A stretch of 64,000 nucleotides of DNA, from positions 9,197,865-9,261,864 of the forward strand of contig CAJINV010000001.1 in NCBI GenBank assembly GCA_905178155.1, read 5' to 3'. Shown piece after piece: positions 1-64,000 of the stretch. Every line of letters starts with the position of its first letter. Positions within the stretch are counted from its first letter, which is position 1. The stretch is from Amoebophrya sp. A120 (lineage: Eukaryota > Protista > Dinoflagellata). The notes beneath the pieces were generated by a model. It searched no databases. It saw nothing but the letters and a program-made list of their open reading frames with translations, and was not told the DNA's origin. The position numbers and the translations under genes were made by a program.

Positions 1-541
1 GTTAGGTTTGTTGGCTCGCGACAATGTCCGAAAGAACGGAGAAAAGAAGCGGATTTTTTCTTCGCCAGACTCTCGCGGTCTTTACGGTGCAGACCTCAAC
101 GCTCAAAGCTACGATCACTGTTTTCGCTTGTCGGCTGCATGAAATTTTTATCTGGTTCCGAATCGCCGCTCCTATTTTCTAATCGACCAAAGAAGGTCTC
201 GGATTTGGCTGTTTTCTTTTTAATCATCATCATGGATTATTACGTTGTTTTTAAACCTCTAGTATGATCCGTTCTGAACTTTTCATGCTTAGAACGCAAA
301 GCTGCTGGACTTCGGAACAATTGATAATTATCCAGGCATTGTGAATTAGGTTTGGAACAAGGAGCATTCCAGTCTTGAGTTAAGTTTTTCTGGCTACGTC
401 CGCTATAAACACAATTGCGTGCTATGATCATGACGACAGCCTTTACAAAGCGTCCCGTACTACCAAAACGCGACGTCGCCCACGACGCACAATAATCACA
501 TCCTTGAAAACAAGTACAGAAGTACCGAACAAATCGCAAAA

Positions 542-3395
542 ATGGTCTTTCAGCAGAACCCGCTGCAGCAAGGCGTGCTGAAGGCGGAGGTGCATCCTCC
601 GCGGCACGCCCAGGCGATCAATCGGCAGCTGGAGAAACAAGTCCCCGTCCTCGGCGTTAAGCGGGCCATTCGTGGCGGGAGCCGGAACCCGATCTTTTAC
701 GCGCAAGAGACCGTGTCCGGCCTCCAGAAGGAGCTGTGTGAAGACCTGCACGACCAATACGCGTTGTTCCGCCAGGAAACGGGGCCGCTATTCACAAAGA
801 ATTTCAGAAATCGAAACACGGAGCAGGCGGTGAAGTTACTCACCGGCTTCAGTGAGGAACTCTACAAGACGTTTCACACAGCGAGAGATGCGGTAGGTTT
901 TTTTTCGTGCTTCAATTGCATTTCTTGATTTTTGTTTCACTCTGACACCGTACGTTATAATTCGACTTTCACATGGATGCTGTACCGCCAACGTAGACTA
1001 GAGTCGCCGAAGAATCTTATCGTTTTCAACCTAACACCAACAGCTTCGGCGCGCCATCCACGACCTGGCGCCGCGCACCCAGGTGAGCCCGAACCGGACC
1101 GCGAGCCGCAAGCCGCCGCTGACAGGTACCACGGTCTTGAGCAGCAGCAGCCGGAGCTGTACCCCAGAGCAGCTGCAGATTCTGCAACAGGAAGAGCAGG
1201 GTCTCGTCCTCGGATTGGCGTACTGGGAGCTCGCGCACATCTTGCTTTTCGACCTGTACGCAGAGCACCAGGTCCCCCTGCTGATTGCGAAGTGGTACAC
1301 GCGGCACTACTTGGATGAGTTTCTCCTCTACGGGAGGCAACCCGCCGACAAGTGGGCGCTGGTGATCCAGTTGATTCAGCTGGACTTGAAAGACGAAGCG
1401 CTGGGCTGTCTGAAGGAGCTCGCGGAAGAGGAACAAAACATCCGCGTGGTCCAGCAGGGCGGGAGGAACAACAATTACGCGCTGTCTCCGGGGGTGATGA
1501 GTAACGGAAGTAGCGGGGTAATTATAAATAATGCGGACAAAACGGACACAGAAAAGGATATCGAGGTGCTGATCGAGGTGATACAGCAAACGCTCACGCA
1601 CAAGCAGACTTTCGACGCGGTCGTGCGGGAGGGCCAGGACCCCTTTTCCGGAAACAAGGACTTTTTCCTCATCTCCGCCACGGAGCGCTACTGGCAGATG
1701 CGCGCCGCGCAGCAGGAGATCGCCCGGGACCGGCTGATGGATGTGTGCACGGAGCCCGCGAAGGAACTGCTTTCCATCTACGCCGGCGAGCGAGTCACGG
1801 CAACCAGCTGGGTGCAGCAGCTGCTGTTTCGCTACTTGTGGCAGAAAGTCGAGGTCGTGCCCGGGATGAGTCTTGCGACCGCGAAAAGCGTATACTTTGC
1901 TTTTGGGTTACAGAAAGGATTTTTATTCGCATATTTGTTCATCTTTCGTGCATGCCGAAGTTGGTTGCAAGTGCAACTACGATCGAATGATTTTTGTGGC
2001 ATATTCCGCACTGCATGTACAAAAATCTTCGTACTACACAGATTCGCAACCTGGGCTCGGACTGTCTTCAGCTGATGGAAGAATACGCAGAAGAGGAAGT
2101 ATCGGACTCGGACGTGGTTATCCAGCTGATTTTCCGCCGAAATGGGGACGGTTTGCTCCAGTACTTTGCGAACGACAACGAAAGTCAGGACGTGAACCAA
2201 GCGGTGCTGGCCCATTTCGCGGAAATGCTTTTTCTCACCGGACAGCTGTCGGAGGAAATCAGACACATGTACATGACCGAATACAACGCGTTTCTGTGCC
2301 GCGCGGGCCTGTTTTCCGAGTCTCTGACGTATCTGGATCCCATCGCGCACGCCTCGCTCATCCGGGAAACGTTTCAATGCAAGTACTTACGCGATTAGAA
2401 TTCTTCTAATTGGATGTGAACTTGCATATTCGTAGCACCCTGGGAACTACAACTCAAGTTGTGCTTGTGACTTAATTCGTTTTGCATGGAACAAGAAACG
2501 CGCTTCTACTTGTACTTTGTCAATCACCTACCCAAACAAAAAACCCAGGTGGTGGCCCACGTTGACCTCAGACGAGCGGCGCATGGAAGCGTTCGAACGC
2601 GTCCACGCTGACCAGAACGTGTACAGCGTCCTGCGCCAAGAACCCTCCGTCCTCGCGTCCGTCTCCTGGGCCCGAGCGCACGACTGCGTCAGAGAGGGTA
2701 AGCTCGGGCTGGCGATCTACTGGGCGGTGACCGGCGGTCCTGGCGACCGCGTGTCCGCCTGGTTCGACGAGTTGCTGGAAAGAAGTGACGGAAGTACAGA
2801 TGGTGCGCACGTGGTAGATGACGTCCTCGACTGTTTCTGCACGAACGAGATCGGCGCGGGGGAGTGGCGGAGCTTGGACGACTATTTGGACGCGGAGGGG
2901 CAGCTGCTCTTCGACAACCCAATCTACAACGCGCACCAACCTGATCTAGTGATTGAAAACAGCGACAGACAAGACAACTATCACAACAATAAAGACCAGA
3001 TCCCGCCAGAGAACGCCCTCCCCATCCCGCCACTCTGGGTACGCGAAGTCAGCGAGAACCGCGACTACCAGCTGCCAGCGGACTGGAACACATCAGGCAG
3101 GCTGTACTTCTTCGCGTTCTGGAGCTTTGTGAAGCAAAAGAAGGCGCACTTCAAGGATTTGCAAAAATTAGTCCAGCTTGGGCTGTGTCCGCCGGGGCAG
3201 ATCAACGCCATCCGGGCGCGGGATTTGCTTCCCTACGGCGCCGAGCACTTGACCATGGACGAAGTGTTTGACTTGGTCACAGATCAGTGCGACTCCGAGT
3301 TCAACGACGGCGAGTTTGCGGCGTATCGACAAGCGATCGTCATGAGCGCGCTGTCACAGGGTATTGCCCCAAGGAGGAGTAAATTGGATCTGTGA
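542..3395 (+). CDS. Multi-exon alpha-helical protein, probably nucleoporin Nup85-like
   Basis: GT-AG introns at 893-1043, 1890-2041 and 2383-2548 join ORFs 542, 1083, 1994 and 2517 in frame. Motifs WELAHILLF..LLIAKW, KWALVIQLI, WVQQLL, LAHFAEML and EYNAFL..AGLF..SLTYL recall Nup85 (from memory, not searched). 3' end uncertain (possible further donor at 3361). Confidence 0.5.
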
Positions 3396-3981
3396 GTTTT
3401 TTCCATTCCATAGCGACAATCTATACAACATGCAGGTTACCACGCAAACCACGCATGAAGAAGCAGCGATATCAAGCGAAAGAGAAATTATAGGATGACG
3501 CCTGAAGCAGGGGCGTCCCTGGGCTGGCACGAGCGGCAGCCACCTACTTACTTCTTATGTTCTAAAAAGCATGTGTCAGTGCTCGAGTGCAATGTGTCAG
3601 CTGCTGTCATGGATCGGTTGTTTAACTTGGGGTCATCATACATCGGACAATCAACCTCTCAGTTCCGTGGATCGAATGCCGGATGAGACGGAAGATGACG
3701 TGCGCCGCTCTCCTGAAAATCGATCGCTGTCGGTTTGATGTGCAAGGTCTGTTTCTACTTGCGTGTCATTTTAATACGATCAGTCCTCGGAAGTGTCGAA
3801 GCCCATTTATGTACTCCTACTTTTGACTTACCATTGATCTCTACACCCGGTAAGATTGCATTCCATCGGAAGAACCACTTTTTTTTTCCCAAAAAAAAAT
3901 TTCTCTTGTTGTGCTTTTTCTTGTATTTTTTTCTCATTCCCGATTTGCTTGACAACTACCGGCCTAGTTTCTTGTCTCAAC

Positions 3982-5209
3982 ATGGGCAACACCCAGGCGG
4001 CGAAGACGACCCAGTTCTTTTTCGAGGGTCGCGCAAGGTTCAATCGCAATGGCTACTTGAACGCCCTCCAGGAGCAGCCAGAGCGGTTTAAGCAGGTGGA
4101 CACTGCGAACCTCAGCAACCGGGTCTACATGGTAACCGGGGCCAACAGCGGCATTGGAAAGGAAGTCACGAGATATTTAGCGCAGCAGGGCGCAGAGAAG
4201 GTTTTCATGGTCTGTCGCAGCAGTCAGCGCGGGGCTGATGCGAAGAATGCGATCATTGAGGAGATCTCAAAATCGGGCCAATCGAGTGCAAGACAGGCCG
4301 ATGCGGGAGAGTTGCAAAAAGTTTTAGAAGTAGTCGAAGCCGACTGCGGCGTGCGTGCGTCTCTAGATCAGGCTTTTGACCGGCTTAGCCTGAAGAAGCT
4401 AGACGGGCTGGTCTGCAACGCGGGAATCCTAGAGTGGCAGCCCAATTTCACCCCAGAAGGGTACGAGACGACGTTGGCCACGCACTTGGTTTTCGGAGTG
4501 TACCACGTAGCCAACCTCGCACTCCCCGCTTTGCGGAACACCGTTGACTCTCGTGTGGTTTTTGTTTCTAGTGGGGGAATGTACAATTGCAAGTGGCCGG
4601 GGTTCAGGCAACTAGTCGAGAAACCGGCCGATGTGGGGAAAAAGGATTTTGACGGACAGCTACAGTACGCGTATGCGAAGCGCGGTCAGGTGATTCTCGC
4701 GGAAGAGCTGGCAAAAGAGAACCGAAATCCGAAATTCGTCTCCTGTCACCCGGGCTGGTCCGACACCGTGGCGGTGCGGCAGGCATACGGAAGCTCCGCA
4801 GCGCTCATGGAGCCGATGCGAAATGCTTGGGAGGTAAGTGTGTTTTGTGTATTAGTCCATCAAGTTTTCTTTTGTCGCATTTGGAAATTTTACAGTGAAA
4901 CTCTTCCATTGCTAGATCATGTTCAGTATGTGCTTTCGCATGCAACCAGAGATAGAATTCCTGCATTCCGCCTGATCACAAATCGCACAGGGCGCCAAAG
5001 GGATTTGCTGGCTGCTTGCGGCCAAGGCTACTGACCTAGAGTCGGGAGGCTTCTACCTCGACTGCGCAACTCAGACGAAGCACCTAGACGGCATGCTTTC
5101 AAGTAAAGAACACACTCAGAATAGCAAAGATGAAGTGGCTGACTTCATGAAAGGACTCGCAAAAAGGACTTCATCCAGCGGAAGGATCAGCACCTCGTCA
5201 ACTACGTGA
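3982..5209 (+). CDS. Short-chain dehydrogenase/reductase (DHRS12-like)
   Basis: TGANSGIG, NAG, VSSGG, YAYAK, HPGW motifs. GT-AG intron 4834-4990. Exon 2 reads GAKGICWLL..ESGGFYLD to TGA 5207-5209. N-terminus MGNTQ could be myristoylated. Confidence 0.85.
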
Positions 5210-6087
5210 GGCAGATGTTGATAGCGCACATTCATTGAGTTTTATGACATGTATGTTGTATGCAGTAGAAGTTTGACATTGGAAATCAGCATACGCCTTG
5301 ACGCATCTCAGTAGTATGTTTCGGGAGAACGTTTCTGCCACGCATGTTCCACCTTTCAGGCCTTTCTTGCGTCGATTGGTTCAGTTTTGTGAAGATCGGC
5401 ATATTTGAATGGTCAATCGTGTGCTTCAGTTCTTCTAGACTTGGTACTTCTTCGTGTCTCATACCGCATATTACACCTGGCACCTGCAGGAGTGCTGCAT
5501 AAAAGTTCAGGCACAATTTAAAGACAACCGCAAAGACCTAAGACAGCCAGAACAAGAAAGCTGAATGCAACTGTAAGTTCCTCCGGAAGATCCTGAAATT
5601 TCGCTGCAAAAAGAAAGAAAGAAACTGAAATTTAAAGAGGCACTGCCGATGGCGAAGCACAAGCGCTTAGAGTCAAGGTAGAAGTTAAAGTGTTGTTGAA
5701 CAAGCTAGCGAAGACAAAAGAAGCAAGATCAAAGGCACAGCACATGATAAAGATTTTTCCGCGAAAGAACGTAAGCGAATACTCTTTGCGGTAGGCTAGT
5801 TGAAGGTCCAACAAAAGCGACCCACGAAGCGTTGCCTGTGGCCAAAGAATTCTATTTTTGGTTTTTTTGCAAGTTTTTTTCAAACGAATCGATCTGCGAC
5901 AGGACACGACCCAAATTAACATCAAACGCACCCGGCTTTTTCAAGTCAAGTTTTTCCTGTCGATTAGCCGGCAGCAAAGAAGAAGTGCATTCAAGGAATA
6001 CGGTTGCCTTCGTGCGAAGAAGTAAGCATAAGTAGAAGGTTTGAAGGTTGGTTTTGGGAGAAGTCAAAGGACGCAAAGCCAGCAAGA

Positions 6088-7146
6088 ATGTCGCGGGAAA
6101 CAGAGATTTTGTACGACCGGATTACCCGTCTGGAGAAAATGGTGCAGGAACAGAGCGACAGAATTTATAAGCAGGACGACCGAATCAACCACCTCGAGAA
6201 GGAGCTGCTTTTTGGAAAGGGCCCTACATGTATACGGATTTTCTTAGATGGAGATGATAAAATTGCAAAAACATGATGTATTGAGACTGACCTTAGAGGA
6301 AGCGTGAATACTTCTAGAGAAACTCCAAGTACTAGTATTTTTGCATTCCATTTTTTATTACCCCCGCCACCACACCATCGACAGCCCGTAGAGCCGAGCG
6401 GAAGACCGACGAGGAGAAGCAAAAAGAGGAACAAGCCACCGAGCGGGTAATGGAAAAATTGGAAGAGCGTCGCGTCGACACGCGCTGCATCGATTTCTGG
6501 CGCTCCATATCAAATGCAAAAATGTCTGGGTCTGGAAACTTGTGATGCTGGGTGGCGTCTCATGATGAGGCTACAACTGCTGGCTCAGCATGACAAGTTT
6601 CTGAGCTCCTCGGTGTTGCCTATTCTGCATGACAAACTGCGCTTCTGCGTCACAGAAAAGCGGAGCTCTTGGGTAACGTGCATGACAGATTTAAGAGTCA
6701 TGCCAGACAAGCATGACAAACATGAATTCTTCCAGACCCAGACATTTTTACAGTTGATACTCCAACCCGGAATGTCACCTTGAGCTGCTGCGTTTCGTCG
6801 AGGACGAGGAGAAGCCGCCGGGCCGCGAGCCGGGACGCGACGAAAGTCCCTACTGGATGGCGACCTTGAAGAAGTACTTTGTTTTTTCATTTGTTGCAGA
6901 AGATGTATTGTAAGTATGACAAGCGCTGTGATGAACTCGATGGGCTAGAGAACTCGATACGGATGCGAACCACTAGGTACCTGTTAAGAAATTGATTCTC
7001 TAAACGCCTCGAATGTGAATGCAGAGTATCAAATTAAACTTTTCAGGCACCTGGACATCAAGCATGGCATTCCCCCGAAGGGAAAGGGCAAAAAGGGAAA
7101 GCGCGCTTCCTCCCGCTCCAGGTCCCGCTCTCGCCGACGCTACTAA
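6088..7146 (+). CDS. Small coiled-coil + helical-domain protein with C-terminal RS tail (candidate RNA-binding/splicing factor)
   Basis: Exons 6088-6229, 6385-6507, 6765-6873, 7047-7146 (two GT-AG introns, one introner) give an open ~157-aa protein ending KGKGKKGKRASSRSRSRSRRRY. Paralogous to 7815-8834. Confidence 0.65.
6508..6759. mobile_element. Introner/MITE family A, 252-bp subfamily, TSD CTCCA
   Basis: ~30-bp TIR TATCAAATGCAAAAATGTCTGGGTCTGGAA ... TTCCAGACCCAGACATTTTTACAGTTGATA. CTCCA at 6503-6507 and 6760-6764. Near-identical to 58153-58404. Removal restores ...DFWRS-NPECHL... Confidence 0.93.
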
Positions 7147-7814
7147 GTCACGATTGGATCATTGTTTTTCCCAATGAGCGACGCAATTACATGGTTTTTG
7201 ACACGGAGACAACTTAAACATTCGCTGTGGATGAAGTACAAGAACCGGCACAACTTCATCGGGTAGAACTAGAAATGGCATCTACACGACATTCACAAGT
7301 GGCAGAAATCTATTGTGCGCGCGAGCTCCTATGATCTTCTGGGTGTTGAGCCCGAATGTTTCACGTACGCCGCGAGATGCAGCTGGGCAGTTGTTCCCGA
7401 TTTATTTCACCAGTGCGGGTGCTGTACGAATTTCAAAGATCAGTTTTGGCGAGACCGCAAAAGCTCTAGTTTTTATGACACCCGTGCTGGATAGAGGCAA
7501 GCTCGCTCGCTAGGGTACTCGTTCCGGGAAAATGTAAAAGAAAAGAAACTTCCCGCCGTGCCAACGATGGTGTTGAGCAATGACATTGCACAAAATGTGT
7601 GTAGCTAGTTTATTCTAAAAGGTAGCAGCGACGCCTAATATTTTCAATGTTTCGCACAGGGTAAACGTAAATTGGCTTTAAATTATCGATTCGAACGCAA
7701 CCCAAAACTTCACTTCAGCGAGCTCAGAAATGTATTGAGTTCATTTTTTCGTCTCCTTGCTCTGACTTTGCGACATCCGCAAAAGCCTCATTTGTCAGTA
7801 GCATCACGACCATC

Positions 7815-8834
7815 ATGGCGGTCGCTTCTTCGATCCAGGCGCTGCAGCAGATTGTCTCGGGCATGAACACGCGGCTTTTCGAAACCAATGCCGCACTGGA
7901 ACGGCGGGTGGAGACCCTCGAGGATCGCGTTCGCGAACAGGCACGGACGATTGAGCGGCTGAATACGAAGATGACAAAAATGGAGTTGAATGCGCTGACC
8001 GGTGGGCAAGGTGTTTTAGAGGGGGACGAGCACCAACTTCTACCCCCCTCTTTCCCCCCCGCGAAAAGGCCACGCGGCGACCACAATTTGCTGCAGCACA
8101 TGCAGCAAATAGACACGTTTTCATCATCGAACAACAAACATCAGAGAAAAAACAGCAACAAGCAACACCCCAGCAACCCCTTCGAAGCGACCCCCGTGAA
8201 CTTCCCCGCGGACACCTCCCTGATAGACGCGGCGGGGCACGGGCCGCCGCCGGGCGGGCACAATAGTACCATCGGCGGCACGAATTACACGGTGCCCAAC
8301 CCCCGAGCAGGACATACGAACGTCGGGAACAGCGAGCTGATACTCCAGGAGCCGATCGGCGGCGAGCAGGCGGCCGCGGCGAGAAACGAACATTTGCGGG
8401 ATCGCGTGATGCACATTCTGATGACGGAGCGGCAGGTGGACCAGGGGTGTTTGTCCTTCTTCCAAAAGGAGCAGTGGTGCTGGGACTACTTTCTCCCCAT
8501 GCTGGAGGACCGATCAATGCCGAAGAAGACCGACAGCAACGAGTCGGCGTTCTGGACGCACATGCTGAAGCAGCACGTGGCGGGGAGCAAGAGCCGGGTC
8601 AACAACCCGCAGCTGGAGGCCCGGATACTGAACGCGCTGAAGGTACGCGACATCGACCAGGAGTGCTACCAGTTTTTGCTCCTTTACCCGAACGCGTGGG
8701 ACGCCATCGTCACCGACCTCGAGGACTTTTCGCAGCCGCCCCACGAAAAAGACCAGAGCAGGTTCTGGACCGCGAAGTGGAGAAACGTGCTGCAAGCAAA
8801 AGGCTTGCTGGGCCCCAGAGGGGGCCATCGATGA
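7815..8834 (+). CDS. Hypothetical protein: N-terminal coiled coil plus two tandem ~60-aa helical domains
   Basis: 339-aa ORF with internal repeat (DRVMHILMTERQVDQGC..ESAFWTHMLKQH / ARILNALKVRDIDQEC..QSRFWTAKWRNV), similar to the 6088 gene. Confidence 0.75.
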   Translation: MAVASSIQALQQIVSGMNTRLFETNAALERRVETLEDRVREQARTIERLNTKMTKMELNALTGGQGVLEGDEHQLLPPSFPPAKRPRGDHNLLQHMQQIDTFSSSNNKHQRKNSNKQHPSNPFEATPVNFPADTSLIDAAGHGPPPGGHNSTIGGTNYTVPNPRAGHTNVGNSELILQEPIGGEQAAAARNEHLRDRVMHILMTERQVDQGCLSFFQKEQWCWDYFLPMLEDRSMPKKTDSNESAFWTHMLKQHVAGSKSRVNNPQLEARILNALKVRDIDQECYQFLLLYPNAWDAIVTDLEDFSQPPHEKDQSRFWTAKWRNVLQAKGLLGPRGGHR

Positions 8835-9339
8835 GGGAGATAATACGTAGCTACACTGCTCTTTGACTTTGAGTTGGAACGAACATTAGCGAAAATCAGT
8901 AGTTGTACCGCGCACTGTTATCTTGACAATCGGAAAGCCCTACCATCAACAGTGAGACCTACTCGATACGGTTCGAATTCATTTTGCAAGTACGTGTCGC
9001 CACAATTGTGTTCCTTCCAAAGGGGGGCATTTTGGAAAAAAGATATTGACATCGTGGGGTTCGCTGAAAAAAATTGTCGGTGTTCTTGTGGGGCGCTTCG
9101 GAAACTTCGAAGAAACAATTTCTGGGGAGGTTGGGTGTCGTTTTATTCGTCTTTCCTATGGAGCCTTGATCATCGCATGCTCGTCTTTTCTGGAACAAAA
9201 GCACTTTGATCTTTTTGCACCAGATCCCCTTTCTTGGCTGTCCTGCAACCCCAGATTCATTTGCAAAGAGACATCGAAGCAACACTCTCTGTAGCTCATT
9301 CAGTGACAGAACCACCAGAAAACACCAGAGCGACAAAGA

Positions 9340-9741
9340 ATGGCATTCGCAGGCGGGGTCAAGACCCTGAAAAACGCCCCGGTCCCGCAACCCTCCGGTC
9401 GGGTACGCGGGACGCAATGGCGTCACGTCGCACAGGACCCGTTCACTCCGGAGGAAGATATGCCGGCACAGGTGAACGACATGGGCACCAGGGTAGTCGA
9501 CATCTACCGCAACATGCGACAGGAAACCGGGCAGCTGGGCGTGTTTCTGAATCAGGCGATCCGGTCCGACGAAGGAATAAAGCGACTAAACAAGTCCGCA
9601 AGTGTGCCTTCGATGCGGCGAGATATGGACTACACGACAGCGGTAGAAGTGAATATTTGGATTTCTTTCTTTTATGTGTTGTTCCTCTTTTTTGGCGTAC
9701 CATTGGTTGCACAGCGAATAGGAGACTCTACGAAAATCTGA
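9340..9741 (+). CDS. Hypothetical small protein with a C-terminal transmembrane helix
   Basis: 133-aa ATG ORF, coding-like composition, hydrophobic IWISFFYVLFLFFGVPLVA. Confidence 0.55.
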   Translation: MAFAGGVKTLKNAPVPQPSGRVRGTQWRHVAQDPFTPEEDMPAQVNDMGTRVVDIYRNMRQETGQLGVFLNQAIRSDEGIKRLNKSASVPSMRRDMDYTTAVEVNIWISFFYVLFLFFGVPLVAQRIGDSTKI

Positions 9742-9788
9742 AATAGAAGAAAACAATTCTACTTCCTCAGCCCCGAGTAGTCGAGCAC

Positions 9789-10055
9789 ATGGACCGCATT
9801 GCGGACCTGGAGGCTGAGCTGCGGGAGCTGCAGCCAGCGCGCGAAAAGTCCTCGGACAGGCTTGACTGCTTCAAGAAGGTTGCGCGGTTCAAGCGTGCGG
9901 GGCTCGTGGGCGAGCGGTCCGTACCGAACTTTGACAAGTGGAAGGAAGTTTACGGAACAAATTCTCGGCAGACGGAGTGGCGCGACTTCGCTTGCAACCG
10001 GCACAAGGTGGTACGGTGGACCAGTCGGGACCCGTTGTCGCTGCGGGGAACGTGA
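9789..10055 (+). CDS. Hypothetical small protein (possibly a first exon)
   Basis: 88-aa ATG ORF with GC-rich third positions. No recognisable family. Confidence 0.4.
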   Translation: MDRIADLEAELRELQPAREKSSDRLDCFKKVARFKRAGLVGERSVPNFDKWKEVYGTNSRQTEWRDFACNRHKVVRWTSRDPLSLRGT

Positions 10056-10631
10056 GGTGTCTGGGCGTGTTTGGTCGCTGGAGATAACCTGCAATACTTT
10101 TCTACGCTTGAGTATTCTCCACTACTTTGTAAACTACTTTTGCTTGGACTCATTGGCTCGTCTCAGGACGATTTGTATTCCCGGTATAGTAGATTCATTT
10201 GTTGATGATTTGATGTTGATGCAATTGTACCATTGTGATGCACGCTTGTGCGTGTTAGGGAATGAGATATTTTGAATTTACTTTCGCGCGAAAAGTCGCC
10301 AGGCAATGTACAAGTATTGCGTTGAGTTCTCTGCTGTCTTCTGCACCATACTGTTGAGTGAAGAGGTAATCGTGAAAGGAGGAGGAGAACAGTATTTACA
10401 CAAGTGTTTTTTTGGTGCATGTTTCTCTTTCCGAAAATTTTTTCGCAAAAGTACTGCCGAAGCACAGATGCCCATAGGTGTACCCAATACCCCCCTACAG
10501 CTAGGTATGCAAGACTACGTTCTGCATAGTTTTCCCGGTCTTTTCTCGCGCTCGAAGATGCAGTAGGCTTACGTATTTTTTTATTGCCCCTTTGTTCTTT
10601 TCCTTTTCTTTTCTTCATTTGCTTTTTCAAA

Positions 10632-13118
10632 ATGGATTCCGTGGTGCAGGCCGATCTGGAGCACCAGAAAAATTTCAAGCAGTCACAGCTTGAGGTGTTG
10701 CCCGCCGCTGTGGTGTTGACGTTTTTGGTTAGCGGGGGGTATGTCAGCGTGGGCTTTTTCCTTTACTTCAAGAACTACCTGTTTGAAGCGATGTTTGCGG
10801 CCTTCTGGAGCGTCGTGTTTATCACCTACCACGTCCACGAAGTCAATGCCAAGGTGTCGGCGCCGTACACAGAGTAAAAGGAAGTTGTTTAAATTGTTTT
10901 GCCGACTTCTTTGTTGTGAATGTATGACTCAGCAATCAAATGCTATGTAGAAGCGCTGCGAATTATGATACTTGGGTGAAGTACACGACCAATTTTTCCA
11001 CGTTGAAAAACACATACATTCCAGCCTCTACGCTCCCGGCAAGCATTTCAACTTGGATGTGCAGTCGTGGCAGAAATTGGAAACGACGTTTTCCGTGTTT
11101 GGCCTCCTCCTGGTGATCAACCACTCTATGTGCAACGTCTACCCGTTCTCCGACGAAGTTTTTCAAGCCCTTTCCTTCATACTCCTCCTCTACGTCTTCG
11201 AAGTCGAAACCTCGACGAAGTACGATAATGCCATCTTCATTCCTGTGATCATCGGCCTCTTCATCTTCCTCGTGAAATTGCTGCTCTTGTGCCGTTCCGA
11301 GGAGGAAGATGATTTGGAAAGGAAGCAGATGGGCTGCGCGTTTGCCATCTGGATTTTGTGCATCATTTACTACGGGACCACGAGAATCTTGATGTCCTTT
11401 CACGACAGCGAGGAGGAGCGGAACAAAAACGTGGTGTTGCAGCCCGAGCGACATTTCTTGGCCTTGCTCATCTGCGTCGCGATCCTGGTGTCTGTGCAGT
11501 CGGTGGAGAAGACGAAGAAGCGGTTTGAGAAACAAAGGATCAACCGTTCCAGGCGACATGGGAACAATCCCTGGGGCGGCCCGCGGGGGCGGAGATCCCG
11601 GAATCTGGCTCTCGGCGCGGAAGAAGGTACCAGTCTGCAGTCCTGGGTGGAAGATAGCTCTAATGCGCCCGGTGGCAGCGGTCCGGACGAGCCGTACGAA
11701 ACGGATGTGCAGAGAAAACTGGACATGTTCGCCAGCACGCCCATCGGGATGCAGCGGATCTCCCCGGGAGCGGACGAGGAGGAAGAGATTCACGCGGCGG
11801 AGAACGAAGACGAGGGCGAGGAAGTGATGGATCCCGATGCGCAGATAGGGAACTCAGGTACTGGTACTGGATGAACTGGTGTTTTTCGTTACTTAGAACA
11901 AGTGCGACAGGGTTTTTTTCTCAAGCAAATCGTTGTAGCTGTTGAAGGTTTCAATTTCATAGTGGAAAGCTTGTGAAGAGACAAACACTCGAAAACAGGC
12001 TTTGATCCCTTCGCACTCCCTGCAAGTGGTCCACCAAGACCGGAGCTCTCTGCCCCACCGGCGATACAAACGAGCGCCGCGTTGGTCCCGTCCCTGGCTG
12101 CACCTGCGCCGGTCGTGGATCTCCTGGAGGTAAAATCCGCGTCGGATGAGGAGGAGGAGACCATATCACTAGCTCCGCCATCAGTCGCTGCAGATCGCCT
12201 CGACGACGTGGCGGCAAACGCAAGCGCGCTGCCTGGGATCGTCGGGCAGCCGCAGCGCATGGAAAGCAAATCGAAGGAGTCCAGTCTGAATGAAGATGCG
12301 TATGGCACGTCAACCAGACAGGACTGATGTCAGTGCCTTACATGCTCTCTATGTCAATACATCGGAGAGCTTTTGGTCATGATAGATTGGTCTAGAGGCG
12401 GACACAGGACTTTAAGGGTCACTAGGATCGCAAGACTAGGATCCACACACTAATACCATGAAAATGGACGGAACACATAAGGCACGTACACAGGAGATAC
12501 GGAATGGCCTTCCATATAGGGGGTCAGTAGTATGATGAGTTAGATCCATACCTTCTTAATAGCGCCAAAAAAGTATCTAGATAGATAAGCGCTGTTTTCT
12601 CTCCTAGGCGGGCATGTAATAAAATAAATCGCTCACACGACAGAGACAGTCCTGGACGTTGACACGTCCAGAATGCACCTCCAGAGGTCCCAGTGCTTCC
12701 GCCGCCAGCACTGCCGGCTTCGAGTAGTAAAGCCTCGTCGCCCCAGTCAAGTCCGGGAGATGCTGCTTCAGAAGTTCCTCCGGCGCCTTTGGCGCTAGGG
12801 AGCCCGAACCCTCCCCGACCTGGTAGCCCCAAGGAGAAGAAGCACAAGAAGTCTCACAAAGGCAAGACGTCGCCAGAGTTAGAGCAGGACGAGCCGAAAG
12901 CTGCTGCTGAAGCAGACGACTTGAAAAAGGGGCTGACGCGCGAGGGCCGAGCGGTGTACGCAGCGCTGGAGCAGGCCGCCGCGATACCTGCACAGCTGCC
13001 GGATGCCGAGGCGAAAAAGGAGGACGTTGGAGAGACAAAAGCCAAACCAAAAGCGAAGCAGGGCCTTAATGTGTTTGATGTCCTCCCTCCTGATAGAAAT
13101 CATGACCAGGCTACATAG
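10632..13118 (+). CDS. Multi-pass membrane protein with long low-complexity C-terminal tail
   Basis: GT-AG introns 10874-11024 and 11858-11998 join hydrophobic ORFs in frame. A further non-canonical intron (~12310-12671) is needed to reach the Pro/Ala/Lys-rich 12693 frame. Confidence 0.6.
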
Positions 13119-13329
13119 GAAACGCAATCTGACGTGTCCTCTGCAGAAGAGGACCGGAAGGTGATACACTTTGACTTTTTCTCTCAGAAAACGCGACGCA
13201 ATAAAACGCAATACTTCTACGACAGAGGTGGCGTTTTCATTTCTGACTACGAGTCTCCTGTAAGGTGTTCGAGTTGTTCCAGCCACACCTCATCATGCCA
13301 TACGAGCTCTGCCAGATCACGTTTCGTTC

Positions 13330-15660
13330 CTTCCGATCCGAGAGCCCGACAGAAAGCGCAAGAGCGCCGCGCAGGGTCTGGCTCATTGCCCGGCAGTTAT
13401 GCCCCCGCGGGCGGATGCCTGTGCAGCGCTCGAAAAAGCCTGGCGCCGCCCCGTGCCCGCGCATGGTGGTGGCAACGGCGGCGGCCTGGGGGATGCCCCC
13501 GCCCCTTTTGCAAGGGGGCAACTGCCGGAGATCAGTGATGTGCGGAAACGCAGCGGCGGCGTCGCGTCGACCCCCTTGAGCCCGGCACAGGGATACTTCG
13601 CGAGAAGCTGGGGCTAGCCCTCGACAGTCATCGTTTTGGAGATGTTAGCAATGCAAGGCCGCCGGAGCGATTTCCGGCTGGCGCACGCTGCCCGCCCGGC
13701 CGCCCTCGTCTCCACCTTGCGCAGGTTACCTGGCACTGCTGCGGGGCCTGCGCAGATGGCCGGGCGGCGATTGGGGCCGCTACGAGTTGACGGCGGCGGG
13801 CGGCATCTCCGCAAGGCAGGCGTTGGCGGGCATCCGCAGCAGGAACGGCGGCGGGCCGCGGTCGGGCGCTTGTTTTACGGCGTCCCGGCGGGGAACGGCG
13901 ACGGGAGCTGCCGGGCGCGGGAAACCTTGCGCGACCCGCTGGCGACGAGCCGCCGCGAGATAGCGCCGGGCGACGGAGTAGCTAGAGGCGGGCCGTGTGT
14001 GCGAGCTCCTATACGGGCAGCCCTATAACGAGGCCGCAGAGCCTGGCTCGGCAATGCGCGGGCGCCGGCTTTTTCGCATTTTGAGCCCCTGCGCTGGCGT
14101 TGCCTGATCGAACCACGGGCCGCCCGGTGGTTGCTTGCGTGCGCGCTGCCCCCCATCGCGCCGGGGATGCGCGGGGATTTTTTGGGGGGGGGCCGGCGGC
14201 CGCCCATCGGCCCCACCTTCGTCCGCGCGGGCATACCGGGGCCGCGGGCGGGCTGCAGTTTTTGCAGTCCCGTCGTGGTGCGGGGCAAGGCCGGAGCGCC
14301 GTCCCGTTCACTTCCGCCATCGGGGCGCTTGGGGCGCCCATGTGGCTACGTGCCAGACCGACGCGGGCCGAGGCAGCGCACACCGACCCAACTACATCTC
14401 CAAGGCCGGCGACTGGGCTCCCGAAAGGTTGCGGGCGGCGGCAGCGCCAAGGCTAGGCGCCGCAGTCGCCGGACGGCAGCCGGGCACAAAATAGCCGGGC
14501 CCGGTGCGATGTCGCGGCGGCGGGTTTTTCGAAGTGCCGAGGCGGCCGGGCGGGCTCTAGGGTTCGGGCGGTACCACAGCAGCCCACGGCGGCGGCCTCT
14601 TCGTCTCACCCGCGCGATTCCTGGCCTCCCTTTTCCGTTGTGGCGCGAAATATATCATCTACACCGCAGAAGAATTGCCGTGTATGTTTTTGGGCGGACA
14701 TGCACCGATGTGGGCCAAGGAAGTATCCATTTCTATGAGATGCGGCTCATAGGGTTGGGGCAGCCCGGGCGCCAGATGAAGAACGTGCTATCGCAAGAAA
14801 AAGCGCGGCGCCCGGGCGCGCTGCCCTGTTTTGCTGCTGCCGGCGTGCGCGTATCTTCGGCTGCCCGGCACATTGCGGGGCTTTGGGTTCCTGGGCTTTG
14901 CCGGCCACTGAGCAGCATGGCCGCCCGCAGTGAGGCAGGTGAATACGCGGGGGCGCGCCATCGAAGCCGGGCGCTTCCATCATTCAGGCCGGAGGGGGGA
15001 GCGATCGCGCGGCCGCGACCCGTCGCCCCGGGCAATCGCGAGCGTTCGCGTCTTGGTATCGTTGTCGGCCGAGGATCCAGATGGCCCACGGCAAGACGCC
15101 GAGAGCGCGGCCCATTCGGGGCGTTGTGGCCTGGTGTTGTGCAGCTCGTCCGAAGTCGCTTTCCTTCGATGAGGGTAGCAGCACTCGGTCGAGTTCCAGC
15201 CCCCCCCGCTGCAGCTCCGCACAGGAGGGCCATCCATTCGCACAAAGCTGCGCCGCCCGGCTAGTGGCGCCCGCAGGCGCCGCAAGCAATCCCACAGGTG
15301 GCGCCCCCGCGCCCGCACTTGTTTGCAAAGGGCCGCAGCGCTTTGAGTGCTCGCGAGCCCCGGCAGCGAGCCAAAGCAGGGCGCCGCGCGCGGAGGCGGG
15401 GGCGGGGCCCCGCGTTCCGGAAGTTGCCCCGGAAAGGCCTCCCGGGCAACGCCCCTCATGCTCCGGCGGGTGGTGCCCAGAGTGCCCGGCCGTGATTGGC
15501 GCGGCCAGCCTTATTCGCGGGCCGGCGGGGGAGAGGGGTGCGGACGCTGTCGAAGCTCCGACTGCGGGCGCTTCGGTCGTCTTTTCAATTCGGAAACGAT
15601 AGGGGCAGCCACATTGCAACTGCACCGAAGCCCACCAGGGCCCCGGTCTTGCTTATGCAG
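13330..15660. other. Very GC-rich island without a credible intact ORF (decayed mobile element or poorly resolved sequence)
   Basis: Abrupt composition shift. ORFs in all six frames are Arg/Gly/Pro/Ala-rich and non-specific. G/C homopolymer runs. Confidence 0.5.
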
Positions 15661-16267
15661 TTGAAAGTTCCCGCAGGGTGCATATTGGTCTGCGCGAAGT
15701 GGTTTATGGATCAGATCAGTTCGATACTATGCCGCTTGAGACGTTGGTCTTGCTGATCCAATTCGCAAGAAACCAAAGTCACGCGTTCGTTGAAATAAAT
15801 CCATTGTTCCTGAATGCTCCCGGCCACTGCCGCGTGCTTGACTGTACGGACGCCCATGACCGTCAGTCGATTTCTCCGCGATGCAAGCACTTGCTCGTGA
15901 CGTCAAGAGCTCAACCTCTGCGCAGTTTCCGCAGCTGGTAGTTCTGTTAAGGCGGGAATATGTACCAGAATCGCCCTCGCTATTGTATTCCCGCATGTAT
16001 CAAAATCAATGAATTCGAACTCAGCGAAGGAAGAAACCAATGTAAGTTTCCAACGTCTGATCGTCAGCATACAGACCGAGCGTCACCATACAGAAATAAA
16101 CCCTGCTGTACTCAACAACTCGAAATTTATCGTTGGAGTCGTTTTATTTTTGTTGCAGGTATTTGCCGAGAAACGAAAAACTGACCTGCAGGTTGGACCT
16201 CCGTCTTTTACTTTTTCACCATCTCGAGCTGCGTGCAACGTGCTTCATACATTGCATCAAAATCAAA

Positions 16268-17589
16268 ATGTCTGCAGCGTCGCCGGATAAAAACCCAATC
16301 GAGCCTTCCACGGCTGAGATTCGCATCCGGAATTTCACCGGCACGGAGCGGACTGTCAAAGTTGACAGATTACCCGTCGCAAATGGAAGCACTTCGCGAA
16401 GTGACTAGATGTAATTTGTTGTATGACTGCAAAAATAGGATATGGATTTTGCTTTGCAGGATCCGTTTCCATGCATAACAACCTTCTTCGGAAGAAAATC
16501 GCACTCTTGATCGTCTGCGACAGTGCTACTTTTCTCATAGGATACCGAACCACCGTGAAAACGGTTGAAGACCTGGCTGCGCCCGAAATGTTAGCGGACT
16601 TCTTCGGCGAAGATGATCTTATTCCTCCGGTATCCCTTGTGCGTTGGATTGTCGTCCGCGATGCCGCGGAGCAAACCAGCGAAATTTCGGAGCCGGACAC
16701 TGGCGAAGAAGAGTTTGCTCCTCCGTCGGATGACGGAACCTCGATGGTAATGAGCAGCGAAGAGCAAGGAGTAAAGCAAGAAGAAAAGGTTGCCGAAGAG
16801 GAGAAGCAATCTGCGTCGAAAGAGGATGCGTTTCTGGACCCTGCGACGGAAGTGAACTTTGAAGATCCGAACATGACGTACCAGTTTGTGATCGTGGCCA
16901 GCGGTTTCAAAATTGAGAACGAGGAGACGAGGATCGTGCTGAAGTGGGCGAGTCGCATTGGCAAAGTGGTGGAGCCGTTGGAAACGGTGGAGATGGCGCG
17001 CGCTTTTATTTACGACCGCGTCTACCTGCAAGTTCCGAAGGACTTGCGGGCTCGTGCGCTGGTTCATTTTTTTCCTGTGAATTCTGTCGCCGCCGGAGAA
17101 GACTGGCCAGCGCTATGGGACCTCGAGCACGCCGGGCAAAGGAATTTGCTGCAAGCAATCTTACAGCTTCCTTCCACAGAATGGAAAAAACACGAACAGC
17201 AGAGCAATGGGCAGGTGTTCACTGTGTCCCTGCGGGAGCACTTTGGCTTCGAAATCACAATACAGGCTGTGCTTTCTGGAATGATGAGCCCCTCGGACGA
17301 CTATCTTGCAGGGATGAACTATCGTCCGGTTAAACCAGGACTACTGCGACTGGTGAAAGAGGGCCTCAAGACGGCAAAAGGAGGGGGCCAGATGGATCCG
17401 GTCAAAGTAGGTATGCTGATTCGTGTGCATGAAAGTCATCCTAATTACGAACCGACTTATCATCCGGGTTTCGTAGAGGAATGCAGGAAATTGCTTTTGT
17501 CGTTCTTTGAAGGGCAAGGCGACGTGGATTCGCTCCTCTTTACAGAAGCATTGCAAGGTCACAAAGGCGTCGACGGCAAAGGAAATTAG
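16268..17589 (+). CDS. Hypothetical protein
   Basis: Exon 1 MSAASPDKNP..IRIRNFTG, GT donor at 16401, in-phase AG acceptor at 16459 or 16540, then the long ORF to TAG 17587-17589. Confidence 0.6.
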
Positions 17590-18323
17590 TGGTGGCACGC
17601 CAGAGCGACTAAGGACACTTGCAAGAAGTGGTGGCGCAGCCCGCATAGCAAGGATTACGTACGGGATGACGGTGAAGGGAAAGGTTGGGGCAAAGGCTAT
17701 TGCGGTGGGTTATTCAACAAGGGATACTATTATTGCGGAGACCACAGCGGCACGGGTAAAGGCAGCGAAGGAACCGAAGGAAAAAATTAAGTACGGCAAG
17801 TAGAAAAAGATCGTTTCTTGACAGCACGCAACACTTGGCTAGCAGCAAAATTACGAAACTAATCCTGTGCATTAGAGAAAAGTATTTACTGACTAGACTT
17901 GGTCAACAACGAACAAGGACAAGCGACAAGACATCGACCGATTCCAGCGCATATCCATTCCCATTCTTGACCAATCAAATTTGCTAAAAGACTACTCTCT
18001 GCCAGTGCCATAAAGTAATTGGGCCACGTCTTCTACTACGCATACAAACCTCATGGAGGCTGCCTGTTTGTTCGAACTGCTCAGATACCAGATCTTGCCA
18101 ATGAGCAATGCCTCGGTCTTGCGGTAAGTAGTTTGTTTGCTGAGTCCGCGCGACCTGCTTATGCTTGACGAGACGGACGACCACGACCAAAACTCGGTTG
18201 CTCCGCAAAGGAAACGCATAGTCTTCACGTCAAGAGTTTGACCTTTGTTGTGGTTTCGCAGCTCTTTGTAGTGCTAGTGCGAAAATAAGTATCAGAATCG
18301 GCCTTACTAGTCTATTAGAAACC

Positions 18324-21300
18324 ATGGCTGCTCCTCCATCCGCGGCCCTTTTGCGTCGACCCGTCTTCACGGTGTCGTTAGTTTCTCCAGGTTTTGCCGT
18401 CCTTTCGTTTGTCGTTGTCTCCGCTTGCCTGCTCACCGTCGCATTTATTTTGTGTCGCTTGGTCTACACGAGAAAGAAGGTTTCGGCTAGGACACCTAAC
18501 GTGCCACACAACAGCCATTCTTTCCCACAAAAAGATTTTCACGAGGGCATTTTGGAGGTGCTGGACTTCAGCACGAAGGCAGCGCTTGGGTCCTCTGAGC
18601 AGCACTCTGTGAAGGTCCTTTGGCACAAGGGGTTCCGCAATTCAATCTTCGCCAAGGCAATCGTTGGACTGTGGGTGTTACTTGTGTTGCTCAGTCAGGC
18701 GTTCCTCGGCCTGCTTGTACTGGTATGGCAACCGAATTACATCGACGATTATCTGTGGCTGACCAACGGATTCTTCCATCTACAACTCTGTACGAAAGCT
18801 CATTTGCAGGCAACATTCGCGGCCCCAAGTGGAACTGATACAAATGGAAATGGGGTTGGAGAACGTGATCACGACATGCATCTCGGCTACCACTTTCTGC
18901 AGTTCCTCGAAACAACCTTCACGCCGCTTTTCGACAACTCTGTGAGTTTCATTTCCAGCCCGCAGTACTGCAACCCGGAGATCGGAGAGACAACGGGCGG
19001 CTTCCATGTAAACAATGTTGGCGTGGTGTTCATCGTCGTGTGGGGCTTCAGCATTGCAGTACTTGCCGCGTTTTTTCTTCTCAAAAACACTAGGGCTGCG
19101 CAGCTGTTGCAAATCCCAGCCTTCCTTTCCGAGGCAGATTACGTCATCCTGGAGGAGTGGACCTTTGAAATCGGAGGGGGTGGAAATGCGAGTGATGATG
19201 GAAGCTGCAACACGGCCCCGAAGAAGATCCTTTGCGACATTGCGACCCAAACACTGAAGCCGCAAGCGCGACGCATTCTTGGCAGCGCCAATGTGCATAA
19301 GGGAACAGCACACGGCATCGACAGCTTCAATTTTCACTGTGCACGGTATGTGTACAGAAATAATCTAGGAGAAGCGATAGCGAATACAGAGACCGCAGTA
19401 CTTTCCGGCTTTTCCGAACCGCGTAATTACCCCTTGCTCCGCGAAATGAATTGCGGCGACATTCTCGCTGAATACAATTCGGATTACGAACTAGCACTCC
19501 GCTCCCCGCACGATGAAGACCACCAACCGCACTTGGAAAGTGGAAAAAGCAAACAGGCGAAAGAAGAAAAAATCGCCTTCTATGGGAAGAATGAGATTGC
19601 GATTGAGGTTCCGAAGTTTCTGAGTTTTCTGACGCAAGAGATTTTCGACGGCATTCTCCTTTTCCAGCTTCAAGCGCTCTGGGCCAACGTGTTCTTCGTC
19701 AATGTGCAGGTGGCTTTCGTGTCGCTTCCAATTTTCCTGCTCTTCGCCGTTCGGGAAGCGTTTCGGAACATGAGGAATCGGGAGCAGATTCGGCAAGTCG
19801 CAATCGCGGAAACCGCCGCGGTGTCTGTGGAACTGGTGGAGCCGATCGGCACCAGCTGCTGTCAGCAAGGCCACGGCGGGATGGACCACTTAGTAGAGCA
19901 AAAGCTGCAGAGGAGTTCCTGCAGAAACGTTGCAGCTGCAGAAGACACCACCAAAATGCAGAACAAGGCCAACACTTCTTGTGTGGTTGAGATGAACAAA
20001 GTTGAGTCTTGGAACAAGCTTGCCTCGACGTCCCCAGGCGACAACAAACTTGCATCGCCGAGTACAAACTGCCCAACGGACCACGATGAAGAGGATAAAC
20101 AGGATGATTTTGGTTTTGCTGACGATCTTGGCAAAACCTGTAATAATATGGACCTGCACGTGGTCGAGTTTGTCTCTTCGGATAAGGGAGTTTCCTGTCA
20201 ACAGCAGTGCGTAGACCACAGCGACGTAGAATCATCATCGCATGGTAAGGTGTTTTCTCAACCAAATCAAACCGGGCCTTCCACAACCGTGGTACCCGCC
20301 GACCAACTGATCCCGGGCGACGTGATTGCCATTTCCAACGGCTTAACCTTACCGTGTGACTGCGTCTTGCTCAAGGGCTACGTCGTTCTAGACGAATCCT
20401 CTCTCACTGGCGAGGCCATGCCAATCCAGAAGTTCCGCCTGGACGACGGGACAAGCGAGGAGGCACTGTACTTGAATGCAGTGGAGGACGGACGAACAGA
20501 TGAAGAGAAACTGCCAGGTGAGGGACCCGCGGGAGACCCCCGTCTCCAGGGGAGGAAACTGTTCGAGGAAACGAGCCGAGAAGACACGCTCAAGGAACCG
20601 CAAGGAAAAATACAACAGGAAGTAGTAGATATGGCGAGCAGTACCGGCGAGATTTGGCCCTCTGACGACGGAGAGGTTGACAAAAACGCAACGACAGTCG
20701 TCCAGCACGATCTCTTCCGGGATAGCTGCTATTCAATGAACGGATCGACTTCGTCAGAAGAAGAGGCTATATCAAGAACGTCTTCTCCCCGTGAAGAAAT
20801 GCAGAAAAATGAACCAGAGCGAACGAATAAGAAGTCCGAAAGCATACGGACTGCACCTGATTTCCCTCCGCTGGAAATCACGACCAATCACGAATTCATT
20901 ACGAAGTGGGTGCCGAACCCGAAACTCGCAAAGAAGCACTTCTTGTACGCAGGCACCAAAGTCATGCAGGCTGGAGGTAGCGCAACTTCAACTTCCAGTG
21001 GTGCAGCAAACACCACTCCGCAAACCCTCGCGTTAGTCGTCGCGACTGGTTCCAGCACGCGAAAAGGCCAGCTCATCAAAAATCTTTTCTTCGAGAATTT
21101 CACGGCGAAAAACTACAAGTGGAACACCGTGAATTACAGCATTGCGGTTGCCATCTCCGCAGTCCTCTCCTACGTCTACGTCATTTGGGGGCTGTTTCAG
21201 ACCAACCAGAACTGGCTAGAGCTCCTGATTTACGGCCTCTTCGACGGCGTGAAATCCACCTCCCGGGCGATCTCGCCGTTTCAGACCATCGGCTGTCGGC

Positions 21301-24300
21301 TCGGGTCGCAGAACAGTGGGGAGCGGTTGAAAAAGGAGAAGAACATTTCTTTCTGGAACCCGGCGCGGATCCCGATGGCGGGGAAAGTCAAGGTCCAGTG
21401 CTTGGATAAGACGGGGACCATGACCGATTCGGATTTGAAATTCCATGGTTGGATGACGGTGGCGGAGGTGACGAGCTTTTCCCCCGGTCTCCCCAGTCCC
21501 ATGAGTGTAAAAAGGCGGTGCGAATTCGGTCGCTTGATCGACGGTGAACAAATTGTGAAGGACGACGAGTACCTTCCCGACGGCGAACATTTTGTCGACT
21601 CGGTGTTCGCACGGAAAGTTAAGCGCATTCGCGATTCCGTTTTCGGAAAGGCGTTGCAGGAGCGAAAGCGGCTGTTTCCCTGGATCGGCGCAAGAAATTC
21701 ATCCAGGGGCAATCTTGGGCAGAGAAACGGAAAGAACGAGCACACTGACAAATGCACCAGCAGCAGCGATGACGAGCAACTCCGAGGGAAAAGCGAAATG
21801 GAGCTGTCGACGCTGTCACTAGCGATGCTGACCTGCCATACGTTGAGCCGGTTGGAGCCGGTTACGACCGAAGAGCAAATCGAGAGAAGAAACAACGACC
21901 CGAAGACTTGGTACTTGCAGGATAAGTTCGCGGGGAACGCGGTGGAGAAATCGCTAGTCGAGTACTGTCTCAAAGCGCACAATCAAGTGACGAATTGCGC
22001 AAGTTTTCACGGCTTCCAAGGCTTCCAGGAGCCGCGAGGAACGAAGACAAGGACTGGGGTGTTGTTTTTCCAGGACCACCCTAGTGCGGAGGATTGTAAA
22101 TCCTGCTTTCAACAAACTTCCGATACAGTAGATCGCCGTACTAGCCACAGGAATCTAAATCTTAGCAGTGACACCGAAACGAGACACCAAGCCCCGGGCT
22201 ACATCATCAACAAACCCTCTCCACCCGCGTCTCTCGTTGCGCTTTACCGCCTACACGCTTTTTGGGACTACGAGAAGAAGTCAGGGAGTGAAGCGCACCG
22301 CTCCGACGTCACGATCGCGACCCTGCGTGCGTTCGAATTTTCCCAACAGAAGCAGTTGCAATCGGTCGTCGTCCGACATGAGAGTTTTTCTTTTTCAAGA
22401 ACTTTTGTCCTTGCGAAGGGGTCGCCGACCATGATCGCGAAAGCCTGTCTAAAGGATTCGCTCCCGTCCGACTTCTACTTGAAAACGCGGGATCTCGCCC
22501 GACGCGGCTACTACGTTCTTGCGGTCGGGAGTAGAAAATTGAAAAATCACACGGAGGACTCGTACGAGAACGTAATGAAGGCCAAACGCGACGACTTGGA
22601 GCGGGACTTGACGTTTTCTGGGCTGCTTTTCTTCAAAAACTCGTTGCGGCCGAAATCCAGTGAAGCAATTTCGCATTTGAAGCAAGGTTGCGTGCAACCC
22701 TGCATCGTGACCGGGGACAATCTCTGGACGGCACAGTACATCGCGGAAGAAAGTGGCGTGTTTGACCCGAAGAAGGAGCGGATGATTGTCGTCGAGAAAG
22801 ATAGCGATGCCCAACAAACAACTTCCACTAATTCTTTAGCTGTCCAACTGTCCTCGAATAGTTCTCCTCTCTCCTTTCGCGAGGTTCTTGACAGCAGCAC
22901 GCTGATTCCGAAGAGCCAATCCGAAGTGTGGGAACTAATGCAGGAAGATGAAACTTGCTTGGACTCTGTTTCTTTTGGCGGGGTGGAAACAGCGGGTGGT
23001 AAGCTTACGAAAAAAGAAGAACCCGTACAGGAAATCGATGACAACTTGCAGCGCCAAATGAAGAGAAGCACCTTCGCCCACATGCGGTCAACCTACACCT
23101 CGAGTGTGCAGCTGCACAGGAATAGCGCGGTCTCGATTTACGCAGGATGTGGCGAGGAGCAGAAAAAGAAAGTGAGATTTGCCGTTAGTCAGGATGCTTT
23201 TTCGGTGCTCTTATCGGAGAATTGTCCGACGGTGTTGAATTCGTCGACTGCGGCCACCAACAAGCAGTTCCTTCTGGAGCTGTTCAAACGCACCCACATC
23301 TTCGCACACATGACCCCGCAAGGGAAGGTGGACGTGATACGCTTTTTCATCGACGAGCTCGGTGTCGTGGTTGGCATGTGCGGTGATGGAGGAAACGACT
23401 GCGGTGCATTGCAAGCCGCACACGTCGGCGTCGCGCTGGTCGAGGGTGGTAGTGATCATGCCGCCAAAGAAAAAAGCACGTCGGAGGACACTGCTGGCGG
23501 TGGCGCAGCAAGCTTGATTTCTTCCTTTTGCGCGTTGGCGGAGCCGAGCGGGATTTACAGTGTCGTTTACATCATCGAAGAGGGGCGCGCGTGCCTCCAC
23601 AGCAGCGTCGCTTGTTTTGCGTTGTTCGTCCTGTACGGCTTGCTGTGCGCATTTGGGAAAAATTTGATGCTCGTCGAGGATACCGCGCATTCCGAATACG
23701 TTTATCTCAAAATGGACATCGTCGTTATTATCGCTGTGATGCTGGCTATGACGAGATCCCGGCCCACGAAAAACCACAAAGTAGAACAGGACCCGAACAA
23801 GTTGTTGCTGAAAGGCGTGGGGTTTAAGGTGTTCGCTCGAACGAAACTTTTCCCGCTGCTGCGACTGCGGACGTACGTATTCGCGATTTACCGGTGGGGA
23901 ATCCATTGCTGGAGTCGAATCAGAAGAATCGAAGTGGTTGAAATAGATCCGGACGACACGGAGGAAGAACCGGAGGAATACGTCCGGAAGGTGATGGGCC
24001 CGCTTGCCATGCGCACACCGACGAGCAACATCGCCGGGGTTTCTGTCTGGTGGCAGATTTTGTCTTTGTTGGTGCTGCACAGCCTCGCGCTGGTCTTTGT
24101 GTTTTACCCGTGGCTACCGGGAGAGCCTTGGTATCGGAAACCAGATTTGCGGAGTTTAAGGCTGGCACCGAACGAGTTCTGGAACATGAGCTCCGGGATG
24201 CTGAATAATATCACGTTTTGCTGGCTTCTTGGCTCCGTCCTGCAAGCAAGTCTCGTGTACAGTCGTGGTGGAAGATTCCGGAGACATTTTTGGAAAAATG

Positions 24301-25505
24301 TGCCCTTGCTTGCGACTGTCGGATGTTTCTTCTGCTGCTTCCTAGTCCCCGTCCTGCTCTTCTCCTCCAACACGGCTGTGCACTGCCTATTTCGGGTAAG
24401 CTGCTCGAACAAAGCCAGTTGGGAAACCGTTGGGCAATTGCCGCGATTCATGGAAAATTTTCTCGCCGGCGGGCGAAGTGGAAGGGAGGTTTACGGGAGC
24501 ATGTTTTGGTTCTCGGAGAGCGAGATTGACAGCGGAGACGGTTCTGGTGCCGCTGCAGCCCCTGAGGCGCAAGAAGCGACAGAATCTGTTACGCAAGAAA
24601 TCGCTCTGAACACAGCGCATCCAAGAACCTGGCAACTAGATCTAGTGGATCATAGTACAACAACAGCGGCACAGGCGCCATCCCAACTTTACCCTTTCGA
24701 ACACGATGCGAATCCGATCTTGCGAATCGTCGGTCGAAAGTGCTCAGAGATGAAAACGGTGCTCGAAAGTATCGTTGGCACCTCTGCCGTGGTCCTTCAC
24801 GAAGCGCGAAACGCGCCACAGTGTGTCATGGAAATTGAGATCGACACTGTACAAAAAAAAGACGGAAAAAGCGACTCTTTACCCTCGACCGGATTATCGC
24901 AAACGCCGCAACAAGAGACCGAAGACGCAACGGCCTTGCCTCGTCCAGACGTGGACAAGGAAGTCGGCACCAAAGTCGAGAAACTTTGCAAAGACCTCTG
25001 TCAACAGACTTGGCACCACGGTCCGGCGAAGGACCCGAGCAGGTTTTACTGCTGGTGGGTAGCAATGTCTTTTTCCTCGGGAAAGAGTTCCTGCTATCTA
25101 GTCCCGAGACTGGATGCGTTCGGCGAGAAGGCTTTGGGACCAGATCACGAAAATTATGTGCGATTTGGTTTGATGCCCAGCGGTTTGGATGAAAGTGCTC
25201 TCAGCGGATACAGAAACCAGGTCATCCGGGAAATCGAAAGTAACGACGATAAAAAGACCAGCAGCACGCGTCTCTTCTATCTCAATCGTCACAACATTCC
25301 TGATGCGGAGAAGCCACTTGGTGACACCGACACGCAGCTGTACGAAGAGCCAGAAAGAGTTCCGTTGATTCGCAGCTTCCCGGTGAAGTACCTTTTCTTC
25401 CTGCTCGGACTAACGCTTATTGATTTTGTCTTTCTACATATTTTCCATGAAACCGCAGTAGGGGACGATTGTTACTTCTGGGCCAGGAAGTGGCAAAAAA
25501 ACTGA
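18324..25505 (+). CDS. P-type ATPase, type V (ATP13A-like), single uninterrupted ORF
   Basis: PGDVI, LPCDCVLL, DESSLTGE, HFLYAGT, CLDKTGT phosphorylation motif, FEFSQQKQLQSVV, KGSP, VTGDN, MCGDGGNDCGAL, EGRACL, GGRFR..FWKN. Confidence 0.92.
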   Translation: MAAPPSAALLRRPVFTVSLVSPGFAVLSFVVVSACLLTVAFILCRLVYTRKKVSARTPNVPHNSHSFPQKDFHEGILEVLDFSTKAALGSSEQHSVKVLWHKGFRNSIFAKAIVGLWVLLVLLSQAFLGLLVLVWQPNYIDDYLWLTNGFFHLQLCTKAHLQATFAAPSGTDTNGNGVGERDHDMHLGYHFLQFLETTFTPLFDNSVSFISSPQYCNPEIGETTGGFHVNNVGVVFIVVWGFSIAVLAAFFLLKNTRAAQLLQIPAFLSEADYVILEEWTFEIGGGGNASDDGSCNTAPKKILCDIATQTLKPQARRILGSANVHKGTAHGIDSFNFHCARYVYRNNLGEAIANTETAVLSGFSEPRNYPLLREMNCGDILAEYNSDYELALRSPHDEDHQPHLESGKSKQAKEEKIAFYGKNEIAIEVPKFLSFLTQEIFDGILLFQLQALWANVFFVNVQVAFVSLPIFLLFAVREAFRNMRNREQIRQVAIAETAAVSVELVEPIGTSCCQQGHGGMDHLVEQKLQRSSCRNVAAAEDTTKMQNKANTSCVVEMNKVESWNKLASTSPGDNKLASPSTNCPTDHDEEDKQDDFGFADDLGKTCNNMDLHVVEFVSSDKGVSCQQQCVDHSDVESSSHGKVFSQPNQTGPSTTVVPADQLIPGDVIAISNGLTLPCDCVLLKGYVVLDESSLTGEAMPIQKFRLDDGTSEEALYLNAVEDGRTDEEKLPGEGPAGDPRLQGRKLFEETSREDTLKEPQGKIQQEVVDMASSTGEIWPSDDGEVDKNATTVVQHDLFRDSCYSMNGSTSSEEEAISRTSSPREEMQKNEPERTNKKSESIRTAPDFPPLEITTNHEFITKWVPNPKLAKKHFLYAGTKVMQAGGSATSTSSGAANTTPQTLALVVATGSSTRKGQLIKNLFFENFTAKNYKWNTVNYSIAVAISAVLSYVYVIWGLFQTNQNWLELLIYGLFDGVKSTSRAISPFQTIGCRLGSQNSGERLKKEKNISFWNPARIPMAGKVKVQCLDKTGTMTDSDLKFHGWMTVAEVTSFSPGLPSPMSVKRRCEFGRLIDGEQIVKDDEYLPDGEHFVDSVFARKVKRIRDSVFGKALQERKRLFPWIGARNSSRGNLGQRNGKNEHTDKCTSSSDDEQLRGKSEMELSTLSLAMLTCHTLSRLEPVTTEEQIERRNNDPKTWYLQDKFAGNAVEKSLVEYCLKAHNQVTNCASFHGFQGFQEPRGTKTRTGVLFFQDHPSAEDCKSCFQQTSDTVDRRTSHRNLNLSSDTETRHQAPGYIINKPSPPASLVALYRLHAFWDYEKKSGSEAHRSDVTIATLRAFEFSQQKQLQSVVVRHESFSFSRTFVLAKGSPTMIAKACLKDSLPSDFYLKTRDLARRGYYVLAVGSRKLKNHTEDSYENVMKAKRDDLERDLTFSGLLFFKNSLRPKSSEAISHLKQGCVQPCIVTGDNLWTAQYIAEESGVFDPKKERMIVVEKDSDAQQTTSTNSLAVQLSSNSSPLSFREVLDSSTLIPKSQSEVWELMQEDETCLDSVSFGGVETAGGKLTKKEEPVQEIDDNLQRQMKRSTFAHMRSTYTSSVQLHRNSAVSIYAGCGEEQKKKVRFAVSQDAFSVLLSENCPTVLNSSTAATNKQFLLELFKRTHIFAHMTPQGKVDVIRFFIDELGVVVGMCGDGGNDCGALQAAHVGVALVEGGSDHAAKEKSTSEDTAGGGAASLISSFCALAEPSGIYSVVYIIEEGRACLHSSVACFALFVLYGLLCAFGKNLMLVEDTAHSEYVYLKMDIVVIIAVMLAMTRSRPTKNHKVEQDPNKLLLKGVGFKVFARTKLFPLLRLRTYVFAIYRWGIHCWSRIRRIEVVEIDPDDTEEEPEEYVRKVMGPLAMRTPTSNIAGVSVWWQILSLLVLHSLALVFVFYPWLPGEPWYRKPDLRSLRLAPNEFWNMSSGMLNNITFCWLLGSVLQASLVYSRGGRFRRHFWKNVPLLATVGCFFCCFLVPVLLFSSNTAVHCLFRVSCSNKASWETVGQLPRFMENFLAGGRSGREVYGSMFWFSESEIDSGDGSGAAAAPEAQEATESVTQEIALNTAHPRTWQLDLVDHSTTTAAQAPSQLYPFEHDANPILRIVGRKCSEMKTVLESIVGTSAVVLHEARNAPQCVMEIEIDTVQKKDGKSDSLPSTGLSQTPQQETEDATALPRPDVDKEVGTKVEKLCKDLCQQTWHHGPAKDPSRFYCWWVAMSFSSGKSSCYLVPRLDAFGEKALGPDHENYVRFGLMPSGLDESALSGYRNQVIREIESNDDKKTSSTRLFYLNRHNIPDAEKPLGDTDTQLYEEPERVPLIRSFPVKYLFFLLGLTLIDFVFLHIFHETAVGDDCYFWARKWQKN

Positions 25506-26061
25506 GTTGTCGCTCTACAGATGATTGATCGACTTTATGCCGCTATCCGGCAGATATTTCAAATGAATAATGCTGCAATGAACCTGGACAAATCTAATGA
25601 AGGTACGAGAAAAATCGCAGTGTTGGCAATCTTTCTTGATACACGATTACTGTTTTCTTTATCAGCAAAGACGACGACCCACGGCTTTGCCTCTGACTGT
25701 CCCTTTTTTTTGAATGTGTTTTTTCGTCAAACATATCGTGCGAGGAAAATTTATTATCGCAAGAGTGATCACGAGGGATTCACGAAAGACGAGGGTGAAT
25801 TAAGTCAGAGCGGATGCGTCATGATCTACTCTTGGAGAGAGCGGATGTGAACAACTGAGTTCATGGCGTGCTAGAGAATTCGGATGAAAAACAGGACCCA
25901 AGGTGGCGCGCCCCAAAGTACGGCGCTGAAGATAATCCTGCATAAACTTCTACATCAAAGTGACCACAAGGACCATAAGGCACTATTAGAGGTTTGTTGG
26001 CAAAAATCTAGGAATACACAACCTTTGCGCTAAGTTTGGAATTCTTTCTTTTTCTAGTCGC

Positions 26062-29000
26062 ATGCAAAGACAACAACTCAAGATGACTTGGAAACGGTTC
26101 CTCCCATCTGCCAGAGGGGAGCGCCAGGTAATCGCACCTGTGCGACTTCTTCTTCATCGTCCGCAACTATCCTGGCAAAACTTCCTTCCAGCTGCCAGTG
26201 CCACTTCGCGAAGGGTCCTTTGTTCTTCCTCTTCTTCAGTACCCTCAAAAATACATCAAGTCTCGCAAAGAACAAAACGGTTTTTCTCCGGCGAGTCGGC
26301 CATTGCCGGCGCTGGCATGGGGTGTGCAGTCGCGGATTTGGGGAATCAGCTCAAGTTTCACCATTTGCACTTATACGTGAACAGTTTAAAAAGCCTGGAA
26401 GAATACAAGGCGGTGGAGGACAAGCTGAACAACTTTGTTTCTTCAGTAGGGAACGTGGAAAAGTTCAAGAAACAAACAGCAGTTGAGAAAAACGAAGAGC
26501 TGGAACAACTTTTGCGCGCCATGTGGCGATATCAAATGCAAAAGTGTCTGGGACTGAAAGAATACAAGTTTGTCATGCTTGTCTGGCATGACTCGAGAAT
26601 CTGTGTTGCATAGGCGCGAAAAGGCCCTCTTGCCTGTCATGCAAAAACGCAGTTTGCCATGCGGAATACGTAGGACATGGCAGCCAAAAAATTTGTCATG
26701 CATAGCTGCGTATTGCGGTGCGTCTACCATTCACTTTTAGCATTACAAGTTTCCAGACCCAGACACTTTTACATTTCATAGGCGAGAGAAGTACGAGCCC
26801 AAGGCCCCGGACGCGACGAAGTACGTCCCACACGGGCAGGATATGCATTGCAAAAATGTCTGGATCTGGAAGGATGTAACTTGTGATGCTGTCTTTGGAT
26901 TCTAAAAAAATCTGTACTGCCTGGCCAGCAATAGGAGTCCAGTTTGGGCTACGCGGCGAGGCCATTTGTCATGCGGAACAGGCATCAGGCAGCCCTCTAA
27001 AAGTCTGTAATGCTGGGTCATGCATTACAGGAATCATGGGTCGTGCAAAACATGCATGACACACCTCGCAATCTTCCAGACCCAGACATATTTGCATTTC
27101 ATACAGGACGTGGTGAAGCAGATGATTATGGGCGCGGGCTGGCGCATTGCGGGGGTTCATGAGGGACCGGAGTCGACGAGCTATCATGTATTTCACAATT
27201 CTTCATCCTTGATTTTTGCCACTTCATTTCCATGCTCTGCTTGTTACCTTTCGAAATAACGCTTTGGCTTTCAAAACTTTGTATTCGTCAAAATTCACAG
27301 GTCGCTACCCACGAAAACCCGCGCGAGGGTGTTGCGGTGGTCGTTACCGCCGCGCACGAAAAGGCCTCCAGCGCCGACAGCAGCGGGACTGTGCTGGATC
27401 ACTTTCACCCGAAGAATCTCAACCAGTATTTCGAGGCCCACGGGTTCCGCCAGGGGTGCGCCGTTCTCGCGTTTCACTCGAACAGCGTCGACAAGCTAGC
27501 GGAGCGGTATAAGGAGACCCACCCGGCGCTCGTGCGCGCGGGCTTTCCGAAGAGTTACGGCAGGACGAAAATTTTGGAGGTGTACGCGTATTACCAGAAG
27601 GACAGCACGAATAAGCCGGATCTGGGCACCGTCGTGCGGTTCGTGGAAGAGGATCCGTATCGGGAAATTTTCCCGCTCCCCGGAATGCAGCCGGTGAAAT
27701 ACCAGCTGTCTGATCCGGAGGTCTGTGCCGCGTACCCGGACCACTGGGTCTCCAACGTCTTCGATCGGGAGCAGGTAACAAGAGAGTCCTCTGTGGATTT
27801 TGTCATGCACACCCGTACAAATTATGCGCTAGACTTCGTTATGCTGTAGTTCTAGTTTCTTTATGAAAAGAGTTGGAAAAAAATCAAATCCAATGTCGCA
27901 CTCGCACTCGTCCGTCACTTCAGGTCCTGAAAACCTTCGAGGACGTTTTCGGTTTCCAGCCAAAGGTGAACTTCAACGCGGGGGTAGTCGGTGCCGGCGA
28001 AGCGGTGATTGAGTCCACCGTGACTGGAAATGAGCCTAAGGTGGAGCTCAGCGACGAAAACCAGTGGTTCAAGAACCAGGACCAGATCTACCTGCCGATC
28101 AACAACGCGCTCTCCGAGCACGGACACGTCCATCTCTACCTCGAACAGGTCGGCCAGGGCGTGCAGCATTTCGCGTCAAGGGTGAAAAATCTCCCGGACT
28201 TTATCAGCCGCGCGAACCGGTTTCGGGAAGTATTGAGAGGAAAAATCCCCCCTCCCCAAATTGAAAAGGTATGTTTCCAAAAATTTGTGTTGCGGATTTG
28301 AGGTCACAAATCACATCTGTCTTGCAAGAAGACAAGGGCAGAAGCTTCCGCCCCATTATGGAAGCGATTTGCCATGCTGTCTGGCGTAAAGGGGGGCCGT
28401 TTGCCATGCTGAACTACTAGACCCATACGCCCCTACCTCCCCCCCTGGGGATCTGGCCGCAGTGCCTCTGTGCAATACAAAGCTGATTTGTGGTCACAAA
28501 TCAGCATCACAAATTTCCGTTTTGATATGGGGAGGGGGGATTTTTCATTTTGATAGGAAGTTACGGGAGAAGGCTTGGCGTTTCTGGATATTCCGAGAAG
28601 TTACTACGGTTTTCTGAGAGTAGAAGACTTCGAACAGTTCAAGTTTGACAGAGCGCAGGGGGAGAAAGTGCTCGAAGTCCTGCGAAAAGAGAACATCGTC
28701 GACGAGCACAACGTGGTGGCACTCGACATCGACAGGGAAGGTGTGGAAAGAGTGCTGAAGGAAGCGTCGGCATCATCAATAGGAGACTTTATTGCGGAGA
28801 ACCAGCACAGCGACATTGCGGACTTGGTTTGTCGCGGCAGATACCGAAATTTGTACGATATGATGCTGGACACGCTGAACGAAGAGGAATACTTGAACAT
28901 CGTGAAGAACAAAATTCTCGTGGACATCCAGGGCAAAGACATCTTGCTCCAGATTTTCTCCAAGCCCGTTCTCATGGCCGAGCCCGGCCAGCAAGCGCCG

Positions 29001-29740
29001 TTTTTCGAATTCATACAGCGGGTGTGTGACAAGGAGAAAGCGACGCTGAGCCCCGGTTGTGGCGGGTTCGGAATCAGGAACTTCTTGACCCTCTTTTTAT
29101 CGATTGAAGTTTCCAACTTCATGGATCTGTACGAAAAAGCGGTGAAGGAGAAGGATGAATTGGGAATGAAAATAGCGAAACAGGCGGTCGCGATCTTCAC
29201 GTCGCAACTGCACGCAAGTAACCCGGTGTTGACGAAAATTTCTGACGCTCTGGAGAAGCAGACACAGTGCATCAACGCTCTGCAGGAAATGGATGCGAGT
29301 AGTAAAGACTATGAGGAAAAGAAGAAGGAAATACAGTTTTGGGAGGACGAAAAGAATATCAACTGTAAAAATGTCTGGGTCTGGAAGAATTCAACTTGTC
29401 ATGCTGATTTTAGATTTAAAAAAATCTGTATTGCATGAGCAGCAAAGAGAGTCCAGGTTTTGCTACACGGAAAGAGCATTTGTCATGCGGTATAGGCATC
29501 AGGAAGTCCTCACAAAATCTGTCACGCTAGAGCATGCATCACAGACATCAGGAGTCATGCAAAATGTGCATGACAAACCTGGCAATCTTCCAGACCCAGA
29601 CATTTTTACATTTGATAAAGAACCAGATCCAGGACATCCTGAAGACCATCGGGGAAGATCACAAACAGCAGATGGCTGCATTGATGGCCACCCGGAAGAA
29701 CGGAGCAGAAGGTGGAAGCAAGGTAGGAGCCGCGGCATAA
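26062..29740 (+). CDS. HPD: 4-hydroxyphenylpyruvate dioxygenase-like protein
   Basis: Exons ~26062-26529, 26786-26841, 27109-27187, 27301-27774, 27924-28230, 28561-29356, 29623-29740. Motifs DHWVSNV, GQGVQHFA, LLQIFSKPV, FFEFIQRV, CGGFGIRNFLTLFLSIE. Start codon uncertain. Confidence 0.8.
26530..26780. mobile_element. Introner family A, 251 bp, opposite orientation to 6508/58153, TSD GGCGA
   Basis: TATCAAATGCAAAAGTGTCTGGG ... CCCAGACACTTTTACATTTCATA. GGCGA at 26525-26529 and 26781-26785. Removal gives AMWR-EKYEPK. Confidence 0.9.
26842..27103. mobile_element. Introner family A, 262-bp subfamily, TSD CAGGA
   Basis: TATGCATTGCAAAAATGTCTGGATCTGGAA ... TTCCAGACCCAGACATATTTGCATTTCATA. CAGGA at 26837-26841 and 27104-27108. 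Removal gives HGQD-VVKQM. Confidence 0.9.
28231..28555. mobile_element. Introner family B, 325 bp, TSD GGAAG
   Basis: TATTGAGAGGAAAAATCCCCCCTCCCC ... GGGGAGGGGGGATTTTTCATTTTGATA. GGAAG at 28226-28230 and 28556-28560. Removal gives NRFREV-TGEGLAFLDIP. Confidence 0.88.
29357..29617. mobile_element. Introner family A, 261 bp, TSD AAGAA
   Basis: TATCAACTGTAAAAATGTCTGGGTCTGGAA ... TTCCAGACCCAGACATTTTTACATTTGATA. AAGAA at 29352-29356 and 29618-29622. Removal gives EDEKN-QIQDILK. Confidence 0.92.
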
Positions 29741-30632
29741 GTGATGTTGGTGTAGATTCAGACCGGGTGTAGTGTCCTCTTTCTCGTCAATCTCGACGGG
29801 GCGAACTATGACGTCGAGTTCATGATTTTTTAGAACATAGACCTTTTTGTTTTTCCCATGATTTGCTTTCTTGATTTTTTGCTTAGTACCAAAATAAAGT
29901 CATGACTTTCATCTTTTTCACGCCGGTCAAGCACATTTTGCTTGGACTGTCAATATTAAGCTACTTTTTGTGCATATAAAGAACAGCTTTTCCTCTGTGG
30001 TTTTCCTTCTTTCCACTCCCACTGACCTCAATTTGTGTAAGATAGCAGGAACTCATTTTCTCGGGAGCAGATGCGCCCATAATATTTGCGGAATTTTTCA
30101 AACTCGAAGACTTCGTTGAATGCAATTACAGACCTAGTCTCAACTTTCTGCTACCACAAGAAACAGCTTGTTTGAGCAAGACCTTTCATACATTCTTATG
30201 CCCGGGACAAAACAAGCCTCGCCTTGTATACCACGAGTTTCTTGAAAATTTTTGCAGAAGACAAGCGGAGTAAGTACCACTCGACCCGCCAACGCTGCGG
30301 AAAAGCCATCGTGTGTTGCGGATCAAAACAGGAAACACCTTCGGGAAAAACCGTCGGTGCGAGGTTCGGATTGTTGATGTGCTCGTGCGGAATGTGAATA
30401 AGATAGATCGTGTTTATGCCTCTGCAAATACAAAGAAACCCCTATGAAGGAGCGTCTTACAATCGGATCACGATCATGAGATATCCAATTTACACACAGA
30501 ACTGCCTGTACTATTTCACCCTTGTTGATCCTTGTGCGTGCTCCCAAATATGTAAGTAACAAACTTTTTTCTTTTTGAGTTTAACTTTAAGTTAGCTTTC
30601 ACCTCTCCTTTACTGTACCCCAAGATAAGAAA

Positions 30633-32708
30633 ATGAGCACCGAAACCGCAGACTGCGTTCGCATCGCTGTCGTCGGTAGCGGACTGGCTGCGGTGGCTTG
30701 CGTGCGAGCGTTGTGTGAACAGGTGAAAGCAGCAAGGGCTGAAACTTCTGCAGGTGGGGTGAAGGAGATCAAAGTTTATCTCTTTACCGCACGGGGGAAA
30801 TTTACTTCGCAAATGCACGGGGCCCCGAATCAAGCCTTCTGCAAACCGGGCCAGCCGTTTTACGATTATGGGTGTCAGTACGTCAGTACCTACGACAGAA
30901 CGCCGTTTTGCAAGTTCATTGAGAAGCACTGGCGTGGGGATAAAAAGACGAACTGCGTGAAGGAGCTGGTGCCGGTTGCCTCCGGACAAACAAGCAACAG
31001 AGAGTGCTTCCCTGTGCGAAAAGCGAAAGCCGTCGTCACAACCGGGAATAATATGTCGTCGCCGCGTTTCGATTTTTCGGACCTCTGTGCAGAAAGATCA
31101 GCGTCTGTGTCTGGGAAGGAGACACCGGGGGCGCGCACTCGAGTGTTCTACTCGGAAACCGGAATGTGGAACCTGATGCTGGAGCAATTTGCAGCGCTCG
31201 AAAAGGATTTCCCGAACTTTCTCACCGTCGTGCGCGGTTTCCCGACCGAAGACCGAATGGTCAAGGGACTTGTGCAGCATAGAACTGCTACCACTACTAG
31301 CGATCGGAAGATGAGCAGCTGCAAATGGTCGCTTAAACTTGGCAAGCGCAGGCCGCAGCCGGATTTCGTGGATTCGGAGAACAAAGTCGTTCTGTTTGAC
31401 TTCGTCGTCGGAGCCTTTTCCCAACACGTCTTGTTCGAGCCGTTTTTGAAGACTGCCGAGGTTGTCACGCAGGACAAATCGGGTAGTACTTCTGCTGGTG
31501 AGCAAGGGAGAAACCCGTGTCAGAACCTTTTAGACACACTTTCGAAGTCCCGCTGCAACCAACTCTTTCCAATGCAAGTCAAGGTCACGCTAAACGTTCC
31601 GGTACCGCCCTGGCTAGGTCTGCACGTGATAGTACAAAACAGTTGCAAGATAGGTGAAGATGAGAGCCCAGCGGCAGAAAGAGCAAAGGGGTTATTTCCA
31701 ATAGCGTTTGTGGGGAATAATTCCTTCAAACAAGCACAGCAGCAAGCAGGGCCACAGGCGACTGCTACTACTGCCAGTTCGCCGTTCAAGCCGAAGTCCC
31801 GATGGAACAACAGCAAGAGGCACCGGAGTTCCTCGCACGAAGATGAAGGAAAAAATATTGACGATGGCACCAAAGAAGAAAACGACAGCAATATCGCGTA
31901 TCTCACCGTTTTATCCACTGCTGCCTACGCAGAGTATGAATTCAACCTCGGAAGCCGCCAGCAATATCGGAAAACCGGTGAGAAGACGCTGATCAAAGCT
32001 TTGGAGCAGCTCTTGCGTGATGACCACGATAATCGAGCCAAAGCACGCAACTTACCACCACGAGATCCGCCTCTAGCATCGTCAATAGCGTCGTACGAAG
32101 TCAACCGGATCTTGCACTGGGAAGACGCAGTCCCGGTGAATCGAGTGGAATCAAGTCCGGAGAATTGTTGCATCCTTGATGCAGCAAACCACATTGGCTG
32201 GTGCGGAGACATCTGTGTTGCACCGTGTGCAGAAGCGGCTTGGTGCAGCGGTATTATGATGGCCAGTAGAGTCATTGGTTCGGGTATTTTTGAAAACCCA
32301 TCGTGCAAGGATTTTGCGCAGTCGATGCAAACGGAATTGCGGCCGACGCTGGAGCGACTTTCGAGGCAAGGCGGCAGTACGGCCGACGGTGGCTCCTATT
32401 CGTCGACGGACATCGGGGTGTTTGCATTTCCGACAAACGAACTCGGAGATTGCAGCACGCACTTCTACGACTACTTGCAGGAGAAAGACCTAACGAGTGG
32501 AAGGAACAAAGGCGGGTACCAACGCTGGTTCGACCCGGAAGACGGGGGCGCAGGGAAAAAAGGGAGCGGTAAAAATGCACAGTCAAAGTCAAATCGTGCC
32601 GGTGAAGGGTCGTCTTCTTCGGGAAGAAATCATGGTAAATCAAAAGGAAAGAAGGCTAGTGGAAATGAAGCACGAGGAAGCAAGCAAGGTCAACAGATAG
32701 GAAAGTAG
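30633..32708 (+). CDS. FAD-dependent oxidoreductase, renalase-like
   Basis: N-terminal IAVVGSGLAA dinucleotide-binding motif, YDYGCQY, HW..AVP, IGWCGD..AEAAWCSG. Confidence 0.7.
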   Translation: MSTETADCVRIAVVGSGLAAVACVRALCEQVKAARAETSAGGVKEIKVYLFTARGKFTSQMHGAPNQAFCKPGQPFYDYGCQYVSTYDRTPFCKFIEKHWRGDKKTNCVKELVPVASGQTSNRECFPVRKAKAVVTTGNNMSSPRFDFSDLCAERSASVSGKETPGARTRVFYSETGMWNLMLEQFAALEKDFPNFLTVVRGFPTEDRMVKGLVQHRTATTTSDRKMSSCKWSLKLGKRRPQPDFVDSENKVVLFDFVVGAFSQHVLFEPFLKTAEVVTQDKSGSTSAGEQGRNPCQNLLDTLSKSRCNQLFPMQVKVTLNVPVPPWLGLHVIVQNSCKIGEDESPAAERAKGLFPIAFVGNNSFKQAQQQAGPQATATTASSPFKPKSRWNNSKRHRSSSHEDEGKNIDDGTKEENDSNIAYLTVLSTAAYAEYEFNLGSRQQYRKTGEKTLIKALEQLLRDDHDNRAKARNLPPRDPPLASSIASYEVNRILHWEDAVPVNRVESSPENCCILDAANHIGWCGDICVAPCAEAAWCSGIMMASRVIGSGIFENPSCKDFAQSMQTELRPTLERLSRQGGSTADGGSYSSTDIGVFAFPTNELGDCSTHFYDYLQEKDLTSGRNKGGYQRWFDPEDGGAGKKGSGKNAQSKSNRAGEGSSSSGRNHGKSKGKKASGNEARGSKQGQQIGK

Positions 32709-33265
32709 ACCAGTGTGTTAGTGAAGGATGCTCGAAAGTGATGGATCCGTTTCCGTACGGTCGCACGAGCTCTAGAAGTACAAAGATCATCTCTACTGCA
32801 CGATCAAACCGAGTTCTGTTCTTCGCACTTGATCTCTCTATTGCTGAAAGGTTTTCGCAACATTATACGCACAACGACCAGAACAAGCGCTACGACTAGT
32901 TCTTTTTTCCGCGAGCGCGAGCCGTGCTGATCTAGATGGAGAAGCCCCAGTTCTCTTTTTCCGCTTTCTTTCGAGATCGGGAGACAAGAACACTTCTGCT
33001 CGATCGAGTTCTTTTGGAACAAGTGCCACTCTTCTTGCTCCCCTTTCTCTACACTGTCTTCTCCTTTCGTTCTCTTGGCAACAACTTTCTATATCAGAAG
33101 TGTAGCAGTGAATCGAAATAATACGAGTAGGGACGAGTCCACTACAAACGAGTACTTTTTCTTTGCTAGCAAAGAGCACGACGAAGAAGTGTAAGTAAGA
33201 AGCTGTGTAAAGAGGTACTGCTTTCGACATTGCTTACTCTTAATCTTCTACCAATCACAAAAAAG

Positions 33266-34318
33266 ATGCCCGGTGCAGGGAAAAAAAATGCTGAGATCAG
33301 CAAAAAAGGCAACGTGAAAAAGTTGCCCGCAATGAAGAAAGCGGCAGTTCCCAAGGCGAAGGCAAAGGCTGCTGCAAACGTGGGTAAGAAGAAGGGCGGT
33401 ACTGCCGTGAAGAAGAAGCCTGCGGCACCCAAGGCGAAGACGAAGTCTGCTGCAGATGTGGGGAAGAAGAAGGGTGGTACTGCCATGAAGAAGAAATCTG
33501 CGGCGCCGGAAGCTAAGGCGAAGCCCGCGGCAGACGCGGGGGAAAAGAAGGGTGGTACTGCCATGAAGAAGAGATCTGCGGCACCGGAAGCTGAGGCGAA
33601 GTCTGCTGCAGACGCGGGGAAGAAAAAGGGCGGCACTGCCATGAAGAAGAAATCTGCGGCGTCGGAGGCTAAATCGGACACCGCTGCAGGCGTGGCGAAG
33701 ATGGAGGACTGCACTACCGGTGCTTCCGCCGAGAAAGACGCGAAACAAGGTGAAGCGGAAAAGTATAAATACGTTGTTTATCTTGCTGACATTTATGAGG
33801 CTGAGGAGCGTAGTACGTCCGATAACGAGGAGGAAGAAAATTCGGACCGATCGGAGTATAGGGCTGGACATGGTTACACTGAAGTGCCCGAAAATGACGT
33901 ATCGGTGATGAAAATTGATTCCGACGACTGCGGCACCCTAGCGTTTTGGGCCGCTATCGACAGCCATTGTGATGACCTGAAGGAAGAAATGCGGCAGAAA
34001 TGTGCGTACCACGACGAAGAGGCGCATGACGTGTGTGATGTGGAGGACAACCGTTCGTACTGGATGAGCAACGTTATCGCGAAGGGTCACTCGTACAATA
34101 AGTCGAAAATCTTCGGGGAATCTTCGGAAGTATCGAAGGATGAGTGGGATCGCGGAGTCCCGAAAGGCGCCACGCTGCTGTTCAAAATTCGCGCTGATTG
34201 GACTTATCTAGACTGGGAGTGGGACTGCGATGAAGAGCCATTGCGTAGACAGCAGAATGCGGTGTGGGTGAAGCGCATGAAAATAACCGAAGACGAGAAT
34301 GTTTACGAGAAAATCTGA
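33266..34318 (+). CDS. K/A/P-rich (H1-tail-like) repeat protein with acidic C-terminal domain, paralog 1
   Basis: ATG 33266. ~26-aa repeats GKKKGGTA(M/V)KKK.AAP.AKAK.AAD. Acidic domain KYKYVVYL..AFWAAID..RSYW..WDRGVP..AVWVKRM. Confidence 0.8.
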   Translation: MPGAGKKNAEISKKGNVKKLPAMKKAAVPKAKAKAAANVGKKKGGTAVKKKPAAPKAKTKSAADVGKKKGGTAMKKKSAAPEAKAKPAADAGEKKGGTAMKKRSAAPEAEAKSAADAGKKKGGTAMKKKSAASEAKSDTAAGVAKMEDCTTGASAEKDAKQGEAEKYKYVVYLADIYEAEERSTSDNEEEENSDRSEYRAGHGYTEVPENDVSVMKIDSDDCGTLAFWAAIDSHCDDLKEEMRQKCAYHDEEAHDVCDVEDNRSYWMSNVIAKGHSYNKSKIFGESSEVSKDEWDRGVPKGATLLFKIRADWTYLDWEWDCDEEPLRRQQNAVWVKRMKITEDENVYEKI

Positions 34319-34959
34319 GGAAAAACTACTTCTATTTCTCAGAAATATGTTCCTGGAAGAGGAAGCAAGCGCAATGCGGTGCGCAGGTGGGAGAAACACA
34401 AGTTAGAAGAGAAGGGGGAGAAACACAAATTAGAAGATAGGAAAGTAGACAATTATTGTGTTGATGAAGGACGCTCGAAAGGAATGGGTCCGTACGGTCG
34501 TACAAAGTAGATCATCTCTACTGCACGATCAAACCGACTTCTGTTCTTTGCCCTTGATCTCTTTGCTGAAAGGCTTTCGCAAGATGCGCACAACAACCGG
34601 AATAAGCACTAGCTTTTATCTTCGCTAGCCATAGGATGAGAAGCGCCAGTTCTTTTCTTCCGCTCTCCTTCGAGATCACAGCACAAGATCAGTTTTTTCT
34701 GCTCGATCGAGTTTCGGAACAAATGTCATTCTTCTTGATGCCCTTACTCTACGCTCTCTGCTCTTCTCCTTTCGTTCTCTCGGCAACGACTTTCTTACCA
34801 GAAGTGGAATAGTGTACTTGAGTGACGAGTCCACTACAAAGGAGTACTTTTTGCTAGCAAAGAGCACGACGAAGAAGTGTAAGTAAGAAGCTGTGTCAAG
34901 AGGTACTGATTGTGTTTTCGACATTGCTTTCCCTTTATCTACCAAAAATCACAGAAAAG

Positions 34960-35964
34960 ATGCCCGGTGCAGGGAAAAAAAATGCTGAGATCAGCAAGAA
35001 AGGCAACGTGAAAAAGGTGCCCGCAATGAAGAAAGCGGCAGTTCCCAAGGCGAAGGCTGCTGCAGACGTGGGGAAGAAGAAGAGTGGCACTGCCGTGAAA
35101 AAGAAGCCTGCAGCACCCAAGGCGAATGCAGAAGCGGGGAAGAAGAGCGGCAGTGCCGTGAAGAAGAAATCTGCGGCGTCGGAAGCTGAGGCGAAGCCGG
35201 CTAGAGAAGCGGGGAAGAAGAAGGGCGGCACTGCCATGAAGAAGGAACCTGCGGTGCCGGAAGCTAAGGCGAAGCCCGCTGCAGGCGCAGCGAAGAAGGA
35301 GGGCGGCACTGCCATGAAGAAGGAACCTGCGGCTTCGGAAGCTAAGTCGGACCCCGCTGCAGGCGTGGCGAAGATGGAGGACTGCACTATCGGTGCCGCC
35401 GCCGAGAAAGACGCGAAACATGGTGAAGCGGAAAAGTATAAATACATTGTTTATCTTGCTGAAATTAAAGAGGAGTGTAGCATGTCCGATAACGAGGAGG
35501 AGGAAGATTCGAACCCATCGGACAATGTGGCTGGACATGGTCGCAATGAAGTGCCCGAAAATGACGTATCGGTGATGAAAATCGATTCCGACGACTGCGG
35601 CACTCTAGCGTTTTGGGCCGCTATTGACAGCCATTGTGAGGACCTGAAGTTAGACATGGAGTTGTTCGCAGATGACGTGTTCCATGTGGTCGACCATCGT
35701 TCGTACTGGAAGAACAACATTCTCAAGAAGGGTTTCTGCTACGATAAGTCGAAAATCTTTGGGGAATCTCCGGACGTATCGAAGGGTGAGTGGGATCGCG
35801 GAGTCCCGAAAGGTGCTACGCTAGTGTTCGAAATGACCGCTGATTGGACTAATCGAGACTGGGACTGCTATGAAGAACTAGAACCGTTGCGCAGACTGCA
35901 TAATGCGGTGTGGGTGAAGCGCATGAAAGTGACCGAAGACGAGAAGGTTTACGAGAAAATCTGA
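34960..35964 (+). CDS. K/A/P-rich repeat protein with acidic C-terminal domain, paralog 2
   Basis: Close duplicate of 33266-34318 with open frame. Confidence 0.8.
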   Translation: MPGAGKKNAEISKKGNVKKVPAMKKAAVPKAKAAADVGKKKSGTAVKKKPAAPKANAEAGKKSGSAVKKKSAASEAEAKPAREAGKKKGGTAMKKEPAVPEAKAKPAAGAAKKEGGTAMKKEPAASEAKSDPAAGVAKMEDCTIGAAAEKDAKHGEAEKYKYIVYLAEIKEECSMSDNEEEEDSNPSDNVAGHGRNEVPENDVSVMKIDSDDCGTLAFWAAIDSHCEDLKLDMELFADDVFHVVDHRSYWKNNILKKGFCYDKSKIFGESPDVSKGEWDRGVPKGATLVFEMTADWTNRDWDCYEELEPLRRLHNAVWVKRMKVTEDEKVYEKI

Positions 35965-36719
35965 GGAAACCCTATTTCTGCCGCTCAGAAGTAGGCGCTC
36001 GGAAGCAAGCGCAATGCGGTGCGAAGGGAGAAACACAAGTTAGTAGAGAAGGGGAATAGCACTGCTCTGTCTTATTTTGAAAAGCAAGTTGCGACCACAT
36101 TTCCATTTGTGTGCCTATGGCATCAGGGTAGGCTATTCCTACAGCGTGTCAGAGAGAGGAGTAGCGCCGATCCCAGCTCGCTATCATCAACATCATCATT
36201 TTCCATACTTATTCTTGACATGAAGCACAAGTCAATTTTCGACCACCACAAAAGGGGCACGAACAGCGAGGCGGCACACGACAGCTTTCTTTGTGTTCGG
36301 TCTTCCAACACTAGTTCACAACAACAGACCTCATCGGACGCGATCGCACGTATACGAGTTGAAGAAGATCACTTTATATCAAGATCTAGTGCAGATCTAT
36401 CGCTTGTGCGAGTTCGGGTTGACATATGGCTTTGTTTCCTGCTGTTTGATGAAGAGGACCAATCCGTTCGACGACCAAGTGAAGAACCACACCTGCTTCC
36501 AGTGTGTAAGTAATCTAACGATAACAGTGTAGCTTTTTCGGATCACTGCGATCTTGGGTGTCTGTTTCAGTTTCGTTAGCAGCTGCTCCGATAGTTGTAG
36601 CCATTGCCATTTCTCCATCTCCTTTTACCATAGTTAGATCAAGCTGTAAAGAAGTAGAGCGTTTCATCTCGTCACTTCTCACAAGCCACCAAAAACTTTC
36701 ACTTACTGGAATCAGTACG

Positions 36720-37848
36720 ATGCCGGGCTCTACTACGAAAAGCGGTGGCAAAGCCGCTCAAGCGAAGAGTGCGGAAAAAAAGCCTGCCATGAAGAAAGCC
36801 AAGCCGGACAGTACCGCGAAGAAGCAGGACAGTAAGAAAAGCGCTGCGAACTCGACGAAGCTGGCGACGACTACCAAAAAGGCGACCGTCATGAAAAAGG
36901 AGACCGTGAAAAAATCTCCCTCCGCGGCCTCGGTGAAACCTAAAAAATCGCAAGCGAAACAAGGCACAGCTACCACGACCCCAAAGAAGCCGAGTGGTGT
37001 CAAGGAAAAAAAGAATGAGGAGGTTTCTGCTGCTGCTCCGGGCACTTCCTCCGTTCTTTCCCCGGTCACGACCGACGCGGGATCTGCCGCGGGGAAGGGG
37101 AAGGACGGGAAAAAAACGACGAAGTACGGATACGTTATCTACAACTGCGAGCTAGTGCAATACGAGGACGAACCGGAAGACTTAGAAGAGGAGGATTCGG
37201 AGCTGTCGCGCGACGAACCCCGCGGGGGGCGATGCCCGGGCTCGATTCCCGTCACTGCGCACTACACGGTCGTGAGCGAATTCATGGCTATGGATTGTAC
37301 CAGCGCCGCGTTCTGGGAAAAGATCGACGAACTCGCGGACGAGCTCGCCGAGGGGTTCATGGAGAGAGGTTCGATGGATCCCGCCGAAGCCACACTGGGT
37401 GCACTGGAATACGACGCGCGCAACTTCTGGAAGGCGCAGGCGCAGAGCGGCAAAGCGTCAGGGGGCAAGTCCTTGGGTGTCACCGTCGAGGACGTGAAGA
37501 GCTGCTGGGTCGACGCAGGTTATGAATCTGAAACAGACTTCTCATGCTTAAGTCGCACTTGTTTCATGTTGGCACGACAACATGCGTAGAGAAAAGCCTC
37601 GTAGATGCAACAACATTCTCCATGATTTGCTTTATGTGCGTCAGAAGCTTTTATTTCAATTTCATAAAACAAGCGGAAGCGAGGACAGAAAATGGTACGA
37701 GGCCGACGATTGGAACAGGGGCGGGATTCCTGCGGAGGCCACTTCGATCTACAAAACCGTCCAGGAATACACCCAATTCGCGGAAGAAGATTACGTGGAA
37801 AAGTTTTCCACGGGAATCTGGGTGAAGCGTGTTGAGCTGTTGCAGTAG
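36720..37848 (+). CDS. Divergent paralog 3 of the K/A-rich + acidic-domain family
   Basis: MPGSTTKSGG, K-rich N-terminus, KYGYVIY..CTSAAFWEKID..RNFW. Second exon (after intron ~37520-37673) DDWNRGGIPAEAT..GIWVKRV matches the paralog C-termini. Confidence 0.72.
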
Positions 37849-38544
37849 ACGGTGCCAAGAAACGCAACGAAACATAATTAAAATGAGGATGGGACGACTG
37901 GACCATTTTTCGGCGGACGAACAGGTTCAAAACACCGACACGACCGCAAAGGATCTTGAATCTTTTGATTTTCAAAAATAAACGACGACTGTCGCAATCT
38001 TCGCAACATATTCGATGACTTTTGGAACGTGTGTTGTATAACCGTAATGCATGACTACAATAGAGATGCGGAAGCAGATACTATGCATTCGACTTCTACT
38101 GAAAACGAAGACAATAATCTTCATGGTATCTGGGAATCTGAGCCTATAGCGGATTCGCTTGCCTATAACCAGATGTAATGGGCGAAGACTCCCTTGCTTT
38201 TTATCGCGCGTGCAGCTGAAGATTGGACTGATCTTTTTTCCGGCGGTGAGGCCGGATTGATTTGTCACGCTAGTGTTTATTTTCGTGCTTCTTGACTATC
38301 GTGCCACTGACACTGTCACACTACAGGTGTCGTGCTCGTTGGAGAGATCGGATGGTGGGAGAGAGGGCAACGTCCTGGAGTGGTGTGACGAGCGAAGATG
38401 TCGCTGCATTTACTGCGCCACAACGACCCGTGAAGATTTTATTATTATTACGTCCTGTGTGCAGACGTTACTTGACAACTAGCAGCATACAATTCAATTC
38501 CTCGTTGGTACTTCTAAGTTTTCACGAAATTTTGTCTACAAAAA

Positions 38545-40880
38545 ATGCAACATTTTTGTACACGGTTCGCTCCGGCCGCGGTTCGGGTTGCTCCACCGAC
38601 GAGCGACCAGACTATCAAATGTAAAAATGTCTGGGTCCGGAAGAATGTGCGATTTGTCATGCAGCTTTTCCATGATCTATGAGGTCTGGAATGCAGGAGC
38701 TAGCGTGACAGATTCTGTGCGATCTCTCTCATGCCTATCCTGCATGGGAAACTCCCTCCCGACTTGGTCAAAACTGGACGATTTTTGGTAATCACGCAAC
38801 ACAGATTTTTGCATGCTTCAGATCTAGCATGACAGGTTGCATTCTTCCAGACCCAGACATTTTTGCATTTGATACAGACTGGTTGGGAGCAAAGTTCGGG
38901 ATCTTCCTCGTCTTCCTCGTCTTCTTCCCGACCTCGGGCGGAGCACTTCGTTTCTGATGCATCTTTAAAGTCTAGTACTTTTGACTGCTCGCGGACCAGG
39001 CGCTCCTTCTCCCGTCCTACCAGCTTACTCGATTTTTGTGACGAGTTTGCCCTACAACGCAGCGCAGGTTTATTTTCCGCGGCACACAATAAGAATTTCG
39101 TTCTTTGCGAGGTGAAGAACGAAACCGCGTCCGACCACGGCAGCGTTTCGTTCGACCCGAACCATGAGGATCGTAGTAAGACCAAAAGTAAAACCTCTAA
39201 CGGCGACGCCGCACTACAGCTCGACCGCGGAATTTTCATCCGCGAAAGCACGCTGCAGTTTGAAGACAAGTACCAAATGGCGAAGGAGGGGCAGATCGGT
39301 GAGGGCGGATTCGGTGCGGTTTTCAAGTGTAAGCACAAGGGCACGGGCGTCCTGCGTGCGGCGAAGCGGATCCCCAAGCACGTGCTGCAGAGCGACTGGG
39401 CGATGTTCGAGAACGAAGTGAAATCGCTGATCGCACTGGACCATCCGCACATCGTGAAACTCTTGGAGTACTTCGACGATGGAAAAGACGTCGTTTTGGT
39501 GTTCGAGCTCTGTCAGGGACCGGACCTCTTCGACCGGATAGTAGACGTGTTGAAAACCAAAAACCGGTTCAACAAGCAGGAAGCCGGGAGACTGCTTCGC
39601 CACATGCTGAAGGCGGTTTTCTGCTGCCACTCGCTCGGCATTGTGCACCGCGACATCAAGCCGGAGAACTTCATGTTCGCCAGTGTCGATCGGAACGCGA
39701 GCTTGAAGCTGATCGACCTAGGGTTGTCCGCGAGGAGTAGCGGCGAGTCCGATCTCGAGGGGCAGCGGGGCACCGTCGCGTACATGCCGCCGGAAATGAT
39801 TGCCGGGGGCAAGTACGACCGCAGAGTGGACATCTGGGGCTTGGGCATCATCCTCTACATCATGCTGGCCGGTGAGCCGCTGTTTTCCCTCGGCGCGGAG
39901 GAGGAAGAAGTCAAGCAGCAGATCCTGGATCCGCGGTATCTATCGAAGAAGCTGAAAAAGAAAAAGAAAAACATGGACCCCGACGGGTACGATTTATTGG
40001 AAAAAATGTTGCAGCGCGACCACACGAAGCGCATCGACGCGAGGGTGGCCTTGGAGCACCCGTTTATCCAGAAGAGCTACGACCCACCAGAAGGCAGGCA
40101 GAACAGCAAAGGCGGAGCAGGAGTGCCGACGAGGGTACTGGAGTTTGCTTTCTTTTCTTTTGCGCGGTTTCATTGTGTATAACCTTAGCTCCATATGCTA
40201 ATGTGAAAGTAAATTACTACAAACTTTGTCATCAGCTCCCGTCCGGCCAGCGGCGTTTGCACATGGATGAAGTGATGAAGAATATGCGGGAATTCGCACA
40301 ACTCCCACTCCTGAAACGCGCGGCCCTCATTGTGCTCGCGCATCTGGCCGGCACCGACACGGACGACCTTGCACCGCATAGGCTGACTTTCCGGGCGCTG
40401 GATAAGGACGGGTCTGGAACCTTATCGATGGAAGAATTCGTGAACGCAGTGCGCTCGGAGGGCGGCATAGACTTTGAACTGCCACACGATTTCGAGGTTG
40501 AGGTGTGGCCCCGGGTCGACTTGAACCAGAGCGAAGACATCAACTTCACCGAGTTCTTGGCGGCCACGCTCGACTGGCGTTCCTTCAACGAAGCGCATTA
40601 TTTGGCGGTGTACCAGGTAAGGGATTGGATGTGGCATAAGGAAAGTTCAGAACAAAGGAAGTGTGCGTGGTTCAATATATTTTTCTGCGGAACTCGTATC
40701 TGTCTGAAACTGAAACCCCCTCAGGTTCTCGACGCCGACGGCAGCGGTTGTGTGGATGTGCAGGACATGCGTGTGATTTTTCCCAACAACACTTTGGAGG
40801 AGCTCAACAATATGATGCGGGAGGTCACCCCAGATGGTCGGCTCACTTTTGAACAGTTTCTGGCAGCCATGCGGCGCTGA
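38545..40880 (+). CDS. Calcium-dependent protein kinase (kinase domain + EF hands)
   Basis: Exons 38545-38612, 38880-40134, 40236-40616, 40725-40880. GEGGFG, AAK, HRDIKPEN, DLG, MPPE. EF loops DKDGSGTLS, DLNQSEDIN, DADGSGCVD. ATG 38545 is in frame only after introner removal. Confidence 0.9.
38613..38874. mobile_element. Introner family A, 262-bp subfamily, TSD CAGAC
   Basis: TIRs as family A. CAGAC at 38608-38612 and 38875-38879. Very similar to 57824-58085, same orientation. Confidence 0.93.
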
Positions 40881-40881
40881 T

Positions 40882-41090
40882 TATCCAAGAAAAAAACTGT
40901 GTAAGTGTAAATTTGTGTTGCAGAACGTGCAACAGAGTTACACCTGTCATGCCAGGCTGCCATGAAGTCCTCTTTTCATGTGTGTTTTCACTTACAAGCT
41001 ACGCATGACAGGTTTTCTCTGTCATGTAGCGCAAATTTGTGATGCTGCTCCTCAAAGAAAGTTACACTTACACACTTTTTTTCCTGGATA
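40882..41090. mobile_element. MITE/introner family C, 209 bp, TSD CTGAT (includes the CDPK stop codon)
   Basis: TATCCAAGAAAAAAACTGTGTAAGTGTAA ... TTACACTTACACACTTTTTTTCCTGGATA. CTGAT at 40877-40881 and 41091-41095. Confidence 0.88.
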
Positions 41091-41731
41091 CTGATCTTGA
41101 ATGATGCATTAAAGAAATCTTATAATTTCGGTGTCTTTCCTCGACACGGATTGCAGTGGTAATCTACTGTCGTGTCAGAGTTGGTTATCATTCTTGGGGC
41201 CAAATACAAGATAGGTTTTTTGCGGTTTCAAATGTATGAAGAACTTTTTCGCGTTGTACCATGGGTATCAAATCCCACGAGACGTTCGCATTCATTGCGT
41301 GTACGCCGGAGTTGCTGTTGGCCGTATTTTCTTGTGCCAAGCTAGCAGCATCTTGATTTTGAAAAACTTTGTACCGATTGTATGAATCTCAGCTCGAAGT
41401 GATTGAATGTAGATACATAGAGGAAGTCAAAGAATCCAGAACTACAACATTCTGCACTCTGTGGCTCAGGAGGTCGAGCCAGAGTAAAACTTGCGAGACG
41501 CTGACATACATCCTTCTTTTTCATGATCGTCTCTTTGTACAGGTGTTCACATTCAGTCATTTTTGACTTCAGCATTTCATGGATCTCAGTACTTTTACAC
41601 AAGACGACTTGTGAGTGCGGAATTTGCTATATCAGGCATTGTCTGTTTCAAATCAGTTTTTCCCTTGTTGCTCTGTTTTATTATCCTATCACGGGGCGGC
41701 GTTACTGAGCATCAAGTAACTGTAACTGACC

Positions 41732-42842
41732 ATGACAACCATGTTGCTCGACCTGTACAGCACCCTGGAGTCCAACATGGCCGCCCGCCACCTCACGGAA
41801 GCGTGTGGCATGGTGCTGCCTTTGTTGCTGTTCTTGGCTCCGCTGCCACTCGTTGTCACCCAGCATCGGACAATGTCGGTCGGAACGATGCCGCCGCTGC
41901 CTTTTCTCGCGGGGTTAGGAACGAATTTGCTGTGGCTAATCGCAGGAATCGGAATGCAACAGGTTGCCATGATTGTTCCGAATGCGTGCGGCTTGGTGCT
42001 GCATTCCGCCTACGTGTTTGTCTACTTCTCAGCGTTAACGGCGGAGTTGCGGTTTTACTTGACTAAAGCAGCTTCATCTCCGGAAACAGAAAAAGACAGC
42101 AGTAAGGTCTCTCCGGTCTTGCTCGCAGCTGACAAGGATGAGGAGGCAGTCGCAAAGAAGAAAAAACCCACTTCGGTGGACTCGAAGCCCGCCGTGGCCC
42201 GGCGTCGCTCGCAGACCCCATCCAGCATGAAAAAGGGAAAATCACCTGCGCGAAAAAAGAGTACGGACGGAAAAAAAACCGATGTTGACTCAACGAAAGC
42301 GGAAGCCGACAAAGTTGTGAAGCGGAGGTCGTCAAGTGCAAATCCAAGATTAGAAACATTAGTCGCGAAGAAGAAGGTTTTTTACGTACTTTTAGCCTCT
42401 GTCTCCGGCGCGGCCGTGTTCGGTGTCGTTGCACTTGCCGTCCAGAAAACCCAGCTTGTGGCACTGCTGGCTAGCGCTCTGAATGTGGCAATGTCCGGCG
42501 CTCCAGCATTGGCGCTCCGCACGGCGTGGACGACCAAGGACAAAAGTTGCTTAGGTAAAAATCGGTATGATGTTTTATTTGTGTAAGCGATAATGAAAAG
42601 CTGCAATTTGTCTCAGCGTGGAACAGTGTTGTTCACTATATCTCTCCAAAAACAAAACAGGAAGTGGTGCCATGCTGTTTGCCGGGCTTGCGTGTTCCCT
42701 CGCCTGGACGATGATCGGCGCGATTTGGTGGAAGGACGTCCAAGTTCTCGTCCCGAATGCCATCGGCCTCGCGACCAGTATCGTCGCCTTGATGCTGGGC
42801 AGCTGGATCGATTTGACGGTGAAAAAAAAGAAGGCGGACTGA
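41732..42842 (+). CDS. SWEET/MtN3-family sugar transporter-like protein
   Basis: Two MtN3-like halves (LFLAPLP..PPLPFLA..N.LW..VPNACG; GAPALALR.AW.TKD..AW..G...D..VLVPNAIG) separated by a long K/S-rich loop. GT-AG intron 42555-42660. Confidence 0.75.
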
Positions 42843-43245
42843 TTCCGAACCGGGAATTCAGATGGCCTCTCAGCGGCGAAGCACCGTTAGTCGTACGAAA
42901 GTTCTTTACTCGATCAGCACTTCTAAAAACCGCACTCCCACGTTGCACAAAATTTTTATTGTGAGCGAGAAACAAAAAGCAGTTTCTTAGATGATGTAGA
43001 AGAAATTGTAGTTCGTCCCCGCCGTGGACATACTGCACCTGCAGTAACACGCTTGCTCACGCACGGTAGCTACGTGACGCTCTTTGTACAGGAACCTCCC
43101 CGATGTTCAGACCCACCCTTTTTTCTTTTATCTCTCGCACTAGCGGCAACGGGACGCCTATCAAGCACAACAACATTCATTATAGAAACCCAGAATACAA
43201 CAATGTGAATTGACGTTTTTGCGTGTTTCCTACCTTTGAGTCGCT

Positions 43246-46118
43246 ATGTCTTGGTCGTCCGTTTCTGCCCGCTGCAGAAATGCTTCGGGCGTAAGAGGTG
43301 CGTCGCAAACCTACCTGCACAAAAGTCGCCTCGTTCCTGCATGCGGGAGGTCGACTTCCGGTGGCAGCCTGCCCTCGCGCCTACGTGGAACAGCACTAAG
43401 TGATAGCAAACGGCACCCAGCATCAGATCGCCAACAAGCCCGACACTACGGGTTCGGGTCTTTTCACAAAGCAGAGCTACTTCCTGGCGCTTTGCCAACG
43501 CGACAGTTTTCGCCGATAAAGCCAGCGTATGGGCTCTATCCAGAGCTCTTGTCGGGGACGACCTTCACCGCGCCGCGCGCGAAGAACCGTTACACGTGGA
43601 TGTACCGATGCAGACCCAGTGTGAAGCACGATGGCCAGTACCAAAATGGAGATCACAAGCTTGCGAAAGCAGTGGCAAATCACCGATGGACGACTCGACC
43701 TGCGATGAATCCGACATCGCCGTCGCAGTTTCGCTTTCCCAGGCTCGAGGTACAGTGAATCGATCTTCTTCTTTGCAGGATAGAGAACAAAAAGTGGCGT
43801 GCTTGACAGTTGCTTGTATGGATTTATTTGCATCAGTGTGAATCAAAAGCTAGACGCCAAATGAACTGTTACAGGAGCCCCGCGGTCTGACGTGTGACTT
43901 TTTGGACGGCATGGTAACTTTGGCTGTGAACGGTTCAGGCGAAAAGCAGCAGGGGGCCGCGGCTTCGGTGTATTCTTGTACGCAATCCATGACGCGGGTT
44001 TTTCGGAATCACGATGCAGAGATGATGATAATTCCGCAAAGCGGAAATCTCTGTGTGCGCACGGAGCTTGGAGTGCTGAGACTAGAGCCATCGGTATAAA
44101 GACATAGGGAGTTGATTTTCTTTCCACTCGGAGTGGGCCTGAAACGCGTTAGAATGGCGGGAATGATTGTCGTCACTTTTCCCATCGGCACGCAATCCAA
44201 TAGATGACTCATTCATTTAAATTCAGGAATTCGCTTTGATTCCTCGCGGGATGGTGTTTCGCGTGGAGATCGATGGCGACGCCGCTGAGGGATACGTTTT
44301 GGAAAACTTCGGCGCTCTGTTCCAATTGCCCGAACTGGGCCCAATCGGGATCAGCAGTGGTCTTGCGCACCCGAGGCACTTTGTCCCGGCCGAGCTCGAG
44401 GGCAACAAGGAACTCGCTCTCGACAACGCTAGCAAAAGGCTACCGCAGCCAACCGAGATCATTTCCAAGTTTCAGGACAGTTTTTTCGAAGCAAAAACGG
44501 AGTTCAACGCGTTTGACGTGGTCGCGTACTACGGGAACTACATTCCTGTCAAGTACGATCTGCGGGATTTCATGGCGATAAATTAGACCAGAAAATCGGA
44601 CGAAGTACATACTTTTTCGCGCACCCGCTGGCATGGCGGGCCACTTTCGTTTCGCTTTGAGGGCGGCGGGATGCCCTTGCAACACACCCGGCCCGAGGAA
44701 CTCGCTGCGCCATGCAGCGGCCCGGGCGTTGTGGCTTGTCAAAGAGAGCCGGGGCGGCCTCCCGGCCTCGAAGCCCGCCCAGAGCGAGAAGCGCCGCCCC
44801 GCCAAGCGGCTTCCCCCCGGGCCTTTCCCTGTCGGGGCGATGCGCCACCGCCATGTTTTTTGCCGGAAGCACATGGGCCTGCTTGCCGTAAAGGAGGGGC
44901 CGGCCGCCGAAGCAGTAGAGCGCGCGCCCCTTGGGTTGGGCCTGCTTCGGCCCAAGCCACCGCCCCCCAAGTTGGGGGTAATGATGGGGGGGCCCGGAAG
45001 GCGCGCGCGCCCCCCCCCTCTGGGGGGGGGGTAAACAGAGGGCAGAATTGGGGCAATTCTGCCCCCTTTTTTAGGGGGGGGCAAAAAATGGCCTTCCCCC
45101 GATGCTACAGGGGGGGAGCAAAATGGCCCAGAACCGGGCACATTTTACCCCCCCCCAAAAGAAGGGCGAATTGGGCCAATTCGGCCCCCCCTTTTCCCCC
45201 CCGGAAGAAGGGGAGGGCGCGCACGCCTTTCAAGGGGCGTGCAGTTCACCCGCCGGCCGGGGCCCCGGATGAAGAAGGGCGCGCCGCCAAAGCAAAAGCT
45301 TTTCCGGCCCCGGACGGGCTTCGAGTTGGGGCCCCGGGATGCACGCCGCGTCGGCTGTGCATCCTCGACTTGAGCCTCGCGCGGGGGCGGGTGGCGAAGT
45401 GCTGGCTGCGTGCCGTCGCCTTCCTATCTATGTCCGGCCGACCCTCCCCGGCCCCGGCCGCCCCGCCGCAATGCCGGAGGCTAATTTTTCCGGGGTAAAG
45501 CAGCCCGGAACGCGGTCGCGCCTTCGCGCCCCTCAACTTCTTTCCGCCCGCGACCCCCATTGCACGGGGATGCGCAAAAAAACATGTACTTCGTCCGATT
45601 TTCTGGTCTAAATAAACACGGTCACCTACGACCACCCGGACCCGAGCATCGGCAGTGTTTTGTCAAGTTACGCGGACCAGAGTTCCGGCCTTGCGAACAT
45701 CGACTTTGTTTGCTTTCCGCCACGGTACGTAGTCGCGGAAAACACCTTCCGGCCGCCGTGGTTTCACCGGAACTTCATGAGCGAGTTCATGGGCCTGATT
45801 ATCGGGAGTTACGACGCGAAGAAAGGATTCTCGCCGGGGGCTAGTTCCATTCACAACGCGTTTGTCCCGCACGGACCGGACAGGGCCGCGGTGGAGAACG
45901 CGAGCGGAAAAGACCCATTGACCCCCGAAAGATACGAGAACGCGTTGGCGTTTATGTGGGAGAGCAATCGGGTGTGGAAACCCACCGAGTTTGCACTGAA
46001 AATTGTCGACAAGGAATACCGGAAGGAGTGCGGGTGGAGCGAGATACCCGACCGTTTCGACCCGAACAACGCACCGCCAGACCCCCAACCACGACCGTTT
46101 CAGGGTGGGAGCGGCTGA
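43246..46118 (+). CDS. HGD: Homogentisate 1,2-dioxygenase
   Basis: Exons 43246-43749, 43875-44093, 44227-44582, 45617-46118. [83 protein letters not shown]. Confidence 0.95.
44583..45611. mobile_element. Large introner family D, 1029 bp, TSD ATAAA
   Basis: Perfect 28-bp TIR TTAGACCAGAAAATCGGACGAAGTACAT. ATAAA at 44578-44582 and 45612-45616. Removal gives the conserved [16 protein letters not shown]. Confidence 0.93.
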
Positions 46119-47130
46119 ATCTATTTCAGCCTCTGAGTTAGTTTCGTCCGACCGTGTAGAAAAAGTTTCGAAAGCACCACTGACTTTGATTGCACCGCAG
46201 AGGCCATTTTCTTGAAGCAGAGACACGACGCACTATGCCCAGGAATAAAAAGTTCATGTTCAGATGCGAGAAGATGTTTCGAGAAGCAGGATCCCATATG
46301 ATGTTCGGCTTCACACTAGTCTAGCTACTGCCTTGCATTGCGAACAGCATTTCAATCTTCTCTGTGATAGCAGCAACTGAAATTTGCTGCATGGCTTTTG
46401 GATCATCAAGAAACCTTGTCATTTATTACAATGCGCCGTTTGAAATCCCAGCAGAAAAGACAGAGATGCTTGGTGACGATCTTGAAATCTTTGGCTGTTT
46501 TTTTTTGTCAACGCTGGCGTCGTCTTTTTTGGCTCGTGTGACCTGCGTACTCTGCGATCCGCGCTTCTTTTTTCGTCATCGGCAAGAACGAAGTCCACTG
46601 CTCGCATGTCATTGACCACTTCAAACTGACCAAAATAGTTTTGTACTAGGTAGGCACCGAAACCGAAAGAATAAACTCACAGGGAAAAATTTCTGGATGC
46701 ATCCGTGTCTTTGTTTGATGTCTGCGTAACGACCTCCGTGCCTGGACTTTTTTTGCAAATAACCGCTCTAGATTTTTCATTTTTGCTATAGAATATTTCC
46801 CTCGAACCAAAATCTAACTTTTGCAACATACTTTCACCCTGAAGTCAGTTCTTTTGCCGGGATTGTCGACGAGACTGCAATTTTGGTTTTGATATTTTGG
46901 ACCAACCGGAGAGTCTTCACCGCAGAAACAAACAGCTTGCAACAATCGATTCTCGTCGCTCCGGTAGCTGGCCGCGAGCTGGCAACGCTTGGATCAGCCC
47001 GGGTGAAAAGAAAAACAACAAATCACAACGACAACGAACAAACGGGAAGTTCTTGAGGAGGAGGGGGAGTAGTTCGTGCTGCGGAGTCTGGTTGAACACG
47101 CTGCAGGGACCAGTTCTTCGTTGGGGACAG

Positions 47131-49802
47131 ATGGCCTCTCATCTCTTTCCGACAGCTGGAGTGGTTGCCTCCTATACTGTGCTTCTCCGGCTCGCTGTCA
47201 TTCTGCTCCCGGTGTCGTGGCCGCATTCGTCTCTGAACACTTCTTTCGTCGCAGCTCGCTCGGCGCGCCTACTGACCGCGGCAGCTCCCCGGTTGATCAC
47301 GGCCGACCCGGAAAAGCAAGCGCACCGCTTGTTGTCCACCTTAGCCGGTACTTCTACCGGGAAGAATAGCAGTGCGTCGTCGAGCAGCACGTCTACTACT
47401 TCCGCTGCGGCACCAGGGGCCGCGGCAGCATTGGTTCCGCGCTCCGCCTCTGACCACACTTTACTGCCTGCGCGCCGCAACACACCACCTACGTTGAACG
47501 TGACCGACGCATTGATTCGGCAGTACAGACCGCAAAGCGCATCGCCGACGGTTTCTCGGAGACCCTCATCCACCTCGTACGCGTCCAGCGACTCCGGCTC
47601 CTCCACGCCGGCGGCAAATTCCTCGAGGAGAAGCAGCCTGAGCAACCTGAGCGATGCCAGCACCGCGGCCTCGACACCGAGCTCTAGCAGGCGTGGCAGC
47701 CGAAAAACTCCGACTTCGGGCCGGAACGCGAAGATCGATGCCTGGCTCGAAGACTTCAACACAGGAGATCGGATCACGTTCGGGCGAAATGGCAAGCTGA
47801 TCCGGCATGATGAGAGTGTTTCTCGGCAATCCGACTTTCCGGCGGGCAGCCCTCTGACCGCGATTGAGGACGACGACGAAGAGAAAAACTCGTCTGAAGC
47901 GGAGACAGCACGGAGTTCTGACATCATCATAGACGGGAGCACACCAGCAGACCGCGAGGTGGGCGATGCGGATGTTGACGTTGACACCGCAGGAGGAGCA
48001 GCTTCTGACGACAAAGGTCCGTTCATGCTCAGTCCCACCGCGGGGAGTGCTCCGGATGTTGTGGAGAAAACAGCTTTTACCGGTCCCGCAGCCTCATCGG
48101 ATCGTCCCCAATCCAACCAGTCTGAGCTGCTGGAATTCGCGCGTACAGTGGCGCACAACGCGCATCAACAGGGCGTTGAAATCGCAAAGAGTACTAGCGC
48201 AGCGCTGAACTACAAACTGAAGGAAAAGCCTCGTCGGGACAGCGGCAAAACTGAATCAGCAGGCAGTGGGACTACAATTCATCCTCTGGCCATAGACAAT
48301 CCAGAAGACCAGGAGCTGGCGGCTCGGCTTCAGCTTTCGCGGCTTTCACTCGACAGCAATCCGACTTCTGTGGAGCATCATCAAAAGGAGAAAACAAATG
48401 CGAACTCCGGCAACAAACCCATCTTGCAAAAAAAGGGGTCTGTTTCATCCGGTGCTTTGCAAGCGGTGGACGGAACCACGGAAGTGAGGGGGGACGAGGG
48501 TGTTAAGTCGGCGAAGTCAGTTGCGTCGATCCCTGCGTCTCCTAGCAAGCGGGTATCCTTCGCGCAGGAGCCAGACTTGTCGGAGTTCAACGTGCTTCCC
48601 GTGGAAAACACGCTAAAGAAAAACGCCAACGCGATCGGGTTACAATGCTCGCCGGATATCTTCGCCTCCGGGTCGCTGCAGGCAGCACAGTACGAGAACT
48701 GCATCGAGGAGGCATTGCAAGAGCTATTTGAAGTGGAGTCGGAGCTGCAGAAGTATTTGACCTTTTTTCGCTTCAGAACAGCCCAAGCTTTATGACTGTT
48801 TGAAATCACTCTTAATACTTTTGACTTCGACGCGCAGCTTTTTTTTTCCCGAAATTCGTCAAAAAATAAACTTGAAATAAGTATACGCATCAAACACGAC
48901 AGATTAAATCTTCCTCCTTCGAAGCGGCGTGGCCTGACTGCGCGTGCCGCGTTCCTCGTGAACCGGTTGGATCAGCTACGCGAGAAATTATGTGCGATGC
49001 ACAAGCATGCGACGGAGGCTGCCACGACGGCGAGTGACATGCTGGCTACCTTGATCTGTCGGTCGGTCGCGCACGCAGAAAAGCGGCAAAAGCAGTATGC
49101 GGACCTGCGCGATGCGATCCACGAGAAACAGGCGGTCGCGCAGAACATGCTGAGCCTGGAGAAGAAAGTGGCGCACGTCGTGTCGATTCGCAAAAATCCA
49201 GTTTGGACCATGACCAAGCGCTTCTCAAAACTGGCTGCAACGTATTGCCTTGTTTTTCGTGTGATTTTTTTAAGAAATCATCGATACAACTCTTACTGAG
49301 CCACTCCCAGATCCAAATTTGCAGAAGGCCGCGTAAGCACGCGCTACTATGATGACAGTTTTTGAATGTCTGACGTTGACACGCAAGTGCCACTGACGAC
49401 TTTAAAACCAAAAGAAGATTAATAATTGCCTGATGTACGTGATGAAATTGGAAACCACGCGAGTTATATTCAAAAAGAGGAGGCGAAAAGCGACAGCTCC
49501 AGTGTGCGATGAAGTACCAAAGACGTGAAGCTGCAGTCGTGATGACAAAATTTAGAATCTGTGACAGCATCCCCTGGGTGTTGATTGAAGATTCAAAAAC
49601 AAATGAAGATTAATAATTGCCTGATGGTTCCTTCTCTCTAATCGCACGTTGTGCGAGTCCGCCTCATTTATTTGCAACACAAGATCATCAAGCGCCCTTC
49701 CAAATCGTGTCTTGTTAATTACATCACCACAAAAAAATCTGCAGTGCCGCTGTGACAGAACTGAAGCGACGCTTCACACAATCCGCATCGTCCAAGAGTT
49801 AG
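47131..49802 (+). CDS. Hypothetical protein: hydrophobic N-terminus, Ser-rich linker, C-terminal coiled coil; snoRNA host gene
   Basis: Model exons 47131-48753, 48925-49201, 49311-49332, 49745-49802. Two junctions need T...AG introns, the last intron (49333-49744) is GT-AG. Confidence 0.55.
49345..49437 (+). ncRNA. Box C/D snoRNA candidate, copy 1
   Basis: C box ATGATGA 49349-49355, internal CTGA 49370-49373, D box CTGA 49430-49433 preceded by GAAGATTAATAATTGC, complementary to an 18S rRNA segment (GCAAUUAUUAAUCUUC, recalled not searched). Confidence 0.7.
49535..49628 (+). ncRNA. Box C/D snoRNA candidate, copy 2
   Basis: C box GTGATGA 49539-49545, D box CTGA 49621-49624 with the same antisense element. 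Remainder diverged from copy 1. Confidence 0.7.
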
Positions 49803-51370
49803 GGTCGAGCAACGGACAAAACAAACTCACTGCATCTGTTCTAAATTTTCCTTATCCGGCACTGCTTTCACTTCCACCGAGCGCATGGACGGACCATCTG
49901 TTCGCCTTCCTCATCCTTTCGCTGTGTTACAAATGACGGACTCCGAAGCATGGCAAAAGAAGCAAGGCGCAGCCGGTGTGTACTTACACGGCCCTTGGCG
50001 AACTTCGAAGTAGATAAGTGCTTTGAGAAGCAGAATGCAGCCTCTTCTTTGCTCGTGATAATTGTGTTTAAAAGAAGTAACAAACTGTATTATGCACGCA
50101 CTTTTGAAATGTACGAAAGCAAGGGTCGCTTGCGACCTGCTGCTGGTGATAAACTTGACCGTAATTGACGAAAGTATAGAGTGGTTTTAGAGAGTAGAGT
50201 GATAAAACCACGACGACCACAAGCGCTTTGTGTCTTGGTCTTGCGAGACGCTGGCGTTGATAATTGTTAATCGTAAGTGCAAAGAATACCGAAAACAGAA
50301 GCTGCGTTTGCGTTTCTGCAGATGCTGAATTGCATATGTGTAAAAGATTTTTTGAGAATATGGAAAAGTTTTTGTCACAGCTATCACAAAGTTTTGATGG
50401 TTCGCGTGAGTAAACCAGTTCTTAAGTGTTGAAAAATGAACACCCGTATCACTTCACTATTCTGAAAAAAATCGAAAACAATCTGAATGCCTGCCGGGTG
50501 AAAAAAAAACTCGGCCTAGTCTGTCAACCACAAAGAAACTTAGAATTGTCGTATAGACGGAGCTTCTTTTTGGGTTTGGCTTCGTTCTAAAGAAAGGGGA
50601 ACAGCAAGATTCTGTCTTCTGGCGACCGCCGCACCTCCTAAGGTGGCGGGATATAGTTTTCAGGCTGTTCAAACATTTTGTTCGCGTTCGCCGAACTCAG
50701 ACGGCATTCTTTTGCGGCAAAGAAACTCAAATCGGTTTTGAGAGAGAAGAACAGCACCTACTAGTCCAGTCGGTCTATGTGAAATTTCAGTTGCTTGTAT
50801 TGGAGAAATTAACATGCTGGCACCACTCACTGAACGAGATCTTAAATCTGCACTTGTGACTTCTCGTGCTGCTACAAGAAGTGAAGGATCACCGAATTTT
50901 CCTCCGTGGCTGCATCATTCAACAGTGAAAAGCACATTCGAACCAAACTCCTCGAGTTAGTTTGAAAAACACTACATTCTTTCCCTGAATTTAACTGCAA
51001 GCCCTTGTCCAGAACTAGAATTCTTTCTCGCGAAAAACGAAAACGCAAGATCCATCTTTTGTGTAGGACACTTAGAAACTAGAAATCGCTCTGAAAAGAC
51101 GACTCTTGGCCAGAAAAAGAGATCAAAACTACAGAAAACTACAGTTTGTTGAAGATCCAAAAGCTTCTCGGAAGTGGTACATAGTTTTGACGAAAAAAGG
51201 TCTCGCACGGAAAATTATTCTCTCAAAATAATCCAATCTATCCCTAAAAAACCCATTCAGGTAGCTCGGTAGAGTTAGTCTAGTCCTATATCAGAATTAG
51301 AATACAGCTACGTTGATTTTATTGTCATTTTTCTCTCTTCAGTTCCTTTTTTCGACCACACTAAGCGAAA

Positions 51371-54300
51371 ATGGCGGAAACCTTCGCATTCAACGCGGAC
51401 ATCCAACAGTTGATGTCCCTGATCATCAACACTTTTTACAGCAACAAGGAAATCTTTCTTCGTGAGTTGATCTCCAACGCCTCCGATGCTCTGGATAAGA
51501 TCCGGTACGAGTCCATCACGGACCCGGAGAAGATCGAGTCGCAGCCCAACTTCTTCATCAAAATCATCCCGGACAAGACCAACTCCACTCTGACGATCGA
51601 AGACAGCGGAATCGGAATGACCAAGAATGAGCTCGTCAACAACTTGGGTATTCATGGAAGAGTTTTTTTGTTGATGTGTTTCGTTTCTGTTGGTGGAAAG
51701 AGTTTTCGCGGGCAAGGTGTTGAAAGAATTTTCATTCACAAGTTCTGTGTGAATACCTGGTGTGCCACTTTCATTTTGAACAGGTACGATCGCGAAGTCC
51801 GGAACCAAGGCCTTTATGGAGGCTATGTCCGCTGGTGGCGATGTTTCCATGATCGGTCAGTTCGGCGTGGGTTTCTACTCCGCCTACCTAGTTGCCGACA
51901 AGGTGCAAGTCGTTTCCCGCAACAACGACGATGAACAGTACATCTGGGAATCCGCGGCCGGTGGGTCCTTTACCGTGGTCAAGGACACCGAGCAGGTGTT
52001 CGGTGAAGTCAAGCGCGGAACCAAGATCGTCTGCCACCTTAAGGAGGACATGACGGAGTTCCTGGAGGAGCGCCGCCTGAAGGACCTGGTCAAGAAGCAC
52101 TCCGAGTTCATCGGATTCCCGATCGAGCTGTACATCGAGAAGTCCGAGGAGAAGGAGGTAATGTGGGCTTTTTGTTGCGCGCTTTGTTACCGGTGTCTCA
52201 TTGTTGAAATGTTTTGTAAAATCTGCGAAGCGCGTGCCCGCTTCCTTGGCAATCAATATATGAAACCGGCGTATTAAACAGGTCACCGACTCCGAGGATG
52301 AGGAGGAAGAGAAGAAGGAGGACGAGGAAAAAGAGGGTGACGAGCCGAAGGTTGAGGAAGTCGATGAGGAAAAGGAGAAGGAGGAGAAGGCCAAGAAAAC
52401 GAAGAAAGTCAAGCAGATCTCGCACGAGTGGGAGCAGCTGAACAAGACCAAGCCGATCTGGATGCGCAAGCCGGATGAGGTCACCAACGAGGACTACGCG
52501 GCCTTCTACAAGGGTCTCTCCAACGACTGGGAAGACCACCTCTCGGTACGTGCTTCTTTTGATATTCGTGCTTCTGCATTTTGGTTCTTGTGATGTTGTG
52601 TCAGGCCAAAAACTGGTGCGGTACCGTTGATCCTACTCCGCGATGCTCATCTTCCCCACGTCTCCTCTACTACGGTGGAGACGCGGGTCCTATGCCATCG
52701 CCACAGCAAAGTTGAAGTTTCTTCCATGCAAGAAATTCTGGCTTTCTCGTGAGTTTCTTGTCCATATGGCTTCTGACAGCGTTTTTTGATCTTGTGTCAG
52801 GCCGAAAACTGGTGCAGTGCCCTTGATCCTACTCCGCGATGCTCATCTTCCCCACGGCTCCTTCACTACAGTGGAGACGCGGGTCCTATGCCATCGCGAC
52901 AAGAAAGTTGAAGTTTCTTCCATGCAAGAAATTCTGGTGGCTTTCTCGTGAGTTTCTTGTCCATATGGCTTCTGACAGCGTTTTTTACGGACACTGCTTG
53001 CTTGGCTTTCTTCAATTTCGCACACATTGCTAGCGTACTTGTGGTTTTCGTTCATTTACTTTGACATCGATCTAAAATTTCAAAATCGGCTTTATCCAAC
53101 AGGTCAAGCACTTTTCCGTCGAGGGTCAGCTGGAATTCAAGGCTCTGCTGTTCGTCCCGCGCCGAGCTCCGTTCGACATGTTCGAACAGAAGAAGAAGCG
53201 CAACAACATCAAGCTGTACGTGCGTCGTGTCTTCATCATGGACGACTGCGAGGACATCATCCCGGAATGGTTGTCCTTCGTTAAGGGAGTTGTCGATTCC
53301 GAGGATTTACCGCTGAACATCTCTCGTGAGACCCTGCAACAGAACAAAATCCTGCGTGTCATCAAGAAGAACTTGGTCAAGAAGTGCCTGGAAATGTTCG
53401 CCGAAATCGCGGAGAACAACGAGGACTACAAGAAGTTCTACGAACAGTTCTCCAAGAACTTGAAGTTGGGCATCCATGAAGATTCCACCAACCGCAACAA
53501 GGTCGCGGAACTCATGCGTTACCAAACCTCCAAATCCGGCGATGACCTCATCTCCCTCAAGGAATACGTCGACCGCATGAAGGAAGGCCAAGAAGACATT
53601 TACTACATCACTGGCGAATGCGTCGCTGCCGTGGACGCGTCTCCGTTCATCGAGACCTTGAAGAAGAAGGGCCTCGAGGTACAGAAACGGTCGTTGTTGC
53701 CTTTTTCTTCGGTATGCATTTGCATGATTATATTATAGAATGTACGTGACGCAAAATCCAAAATAGGATTTGATGGCTTTTGTTTTTGACCCAGATATAT
53801 TGATTTGAAAATTAATTTCTTCCACCAGGTTCTGTACATGGTCGACCCGATCGATGAGTACTGCGTGCAGCAGTTGAAGGAATTCGACGGTAAGAAGCTG
53901 AAGTCCGTTACCAAGGAGGGCTTGGACCTCGAAGACGAGGACGAGAAGAAGAAGCTGGAGGAGCAGAAGGCCTCCTTCGAGAGCTTGTGCAAGCTGATCA
54001 AGGAGGTCCTGGGCGACAAGGTCGAGAAGGTGATGGTGTCCAACCGTATCAGCGAGTCTCCGTGCGTGCTTGTCACGTCCGAGTACGGCTGGTCCGCAAA
54101 CATGGAACGAATCATGAAGGCACAGGCGCTCCGCGACTCCAGCATGACCTCCTACATGGTCAGCAAGAAGACCATGGAACTCAACCCGAACCACGCCATC
54201 ATGAAGGAACTCCTCGCCAAGGCCACCGCCGATAAGGGCGACAAGACCGTCAAGGACCTGATCTGGTTGTTGTTCGATACGTCGCTCCTGACGTCCGGCT

Positions 54301-54464
54301 TCAATTTGGACGAGCCGACCCAGTTCGCGGGCCGCATCCACCGCATGATCAAGCTCGGATTGTCTCTGGATGACGACGAGGATGAGGCTGATGAGGACCT
54401 CCCGCCTCTGGAAGAGGTCGAGGGCGCCGACGCCGAGGCTTCCAAGATGGAAGAGGTCGATTAA
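51371..54464 (+). CDS. HSP90: Cytosolic heat shock protein 90
   Basis: [36 protein letters not shown]-terminal MEEVD. GT-AG introns 51648-51783, 52158-52281, 52546-53102, 53679-53828. Confidence 0.98.
52638..52781 (+). ncRNA. Box H/ACA snoRNA candidate, copy 1 (HSP90 intron 3)
   Basis: Hairpin (GCGATG...CATCGC), ANANNA hinge ACAGCA 52703-52708, second hairpin (CAAGAAATTC...GAGTTTCTTG), ACA 52776-52778 plus 3 nt. Confidence 0.65.
52834..52980 (+). ncRNA. Box H/ACA snoRNA candidate, copy 2 (HSP90 intron 3)
   Basis: Tandem duplicate. Hinge ACAAGA 52899-52904 differs from copy 1 only at N positions. ACA 52975-52977. Confidence 0.65.
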
Positions 54465-55824
54465 ACGACGTTTCCGACGAAACGGAGGTAAAAAGCACGT
54501 TTGATATTGCGACACAGGTACTCTCTCAGTTTCCGATAACAACACGTACAAAAGGAACTTGAATTATTTCTTATCCCATAATTCTGAAATAGGCTATGGC
54601 TAGACTTCGAGCGATTTTTTGAATCGAAACAGACGAGTGGCAGTAACAAACTGCTCGTTTTTTTGATTGCTGTTAAACTATGTCTTGCACGACACAACGA
54701 ACAAGAGACCATTGTGCGCTGCAGTTTGGTTTCGAGGCTGTCGTTGATGAGAATCGAGAATTAATTCGAAAATTTGCAGTGTATTTGGGACAACCGAAGA
54801 ATGCGTAAAATTTCTTAGAATACTGCTATCACGACATCGTTTCTCTCTGAAAAGAAGATCAGATAATCAAGTGCAGATCCCGGGACAGAAGAAGACTCAT
54901 TTATGTACACGTTTGAATCGTAACAACAAGGTATCTAATGCATCCCGCGGAATATCAAAACCGATGGAATGCAGTAGCGCCTTTGTTCTTTTTTATTTGA
55001 AGAATGCAACACGAACAGTCTTCATAACCACTAGAAATGCCACTACCTAAAACTATTCCTATACGAAATGTACAGACGTGATTTCTTCAGACTCTCGATC
55101 TTGCTATCCATGTATGGGTGAAAATTTTTAACCGAAGACTCCTATCCGCGTCGGGAACACCACGGCATCTTATGTCCAAAAAACCGCTTTTTCAACCACC
55201 AAAAACCTTTCTACTCCGATGTAATTTGCTGCCCCTCGCAAGGGAGGAATAGGATAATGAAAATCAAAATCTTGTGAACCCATATGAATCTGCACCTGTA
55301 TATCTTCTGCCCCGGAGCATAGTGTTCGCAGTAGCTCAGGTCGCCGTTCTGTCGCTTGCTAATTTTCTTTCCAGAAAATTTCGCTTGTAAGTAGCCTGTC
55401 ATCGGTTTCTCATCAGCTTGTGCTCGACACAGCATTCGGTTTTTTTTGATCGAAATATGCTCCAGACCATCTTCACCAAGTCATTCCAGATGTCGGTTCT
55501 TAGACCCAAAGAAAGATACGACCTGTACTTGGAAAGTAGAATCAAAGGTTTGTCGGGAAAGGTCTCAGTGAAGCTGCTAGATCCGAGGCTCCATCGCTTT
55601 GGCTGACTAAAACTCTATTCCAGTCTCCCCTCATACATGAGCTCTCGACGACTCTTACATACGTAAAAGTATTTTCACCTGCCTGCTTTACTGAATTTGA
55701 CGACCCAAGCGTGAGGAAGTATCTAAATCTATTTTTCTCGGTTCAGTTGTACGCCCCCCCCCGCCGTCGCACTGTATCGTTCCTGTCTGCGACTTTTATG
55801 TGCTTTTGCTGTTGTAGAAGAAAC

Positions 55825-56498
55825 ATGGGCAATTCTGGTTCCAAGCCGCCACTGACAGGGCTGGCGAAGGTGGTTGACGCAGACTGGTTGGTGCGCCAAA
55901 AATGGTACGTCATTGCTTGCACACCCACCCCGTTCGACCCGGAACCGCATGACGCAGTGGAAAGATACTCCTGGACGGACGAGACAAAGACGAATTTCAA
56001 GGTATTAGACGAGTGGAGTTCTTTGAAACAAAATGCGAGATCGTGATCGGATTGTAAGAGGTTGCAACAAGAAATAAACATTGTCCATCCAAGGGACGAT
56101 GATTATTTTCATCAACGCAGGTAACGTACAAGTTCCGTCCCCGTTCGTCAGACGCAAAGGTGGACACGATGTTTCAGGACGGAAAAACAACAGCAAACGT
56201 GAACGAGTGGAAGGTGCGGCCGCGAATATTTGGCGGCGCGCTGCATGTCATCATGTGGCTGCCGTACTTGATATTGGAGTGTCCAGCGGGTGGTAGTAGT
56301 GCGCAGCAGGGCAGCAAGCCTTTCGTCGTGGGATACCCGGATCGGTCGTTGATTTGGATTATGTCCCTGCAAAAGGAGATGGCTGATAGCGAGTACAAGG
56401 AGACCTTAGACCGCTGCGAAAACGAGTACGGGTATGATAGAGCGATGCTGGACAAGCTTTGGAAAGTCCCCTTCAAAAATGACATACCCGATGAGTAG
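55825..56498 (+). CDS. Lipocalin-like protein (Blc-type)
   Basis: KWYVIA.TPT, AVERY, PYLILE, VVGYPDRSLIWIMS. GT-AG intron 56002-56120. MGNSGS N-terminus. Confidence 0.75.
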
Positions 56499-57235
56499 AA
56501 CTACTTCATCTGAGAACTACATTTTTTTCTCCACGCTGCTAAATTACTGGGACGCAACGGAAACCTCCTCGTCATAATTGGCTACCGATTGGACTCGGTG
56601 TGCTCCAATATCTTGCCTCCGCGTCCGCGCGGCACCGCGTGGTGCGGCTGAGCACCCTACCGTGATGCATCTTGTGATGCTAATGCTTCTTCGAATCTGC
56701 ACATCGCGAGCATTTGCATTACATAGAAATATGGCTGTTCGCAAATAAGTTTTGTCGTAGTTCATCTTGACAATGAATTATGACGTGATTCTGATCGCTA
56801 ACGAGATGGATCGTTGCTGCGATCCAAAGGAAAGATCCTAGGAAAGTCCCTTTGCAGACGAAAAGATCAAGACAAAAAATCAAGAAAGTATAACGCTCTC
56901 GTAACTTTTGCTAGCATGACCGTGGTTCTCAACTGAAAATACATCTCTTTGCGTTTGCCCCAGATAAAAAGTACTTGAGTCTACTTAGGTAACACCACCT
57001 TGGCTAGTTGCTTGATACTGTCTCATCATAGAAATACCATGTTGGCTAGTGTCTTAATACTTTTTGCTAGAAAACTTTACCTCGGATAATAAACTATCGT
57101 ACCTGCGACGATATTCTTGTTCACCCACGCTGCAATATCATTCTTGCTCACTACACTCGGAGGAGTTCTCCGCCACCCTCGCTTTTCTTACTCCATTTCC
57201 CGAAGTACTTTTTCCACCGCACGACATTTTCCACG

Positions 57236-60200
57236 ATGCCGGCTGCGCAGCAATTTTCGCTGACCAGCGAGGCTGACCTGGCCAAGGCGGATGAGCACCT
57301 GCGCAAAGTCTCGTACGTCGAGGGCGGTGCCAGCTGGACCAAGACGGATTTGAAGCACTTCGAAACCGCGAAAAAAATCATGACAGCGGAGAAGGTCAAA
57401 GAGCAATATCCCTCCGTGTCCCGATGGTTCCGACACATGCAGTACCAGGTAGAGGAGACCGAGTCTGTTTCTGTTGGCTCTCTGTCCGGAACCTCTTCCC
57501 TCTTCGCCGCGCAAAAGTTGTCGGAAAACCCGAAGGGCAGCTGCAGTCCACCTGAGCCGAGCACCAGCTCAACGTCGGCAAAGCAGGGAGGTGGTGCGCA
57601 GATAAATGGGAGGAAAAATAATAAAGACCAACAGTCGCAGAAAGCCGCGCCATCTTCCGCAGGGCCGGCCGCCGCCGCAAAGCCCGCTTACGTCAAAGGG
57701 TCGAACGTGAAGGAGGTTGACTGCAAGGTCGTGCCCATGGCGGACCGGCAGAAGCGACTCCCGCAAAACCCGAGCAAGGGCCTGGCCGCGGCGAACCTGC
57801 CCACCAGCAAGGGGAAGGAAACGTATCAAATGTAAAAATGTCTGGGTCTGGAAGAATGCGCGACTTGTCATGCACCTTTTCCATGACACGCGAGGTCTGG
57901 AATGCAGGACCTAGCATGACAGATTCTGTGCGATCTTTCTCATGCCTATCCTGCATGAGAAACTGCCTCCCGACTTGGTCAAAACTGGACGACTTTTGGT
58001 AATCATGCAACACAGATTTTTGCATGCTTCAGATTTAGCATGACAAGTTGCATTCTTCCAGACCCAGACATTTTTACATTTGATAAAACGCGGTATTTGA
58101 CCACGGCTATCCACTACACCAACGGCTGGCCGCACGTCGGGCACGCCTACGATATCAAAAGTAAAAATGTCTGGGTCTGGAAACTTGTGATGCTGGGTGG
58201 CGTCTCGTGATGAGGCTACAAATGCTGGCTCAGCATGACAAGTTTCTGAGCTCCTAGGTGTTGCCTATTCTGCATGACAAACTGCGCTTCTGCATCACAG
58301 AGAAACGGAGCTCTTGGATAACGTGCATGACAGATTTAAGAGTCATGCCAGACAAGCATGACAAACGTGAATTCTTCCAGACCCAGACATTTTTACATTT
58401 GATATACGAGACCATCCAGGCGGATTGTCTCGCGCGGTACTTTCGCCTGAACAACTACGACACGTTTTTCCAGACCGGGACCGACGAGCACGGACAAAAG
58501 ATTGCCGAGGCCGCCACGGCGCAGGGAATGGCCAAGCCAAAAGACTTGTGCGACTACTACTGCCAGGGCTTCGAGGGGCTGTTTGGCCGCACGGAGGTGT
58601 CCGAGGATCAGTTCATCCGCACGTCGTCCCCCGAGCACTACAAAATCGTACAGGACTTGTGGAAGAAGGTCAGCGACAAGGGAGACATTTACTTGGCGGA
58701 GTACGAAGGCTGGTACATGGTGCGCGAGGAAAAATTCGTCACGGATCAAGAGGCGGAAGAGTGGAAATTTTTGGATCCGGTCAATGGCAAGCCGCTGCAA
58801 CGTATTTTTTACAAAATGCTTCGCTTTAGTTCCTTTTTTTTTCTCTAGTGTAGTAGCTAGGATTTCGCACTGGAACTCGATCATCGGTCGTTGCACGAGG
58901 CCTATGATAGATATGTATACCTATGTTTCGAAGTGCATGTTGCGACCACAACATGAATCCACAGGTATGAAGGAACCCTCGTACTTTTTCCGTATGTCCA
59001 AGTACAAGGATTTCATTCGGGAGAAGCTTTCCGAGCCCGGCTGGTGCAAGCCGGACAACTACCGGAAGGAAATGCTTGCCCGGCTAGACGACATGGAGGC
59101 CAAGGGGGGTTTGCGCGATCTGTCCATCTCCCGCGCGAACTTCGACTGGGGTATTCCGGTGCCGGAGAAGGTCGGGCCGGACGGCAAGAAGCACGTGATG
59201 TACGTGTGGTTTGATGCCTTGACGAACTACTACTCCGGCGTCAGTTTCAATCCCGCAAACAGTAAGTACTGGCCGGCAAACATGCACGTGATTGGGAAGG
59301 ACATCATCTGGTTTCACACCGCAATCTGGGGCTCCATGCTGAAATCCGCGGAGCTCCCATTGCCAAAGCAGGTAGTGGTCCACGGATTCGTAAACGACGC
59401 CGAGGGAAAAAAGATGAGCAAGTCTGAAGGTAATTTGGGGGTTTCTCTTTCCACTCCTCTTTTTCAACAATTGGTCTGAATGTTTTCGTGTCTCGTCTGG
59501 TGCTACTGGTATTGGTCATGACATTGACAACTGCACCCATAGCTGCACAAAAAAAGTTTACGCCACACGATGCCTACAGGTAACGTTGTGAATCCGCACG
59601 ATATTTGCGACTGGTGCAGTCCGGACACCCTCAGATGGTACCTGATTCGGGAGGCCCACTGGGGAAACGACCTGCCGTTTTCGGTCAAGAGCCTGAAGCT
59701 CATGCACAACGCAGGTAAGAAAGAGAAAGTAGGAAGGTTGATTGGGGTTATCTGCAACCGGATGTGATCATCATTTCTTTCTTCTTTGGAAGTAGCCCTT
59801 TCCTTCACATTTTGACCCTGCGTAGTAGTGCACGAAAATTGTTGATGAAAACTAACACCTCCACATACGGTACCAGATCTTTGCGACAACTTGGGCAACC
59901 TGGTAAACCGCGCCGTGTCCCTGTGCAAGGGCGCCGTCCCGGCCGTGTCCGATGCGATCATCAAAGAATGTGGGTTGCCATTTGACGTTGCGGAGTTGCG
60001 AAAGAAGTTCTGCGAGGCCTTCGAGGACTGCCGCACCGGTGAGACCGCCGAAATGGCCCGCATCGCGGCGGCGGAAACGAACAAGTGGTTGGCGGATCTG
60101 GAACCCTGGAAGATGAACAAACAGGACCCGGTGAAAGCTGCCGGCGTAGTACGCATCTGCCTCGAGGCCGTCTATGTCCTGGCGCACTTCTTCGCCCCAT

Positions 60201-61364
60201 TCATCCCGCGCGCGGCCGAAGCGATCGTGATCGAAAAGTTGCAACAAAAGAACGCGGTGGCGTACGGCGATCTCAAGCCGTTAGGGCAAAATCTGAAGGA
60301 GGGAGCGCCGGTGGGAAGTACGAGCATTTTGTTCCAATCGTTCTCCGCAGAACAGATCGAAATCATGACCACGACCATGAGTCTGGAACAGCCGGCACCG
60401 GTCGCAAAGGCCGCAGCAGCACCGGCGGTGGCAAAGGCACAGCCGAAGCAGGGTGGAAAAGGAGGTATAAAACATAAATTTTCTGGGTTTTTCTCTTTTG
60501 AAGATGGTATGACGAGTTTGTGATAATTGCGCCTGCTGCAGCTTATTGATACAGAGTGGCTGGTTTACGAGACCCGTGCGTACTTTTTTGTTTCGCAATG
60601 CGGGTCGTTATTAATGGAATTTCGAAATTTCAGGTGACAACGCTGCGAAGGAAAAGAAGCCGAAGGAGAAGAAAGCTGCTGGTCCCGCCGCTCCGGCTTT
60701 GGACATGGACCAACCTTTGTACAGCCGCTTGGACCTGCGGGTGGGAAAGATTGTCGAAGTTGAGAATCATCCGGACGCAGAGCGCCTATACGTCGAAAAA
60801 ATCGATGTTGGCGAGGCGGAGCCCAGGACGATTATTTCTGGTACGCGAGTTTTGTGGTTTGGGACAGATTCTCATTCCAAGTCTTGCTATGGGGTTTCGT
60901 TCACACCGACACTGCATAAAGATTAGACGCGGATGATGAAGTACTTCTTCGTCCTAAAAAATCGTTTATTCTCTGTACTACACAACAATCCAGGTTTGCG
61001 CGAGCACTACACTTTGGAAGAGATGAAAGGGCGACAGATCGTGACCATTTGCAACCTGAAACCGGCGAAGATGCGGGGTATCACCTCCCACGGTATGGTT
61101 CTCTGCGCGAAAACCGAAGACGGCAAGGTGCAGTTTGCCGCGTTGCCGAAGGACTGCAAACCGGGCGACCACATCCTCGTCGAGGGCGATTCCGCTGAGC
61201 GGAAGCCGTGGGACGGCAAGCAGGTCGACAAGCACCAGGTCTGGGCCGACGCTTCCAAGCTGATGCGCACGGACGGGGCTGGCGTCCCGTGCTTCGACGG
61301 CAACCCGCTCGTCGTGAACGGTCAGAGGCTCTCCTCGGACTTTAAGAATGCCATTTTGTCCTAG
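57236..61364 (+). CDS. MARS: Methionyl-tRNA synthetase with N-terminal GST-like/EF1B-like domain and C-terminal EMAPII-like tRNA-binding domain
   Basis: Exons 57236-57823, 58091-58152, 58410-58801, 58965-59429, 59580-59714, 59877-60464, 60634-60840, 60994-61364. [69 protein letters not shown]. Confidence 0.93.
57824..58085. mobile_element. Introner family A, 262 bp, TSD AAACG
   Basis: Perfect TIR of at least 30 bp, TATCAAATGTAAAAATGTCTGGGTCTGGAA. AAACG at 57819-57823 and 58086-58090. Removal gives [12 protein letters not shown]. Confidence 0.95.
58153..58404. mobile_element. Introner family A, 252 bp, TSD TACGA
   Basis: TIRs as family A. TACGA at 58148-58152 and 58405-58409. Removal gives HVGHAYE-TIQAD. 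Confidence 0.95.
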
Positions 61365-62093
61365 ATCGAACCGCATTTGTCACCATAACAAGCAATCGGA
61401 TTTAGAGTAAACAGCGATTGTGTGTTGATGTGTGGAAAAATATGCAGGGACTAGAGGCAGGCATTTGGATGAACTTGCACTAGTAGTTGTTTCCAGTTAA
61501 CATCATGAAAAATTCGCGCAAAAAAGCTAAAAACTGAAATATGTTGTTGTCTCACTCTTGGGTCGGGTCTACCGACACCAAAAGATTTCGATAGCACTAA
61601 GGACGAACATCATCATGGTGCCGCCACGGTGAAAATGCGTGCCATGGATGCAGCTACGGATCTTGAGTATCTTACATGAAGTTTGTTCATCTGTCGTGGT
61701 AGATTGATGTGAAGGAACGATGACGCATGATCTAGCTTCTTGCTACGAGGATCGGAGCTTTGATTTTGTGATCTTGAAACAAGCTATGCAGCCCTAAGTT
61801 AGGAAGGTGCTTCGTGTGCTACGTAACAAGTACTGGTCTTTAGGAGATGCAACTTTGCCATTGTCGATCTTTTGCTTCTTCTATTTCTTTCCAGGGAGCG
61901 ATAATTTATTTTCATCAGGATCAGTAATTTTCACGATCTGGATCTTTAACGATTGACTCATTGCATATATCTTACGGCTGGTATTAATTTCACGATTGTT
62001 TTTGGTTTAGTGTAAAAATAGTGGTCGGAGCATCGTTATCGTATTTTATTCTTTGTAAACAAAATTTAGCATTTTTTCCACTACAAAAACGAA

Positions 62094-64000
62094 ATGTCGA
62101 TACAAATTTCTCATTTTTTTACGAGCGCAGCGTTGCTCGCGCGCACCATGGTGCTTCTCGGCGTGTGGACATCAACTTTCCAGATTTTTGAGAGTGTGCA
62201 GGGAGCTACTACTTCGGGTCGTGAAGCATCTGCATCATTATTGCGTGCAGACTTGTTTCCCGAGAGTGCTCCACCTCCAAATCAAGGTACTCCCCCGCAA
62301 AACCGACCGGTGAGCATGTTGTCGACTGCGGCGAGTAGTTTTTCTCACCATGATCACTTTACTACCGGCAGGGCAGAGGGTCTCCTTTTATCGCCAGTTG
62401 AGGCAGAAATCAAAGTGGACGTCCCTGCGACGGAAATAGATCTGTCGACTTCCGACGACCGGCTTTTGACCTTGGGCAAACCGATCTTCCGCCGGCCCGG
62501 TACCATGCAGCGGACCGAACTGCAGGAGCGTCGACAAGCAAGGTTGCCGTTCGGGTATCGCGACATCCTAGAAACGTACGACTCGGTGCCGGTGGAAGTT
62601 GAAAACACAGGTGCTGGGCTGCCGGCGTGGTTGTTTCGCGAGGGGACCTTCTACAAGCAGAGCGGCGGGGCCTTCGACTTGCCGGATGATTTTTTCAAAA
62701 GCACGAGCAGTCAATCCTCATCGGTCATTGCGTCAAATGAGCAAAAAAGAAGCTTTTCCGTCGGCCCCGCTGCTGTAGGGGGTGAAAACTGTAGCGGTGG
62801 TCCCCTGAGTTCCCGCTCAGTTAGTTGCCCACCAGAACAGGCTAGCAGGGTCGTGGAAGGAGGTCTGGGCATGGGACGACCGCAGCAAAACGGAGCTTCC
62901 TCGTCTGGGGATACGTCGCAACCACCACCACAGGGCGATGCTCTTGCAAGTAACCCGAAGAACATGCAGTTCCTCGATGGTCTCGCCCACGTGGTTGCAT
63001 GGCGGTTCACTTTCGACCGACAGACCGGACGGCCCGTCGTGCTGTTTTCGAACGGATTTCCGGAAACGGACGCGTACAAGCTGTATGTGAAATCCCAGGG
63101 CAAAGATCGCCGCTTCGCCGGGACAGCCGGCCTGAAGGGTGAGTACATGTTCAACCCAAATGTGAACTTCCAGCGTTGCGAATCGGGCCTGATCGCCCCT
63201 TGCTTAATCGAGGCGCCGCTACAGACCCGCATGGTCTGCATGGATCCAGAGACGTTGCAAACGAAAGATGTCGCTGGGAGATCTCGCGACTTCAACCTGT
63301 TGCTTCAGTCTGCACGGGACTGGACCGCGCAAGGCCGCGCCGAGGCGGATCGGTGTGAGCAAGTGGTTCCTCCGATCGACAACTTTCCGCACGACAGGGT
63401 AGATCCGGTGGGACGCAGTCAGTCCAGCTCGATTCTGGTTGCCGAAGAGGTTTCGAGGGCGACGGACCAACAGCCCGCGACGTACCGAATCAGTAGCGCC
63501 CCGCTGCTGCAGCGACAGCGCGACATAATCGCCTCTTGGGAGCAGCCGAATCGGGAACTTCTGCGGACGGAAACTAACAGTTTGAGACAACTGCGGACAA
63601 ATGCGTCCAGGCCCGACGAGCCGTGCGTCGAAACTGCCAGCGCCAACGCAGGCTTGAGCAGAGCCTGGTGTTTGCTGCGTTTGATCGGCATCAGGCCACG
63701 AGAACGTGACCCTGAGCAGCATCGCCAGCAGCAGGTGAGAGCGGCAGCGAAACAGGGGAAATACGCGAAAGATTTGGTTTTTCTCGCGTCGCATCAACTC
63801 GAGGTCGCTTCCCGTCGGAACTACCACGGCGGGTTCTATTTCCGACCGGGAAAAGAATGCCAAATGGGGTACCGGGTGTACCGCCTCTGCCACGATGAGC
63901 CGGAAACCGTGACGACGTTTACGGACCACAACGGCGTGCCGCAGCCCCCGGAGAACCACCGGGCTAACCGGCACACAACGAGTTCGAACCGGTGCTGCCA
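62094..64000 (+). CDS. Carotenoid oxygenase / RPE65-family protein (3'-partial)
   Basis: Manual translation is open from ATG 62094 towards the window end: GLPAWLFREGTFYKQSGGAF, FLDGLAHVVAWRF, FSNGFPETDAY, NPNVNF, MDPETLQT, LASHQ. Absent from the ORF track because no stop lies in the window. Confidence 0.7.
   Translation, partial: MSIQISHFFTSAALLARTMVLLGVWTSTFQIFESVQGATTSGREASASLLRADLFPESAPPPNQGTPPQNRPVSMLSTAASSFSHHDHFTTGRAEGLLLSPVEAEIKVDVPATEIDLSTSDDRLLTLGKPIFRRPGTMQRTELQERRQARLPFGYRDILETYDSVPVEVENTGAGLPAWLFREGTFYKQSGGAFDLPDDFFKSTSSQSSSVIASNEQKRSFSVGPAAVGGENCSGGPLSSRSVSCPPEQASRVVEGGLGMGRPQQNGASSSGDTSQPPPQGDALASNPKNMQFLDGLAHVVAWRFTFDRQTGRPVVLFSNGFPETDAYKLYVKSQGKDRRFAGTAGLKGEYMFNPNVNFQRCESGLIAPCLIEAPLQTRMVCMDPETLQTKDVAGRSRDFNLLLQSARDWTAQGRAEADRCEQVVPPIDNFPHDRVDPVGRSQSSSILVAEEVSRATDQQPATYRISSAPLLQRQRDIIASWEQPNRELLRTETNSLRQLRTNASRPDEPCVETASANAGLSRAWCLLRLIGIRPRERDPEQHRQQQVRAAAKQGKYAKDLVFLASHQLEVASRRNYHGGFYFRPGKECQMGYRVYRLCHDEPETVTTFTDHNGVPQPPENHRANRHTTSSNRCC

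Follow-up and report, generated by a model that had tools for sequence, protein, structure and literature searches.

The window analysed here, a 64-kb stretch of DNA from the marine parasite Amoebophrya sp. A120, carries ten terminal inverted repeat (TIR) elements, which lie in a plus-strand gene, an HPPD-like gene (identified from one exon only), a gene encoding a kinase with EF-hands, and the genes for homogentisate 1,2-dioxygenase (HGD) and methionyl-tRNA synthetase (MetRS). The window was scanned blind for pairs of inverted ends that are complementary at 15 or more of 20 bases and lie between exact direct repeats of 5 bp. Eleven matches were obtained, namely the ten elements, with 16–20 of 20 end bases complementary, and a weak 3.4-kb chance pair at 31373–34803 whose ends reach only 15/20; ten shuffled sequences gave 0–1 matches apiece. 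An exact 5-bp target duplication abuts the arm in all ten elements, and its sequence differs in each. Nine elements have TAT...ATA ends, with a run of A near positions 10–16, and one has TTAG...CTAA ends. They fall into four end families: a TATCAAATGYAAAAATGTCTGGGTCTGGAA-type end is common to seven copies, its core matching the window 14 times against a chance expectation of 0, with every match being one of the 14 arms of this main family, and the elements at 28231, 40882 and 44583 each have an end family of their own. These results agree with an earlier, sequence-only reading of this DNA, which had reported the same elements, repeats, ends and families.

The first main-family copy (6508–6759, 252 bp) lies in the plus-strand gene, between CTCCA duplications at 6503–6507 and 6760–6764, and its internal part is 95% identical to that of the copy at 58153. 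The HPPD-like gene hosts four copies at 26–29 kb, three of them of the main family, at 26530–26780 (251 bp, duplication GGCGA, in reverse orientation to 6508 and 58153), 26842–27103 (262 bp, CAGGA) and 29357–29617 (261 bp, AAGAA, in reverse orientation to 38613 and 57824), and one of the second family, at 28231–28555 (325 bp, GGAAG). In the kinase gene, a main-family copy occupies the 5' part (38613–38874, 262 bp, CAGAC), at a site in the unconserved N-terminal part of the protein. The third-family element (40882–41090, 209 bp, CTGAT) begins one base past the stop codon of this gene, with the TGA inside its duplication, and is therefore a 3'UTR insertion. HGD holds the TTAG...CTAA element (44583–45611, 1,029 bp, ATAAA), and MetRS holds two main-family copies, at 57824–58085 (262 bp, AAACG) and 58153–58404 (252 bp, TACGA), the second of which follows 67 nt after the first and adjoins the HVGH motif. 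The 1,029-bp element is 67% GC, its interior folds back, and its seven ORFs gave no Pfam match. A GC-rich stretch at 13300–15700 showed no terminal repeat with a duplication in the window scan and no match in A120-like loci; Rfam gave no match at gathering thresholds.

If retained, every element would bring stops into the coding frame, and at each of the nine coding sites the frame stays open once the element and one duplication are taken out. The sequence-only reading had claimed that both the frame and conserved motifs are restored at all nine; this holds for the frame, but the claim on motifs was too wide, having been confirmed for MetRS (57824 and 58153) and HGD (44583) alone.

The RNA evidence consists of assembled cDNA contigs of one sample (runs X1–X4), which are taken as cDNA because GT-AG introns are skipped in them; such ordinary introns account for 10 of the 15 joints among those listed. 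At all six elements with a listed joint, the contigs skip exactly the element and one duplication, that is, 266 nt at 29357 (X1), 267 nt at 38613 and 214 nt at 40882 (both in X1 and X2), and 1,034, 267 and 257 nt at 44583, 57824 and 58153 (X1–X4), each being the element length plus 5. At 29357, the X1 contig covers 28556–29350 and then 29617–30237. Element and one duplication are thus absent from transcript contigs at six sites, with no use of GT or AG, and both the 3'UTR copy and the 1,029-bp TTAG copy are among those removed. Because the non-coding copy at 40882 is removed as well, probably all ten elements are introns, rather than the nine originally proposed. In each of the four runs, depth in the bin 44503–45169 matches what the exon share by itself would give, so the 1-kb element is retained in no contig. 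At 28231, an in-frame GT (28230)..AG (28556) option is present, the use of which predicts a transcript piece from 28557; the piece begins at 28556, as exact removal predicts, and the option is apparently unused. The annotated A120 MetRS protein, a single match, fits this locus with both elements taken out. This protein and the six joints bear out the proposal of non-autonomous TIR elements precisely removed without GT-AG sites. In the DNA-like run X5 the elements are kept, and the raw-read RNA runs X8 and X9 have almost no exon cover, their reads being element-like only.

Sliding the register gives GT-AG at none of the ten window elements. As had been noted from the letters, the only near-canonical registers are GC-AG at 26530 and GA-AG at 26842 and 28231, and the six elements with a listed joint have none of these three types. 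A second assembly was also used, which is A120-like and not an independent lineage, one exon being 100% identical to an A120 protein. There, a GT-AG register exists for 5 of 116 exact-repeat copies, and 97 of the 116 have no GT-AG, GC-AG, GA-AG or AT-AC register. G is found at the would-be GT position in 53/187 and at the would-be AG position in 61/187, with no enrichment over a background of 0.31. RNA-confirmed canonical introns all begin GTA (10/10) and end CAG (10/10).

In 148 partly overlapping loci of this assembly, nine of the window copies have 20–158 near-full-length matches each, and 44583 has none. The repeat is 5 bp long in 231 of 320 copies and 6 bp in 0/320; among 316 copies, 241 duplications are exact, 43 have one mismatch, 15 have two and 17 have more. 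Orientation in genes relative to the window references is 33 same to 33 reverse (66 assignable of 143). Summed depth over elements reaches up to 2e5, against ∼45 in unique DNA. Per base, the ten elements have a folding energy between −0.33 and −0.57 and ten GT-AG introns one between −0.10 and −0.28; the fold z-score of 58153 is −8.3.

The inverted repeats, the target duplication, the lack of coding capacity and the many copies support the identification of the elements as non-autonomous (MITE-type) DNA transposon copies. No autonomous partner element sharing these ends was found in 614 kb of A120-like loci, and the arm patterns had no match in viral contigs. Nine longer candidates in the loci (457–6,197 bp) show no transposase ORF recognisable by eye, and are nested copies, low-complexity inserts or a chance pair; a scan of the loci with integrase motifs gave one match, not integrase-like in appearance. 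A Ginger/integrase-like mobiliser candidate is already in print, since the available text of Gozashti et al. (2025, PMC12130899) describes an A120 family 38 whose members, ∼808 bp long, have TA termini and contain Copia/Gypsy integrase-like ORFs between 5-bp duplications. The earlier statement that the mobiliser is unresolved needs qualifying in view of that family.

Where the RNA is cut is hidden by identical repeats, and evidence on the register comes from two loci with unequal duplications (L030 and L014), a third (L037) being uninformative. At L030, base 1 of the upstream duplication specifies a Gly that 17 of the 20 listed homologues share (the other three are not alignable); the downstream Glu is found in none. 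At L014, base 3 of the upstream duplication encodes a Phe found in 2/2 independent homologues. By these protein alignments, bases 1 and 3 of the upstream duplication would be kept, which hints at the cut position and is a first clue to it. In a likelihood analysis of 22 non-synonymous mismatches, keeping 3–5 upstream bases beats keeping 0–1 by only ∼3 log units, and 3, 4 and 5 kept bases are inseparable. Mismatches in the duplication favour third codon positions (29/330 versus 18/605, ratio 2.95, CI 1.64–5.32; p 0.014 against a null of 1.48 and 0.12 against a null of 2.0). This skew is not explained by a mere A/T preference in target choice; it gives a hint of a variable cut or of a role for both copies of the duplication. 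A fully free cut position is hinted at by the skew only, and is contradicted at L030 and L014. The 58 of 316 copies whose duplications differ at one or two bases offer a cheap means of fixing the cut position from RNA-seq already available.

The following mechanism is proposed. The elements would be inserted by an integrase-type (Ginger/IS3-like) transposase acting in trans, and removed in vivo at the RNA level, with the two arms pairing and marking both element ends; such pairing would explain why orientation and interior sequence make no difference. I consider this part, RNA-level removal with paired arms as end marks, highly probable. The terminal stem of 25–35 bp, instead of GT and AG, would position a modified form of the cell's own spliceosome on the pre-mRNA. 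The 5' cut would fall among the final bases of the upstream duplication, three or more of the five being kept, and possibly one base before TAT; as main-family arms begin TA, the intron would then start N-T-A, like the G-T-A donors of this genome. The 3' cut would be measured from the stem base. The cut-position step and the identity of the enzyme are the weakest parts of this proposal, and the chances that the spliceosome is the removing enzyme appear evenly balanced. An N-TA start at this offset does not hold for the TTAG element; canonical introns end CAG, whereas the introns here would end in no fixed dinucleotide, and a spliceosome would need to open the long stem adjoining both sites.

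The same elements and the same recognition of the stem could also serve a structure-specific endonuclease and an RNA ligase (tRNA-splicing or IRE1/RtcB-like), with no spliceosome involved. A120 would then possess a second, spliceosome-independent mRNA splicing pathway, in which the nuclease and ligase read the symmetric stem, cut among the final bases of the upstream duplication and restore the pre-insertion sequence base for base, in either orientation and for inserts of 0.1–1 kb, hiding tens of thousands of insertions from the proteome. The full symmetry, the disregard of GT and AG, the occurrence of both orientations and the apparently unused option at 28231 all point in this direction, as do the non-lariat circles left by euglenid nonconventional introns of similar anatomy (review PMC11282704) and the fact that U1 was not found in A120 in the available text of Farhat et al. 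(2021, PMC7789003). However, the same text gives a nearly complete A120 spliceosome (83/89 proteins, with U2, U4, U5 and U6 found), and by its strict count inverted repeats are missing from the majority of A120 non-canonical introns, so that a tolerant spliceosome is perhaps needed anyway. I regard the nuclease-ligase route as possible but doubtful. As in the introners of Micromonas, Aureococcus or Polarella, removal might instead use normal or nearly normal splice sites supplied by the duplication. In favour are the GC-AG or GA-AG registers of 3/10 window copies and 15/116 others, and the 15% of A120 canonical introns that share this anatomy in the available part of Farhat et al. (PMC7789003). 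As a general route this is already contradicted by the transcript joints, as all six copies with a listed joint have no GT, GC or GA-AG register, and by the 116-copy register count; G likewise shows no excess at either the donor or the acceptor position, and the explanation is the least credible of all.

Removal from RNA in vivo would be illusory if the joints were reverse-transcriptase template switches across the hairpin between the direct repeats, with the mRNA keeping the elements and the cell coping with them in another way (e.g., ribosome bypass). The anatomy equals that of published falsitrons (PMC8240250), a hairpin combined with a direct repeat is known to mark slippage by reverse transcriptase, the RNA evidence here comes entirely from cDNA contigs of a single sample, and a literature search on direct RNA sequencing of Amoebophrya introns found nothing relevant. 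Falsitrons, however, account for 25–70% of reads and leave the unskipped form, and here the 1-kb element is retained in no contig across four runs (contigs do drop rare forms); retention would bring stops into MetRS and HGD, and ∼29,850 such introns are reported genome-wide in the available text of Farhat et al. (PMC7789003). Template switching is thus improbable. Excision from the DNA in some life stage, or transcription from uninterrupted alleles or copies, is more improbable still: precise excision would also remove the element and one duplication, and X1–X4 and X5 are different samples, but X5 contigs cross the junctions into the arms unbranched at a flat depth of ∼45, the single A120 MetRS protein fits this locus minus both elements, and the joined contigs also lack GT-AG introns and are therefore transcripts.

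The elements and their removal are the already published A120 introners, and the window derives from the same genome as that of Farhat et al. (2021); its MetRS exon matches the annotated A120 protein at 100% identity and A25 at 85%, so the earlier remark that introners are described in Amoebophrya applies to this very strain. The phenomenon will not surprise a specialist, and the real weight lies with the excision chemistry, on which a literature search found no paper. Tens of thousands of inserts removed without GT or AG call for either a spliceosome that has changed greatly or a different enzyme for splicing. Orientation independence suggests that the 30-bp arm is the entire signal, which might offer a portable, seamless intron part.

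In the available text of Farhat et al. (PMC7789003), A120 introners of ∼240 nt have an inverted repeat of TAT, seven looser bases and at least three A, direct repeats of 3–5 nt, a hairpin, and RNA-seq support as non-canonical introns. The window elements do not differ in kind, nine of ten fitting the TAT-type start, with a repeat of exactly 5 bp as against 3–5 nt; the element at 44583 starts TTAGA, that is, TTA and two purines, the motif given there for strain A25. That text was not seen to mention the two orientations, a copy in the 3'UTR or a clue to the cut position. The A120 TIR families of Gozashti et al. (PMC12130899, available text) likewise have TA termini, 5-bp duplications and membership of the TIR DNA class, and many are 250–325 bp long with ∼30-bp arms; compared by description, family 38 differs in its ∼808 bp and its integrase-like ORFs, which the window copies lack. 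IS3EU/GingerRoot elements (PMC10045372) share TA..TA termini with nine of the ten window elements but have 6-bp duplications, unlike any of the 320 copies here, and Ginger2 (PMC10045372) has 4–5 bp duplications like those seen here, with no transposase here to place the copies. Against the GT(GC)-AG ends of U2 spliceosomal introns, no GT-AG register exists in 10/10 elements, and GC-AG exists at 26530 only. Euglenid nonconventional introns, in the part of the review available (PMC11282704), belong to another lineage with other end motifs, and their excised circles have been seen; they too have paired ends and duplication-like repeats, use non-canonical junctions and are likely to derive from MITEs.

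A scan of the window for inverted ends flanked by an exact 5-bp direct repeat matched ten elements, starting at 6508, 26530, 26842, 28231, 29357, 38613, 40882, 44583, 57824 and 58153, plus one weak chance pair; shuffled sequences gave 0–1 matches each (n = 10). This recovers the set proposed in the sequence-only reading, as well as its four families, since seven elements share one arm family and the remaining three each have their own. The elements are 209–325 bp long, with the exception of that at 44583 (1,029 bp), and each carries in-frame stops, if retained. As had been claimed, deleting the element and one repeat in silico leaves an open frame at all nine coding sites, no GT-AG register exists in any of the ten, and GC-AG or GA-AG registers are limited to 26530, 26842 and 28231. 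The 1-kb element (44583–45611) begins with TTA and two purines, the start motif given for strain A25 in the accessible text of Farhat et al. 2021 (PMC7789003). It is low-copy by depth in the DNA-like run X5 (∼170–290 per bin versus 45).

Conserved motifs had been claimed at all nine coding sites, which is too broad; they were verified at three. The methionyl-tRNA synthetase exon is 100% identical to the annotated Amoebophrya sp. A120 protein (85% to A25), and the stretch obtained when 57824 and 58153 are deleted in silico occurs in it without a mismatch; the A25 and other homologues are continuous at both sites. The exon before 44583 matches human homogentisate dioxygenase as far as residues 311–312, and the exon after it resumes at those residues; this two-residue overlap is the duplication. 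That gene (43240–46118) lies ∼13 kb from an HPPD-like gene (26284–29772) hosting 26530, 26842, 28231 and 29357; both genes belong to the degradation of tyrosine, each accounting for one step. An EF-hand kinase gene hosts 38613 and 40882, and no identity was assigned to the host of 6508.

Removal was examined in assembled contigs from four runs of one sample (X1–X4), a type of data in which rare forms are invisible, aligned to 38500–58499. Their RNA label was a guess; they can be taken as cDNA because the same contigs skip GT..AG introns, which account for all 10 other joints listed in this interval. All five elements therein are skipped, each with 5 additional nt: 267 nt at 38613 and 214 nt at 40882 (two runs each), and 1,034 nt at 44583, 267 nt at 57824 and 257 nt at 58153 (four runs each). 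One X1 contig also joins 29350 to 29617, skipping 266 nt (element 29357 plus 5). The aligned part of this contig begins at 28556, as expected if 28231 is removed exactly; use of the in-frame GT(28230)..AG(28556) intron available there would not give this start. The element at 40882 lies just 3′ of a stop codon, and is excised as exactly as the coding copies. X5 retains the elements, with contigs crossing the junctions. The precise, non-canonical removal proposed from sequence is thus seen at six elements. The joints listed, in a table dominated by repeat matches, include none for 26530 or 26842, and the contig coverage does not extend to 6508. Canonical introns confirmed by RNA between 40135 and 56120 begin with GTA and end with CAG (10/10). 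In the raw-read RNA run X8, 52 reads match 38788–38838, within element 38613, and run upstream into other sequence; X8 covers almost no exon in this region, and the reads are read as an expressed transcript with part of a related element, possibly from another strain.

Other features were noted in the window. Two tandem 196-nt units within an HSP90 intron (52591–52986) each show a weak match to the H/ACA snoRNA-like SNORA79 (E 0.28 and 0.47, well short of the gathering threshold), and may possibly be an intronic snoRNA pair. In a GC-rich stretch (13300–15700, 60–66%), three ORFs were compared with Pfam and none matched; the stretch shows no terminal repeat accompanied by a duplication and has no counterpart in the 148 loci described below. 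Similar lysine/alanine-rich ORFs form a tandem pair with 78-bp repeats (33170–35964), with a third related ORF at 36525–37589; none has a Pfam match.

In order to enlarge the sample, metagenome contigs were scanned with the arm core, giving at least 151 stretches, of which I studied 148 loci, all from assembly JACKZZ01. The organism is A120-like, one exon being 100% identical to an A120 protein. Among the matches listed are 316 TAT...ATA elements, with repeat pairs that are identical in 241, and carry one mismatch in 43, two in 15 and more in 17; the 44583 element has no match in these loci. In a looser set the repeat is 5 bp in 231/320 and 6 bp in 0/320. Reading frame and strand were assignable in 143 of the 282 copies that could be tested, and in 187 by a second method masking the repeat. 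Of 116 exact copies, 5 have a GT-AG register and 97 offer neither a canonical nor a near-canonical pair. At the positions where a G would create GT or AG, its frequency shows no excess (53/187 and 61/187, background 0.31). At L064:5991-7021 one element is nested within another, apparently with its own flanking repeat.

Identical repeats hide the cut position, and unequal ones can reveal it. The end-dinucleotide tally in a table of Gozashti 2025 (PMC12130899) is a mix of NT.. and ..AN, which to my mind probably reflects alignment placement. At L030:6295-6550, base 1 of the upstream repeat encodes a Gly found in 17/20 homologues listed, the remaining 3 not being alignable, and the Glu of the downstream copy is in none listed. 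At L014:6809-7133, upstream base 3 gives a Phe matching 2/2 independent homologues. Because bases 1 and 3 come from the upstream copy, at least three upstream bases would be retained if the cut is fixed; a likelihood computed from 22 non-synonymous mismatches is in weak agreement. The ∼threefold skew of repeat mismatches to third codon positions (p 0.014 or 0.12 depending on the null) argues against one invariant cut combined with an intronic copy that evolves neutrally. Were four upstream bases kept, the intron would begin N-T-A, like the G-T-A of the ten confirmed canonical introns. Of the 187 coding insertions, 92 have a duplication beginning at codon position 3, 51 at position 2 and 44 at position 1 (chi-square p 2e-5), a skew that simple A/T target preference does not account for; with four upstream bases kept, the 92 would be phase-0 introns.

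The copies show no bias in orientation with respect to the gene: 33 lie in the same and 33 in the reverse sense using window references (66 assignable), and 32 versus 41 by nearest neighbour (73 assignable of 139). In the window, 29357 and 38613 belong to one subfamily, have opposite orientations and are both removed. Spliceosomal introns are polar and do not normally tolerate inversion; the removal signal must reside in the symmetric arms. The elements are predicted to fold far more stably than canonical introns. As for the enzyme, I rank the spliceosome first, on the thin ground that the N-T-A start obtained with four bases kept would resemble G-T-A. U1 was not found in A120 according to the accessible text of Farhat et al. 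2021 (PMC7789003). Removal by a spliceosome-independent nuclease-ligase route is a bolder and less likely reading. No solved mechanism was found in the literature searched, most subscription papers being outside its reach; related work, available in part, includes euglenid nonconventional introns (PMC11282704), reverse-transcriptase 'falsitrons' (PMC8240250), PMC9860276 and PMC12005148.

The ten elements add copies to a system that has already been described, and from this very genome. The accessible text of Farhat et al. 2021 (PMC7789003) describes TAT-type arms and ∼29,850 copies in A120, with repeats of 3–5 nt (one 5-bp example) and RNA-seq support for the introns, and the accessible portion of Gozashti 2025 (PMC12130899; 58 A120 rows, supplement file 8) classes A120 introners mostly as TIR DNA transposons. 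The worth of the present finding lies in the mechanism question, and in the use of unequal repeats as a test of cut position. No transposase-coding copy was identified in the 148 loci, the 44583 ORFs or the viral contigs scanned, nor in A120 in the same portion of Farhat et al. 2021. Because of the TA termini and 5-bp repeat, an integrase-type transposase is a reasonably probable candidate mobiliser. In the sections available of PMC10045372, IS3EU/GingerRoot elements have similar TA..TA ends but 6-bp repeats, as opposed to 5 bp here, while the 4–5 bp repeats of Ginger2 cover the length seen. A120 family 38, listed as Ginger-like with integrase-like ORFs and without homology to known Gingers in the accessible part of Gozashti 2025 (PMC12130899), resembles the window elements in its TA termini and 5-bp repeats, a likeness by description and not by consensus.

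Follow-up and report, generated by a model that had tools for sequence, protein, structure and literature searches.

How does a cell match the correct ends of two neighbouring introns whose ends are almost the same? The question is raised by the methionyl-tRNA synthetase (MetRS) gene of Amoebophrya sp. A120, a parasitic dinoflagellate, in which a 62-nt catalytic exon is flanked on each side by an introner element. An earlier note on this DNA observed that the outermost terminal inverted repeats (TIRs) of the two elements might pair and so loop out the exon. The puzzle is sound, but it is general rather than specific to MetRS.

The MetRS gene and its product

The gene occupies 57236–61364 on the + strand of the window, i.e. 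the whole 64,000-nt stretch of DNA that was analysed. It has eight exons coding for 935 amino acids, as judged from the spliced model, Pfam and the supplement of PMC7789003 (entry MARS). The eight-exon model built from the joints of sequencing run X1 is letter-identical to the public CAD7926137.1 / GSA120T00005652001. The Pfam domain order comprises the N-terminus, the class I (M) core, the anticodon domain and the C-terminal tRNA-binding domain; at the N-terminus there is a weak likeness to Arc1p-N that lies below the Pfam cut-off. Membership of the class I MetRS enzymes is indicated by PF09334 (tRNA-synt_1g, E 2e-90), PF19303 and PF01588, and both the HVGH (HIGH-type) and KMSKS motifs are present in the MetRS alignment. 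A translated single exon of the window is 100% identical to the A120 protein and 73% to that of A25.

Five introns of the gene are canonical GT-AG introns on the + strand, each seen as a joint in X1. They lie at 58802–58964, 59430–59579 (cut +2), 59715–59876 (cut +3), 60465–60633 (cut +2) and 60841–60993 (cut +1).

The supplement of PMC7789003 assigns the gene as the cytoplasmic MetRS, and it is the sole MetRS entry there for A120; by contrast, A120 is entered twice in that table for each of EARS, SARS and TARS. A protein search gave one A120 and one A25 protein among the best 120 of 7,548 matches. The earlier note had called for a check for a second cytosolic MetRS, and the table of PMC7789003 holds none beyond the single MARS entry.

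Anatomy of the two elements and the exon between them

Element 1 is 262 bp long (57824–58085, no strand assigned) and was found by a TIR scan. It has perfect 36-nt TIRs starting TAT-N7-AAA, and comparison of repeats shows that it is bordered by the target-site duplication AAACG at 57819–57823 and 58086–58090 (+ strand). Element 2, found in the same way, is 252 bp long (58153–58404, no strand assigned), with TIRs of 30–31 nt containing one mismatch, and is bordered by the duplication TACGA at 58148–58152 and 58405–58409 (+ strand). Between them, at 58091–58152 on the + strand, lies the exon defined by the X1 joints and translation, whose bounds can equally be written as 58086–58147. It encodes the 20 residues R197–Y216, including HVGH, plus two bases of E217, and in a protein alignment the segment is collinear with the MetRS of A25, of other dinoflagellates and of apicomplexans. 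The coordinates, the sizes of the elements, the duplications and the length of the exon all agree with those given in the earlier note. Its term micro-exon does not apply, since 62 nt exceeds the usual limit of 51 nt or less (PMC4317164).

When the four arms are compared over 30 nt, they show 0, 0, 1 and 0 mismatches. The arms of element 1 can pair with each other over 36 nt, and those of element 2 over 31 nt at 97%. The outer arms (left of element 1 and right of element 2) can pair over 39 nt at 95%, and the inner arms that flank the exon over 30 nt. The near-identity is limited to the TIRs. Thus the description of the TIRs as essentially identical is correct, while the likeness does not extend beyond them, the elements being only 71% alike overall. 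The closest sisters within the window lie elsewhere, element 1 being 93% identical to a copy at 38613 and element 2 96% identical to one at 6508, so the two are independent insertions from two subfamilies. Tandem duplication of one element was considered and rejected because the interiors are 63% alike. The intact duplications and sister copies at 93–96% are the grounds on which both elements may be called young.

Searching for TIRs accompanied by 5-bp duplications yielded nine calls in the window, compared with 0, 0, 1, 0 and 2 in five shuffled sequences, so these structures are not due to chance. GT-AG or GC-AG borders are absent from elements 1 and 2 in all six registers of each. The register that begins one base before the TIR (57823–58089 and 58152–58408) reads GT..AC and AT..CG. 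In Table S4 of PMC7789003 the nine motifs that predominate in A120 all have T as the second base; these either fit the register one base before the TIR or reflect a bias of the aligner. Over 57700–58550 a comparison with Rfam for self-splicing or other curated structured RNA gave no match to E 0.1, and there were no matches to the TIR motif in viral contigs.

The window also contains elements of other kinds. One, at 44583–45611, is 1,029 bp long; its 41-nt TIRs begin with TTAG and its 5-bp duplication is ATAAA. TTA is the start of the A25-type inverted repeats (PMC7789003). Two members of other TAT...ATA families, also bordered by 5-bp duplications, lie at 28231–28555 and 40882–41090, the first of which has many relatives in the metagenome loci described below.

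The exon is retained in the assembled transcript

A single contig of 3,199 nt in run X1 (depth 40.1) spans the MetRS gene. It lacks 267 and 257 nt, each corresponding to one element plus one copy of its duplication, and it also lacks the five GT-AG introns. The 62-nt exon is retained, record positions 845 and 908 being separated by exactly 62 letters. There are no differing letters between contig and window in the seven pieces listed. Since five ordinary introns are missing, the contig derives from a transcript. The RNA nature of runs X1–X4 was guessed from the index, and the transcript support comprises one assembled contig from one run. Both junctions predicted in the earlier note, with exact excision and the exon kept, are present in this contig. 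Inclusion of the exon is thus the main form in the assembled transcript; the contig is silent on the rate of skipping. No skip joint was present among the 11 joints listed at a 1% share, and contigs drop rare forms.

Other runs were not counted as support. In X2–X4, from the same sample as X1, the share was 0.66, where 0.64 was expected for the spliced form; in X5 and X6, possibly the source of the window, it was 0.93. The raw-read runs X8–X10 gave 176, 2 and 1 reads, all of them partial matches in bins over the elements; none fell on the MetRS exons, and they have no bearing on skipping. The 176 reads of X8 match 57999–58085 (the right part of element 1) at 90–95% with foreign flank on each side. 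Their source is a family copy at another locus, which either persists in an abundant RNA or exists as DNA. The joints 59217–59882 and 59913–60077 (side 32, with long loose ends) were discounted as belonging to other sequences or copies, and so were two joints of low depth within the elements.

Removal of both elements is required if the enzyme is to be made, as the earlier note had argued. Retention of element 1 introduces a stop three codons in, and retention of element 2 one about twenty codons in, so that translation would end before or just after the HIGH motif, and there is one MetRS in the table. The cell must therefore remove the elements somehow. Skipping of the exon with the normal geometry would lose 62 nt and shift the frame. 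Removal from TIR to TIR across both elements (57824–58404), with both duplications kept, would be in frame and lack 19 residues including the HIGH motif.

Might the junctions have an origin other than RNA splicing, i.e. jumping of reverse transcriptase at direct repeats, an element-free allele or excision at the level of DNA? A hairpin with a direct repeat is a known substrate for template switching (PMC4176328). Yet the contig that matches the window letter for letter in the listed pieces has lost five GT-AG introns as well, and RNA supports tens of thousands of members of the non-canonical class (PMC7789003). Moreover, template switching could not be the whole story, as the only listed MetRS gene would otherwise be dead. 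We regard an origin outside splicing as very improbable.

The elements belong to a known class

Farhat et al. 2021 (PMC7789003) described the introner elements (IEs) of A120 as non-canonical introns with inverted repeats and direct repeats of 3–5 nt, and reported 29,850 repeated copies. The inverted repeats of A120 consist of TAT, seven freer bases and then AAA, and the IEs form hairpins (PMC7789003). Elements 1 and 2 exhibit every IE feature that could be tested, so the class to which they belong is already known. The transcript-supported introns (the 267- and 257-nt joints) are without GT-AG borders; inverted repeats of 36 and 31 nt with TAT-N7-AAA join the ends; there are 5-nt direct repeats (AAACG and TACGA) at the borders; and the family is repeated. 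We call it family A. The elements share with the A120 IEs a length of ~240 nt and the lack of an internal transposase, together with RNA-supported removal. The reported motifs are 8–20 nt in length, whereas the TIR pairing in the MetRS elements is longer, at 30–36 nt. The elements are the IEs of Farhat et al. 2021, and both are already spliced out in the public gene model. According to Gozashti et al. 2025 (PMC12130899), a gene of A120 may contain tens of introners. IEs are reported to be rarer in translation genes (PMC7789003), so the presence of two in MetRS runs against the trend.

Seven family-A copies are found in the window, all with perfect duplications. When metagenome contigs were scanned for the TIR core, at least 151 loci (L001–L151) were obtained, and those listed were all from one other assembly (JACKZZ01 contigs). 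These contain 150 distinct copies, 126 of them with perfect 5-bp duplications, and the best likenesses of the two elements to them are 95.8% and 96.4%.

Two other groups of introns invite comparison. The introners of Micromonas pusilla and Aureococcus anophagefferens are likewise non-autonomous TIR elements with target duplications that form exact introns; they are derived from MITEs, with a bias of insertion between nucleosomes (PMC11282704, PMC9860276). In those introners one splice site of canonical type is supplied by the element and its partner is recruited from the duplication, whereas the MetRS elements have neither GT-AG nor GC-AG borders and so differ from spliceosomal introners of that type. 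The nonconventional introns of euglenids (PMC6221363, PMC12501133) share variable non-canonical borders and terminal pairing that joins the ends. They belong to a different lineage, with a short CAG/CTG code at fixed spacers in place of a 30-nt shared TIR, and they do not form a family of repeated 250-bp elements bordered by 5-bp duplications.

The crossed fold is predicted to be the more stable

The minimum-energy fold of the whole precursor is the crossed one, in which the outer arms are paired together and the inner arms close on the exon. The pairing of outer TIRs that the earlier note had raised is therefore a genuine competitor in the prediction. In constrained folds the crossed form was ahead by 4.9–7.5 kcal/mol of ensemble energy at 37–15 °C. 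The difference between crossed and local folds (4.9–8.2 kcal/mol out of about 270–360) is within the error of the model.

A different result is obtained with the growing transcript. In equilibrium folds the marker pair of element 1 had a probability of 1.00 at each of ten lengths from 58085 to 58380, falling to 0.69 at 58395 and to 0.00–0.04 from 58404 onward. The hairpin of element 1 is thus predicted to give way only once the last arm is complete. Conversion to the crossed fold was modelled by a hand-built path of four-way branch migration that omits stacking at the junction. This lies 15–20 kcal/mol above the local fold and peaks near 27 kcal/mol (20 °C). It was used in place of an automatic direct path, whose barrier of 92 kcal/mol is a loose upper bound.

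Eleven close pairs of family-A elements were compared, two in the window and nine elsewhere; a further pair, which had a nested insert, was left out. The crossed fold was favoured in seven of them when folded as the + strand and in eight as the − strand. Thus stability at equilibrium does not explain which pairs persist. A depletion of inverted near-identical neighbours was not seen (0 of the 11 close pairs, compared with 10% of random pairs, P 0.30). The folding of random pairs (325/408 crossed-favoured) was not used as a control, being inflated by inverted sister copies.

On balance we think it likely, on the basis of this modelling, that the right ends are matched by the order of transcription and not by final stability. 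The arms of element 1 would pair as soon as the right arm had been transcribed. The left arm of element 2 would then meet an element 1 arm that was already occupied, and would pair with its own right arm ~220 nt later. A switch to the crossed fold would require slow four-way branch migration, and each hairpin could thus be offered singly to the machinery that excises non-GT-AG introns before isomerization. We infer that the hairpins guide excision and that the pairing is co-transcriptional. In Euglena the hairpin-type introns are removed after the spliceosomal ones (PMC6221363), and if removal were similarly late here there would be time to isomerize.

The earlier note had offered local pairing or matching of duplications as the means of choice. 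The first has acquired a kinetic basis in the model; the second now seems the less likely. Were partner ends chosen by matching 5-nt duplications, the crossed fold would be harmless because AAACG differs from TACGA, and a skip would join unlike repeats. The perfect duplications of all seven family copies in the window and of 126/150 elsewhere are in keeping with this. Against it, among 130 copies with intact TAT ends 15 carry 1–3 mismatches in the duplication (20/650 bases, 3%). This value is close to the 0–8% mismatch between left and right arms at most TIR positions, and the duplications do not look specially protected; we consider this means of choice decidedly improbable.

A point that counts against first-come pairing is that the arms are unequal in most family copies, with a mean of 3.3 mismatches in 30 that are concentrated at positions 4, 5, 7, 10 and 15. 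Recognition of the terminal motif by protein may therefore outweigh pairing. At these five positions the arms differ in 36–64% of 130 copies, compared with 0–15% elsewhere, which suggests that there are two versions of the TIR. Proteins or a modified spliceosome might read the motif and define an intron of ~250–270 nt from the nearest 5′ end, in which case the hairpin would be a relic of transposition. The narrow range of element length (136/150 copies at 251–270 bp) fits this, as do the unequal arms, and A120 has a near-complete spliceosome while most of the non-canonical introns of its genome are without described inverted repeats or family membership (PMC7789003). However, GT-AG or GC-AG occurs in any of 12 registers on either strand in only 18/122 copies, and the composition of the duplications is near flat. 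In addition, where the + strand has an open frame, copies are found both in the same orientation as element 1 and in the opposite one, which would suit a symmetric structure (the gene strands being predicted). Definition by protein thus seems unlikely, and matching of ends by order of transcription remains our preferred reading.

Closely spaced elements are frequent

A second pair of family-A elements is present in the window, at 26530–26780 and 26842–27103. The 61-nt spacer (26781–26841) would become 56 nt after predicted splicing, with an open frame across both joins, and here the crossed fold is favoured by 13–15 kcal/mol. The occurrence of two close pairs among seven copies has P 0.002–0.01 under uniform placement.

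Spacing was counted in the 80 loci having 2-kb flanks (L001–L080), merged into 68 stretches, using an element caller that made 139 calls on real DNA and none on shuffled. Between family-A neighbours 11/49 gaps lie at 40–110 nt compared with 2.8 expected, this bin having been chosen post hoc. For all TAT...ATA elements the number is 41/116 gaps up to 2 kb, where 9.0 were expected. The disjoint set, i.e. pairs not both of family A, has 30/84 gaps in this range (share at risk 7.7%, P 3.5e-13). The gap rate is low at 111–250 nt. The 46 short spacers are all distinct, with 58% GC. An apparent shortage of gaps below 40 nt disappeared once every family was included (5 seen compared with 5.9 expected). 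In locus L001 three family-A elements lie in a row (1160–2055) with spacers of 59 and 47 nt, and two of these have mismatched duplications.

The 67 nt between the MetRS elements falls in the middle of the peak. With the second pair in the window and 41/116 neighbour gaps in the same range, the MetRS arrangement is not special. Nor is there support for the need of a special device, the class being published, the exons joined in the public model and short exons between elements frequent. The exons between elements here peak at 35–105 nt after predicted splicing, whereas those between Micromonas and Aureococcus introners are, in the work of Huff and colleagues in 2016, reportedly nucleosome-sized. 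We infer that the close spacing arises from a preference for insertion beside an existing element.

After removal of one duplication the length is divisible by three in 25/45 short spacers (P 0.002 against one third; P 0.006 against 0.36, from noisy phase estimates on 70/121 copies; P 0.025 against 0.40). Seen post hoc in the DNA of the JACKZZ01 spacers, the excess is suggestive. Neither of the window cases (MetRS exon 62 nt, second pair a predicted 56 nt) is a multiple of three.

The in-frame excess hints that skipping does happen. The choice of ends might then be leaky, such that a sizeable share of the precursor crosses and skips or circularizes the exon, giving frameshifted products that are degraded and so invisible in contigs. 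This would be in keeping with the crossed fold being that of minimum energy and with the change of frame on loss of 62 nt, as well as with the post hoc excess of in-frame spacers. Against this there is no skip joint among the 11 listed, the modelled barrier to isomerization is high, and heavy loss of a catalytic exon in the only listed MetRS would be costly. A choice as leaky as this is improbable.

Implications

The elements, the gene model and the class are already public; novelty may lie in the peak of spacing and in employing exons of this kind to test excision. Neighbouring IEs, their spacing, exon skipping, exon length and nucleosomes are not discussed in the text of PMC7789003. In the openly accessible literature we found no report on partner choice or spacing of Amoebophrya introners; the subscription papers Roy et al. 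2023 and Huff et al. 2016 may bear on it.

We suggest tentatively that Amoebophrya introners could insert preferentially at a distance of 35–105 coding bases from an element already present, in a lineage that reportedly has few nucleosomes, and so yield many exons that can be cross-paired. First-come closure would then beat the equilibrium fold, and the cost of skipping might be seen in the excess of in-frame spacers. This is possible rather than probable.

How A120 removes tens of thousands of non-GT-AG introns with no U1 snRNA detected in the genome study is an open question in that study (PMC7789003). Exons between elements with the same TIR discriminate between the possible rules. Pairing at equilibrium predicts skipping, while first-come pairing, matching of duplications and definition by protein each predict inclusion, for different reasons. 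The MetRS exon is a stringent natural test case, as it is catalytic and lies in the only listed MetRS. If our reading is true it would be a built-in essential reporter for the mechanism of excision, and the peak at 40–110 nt, if it is genome-wide, would inform the choice of target by the elements.
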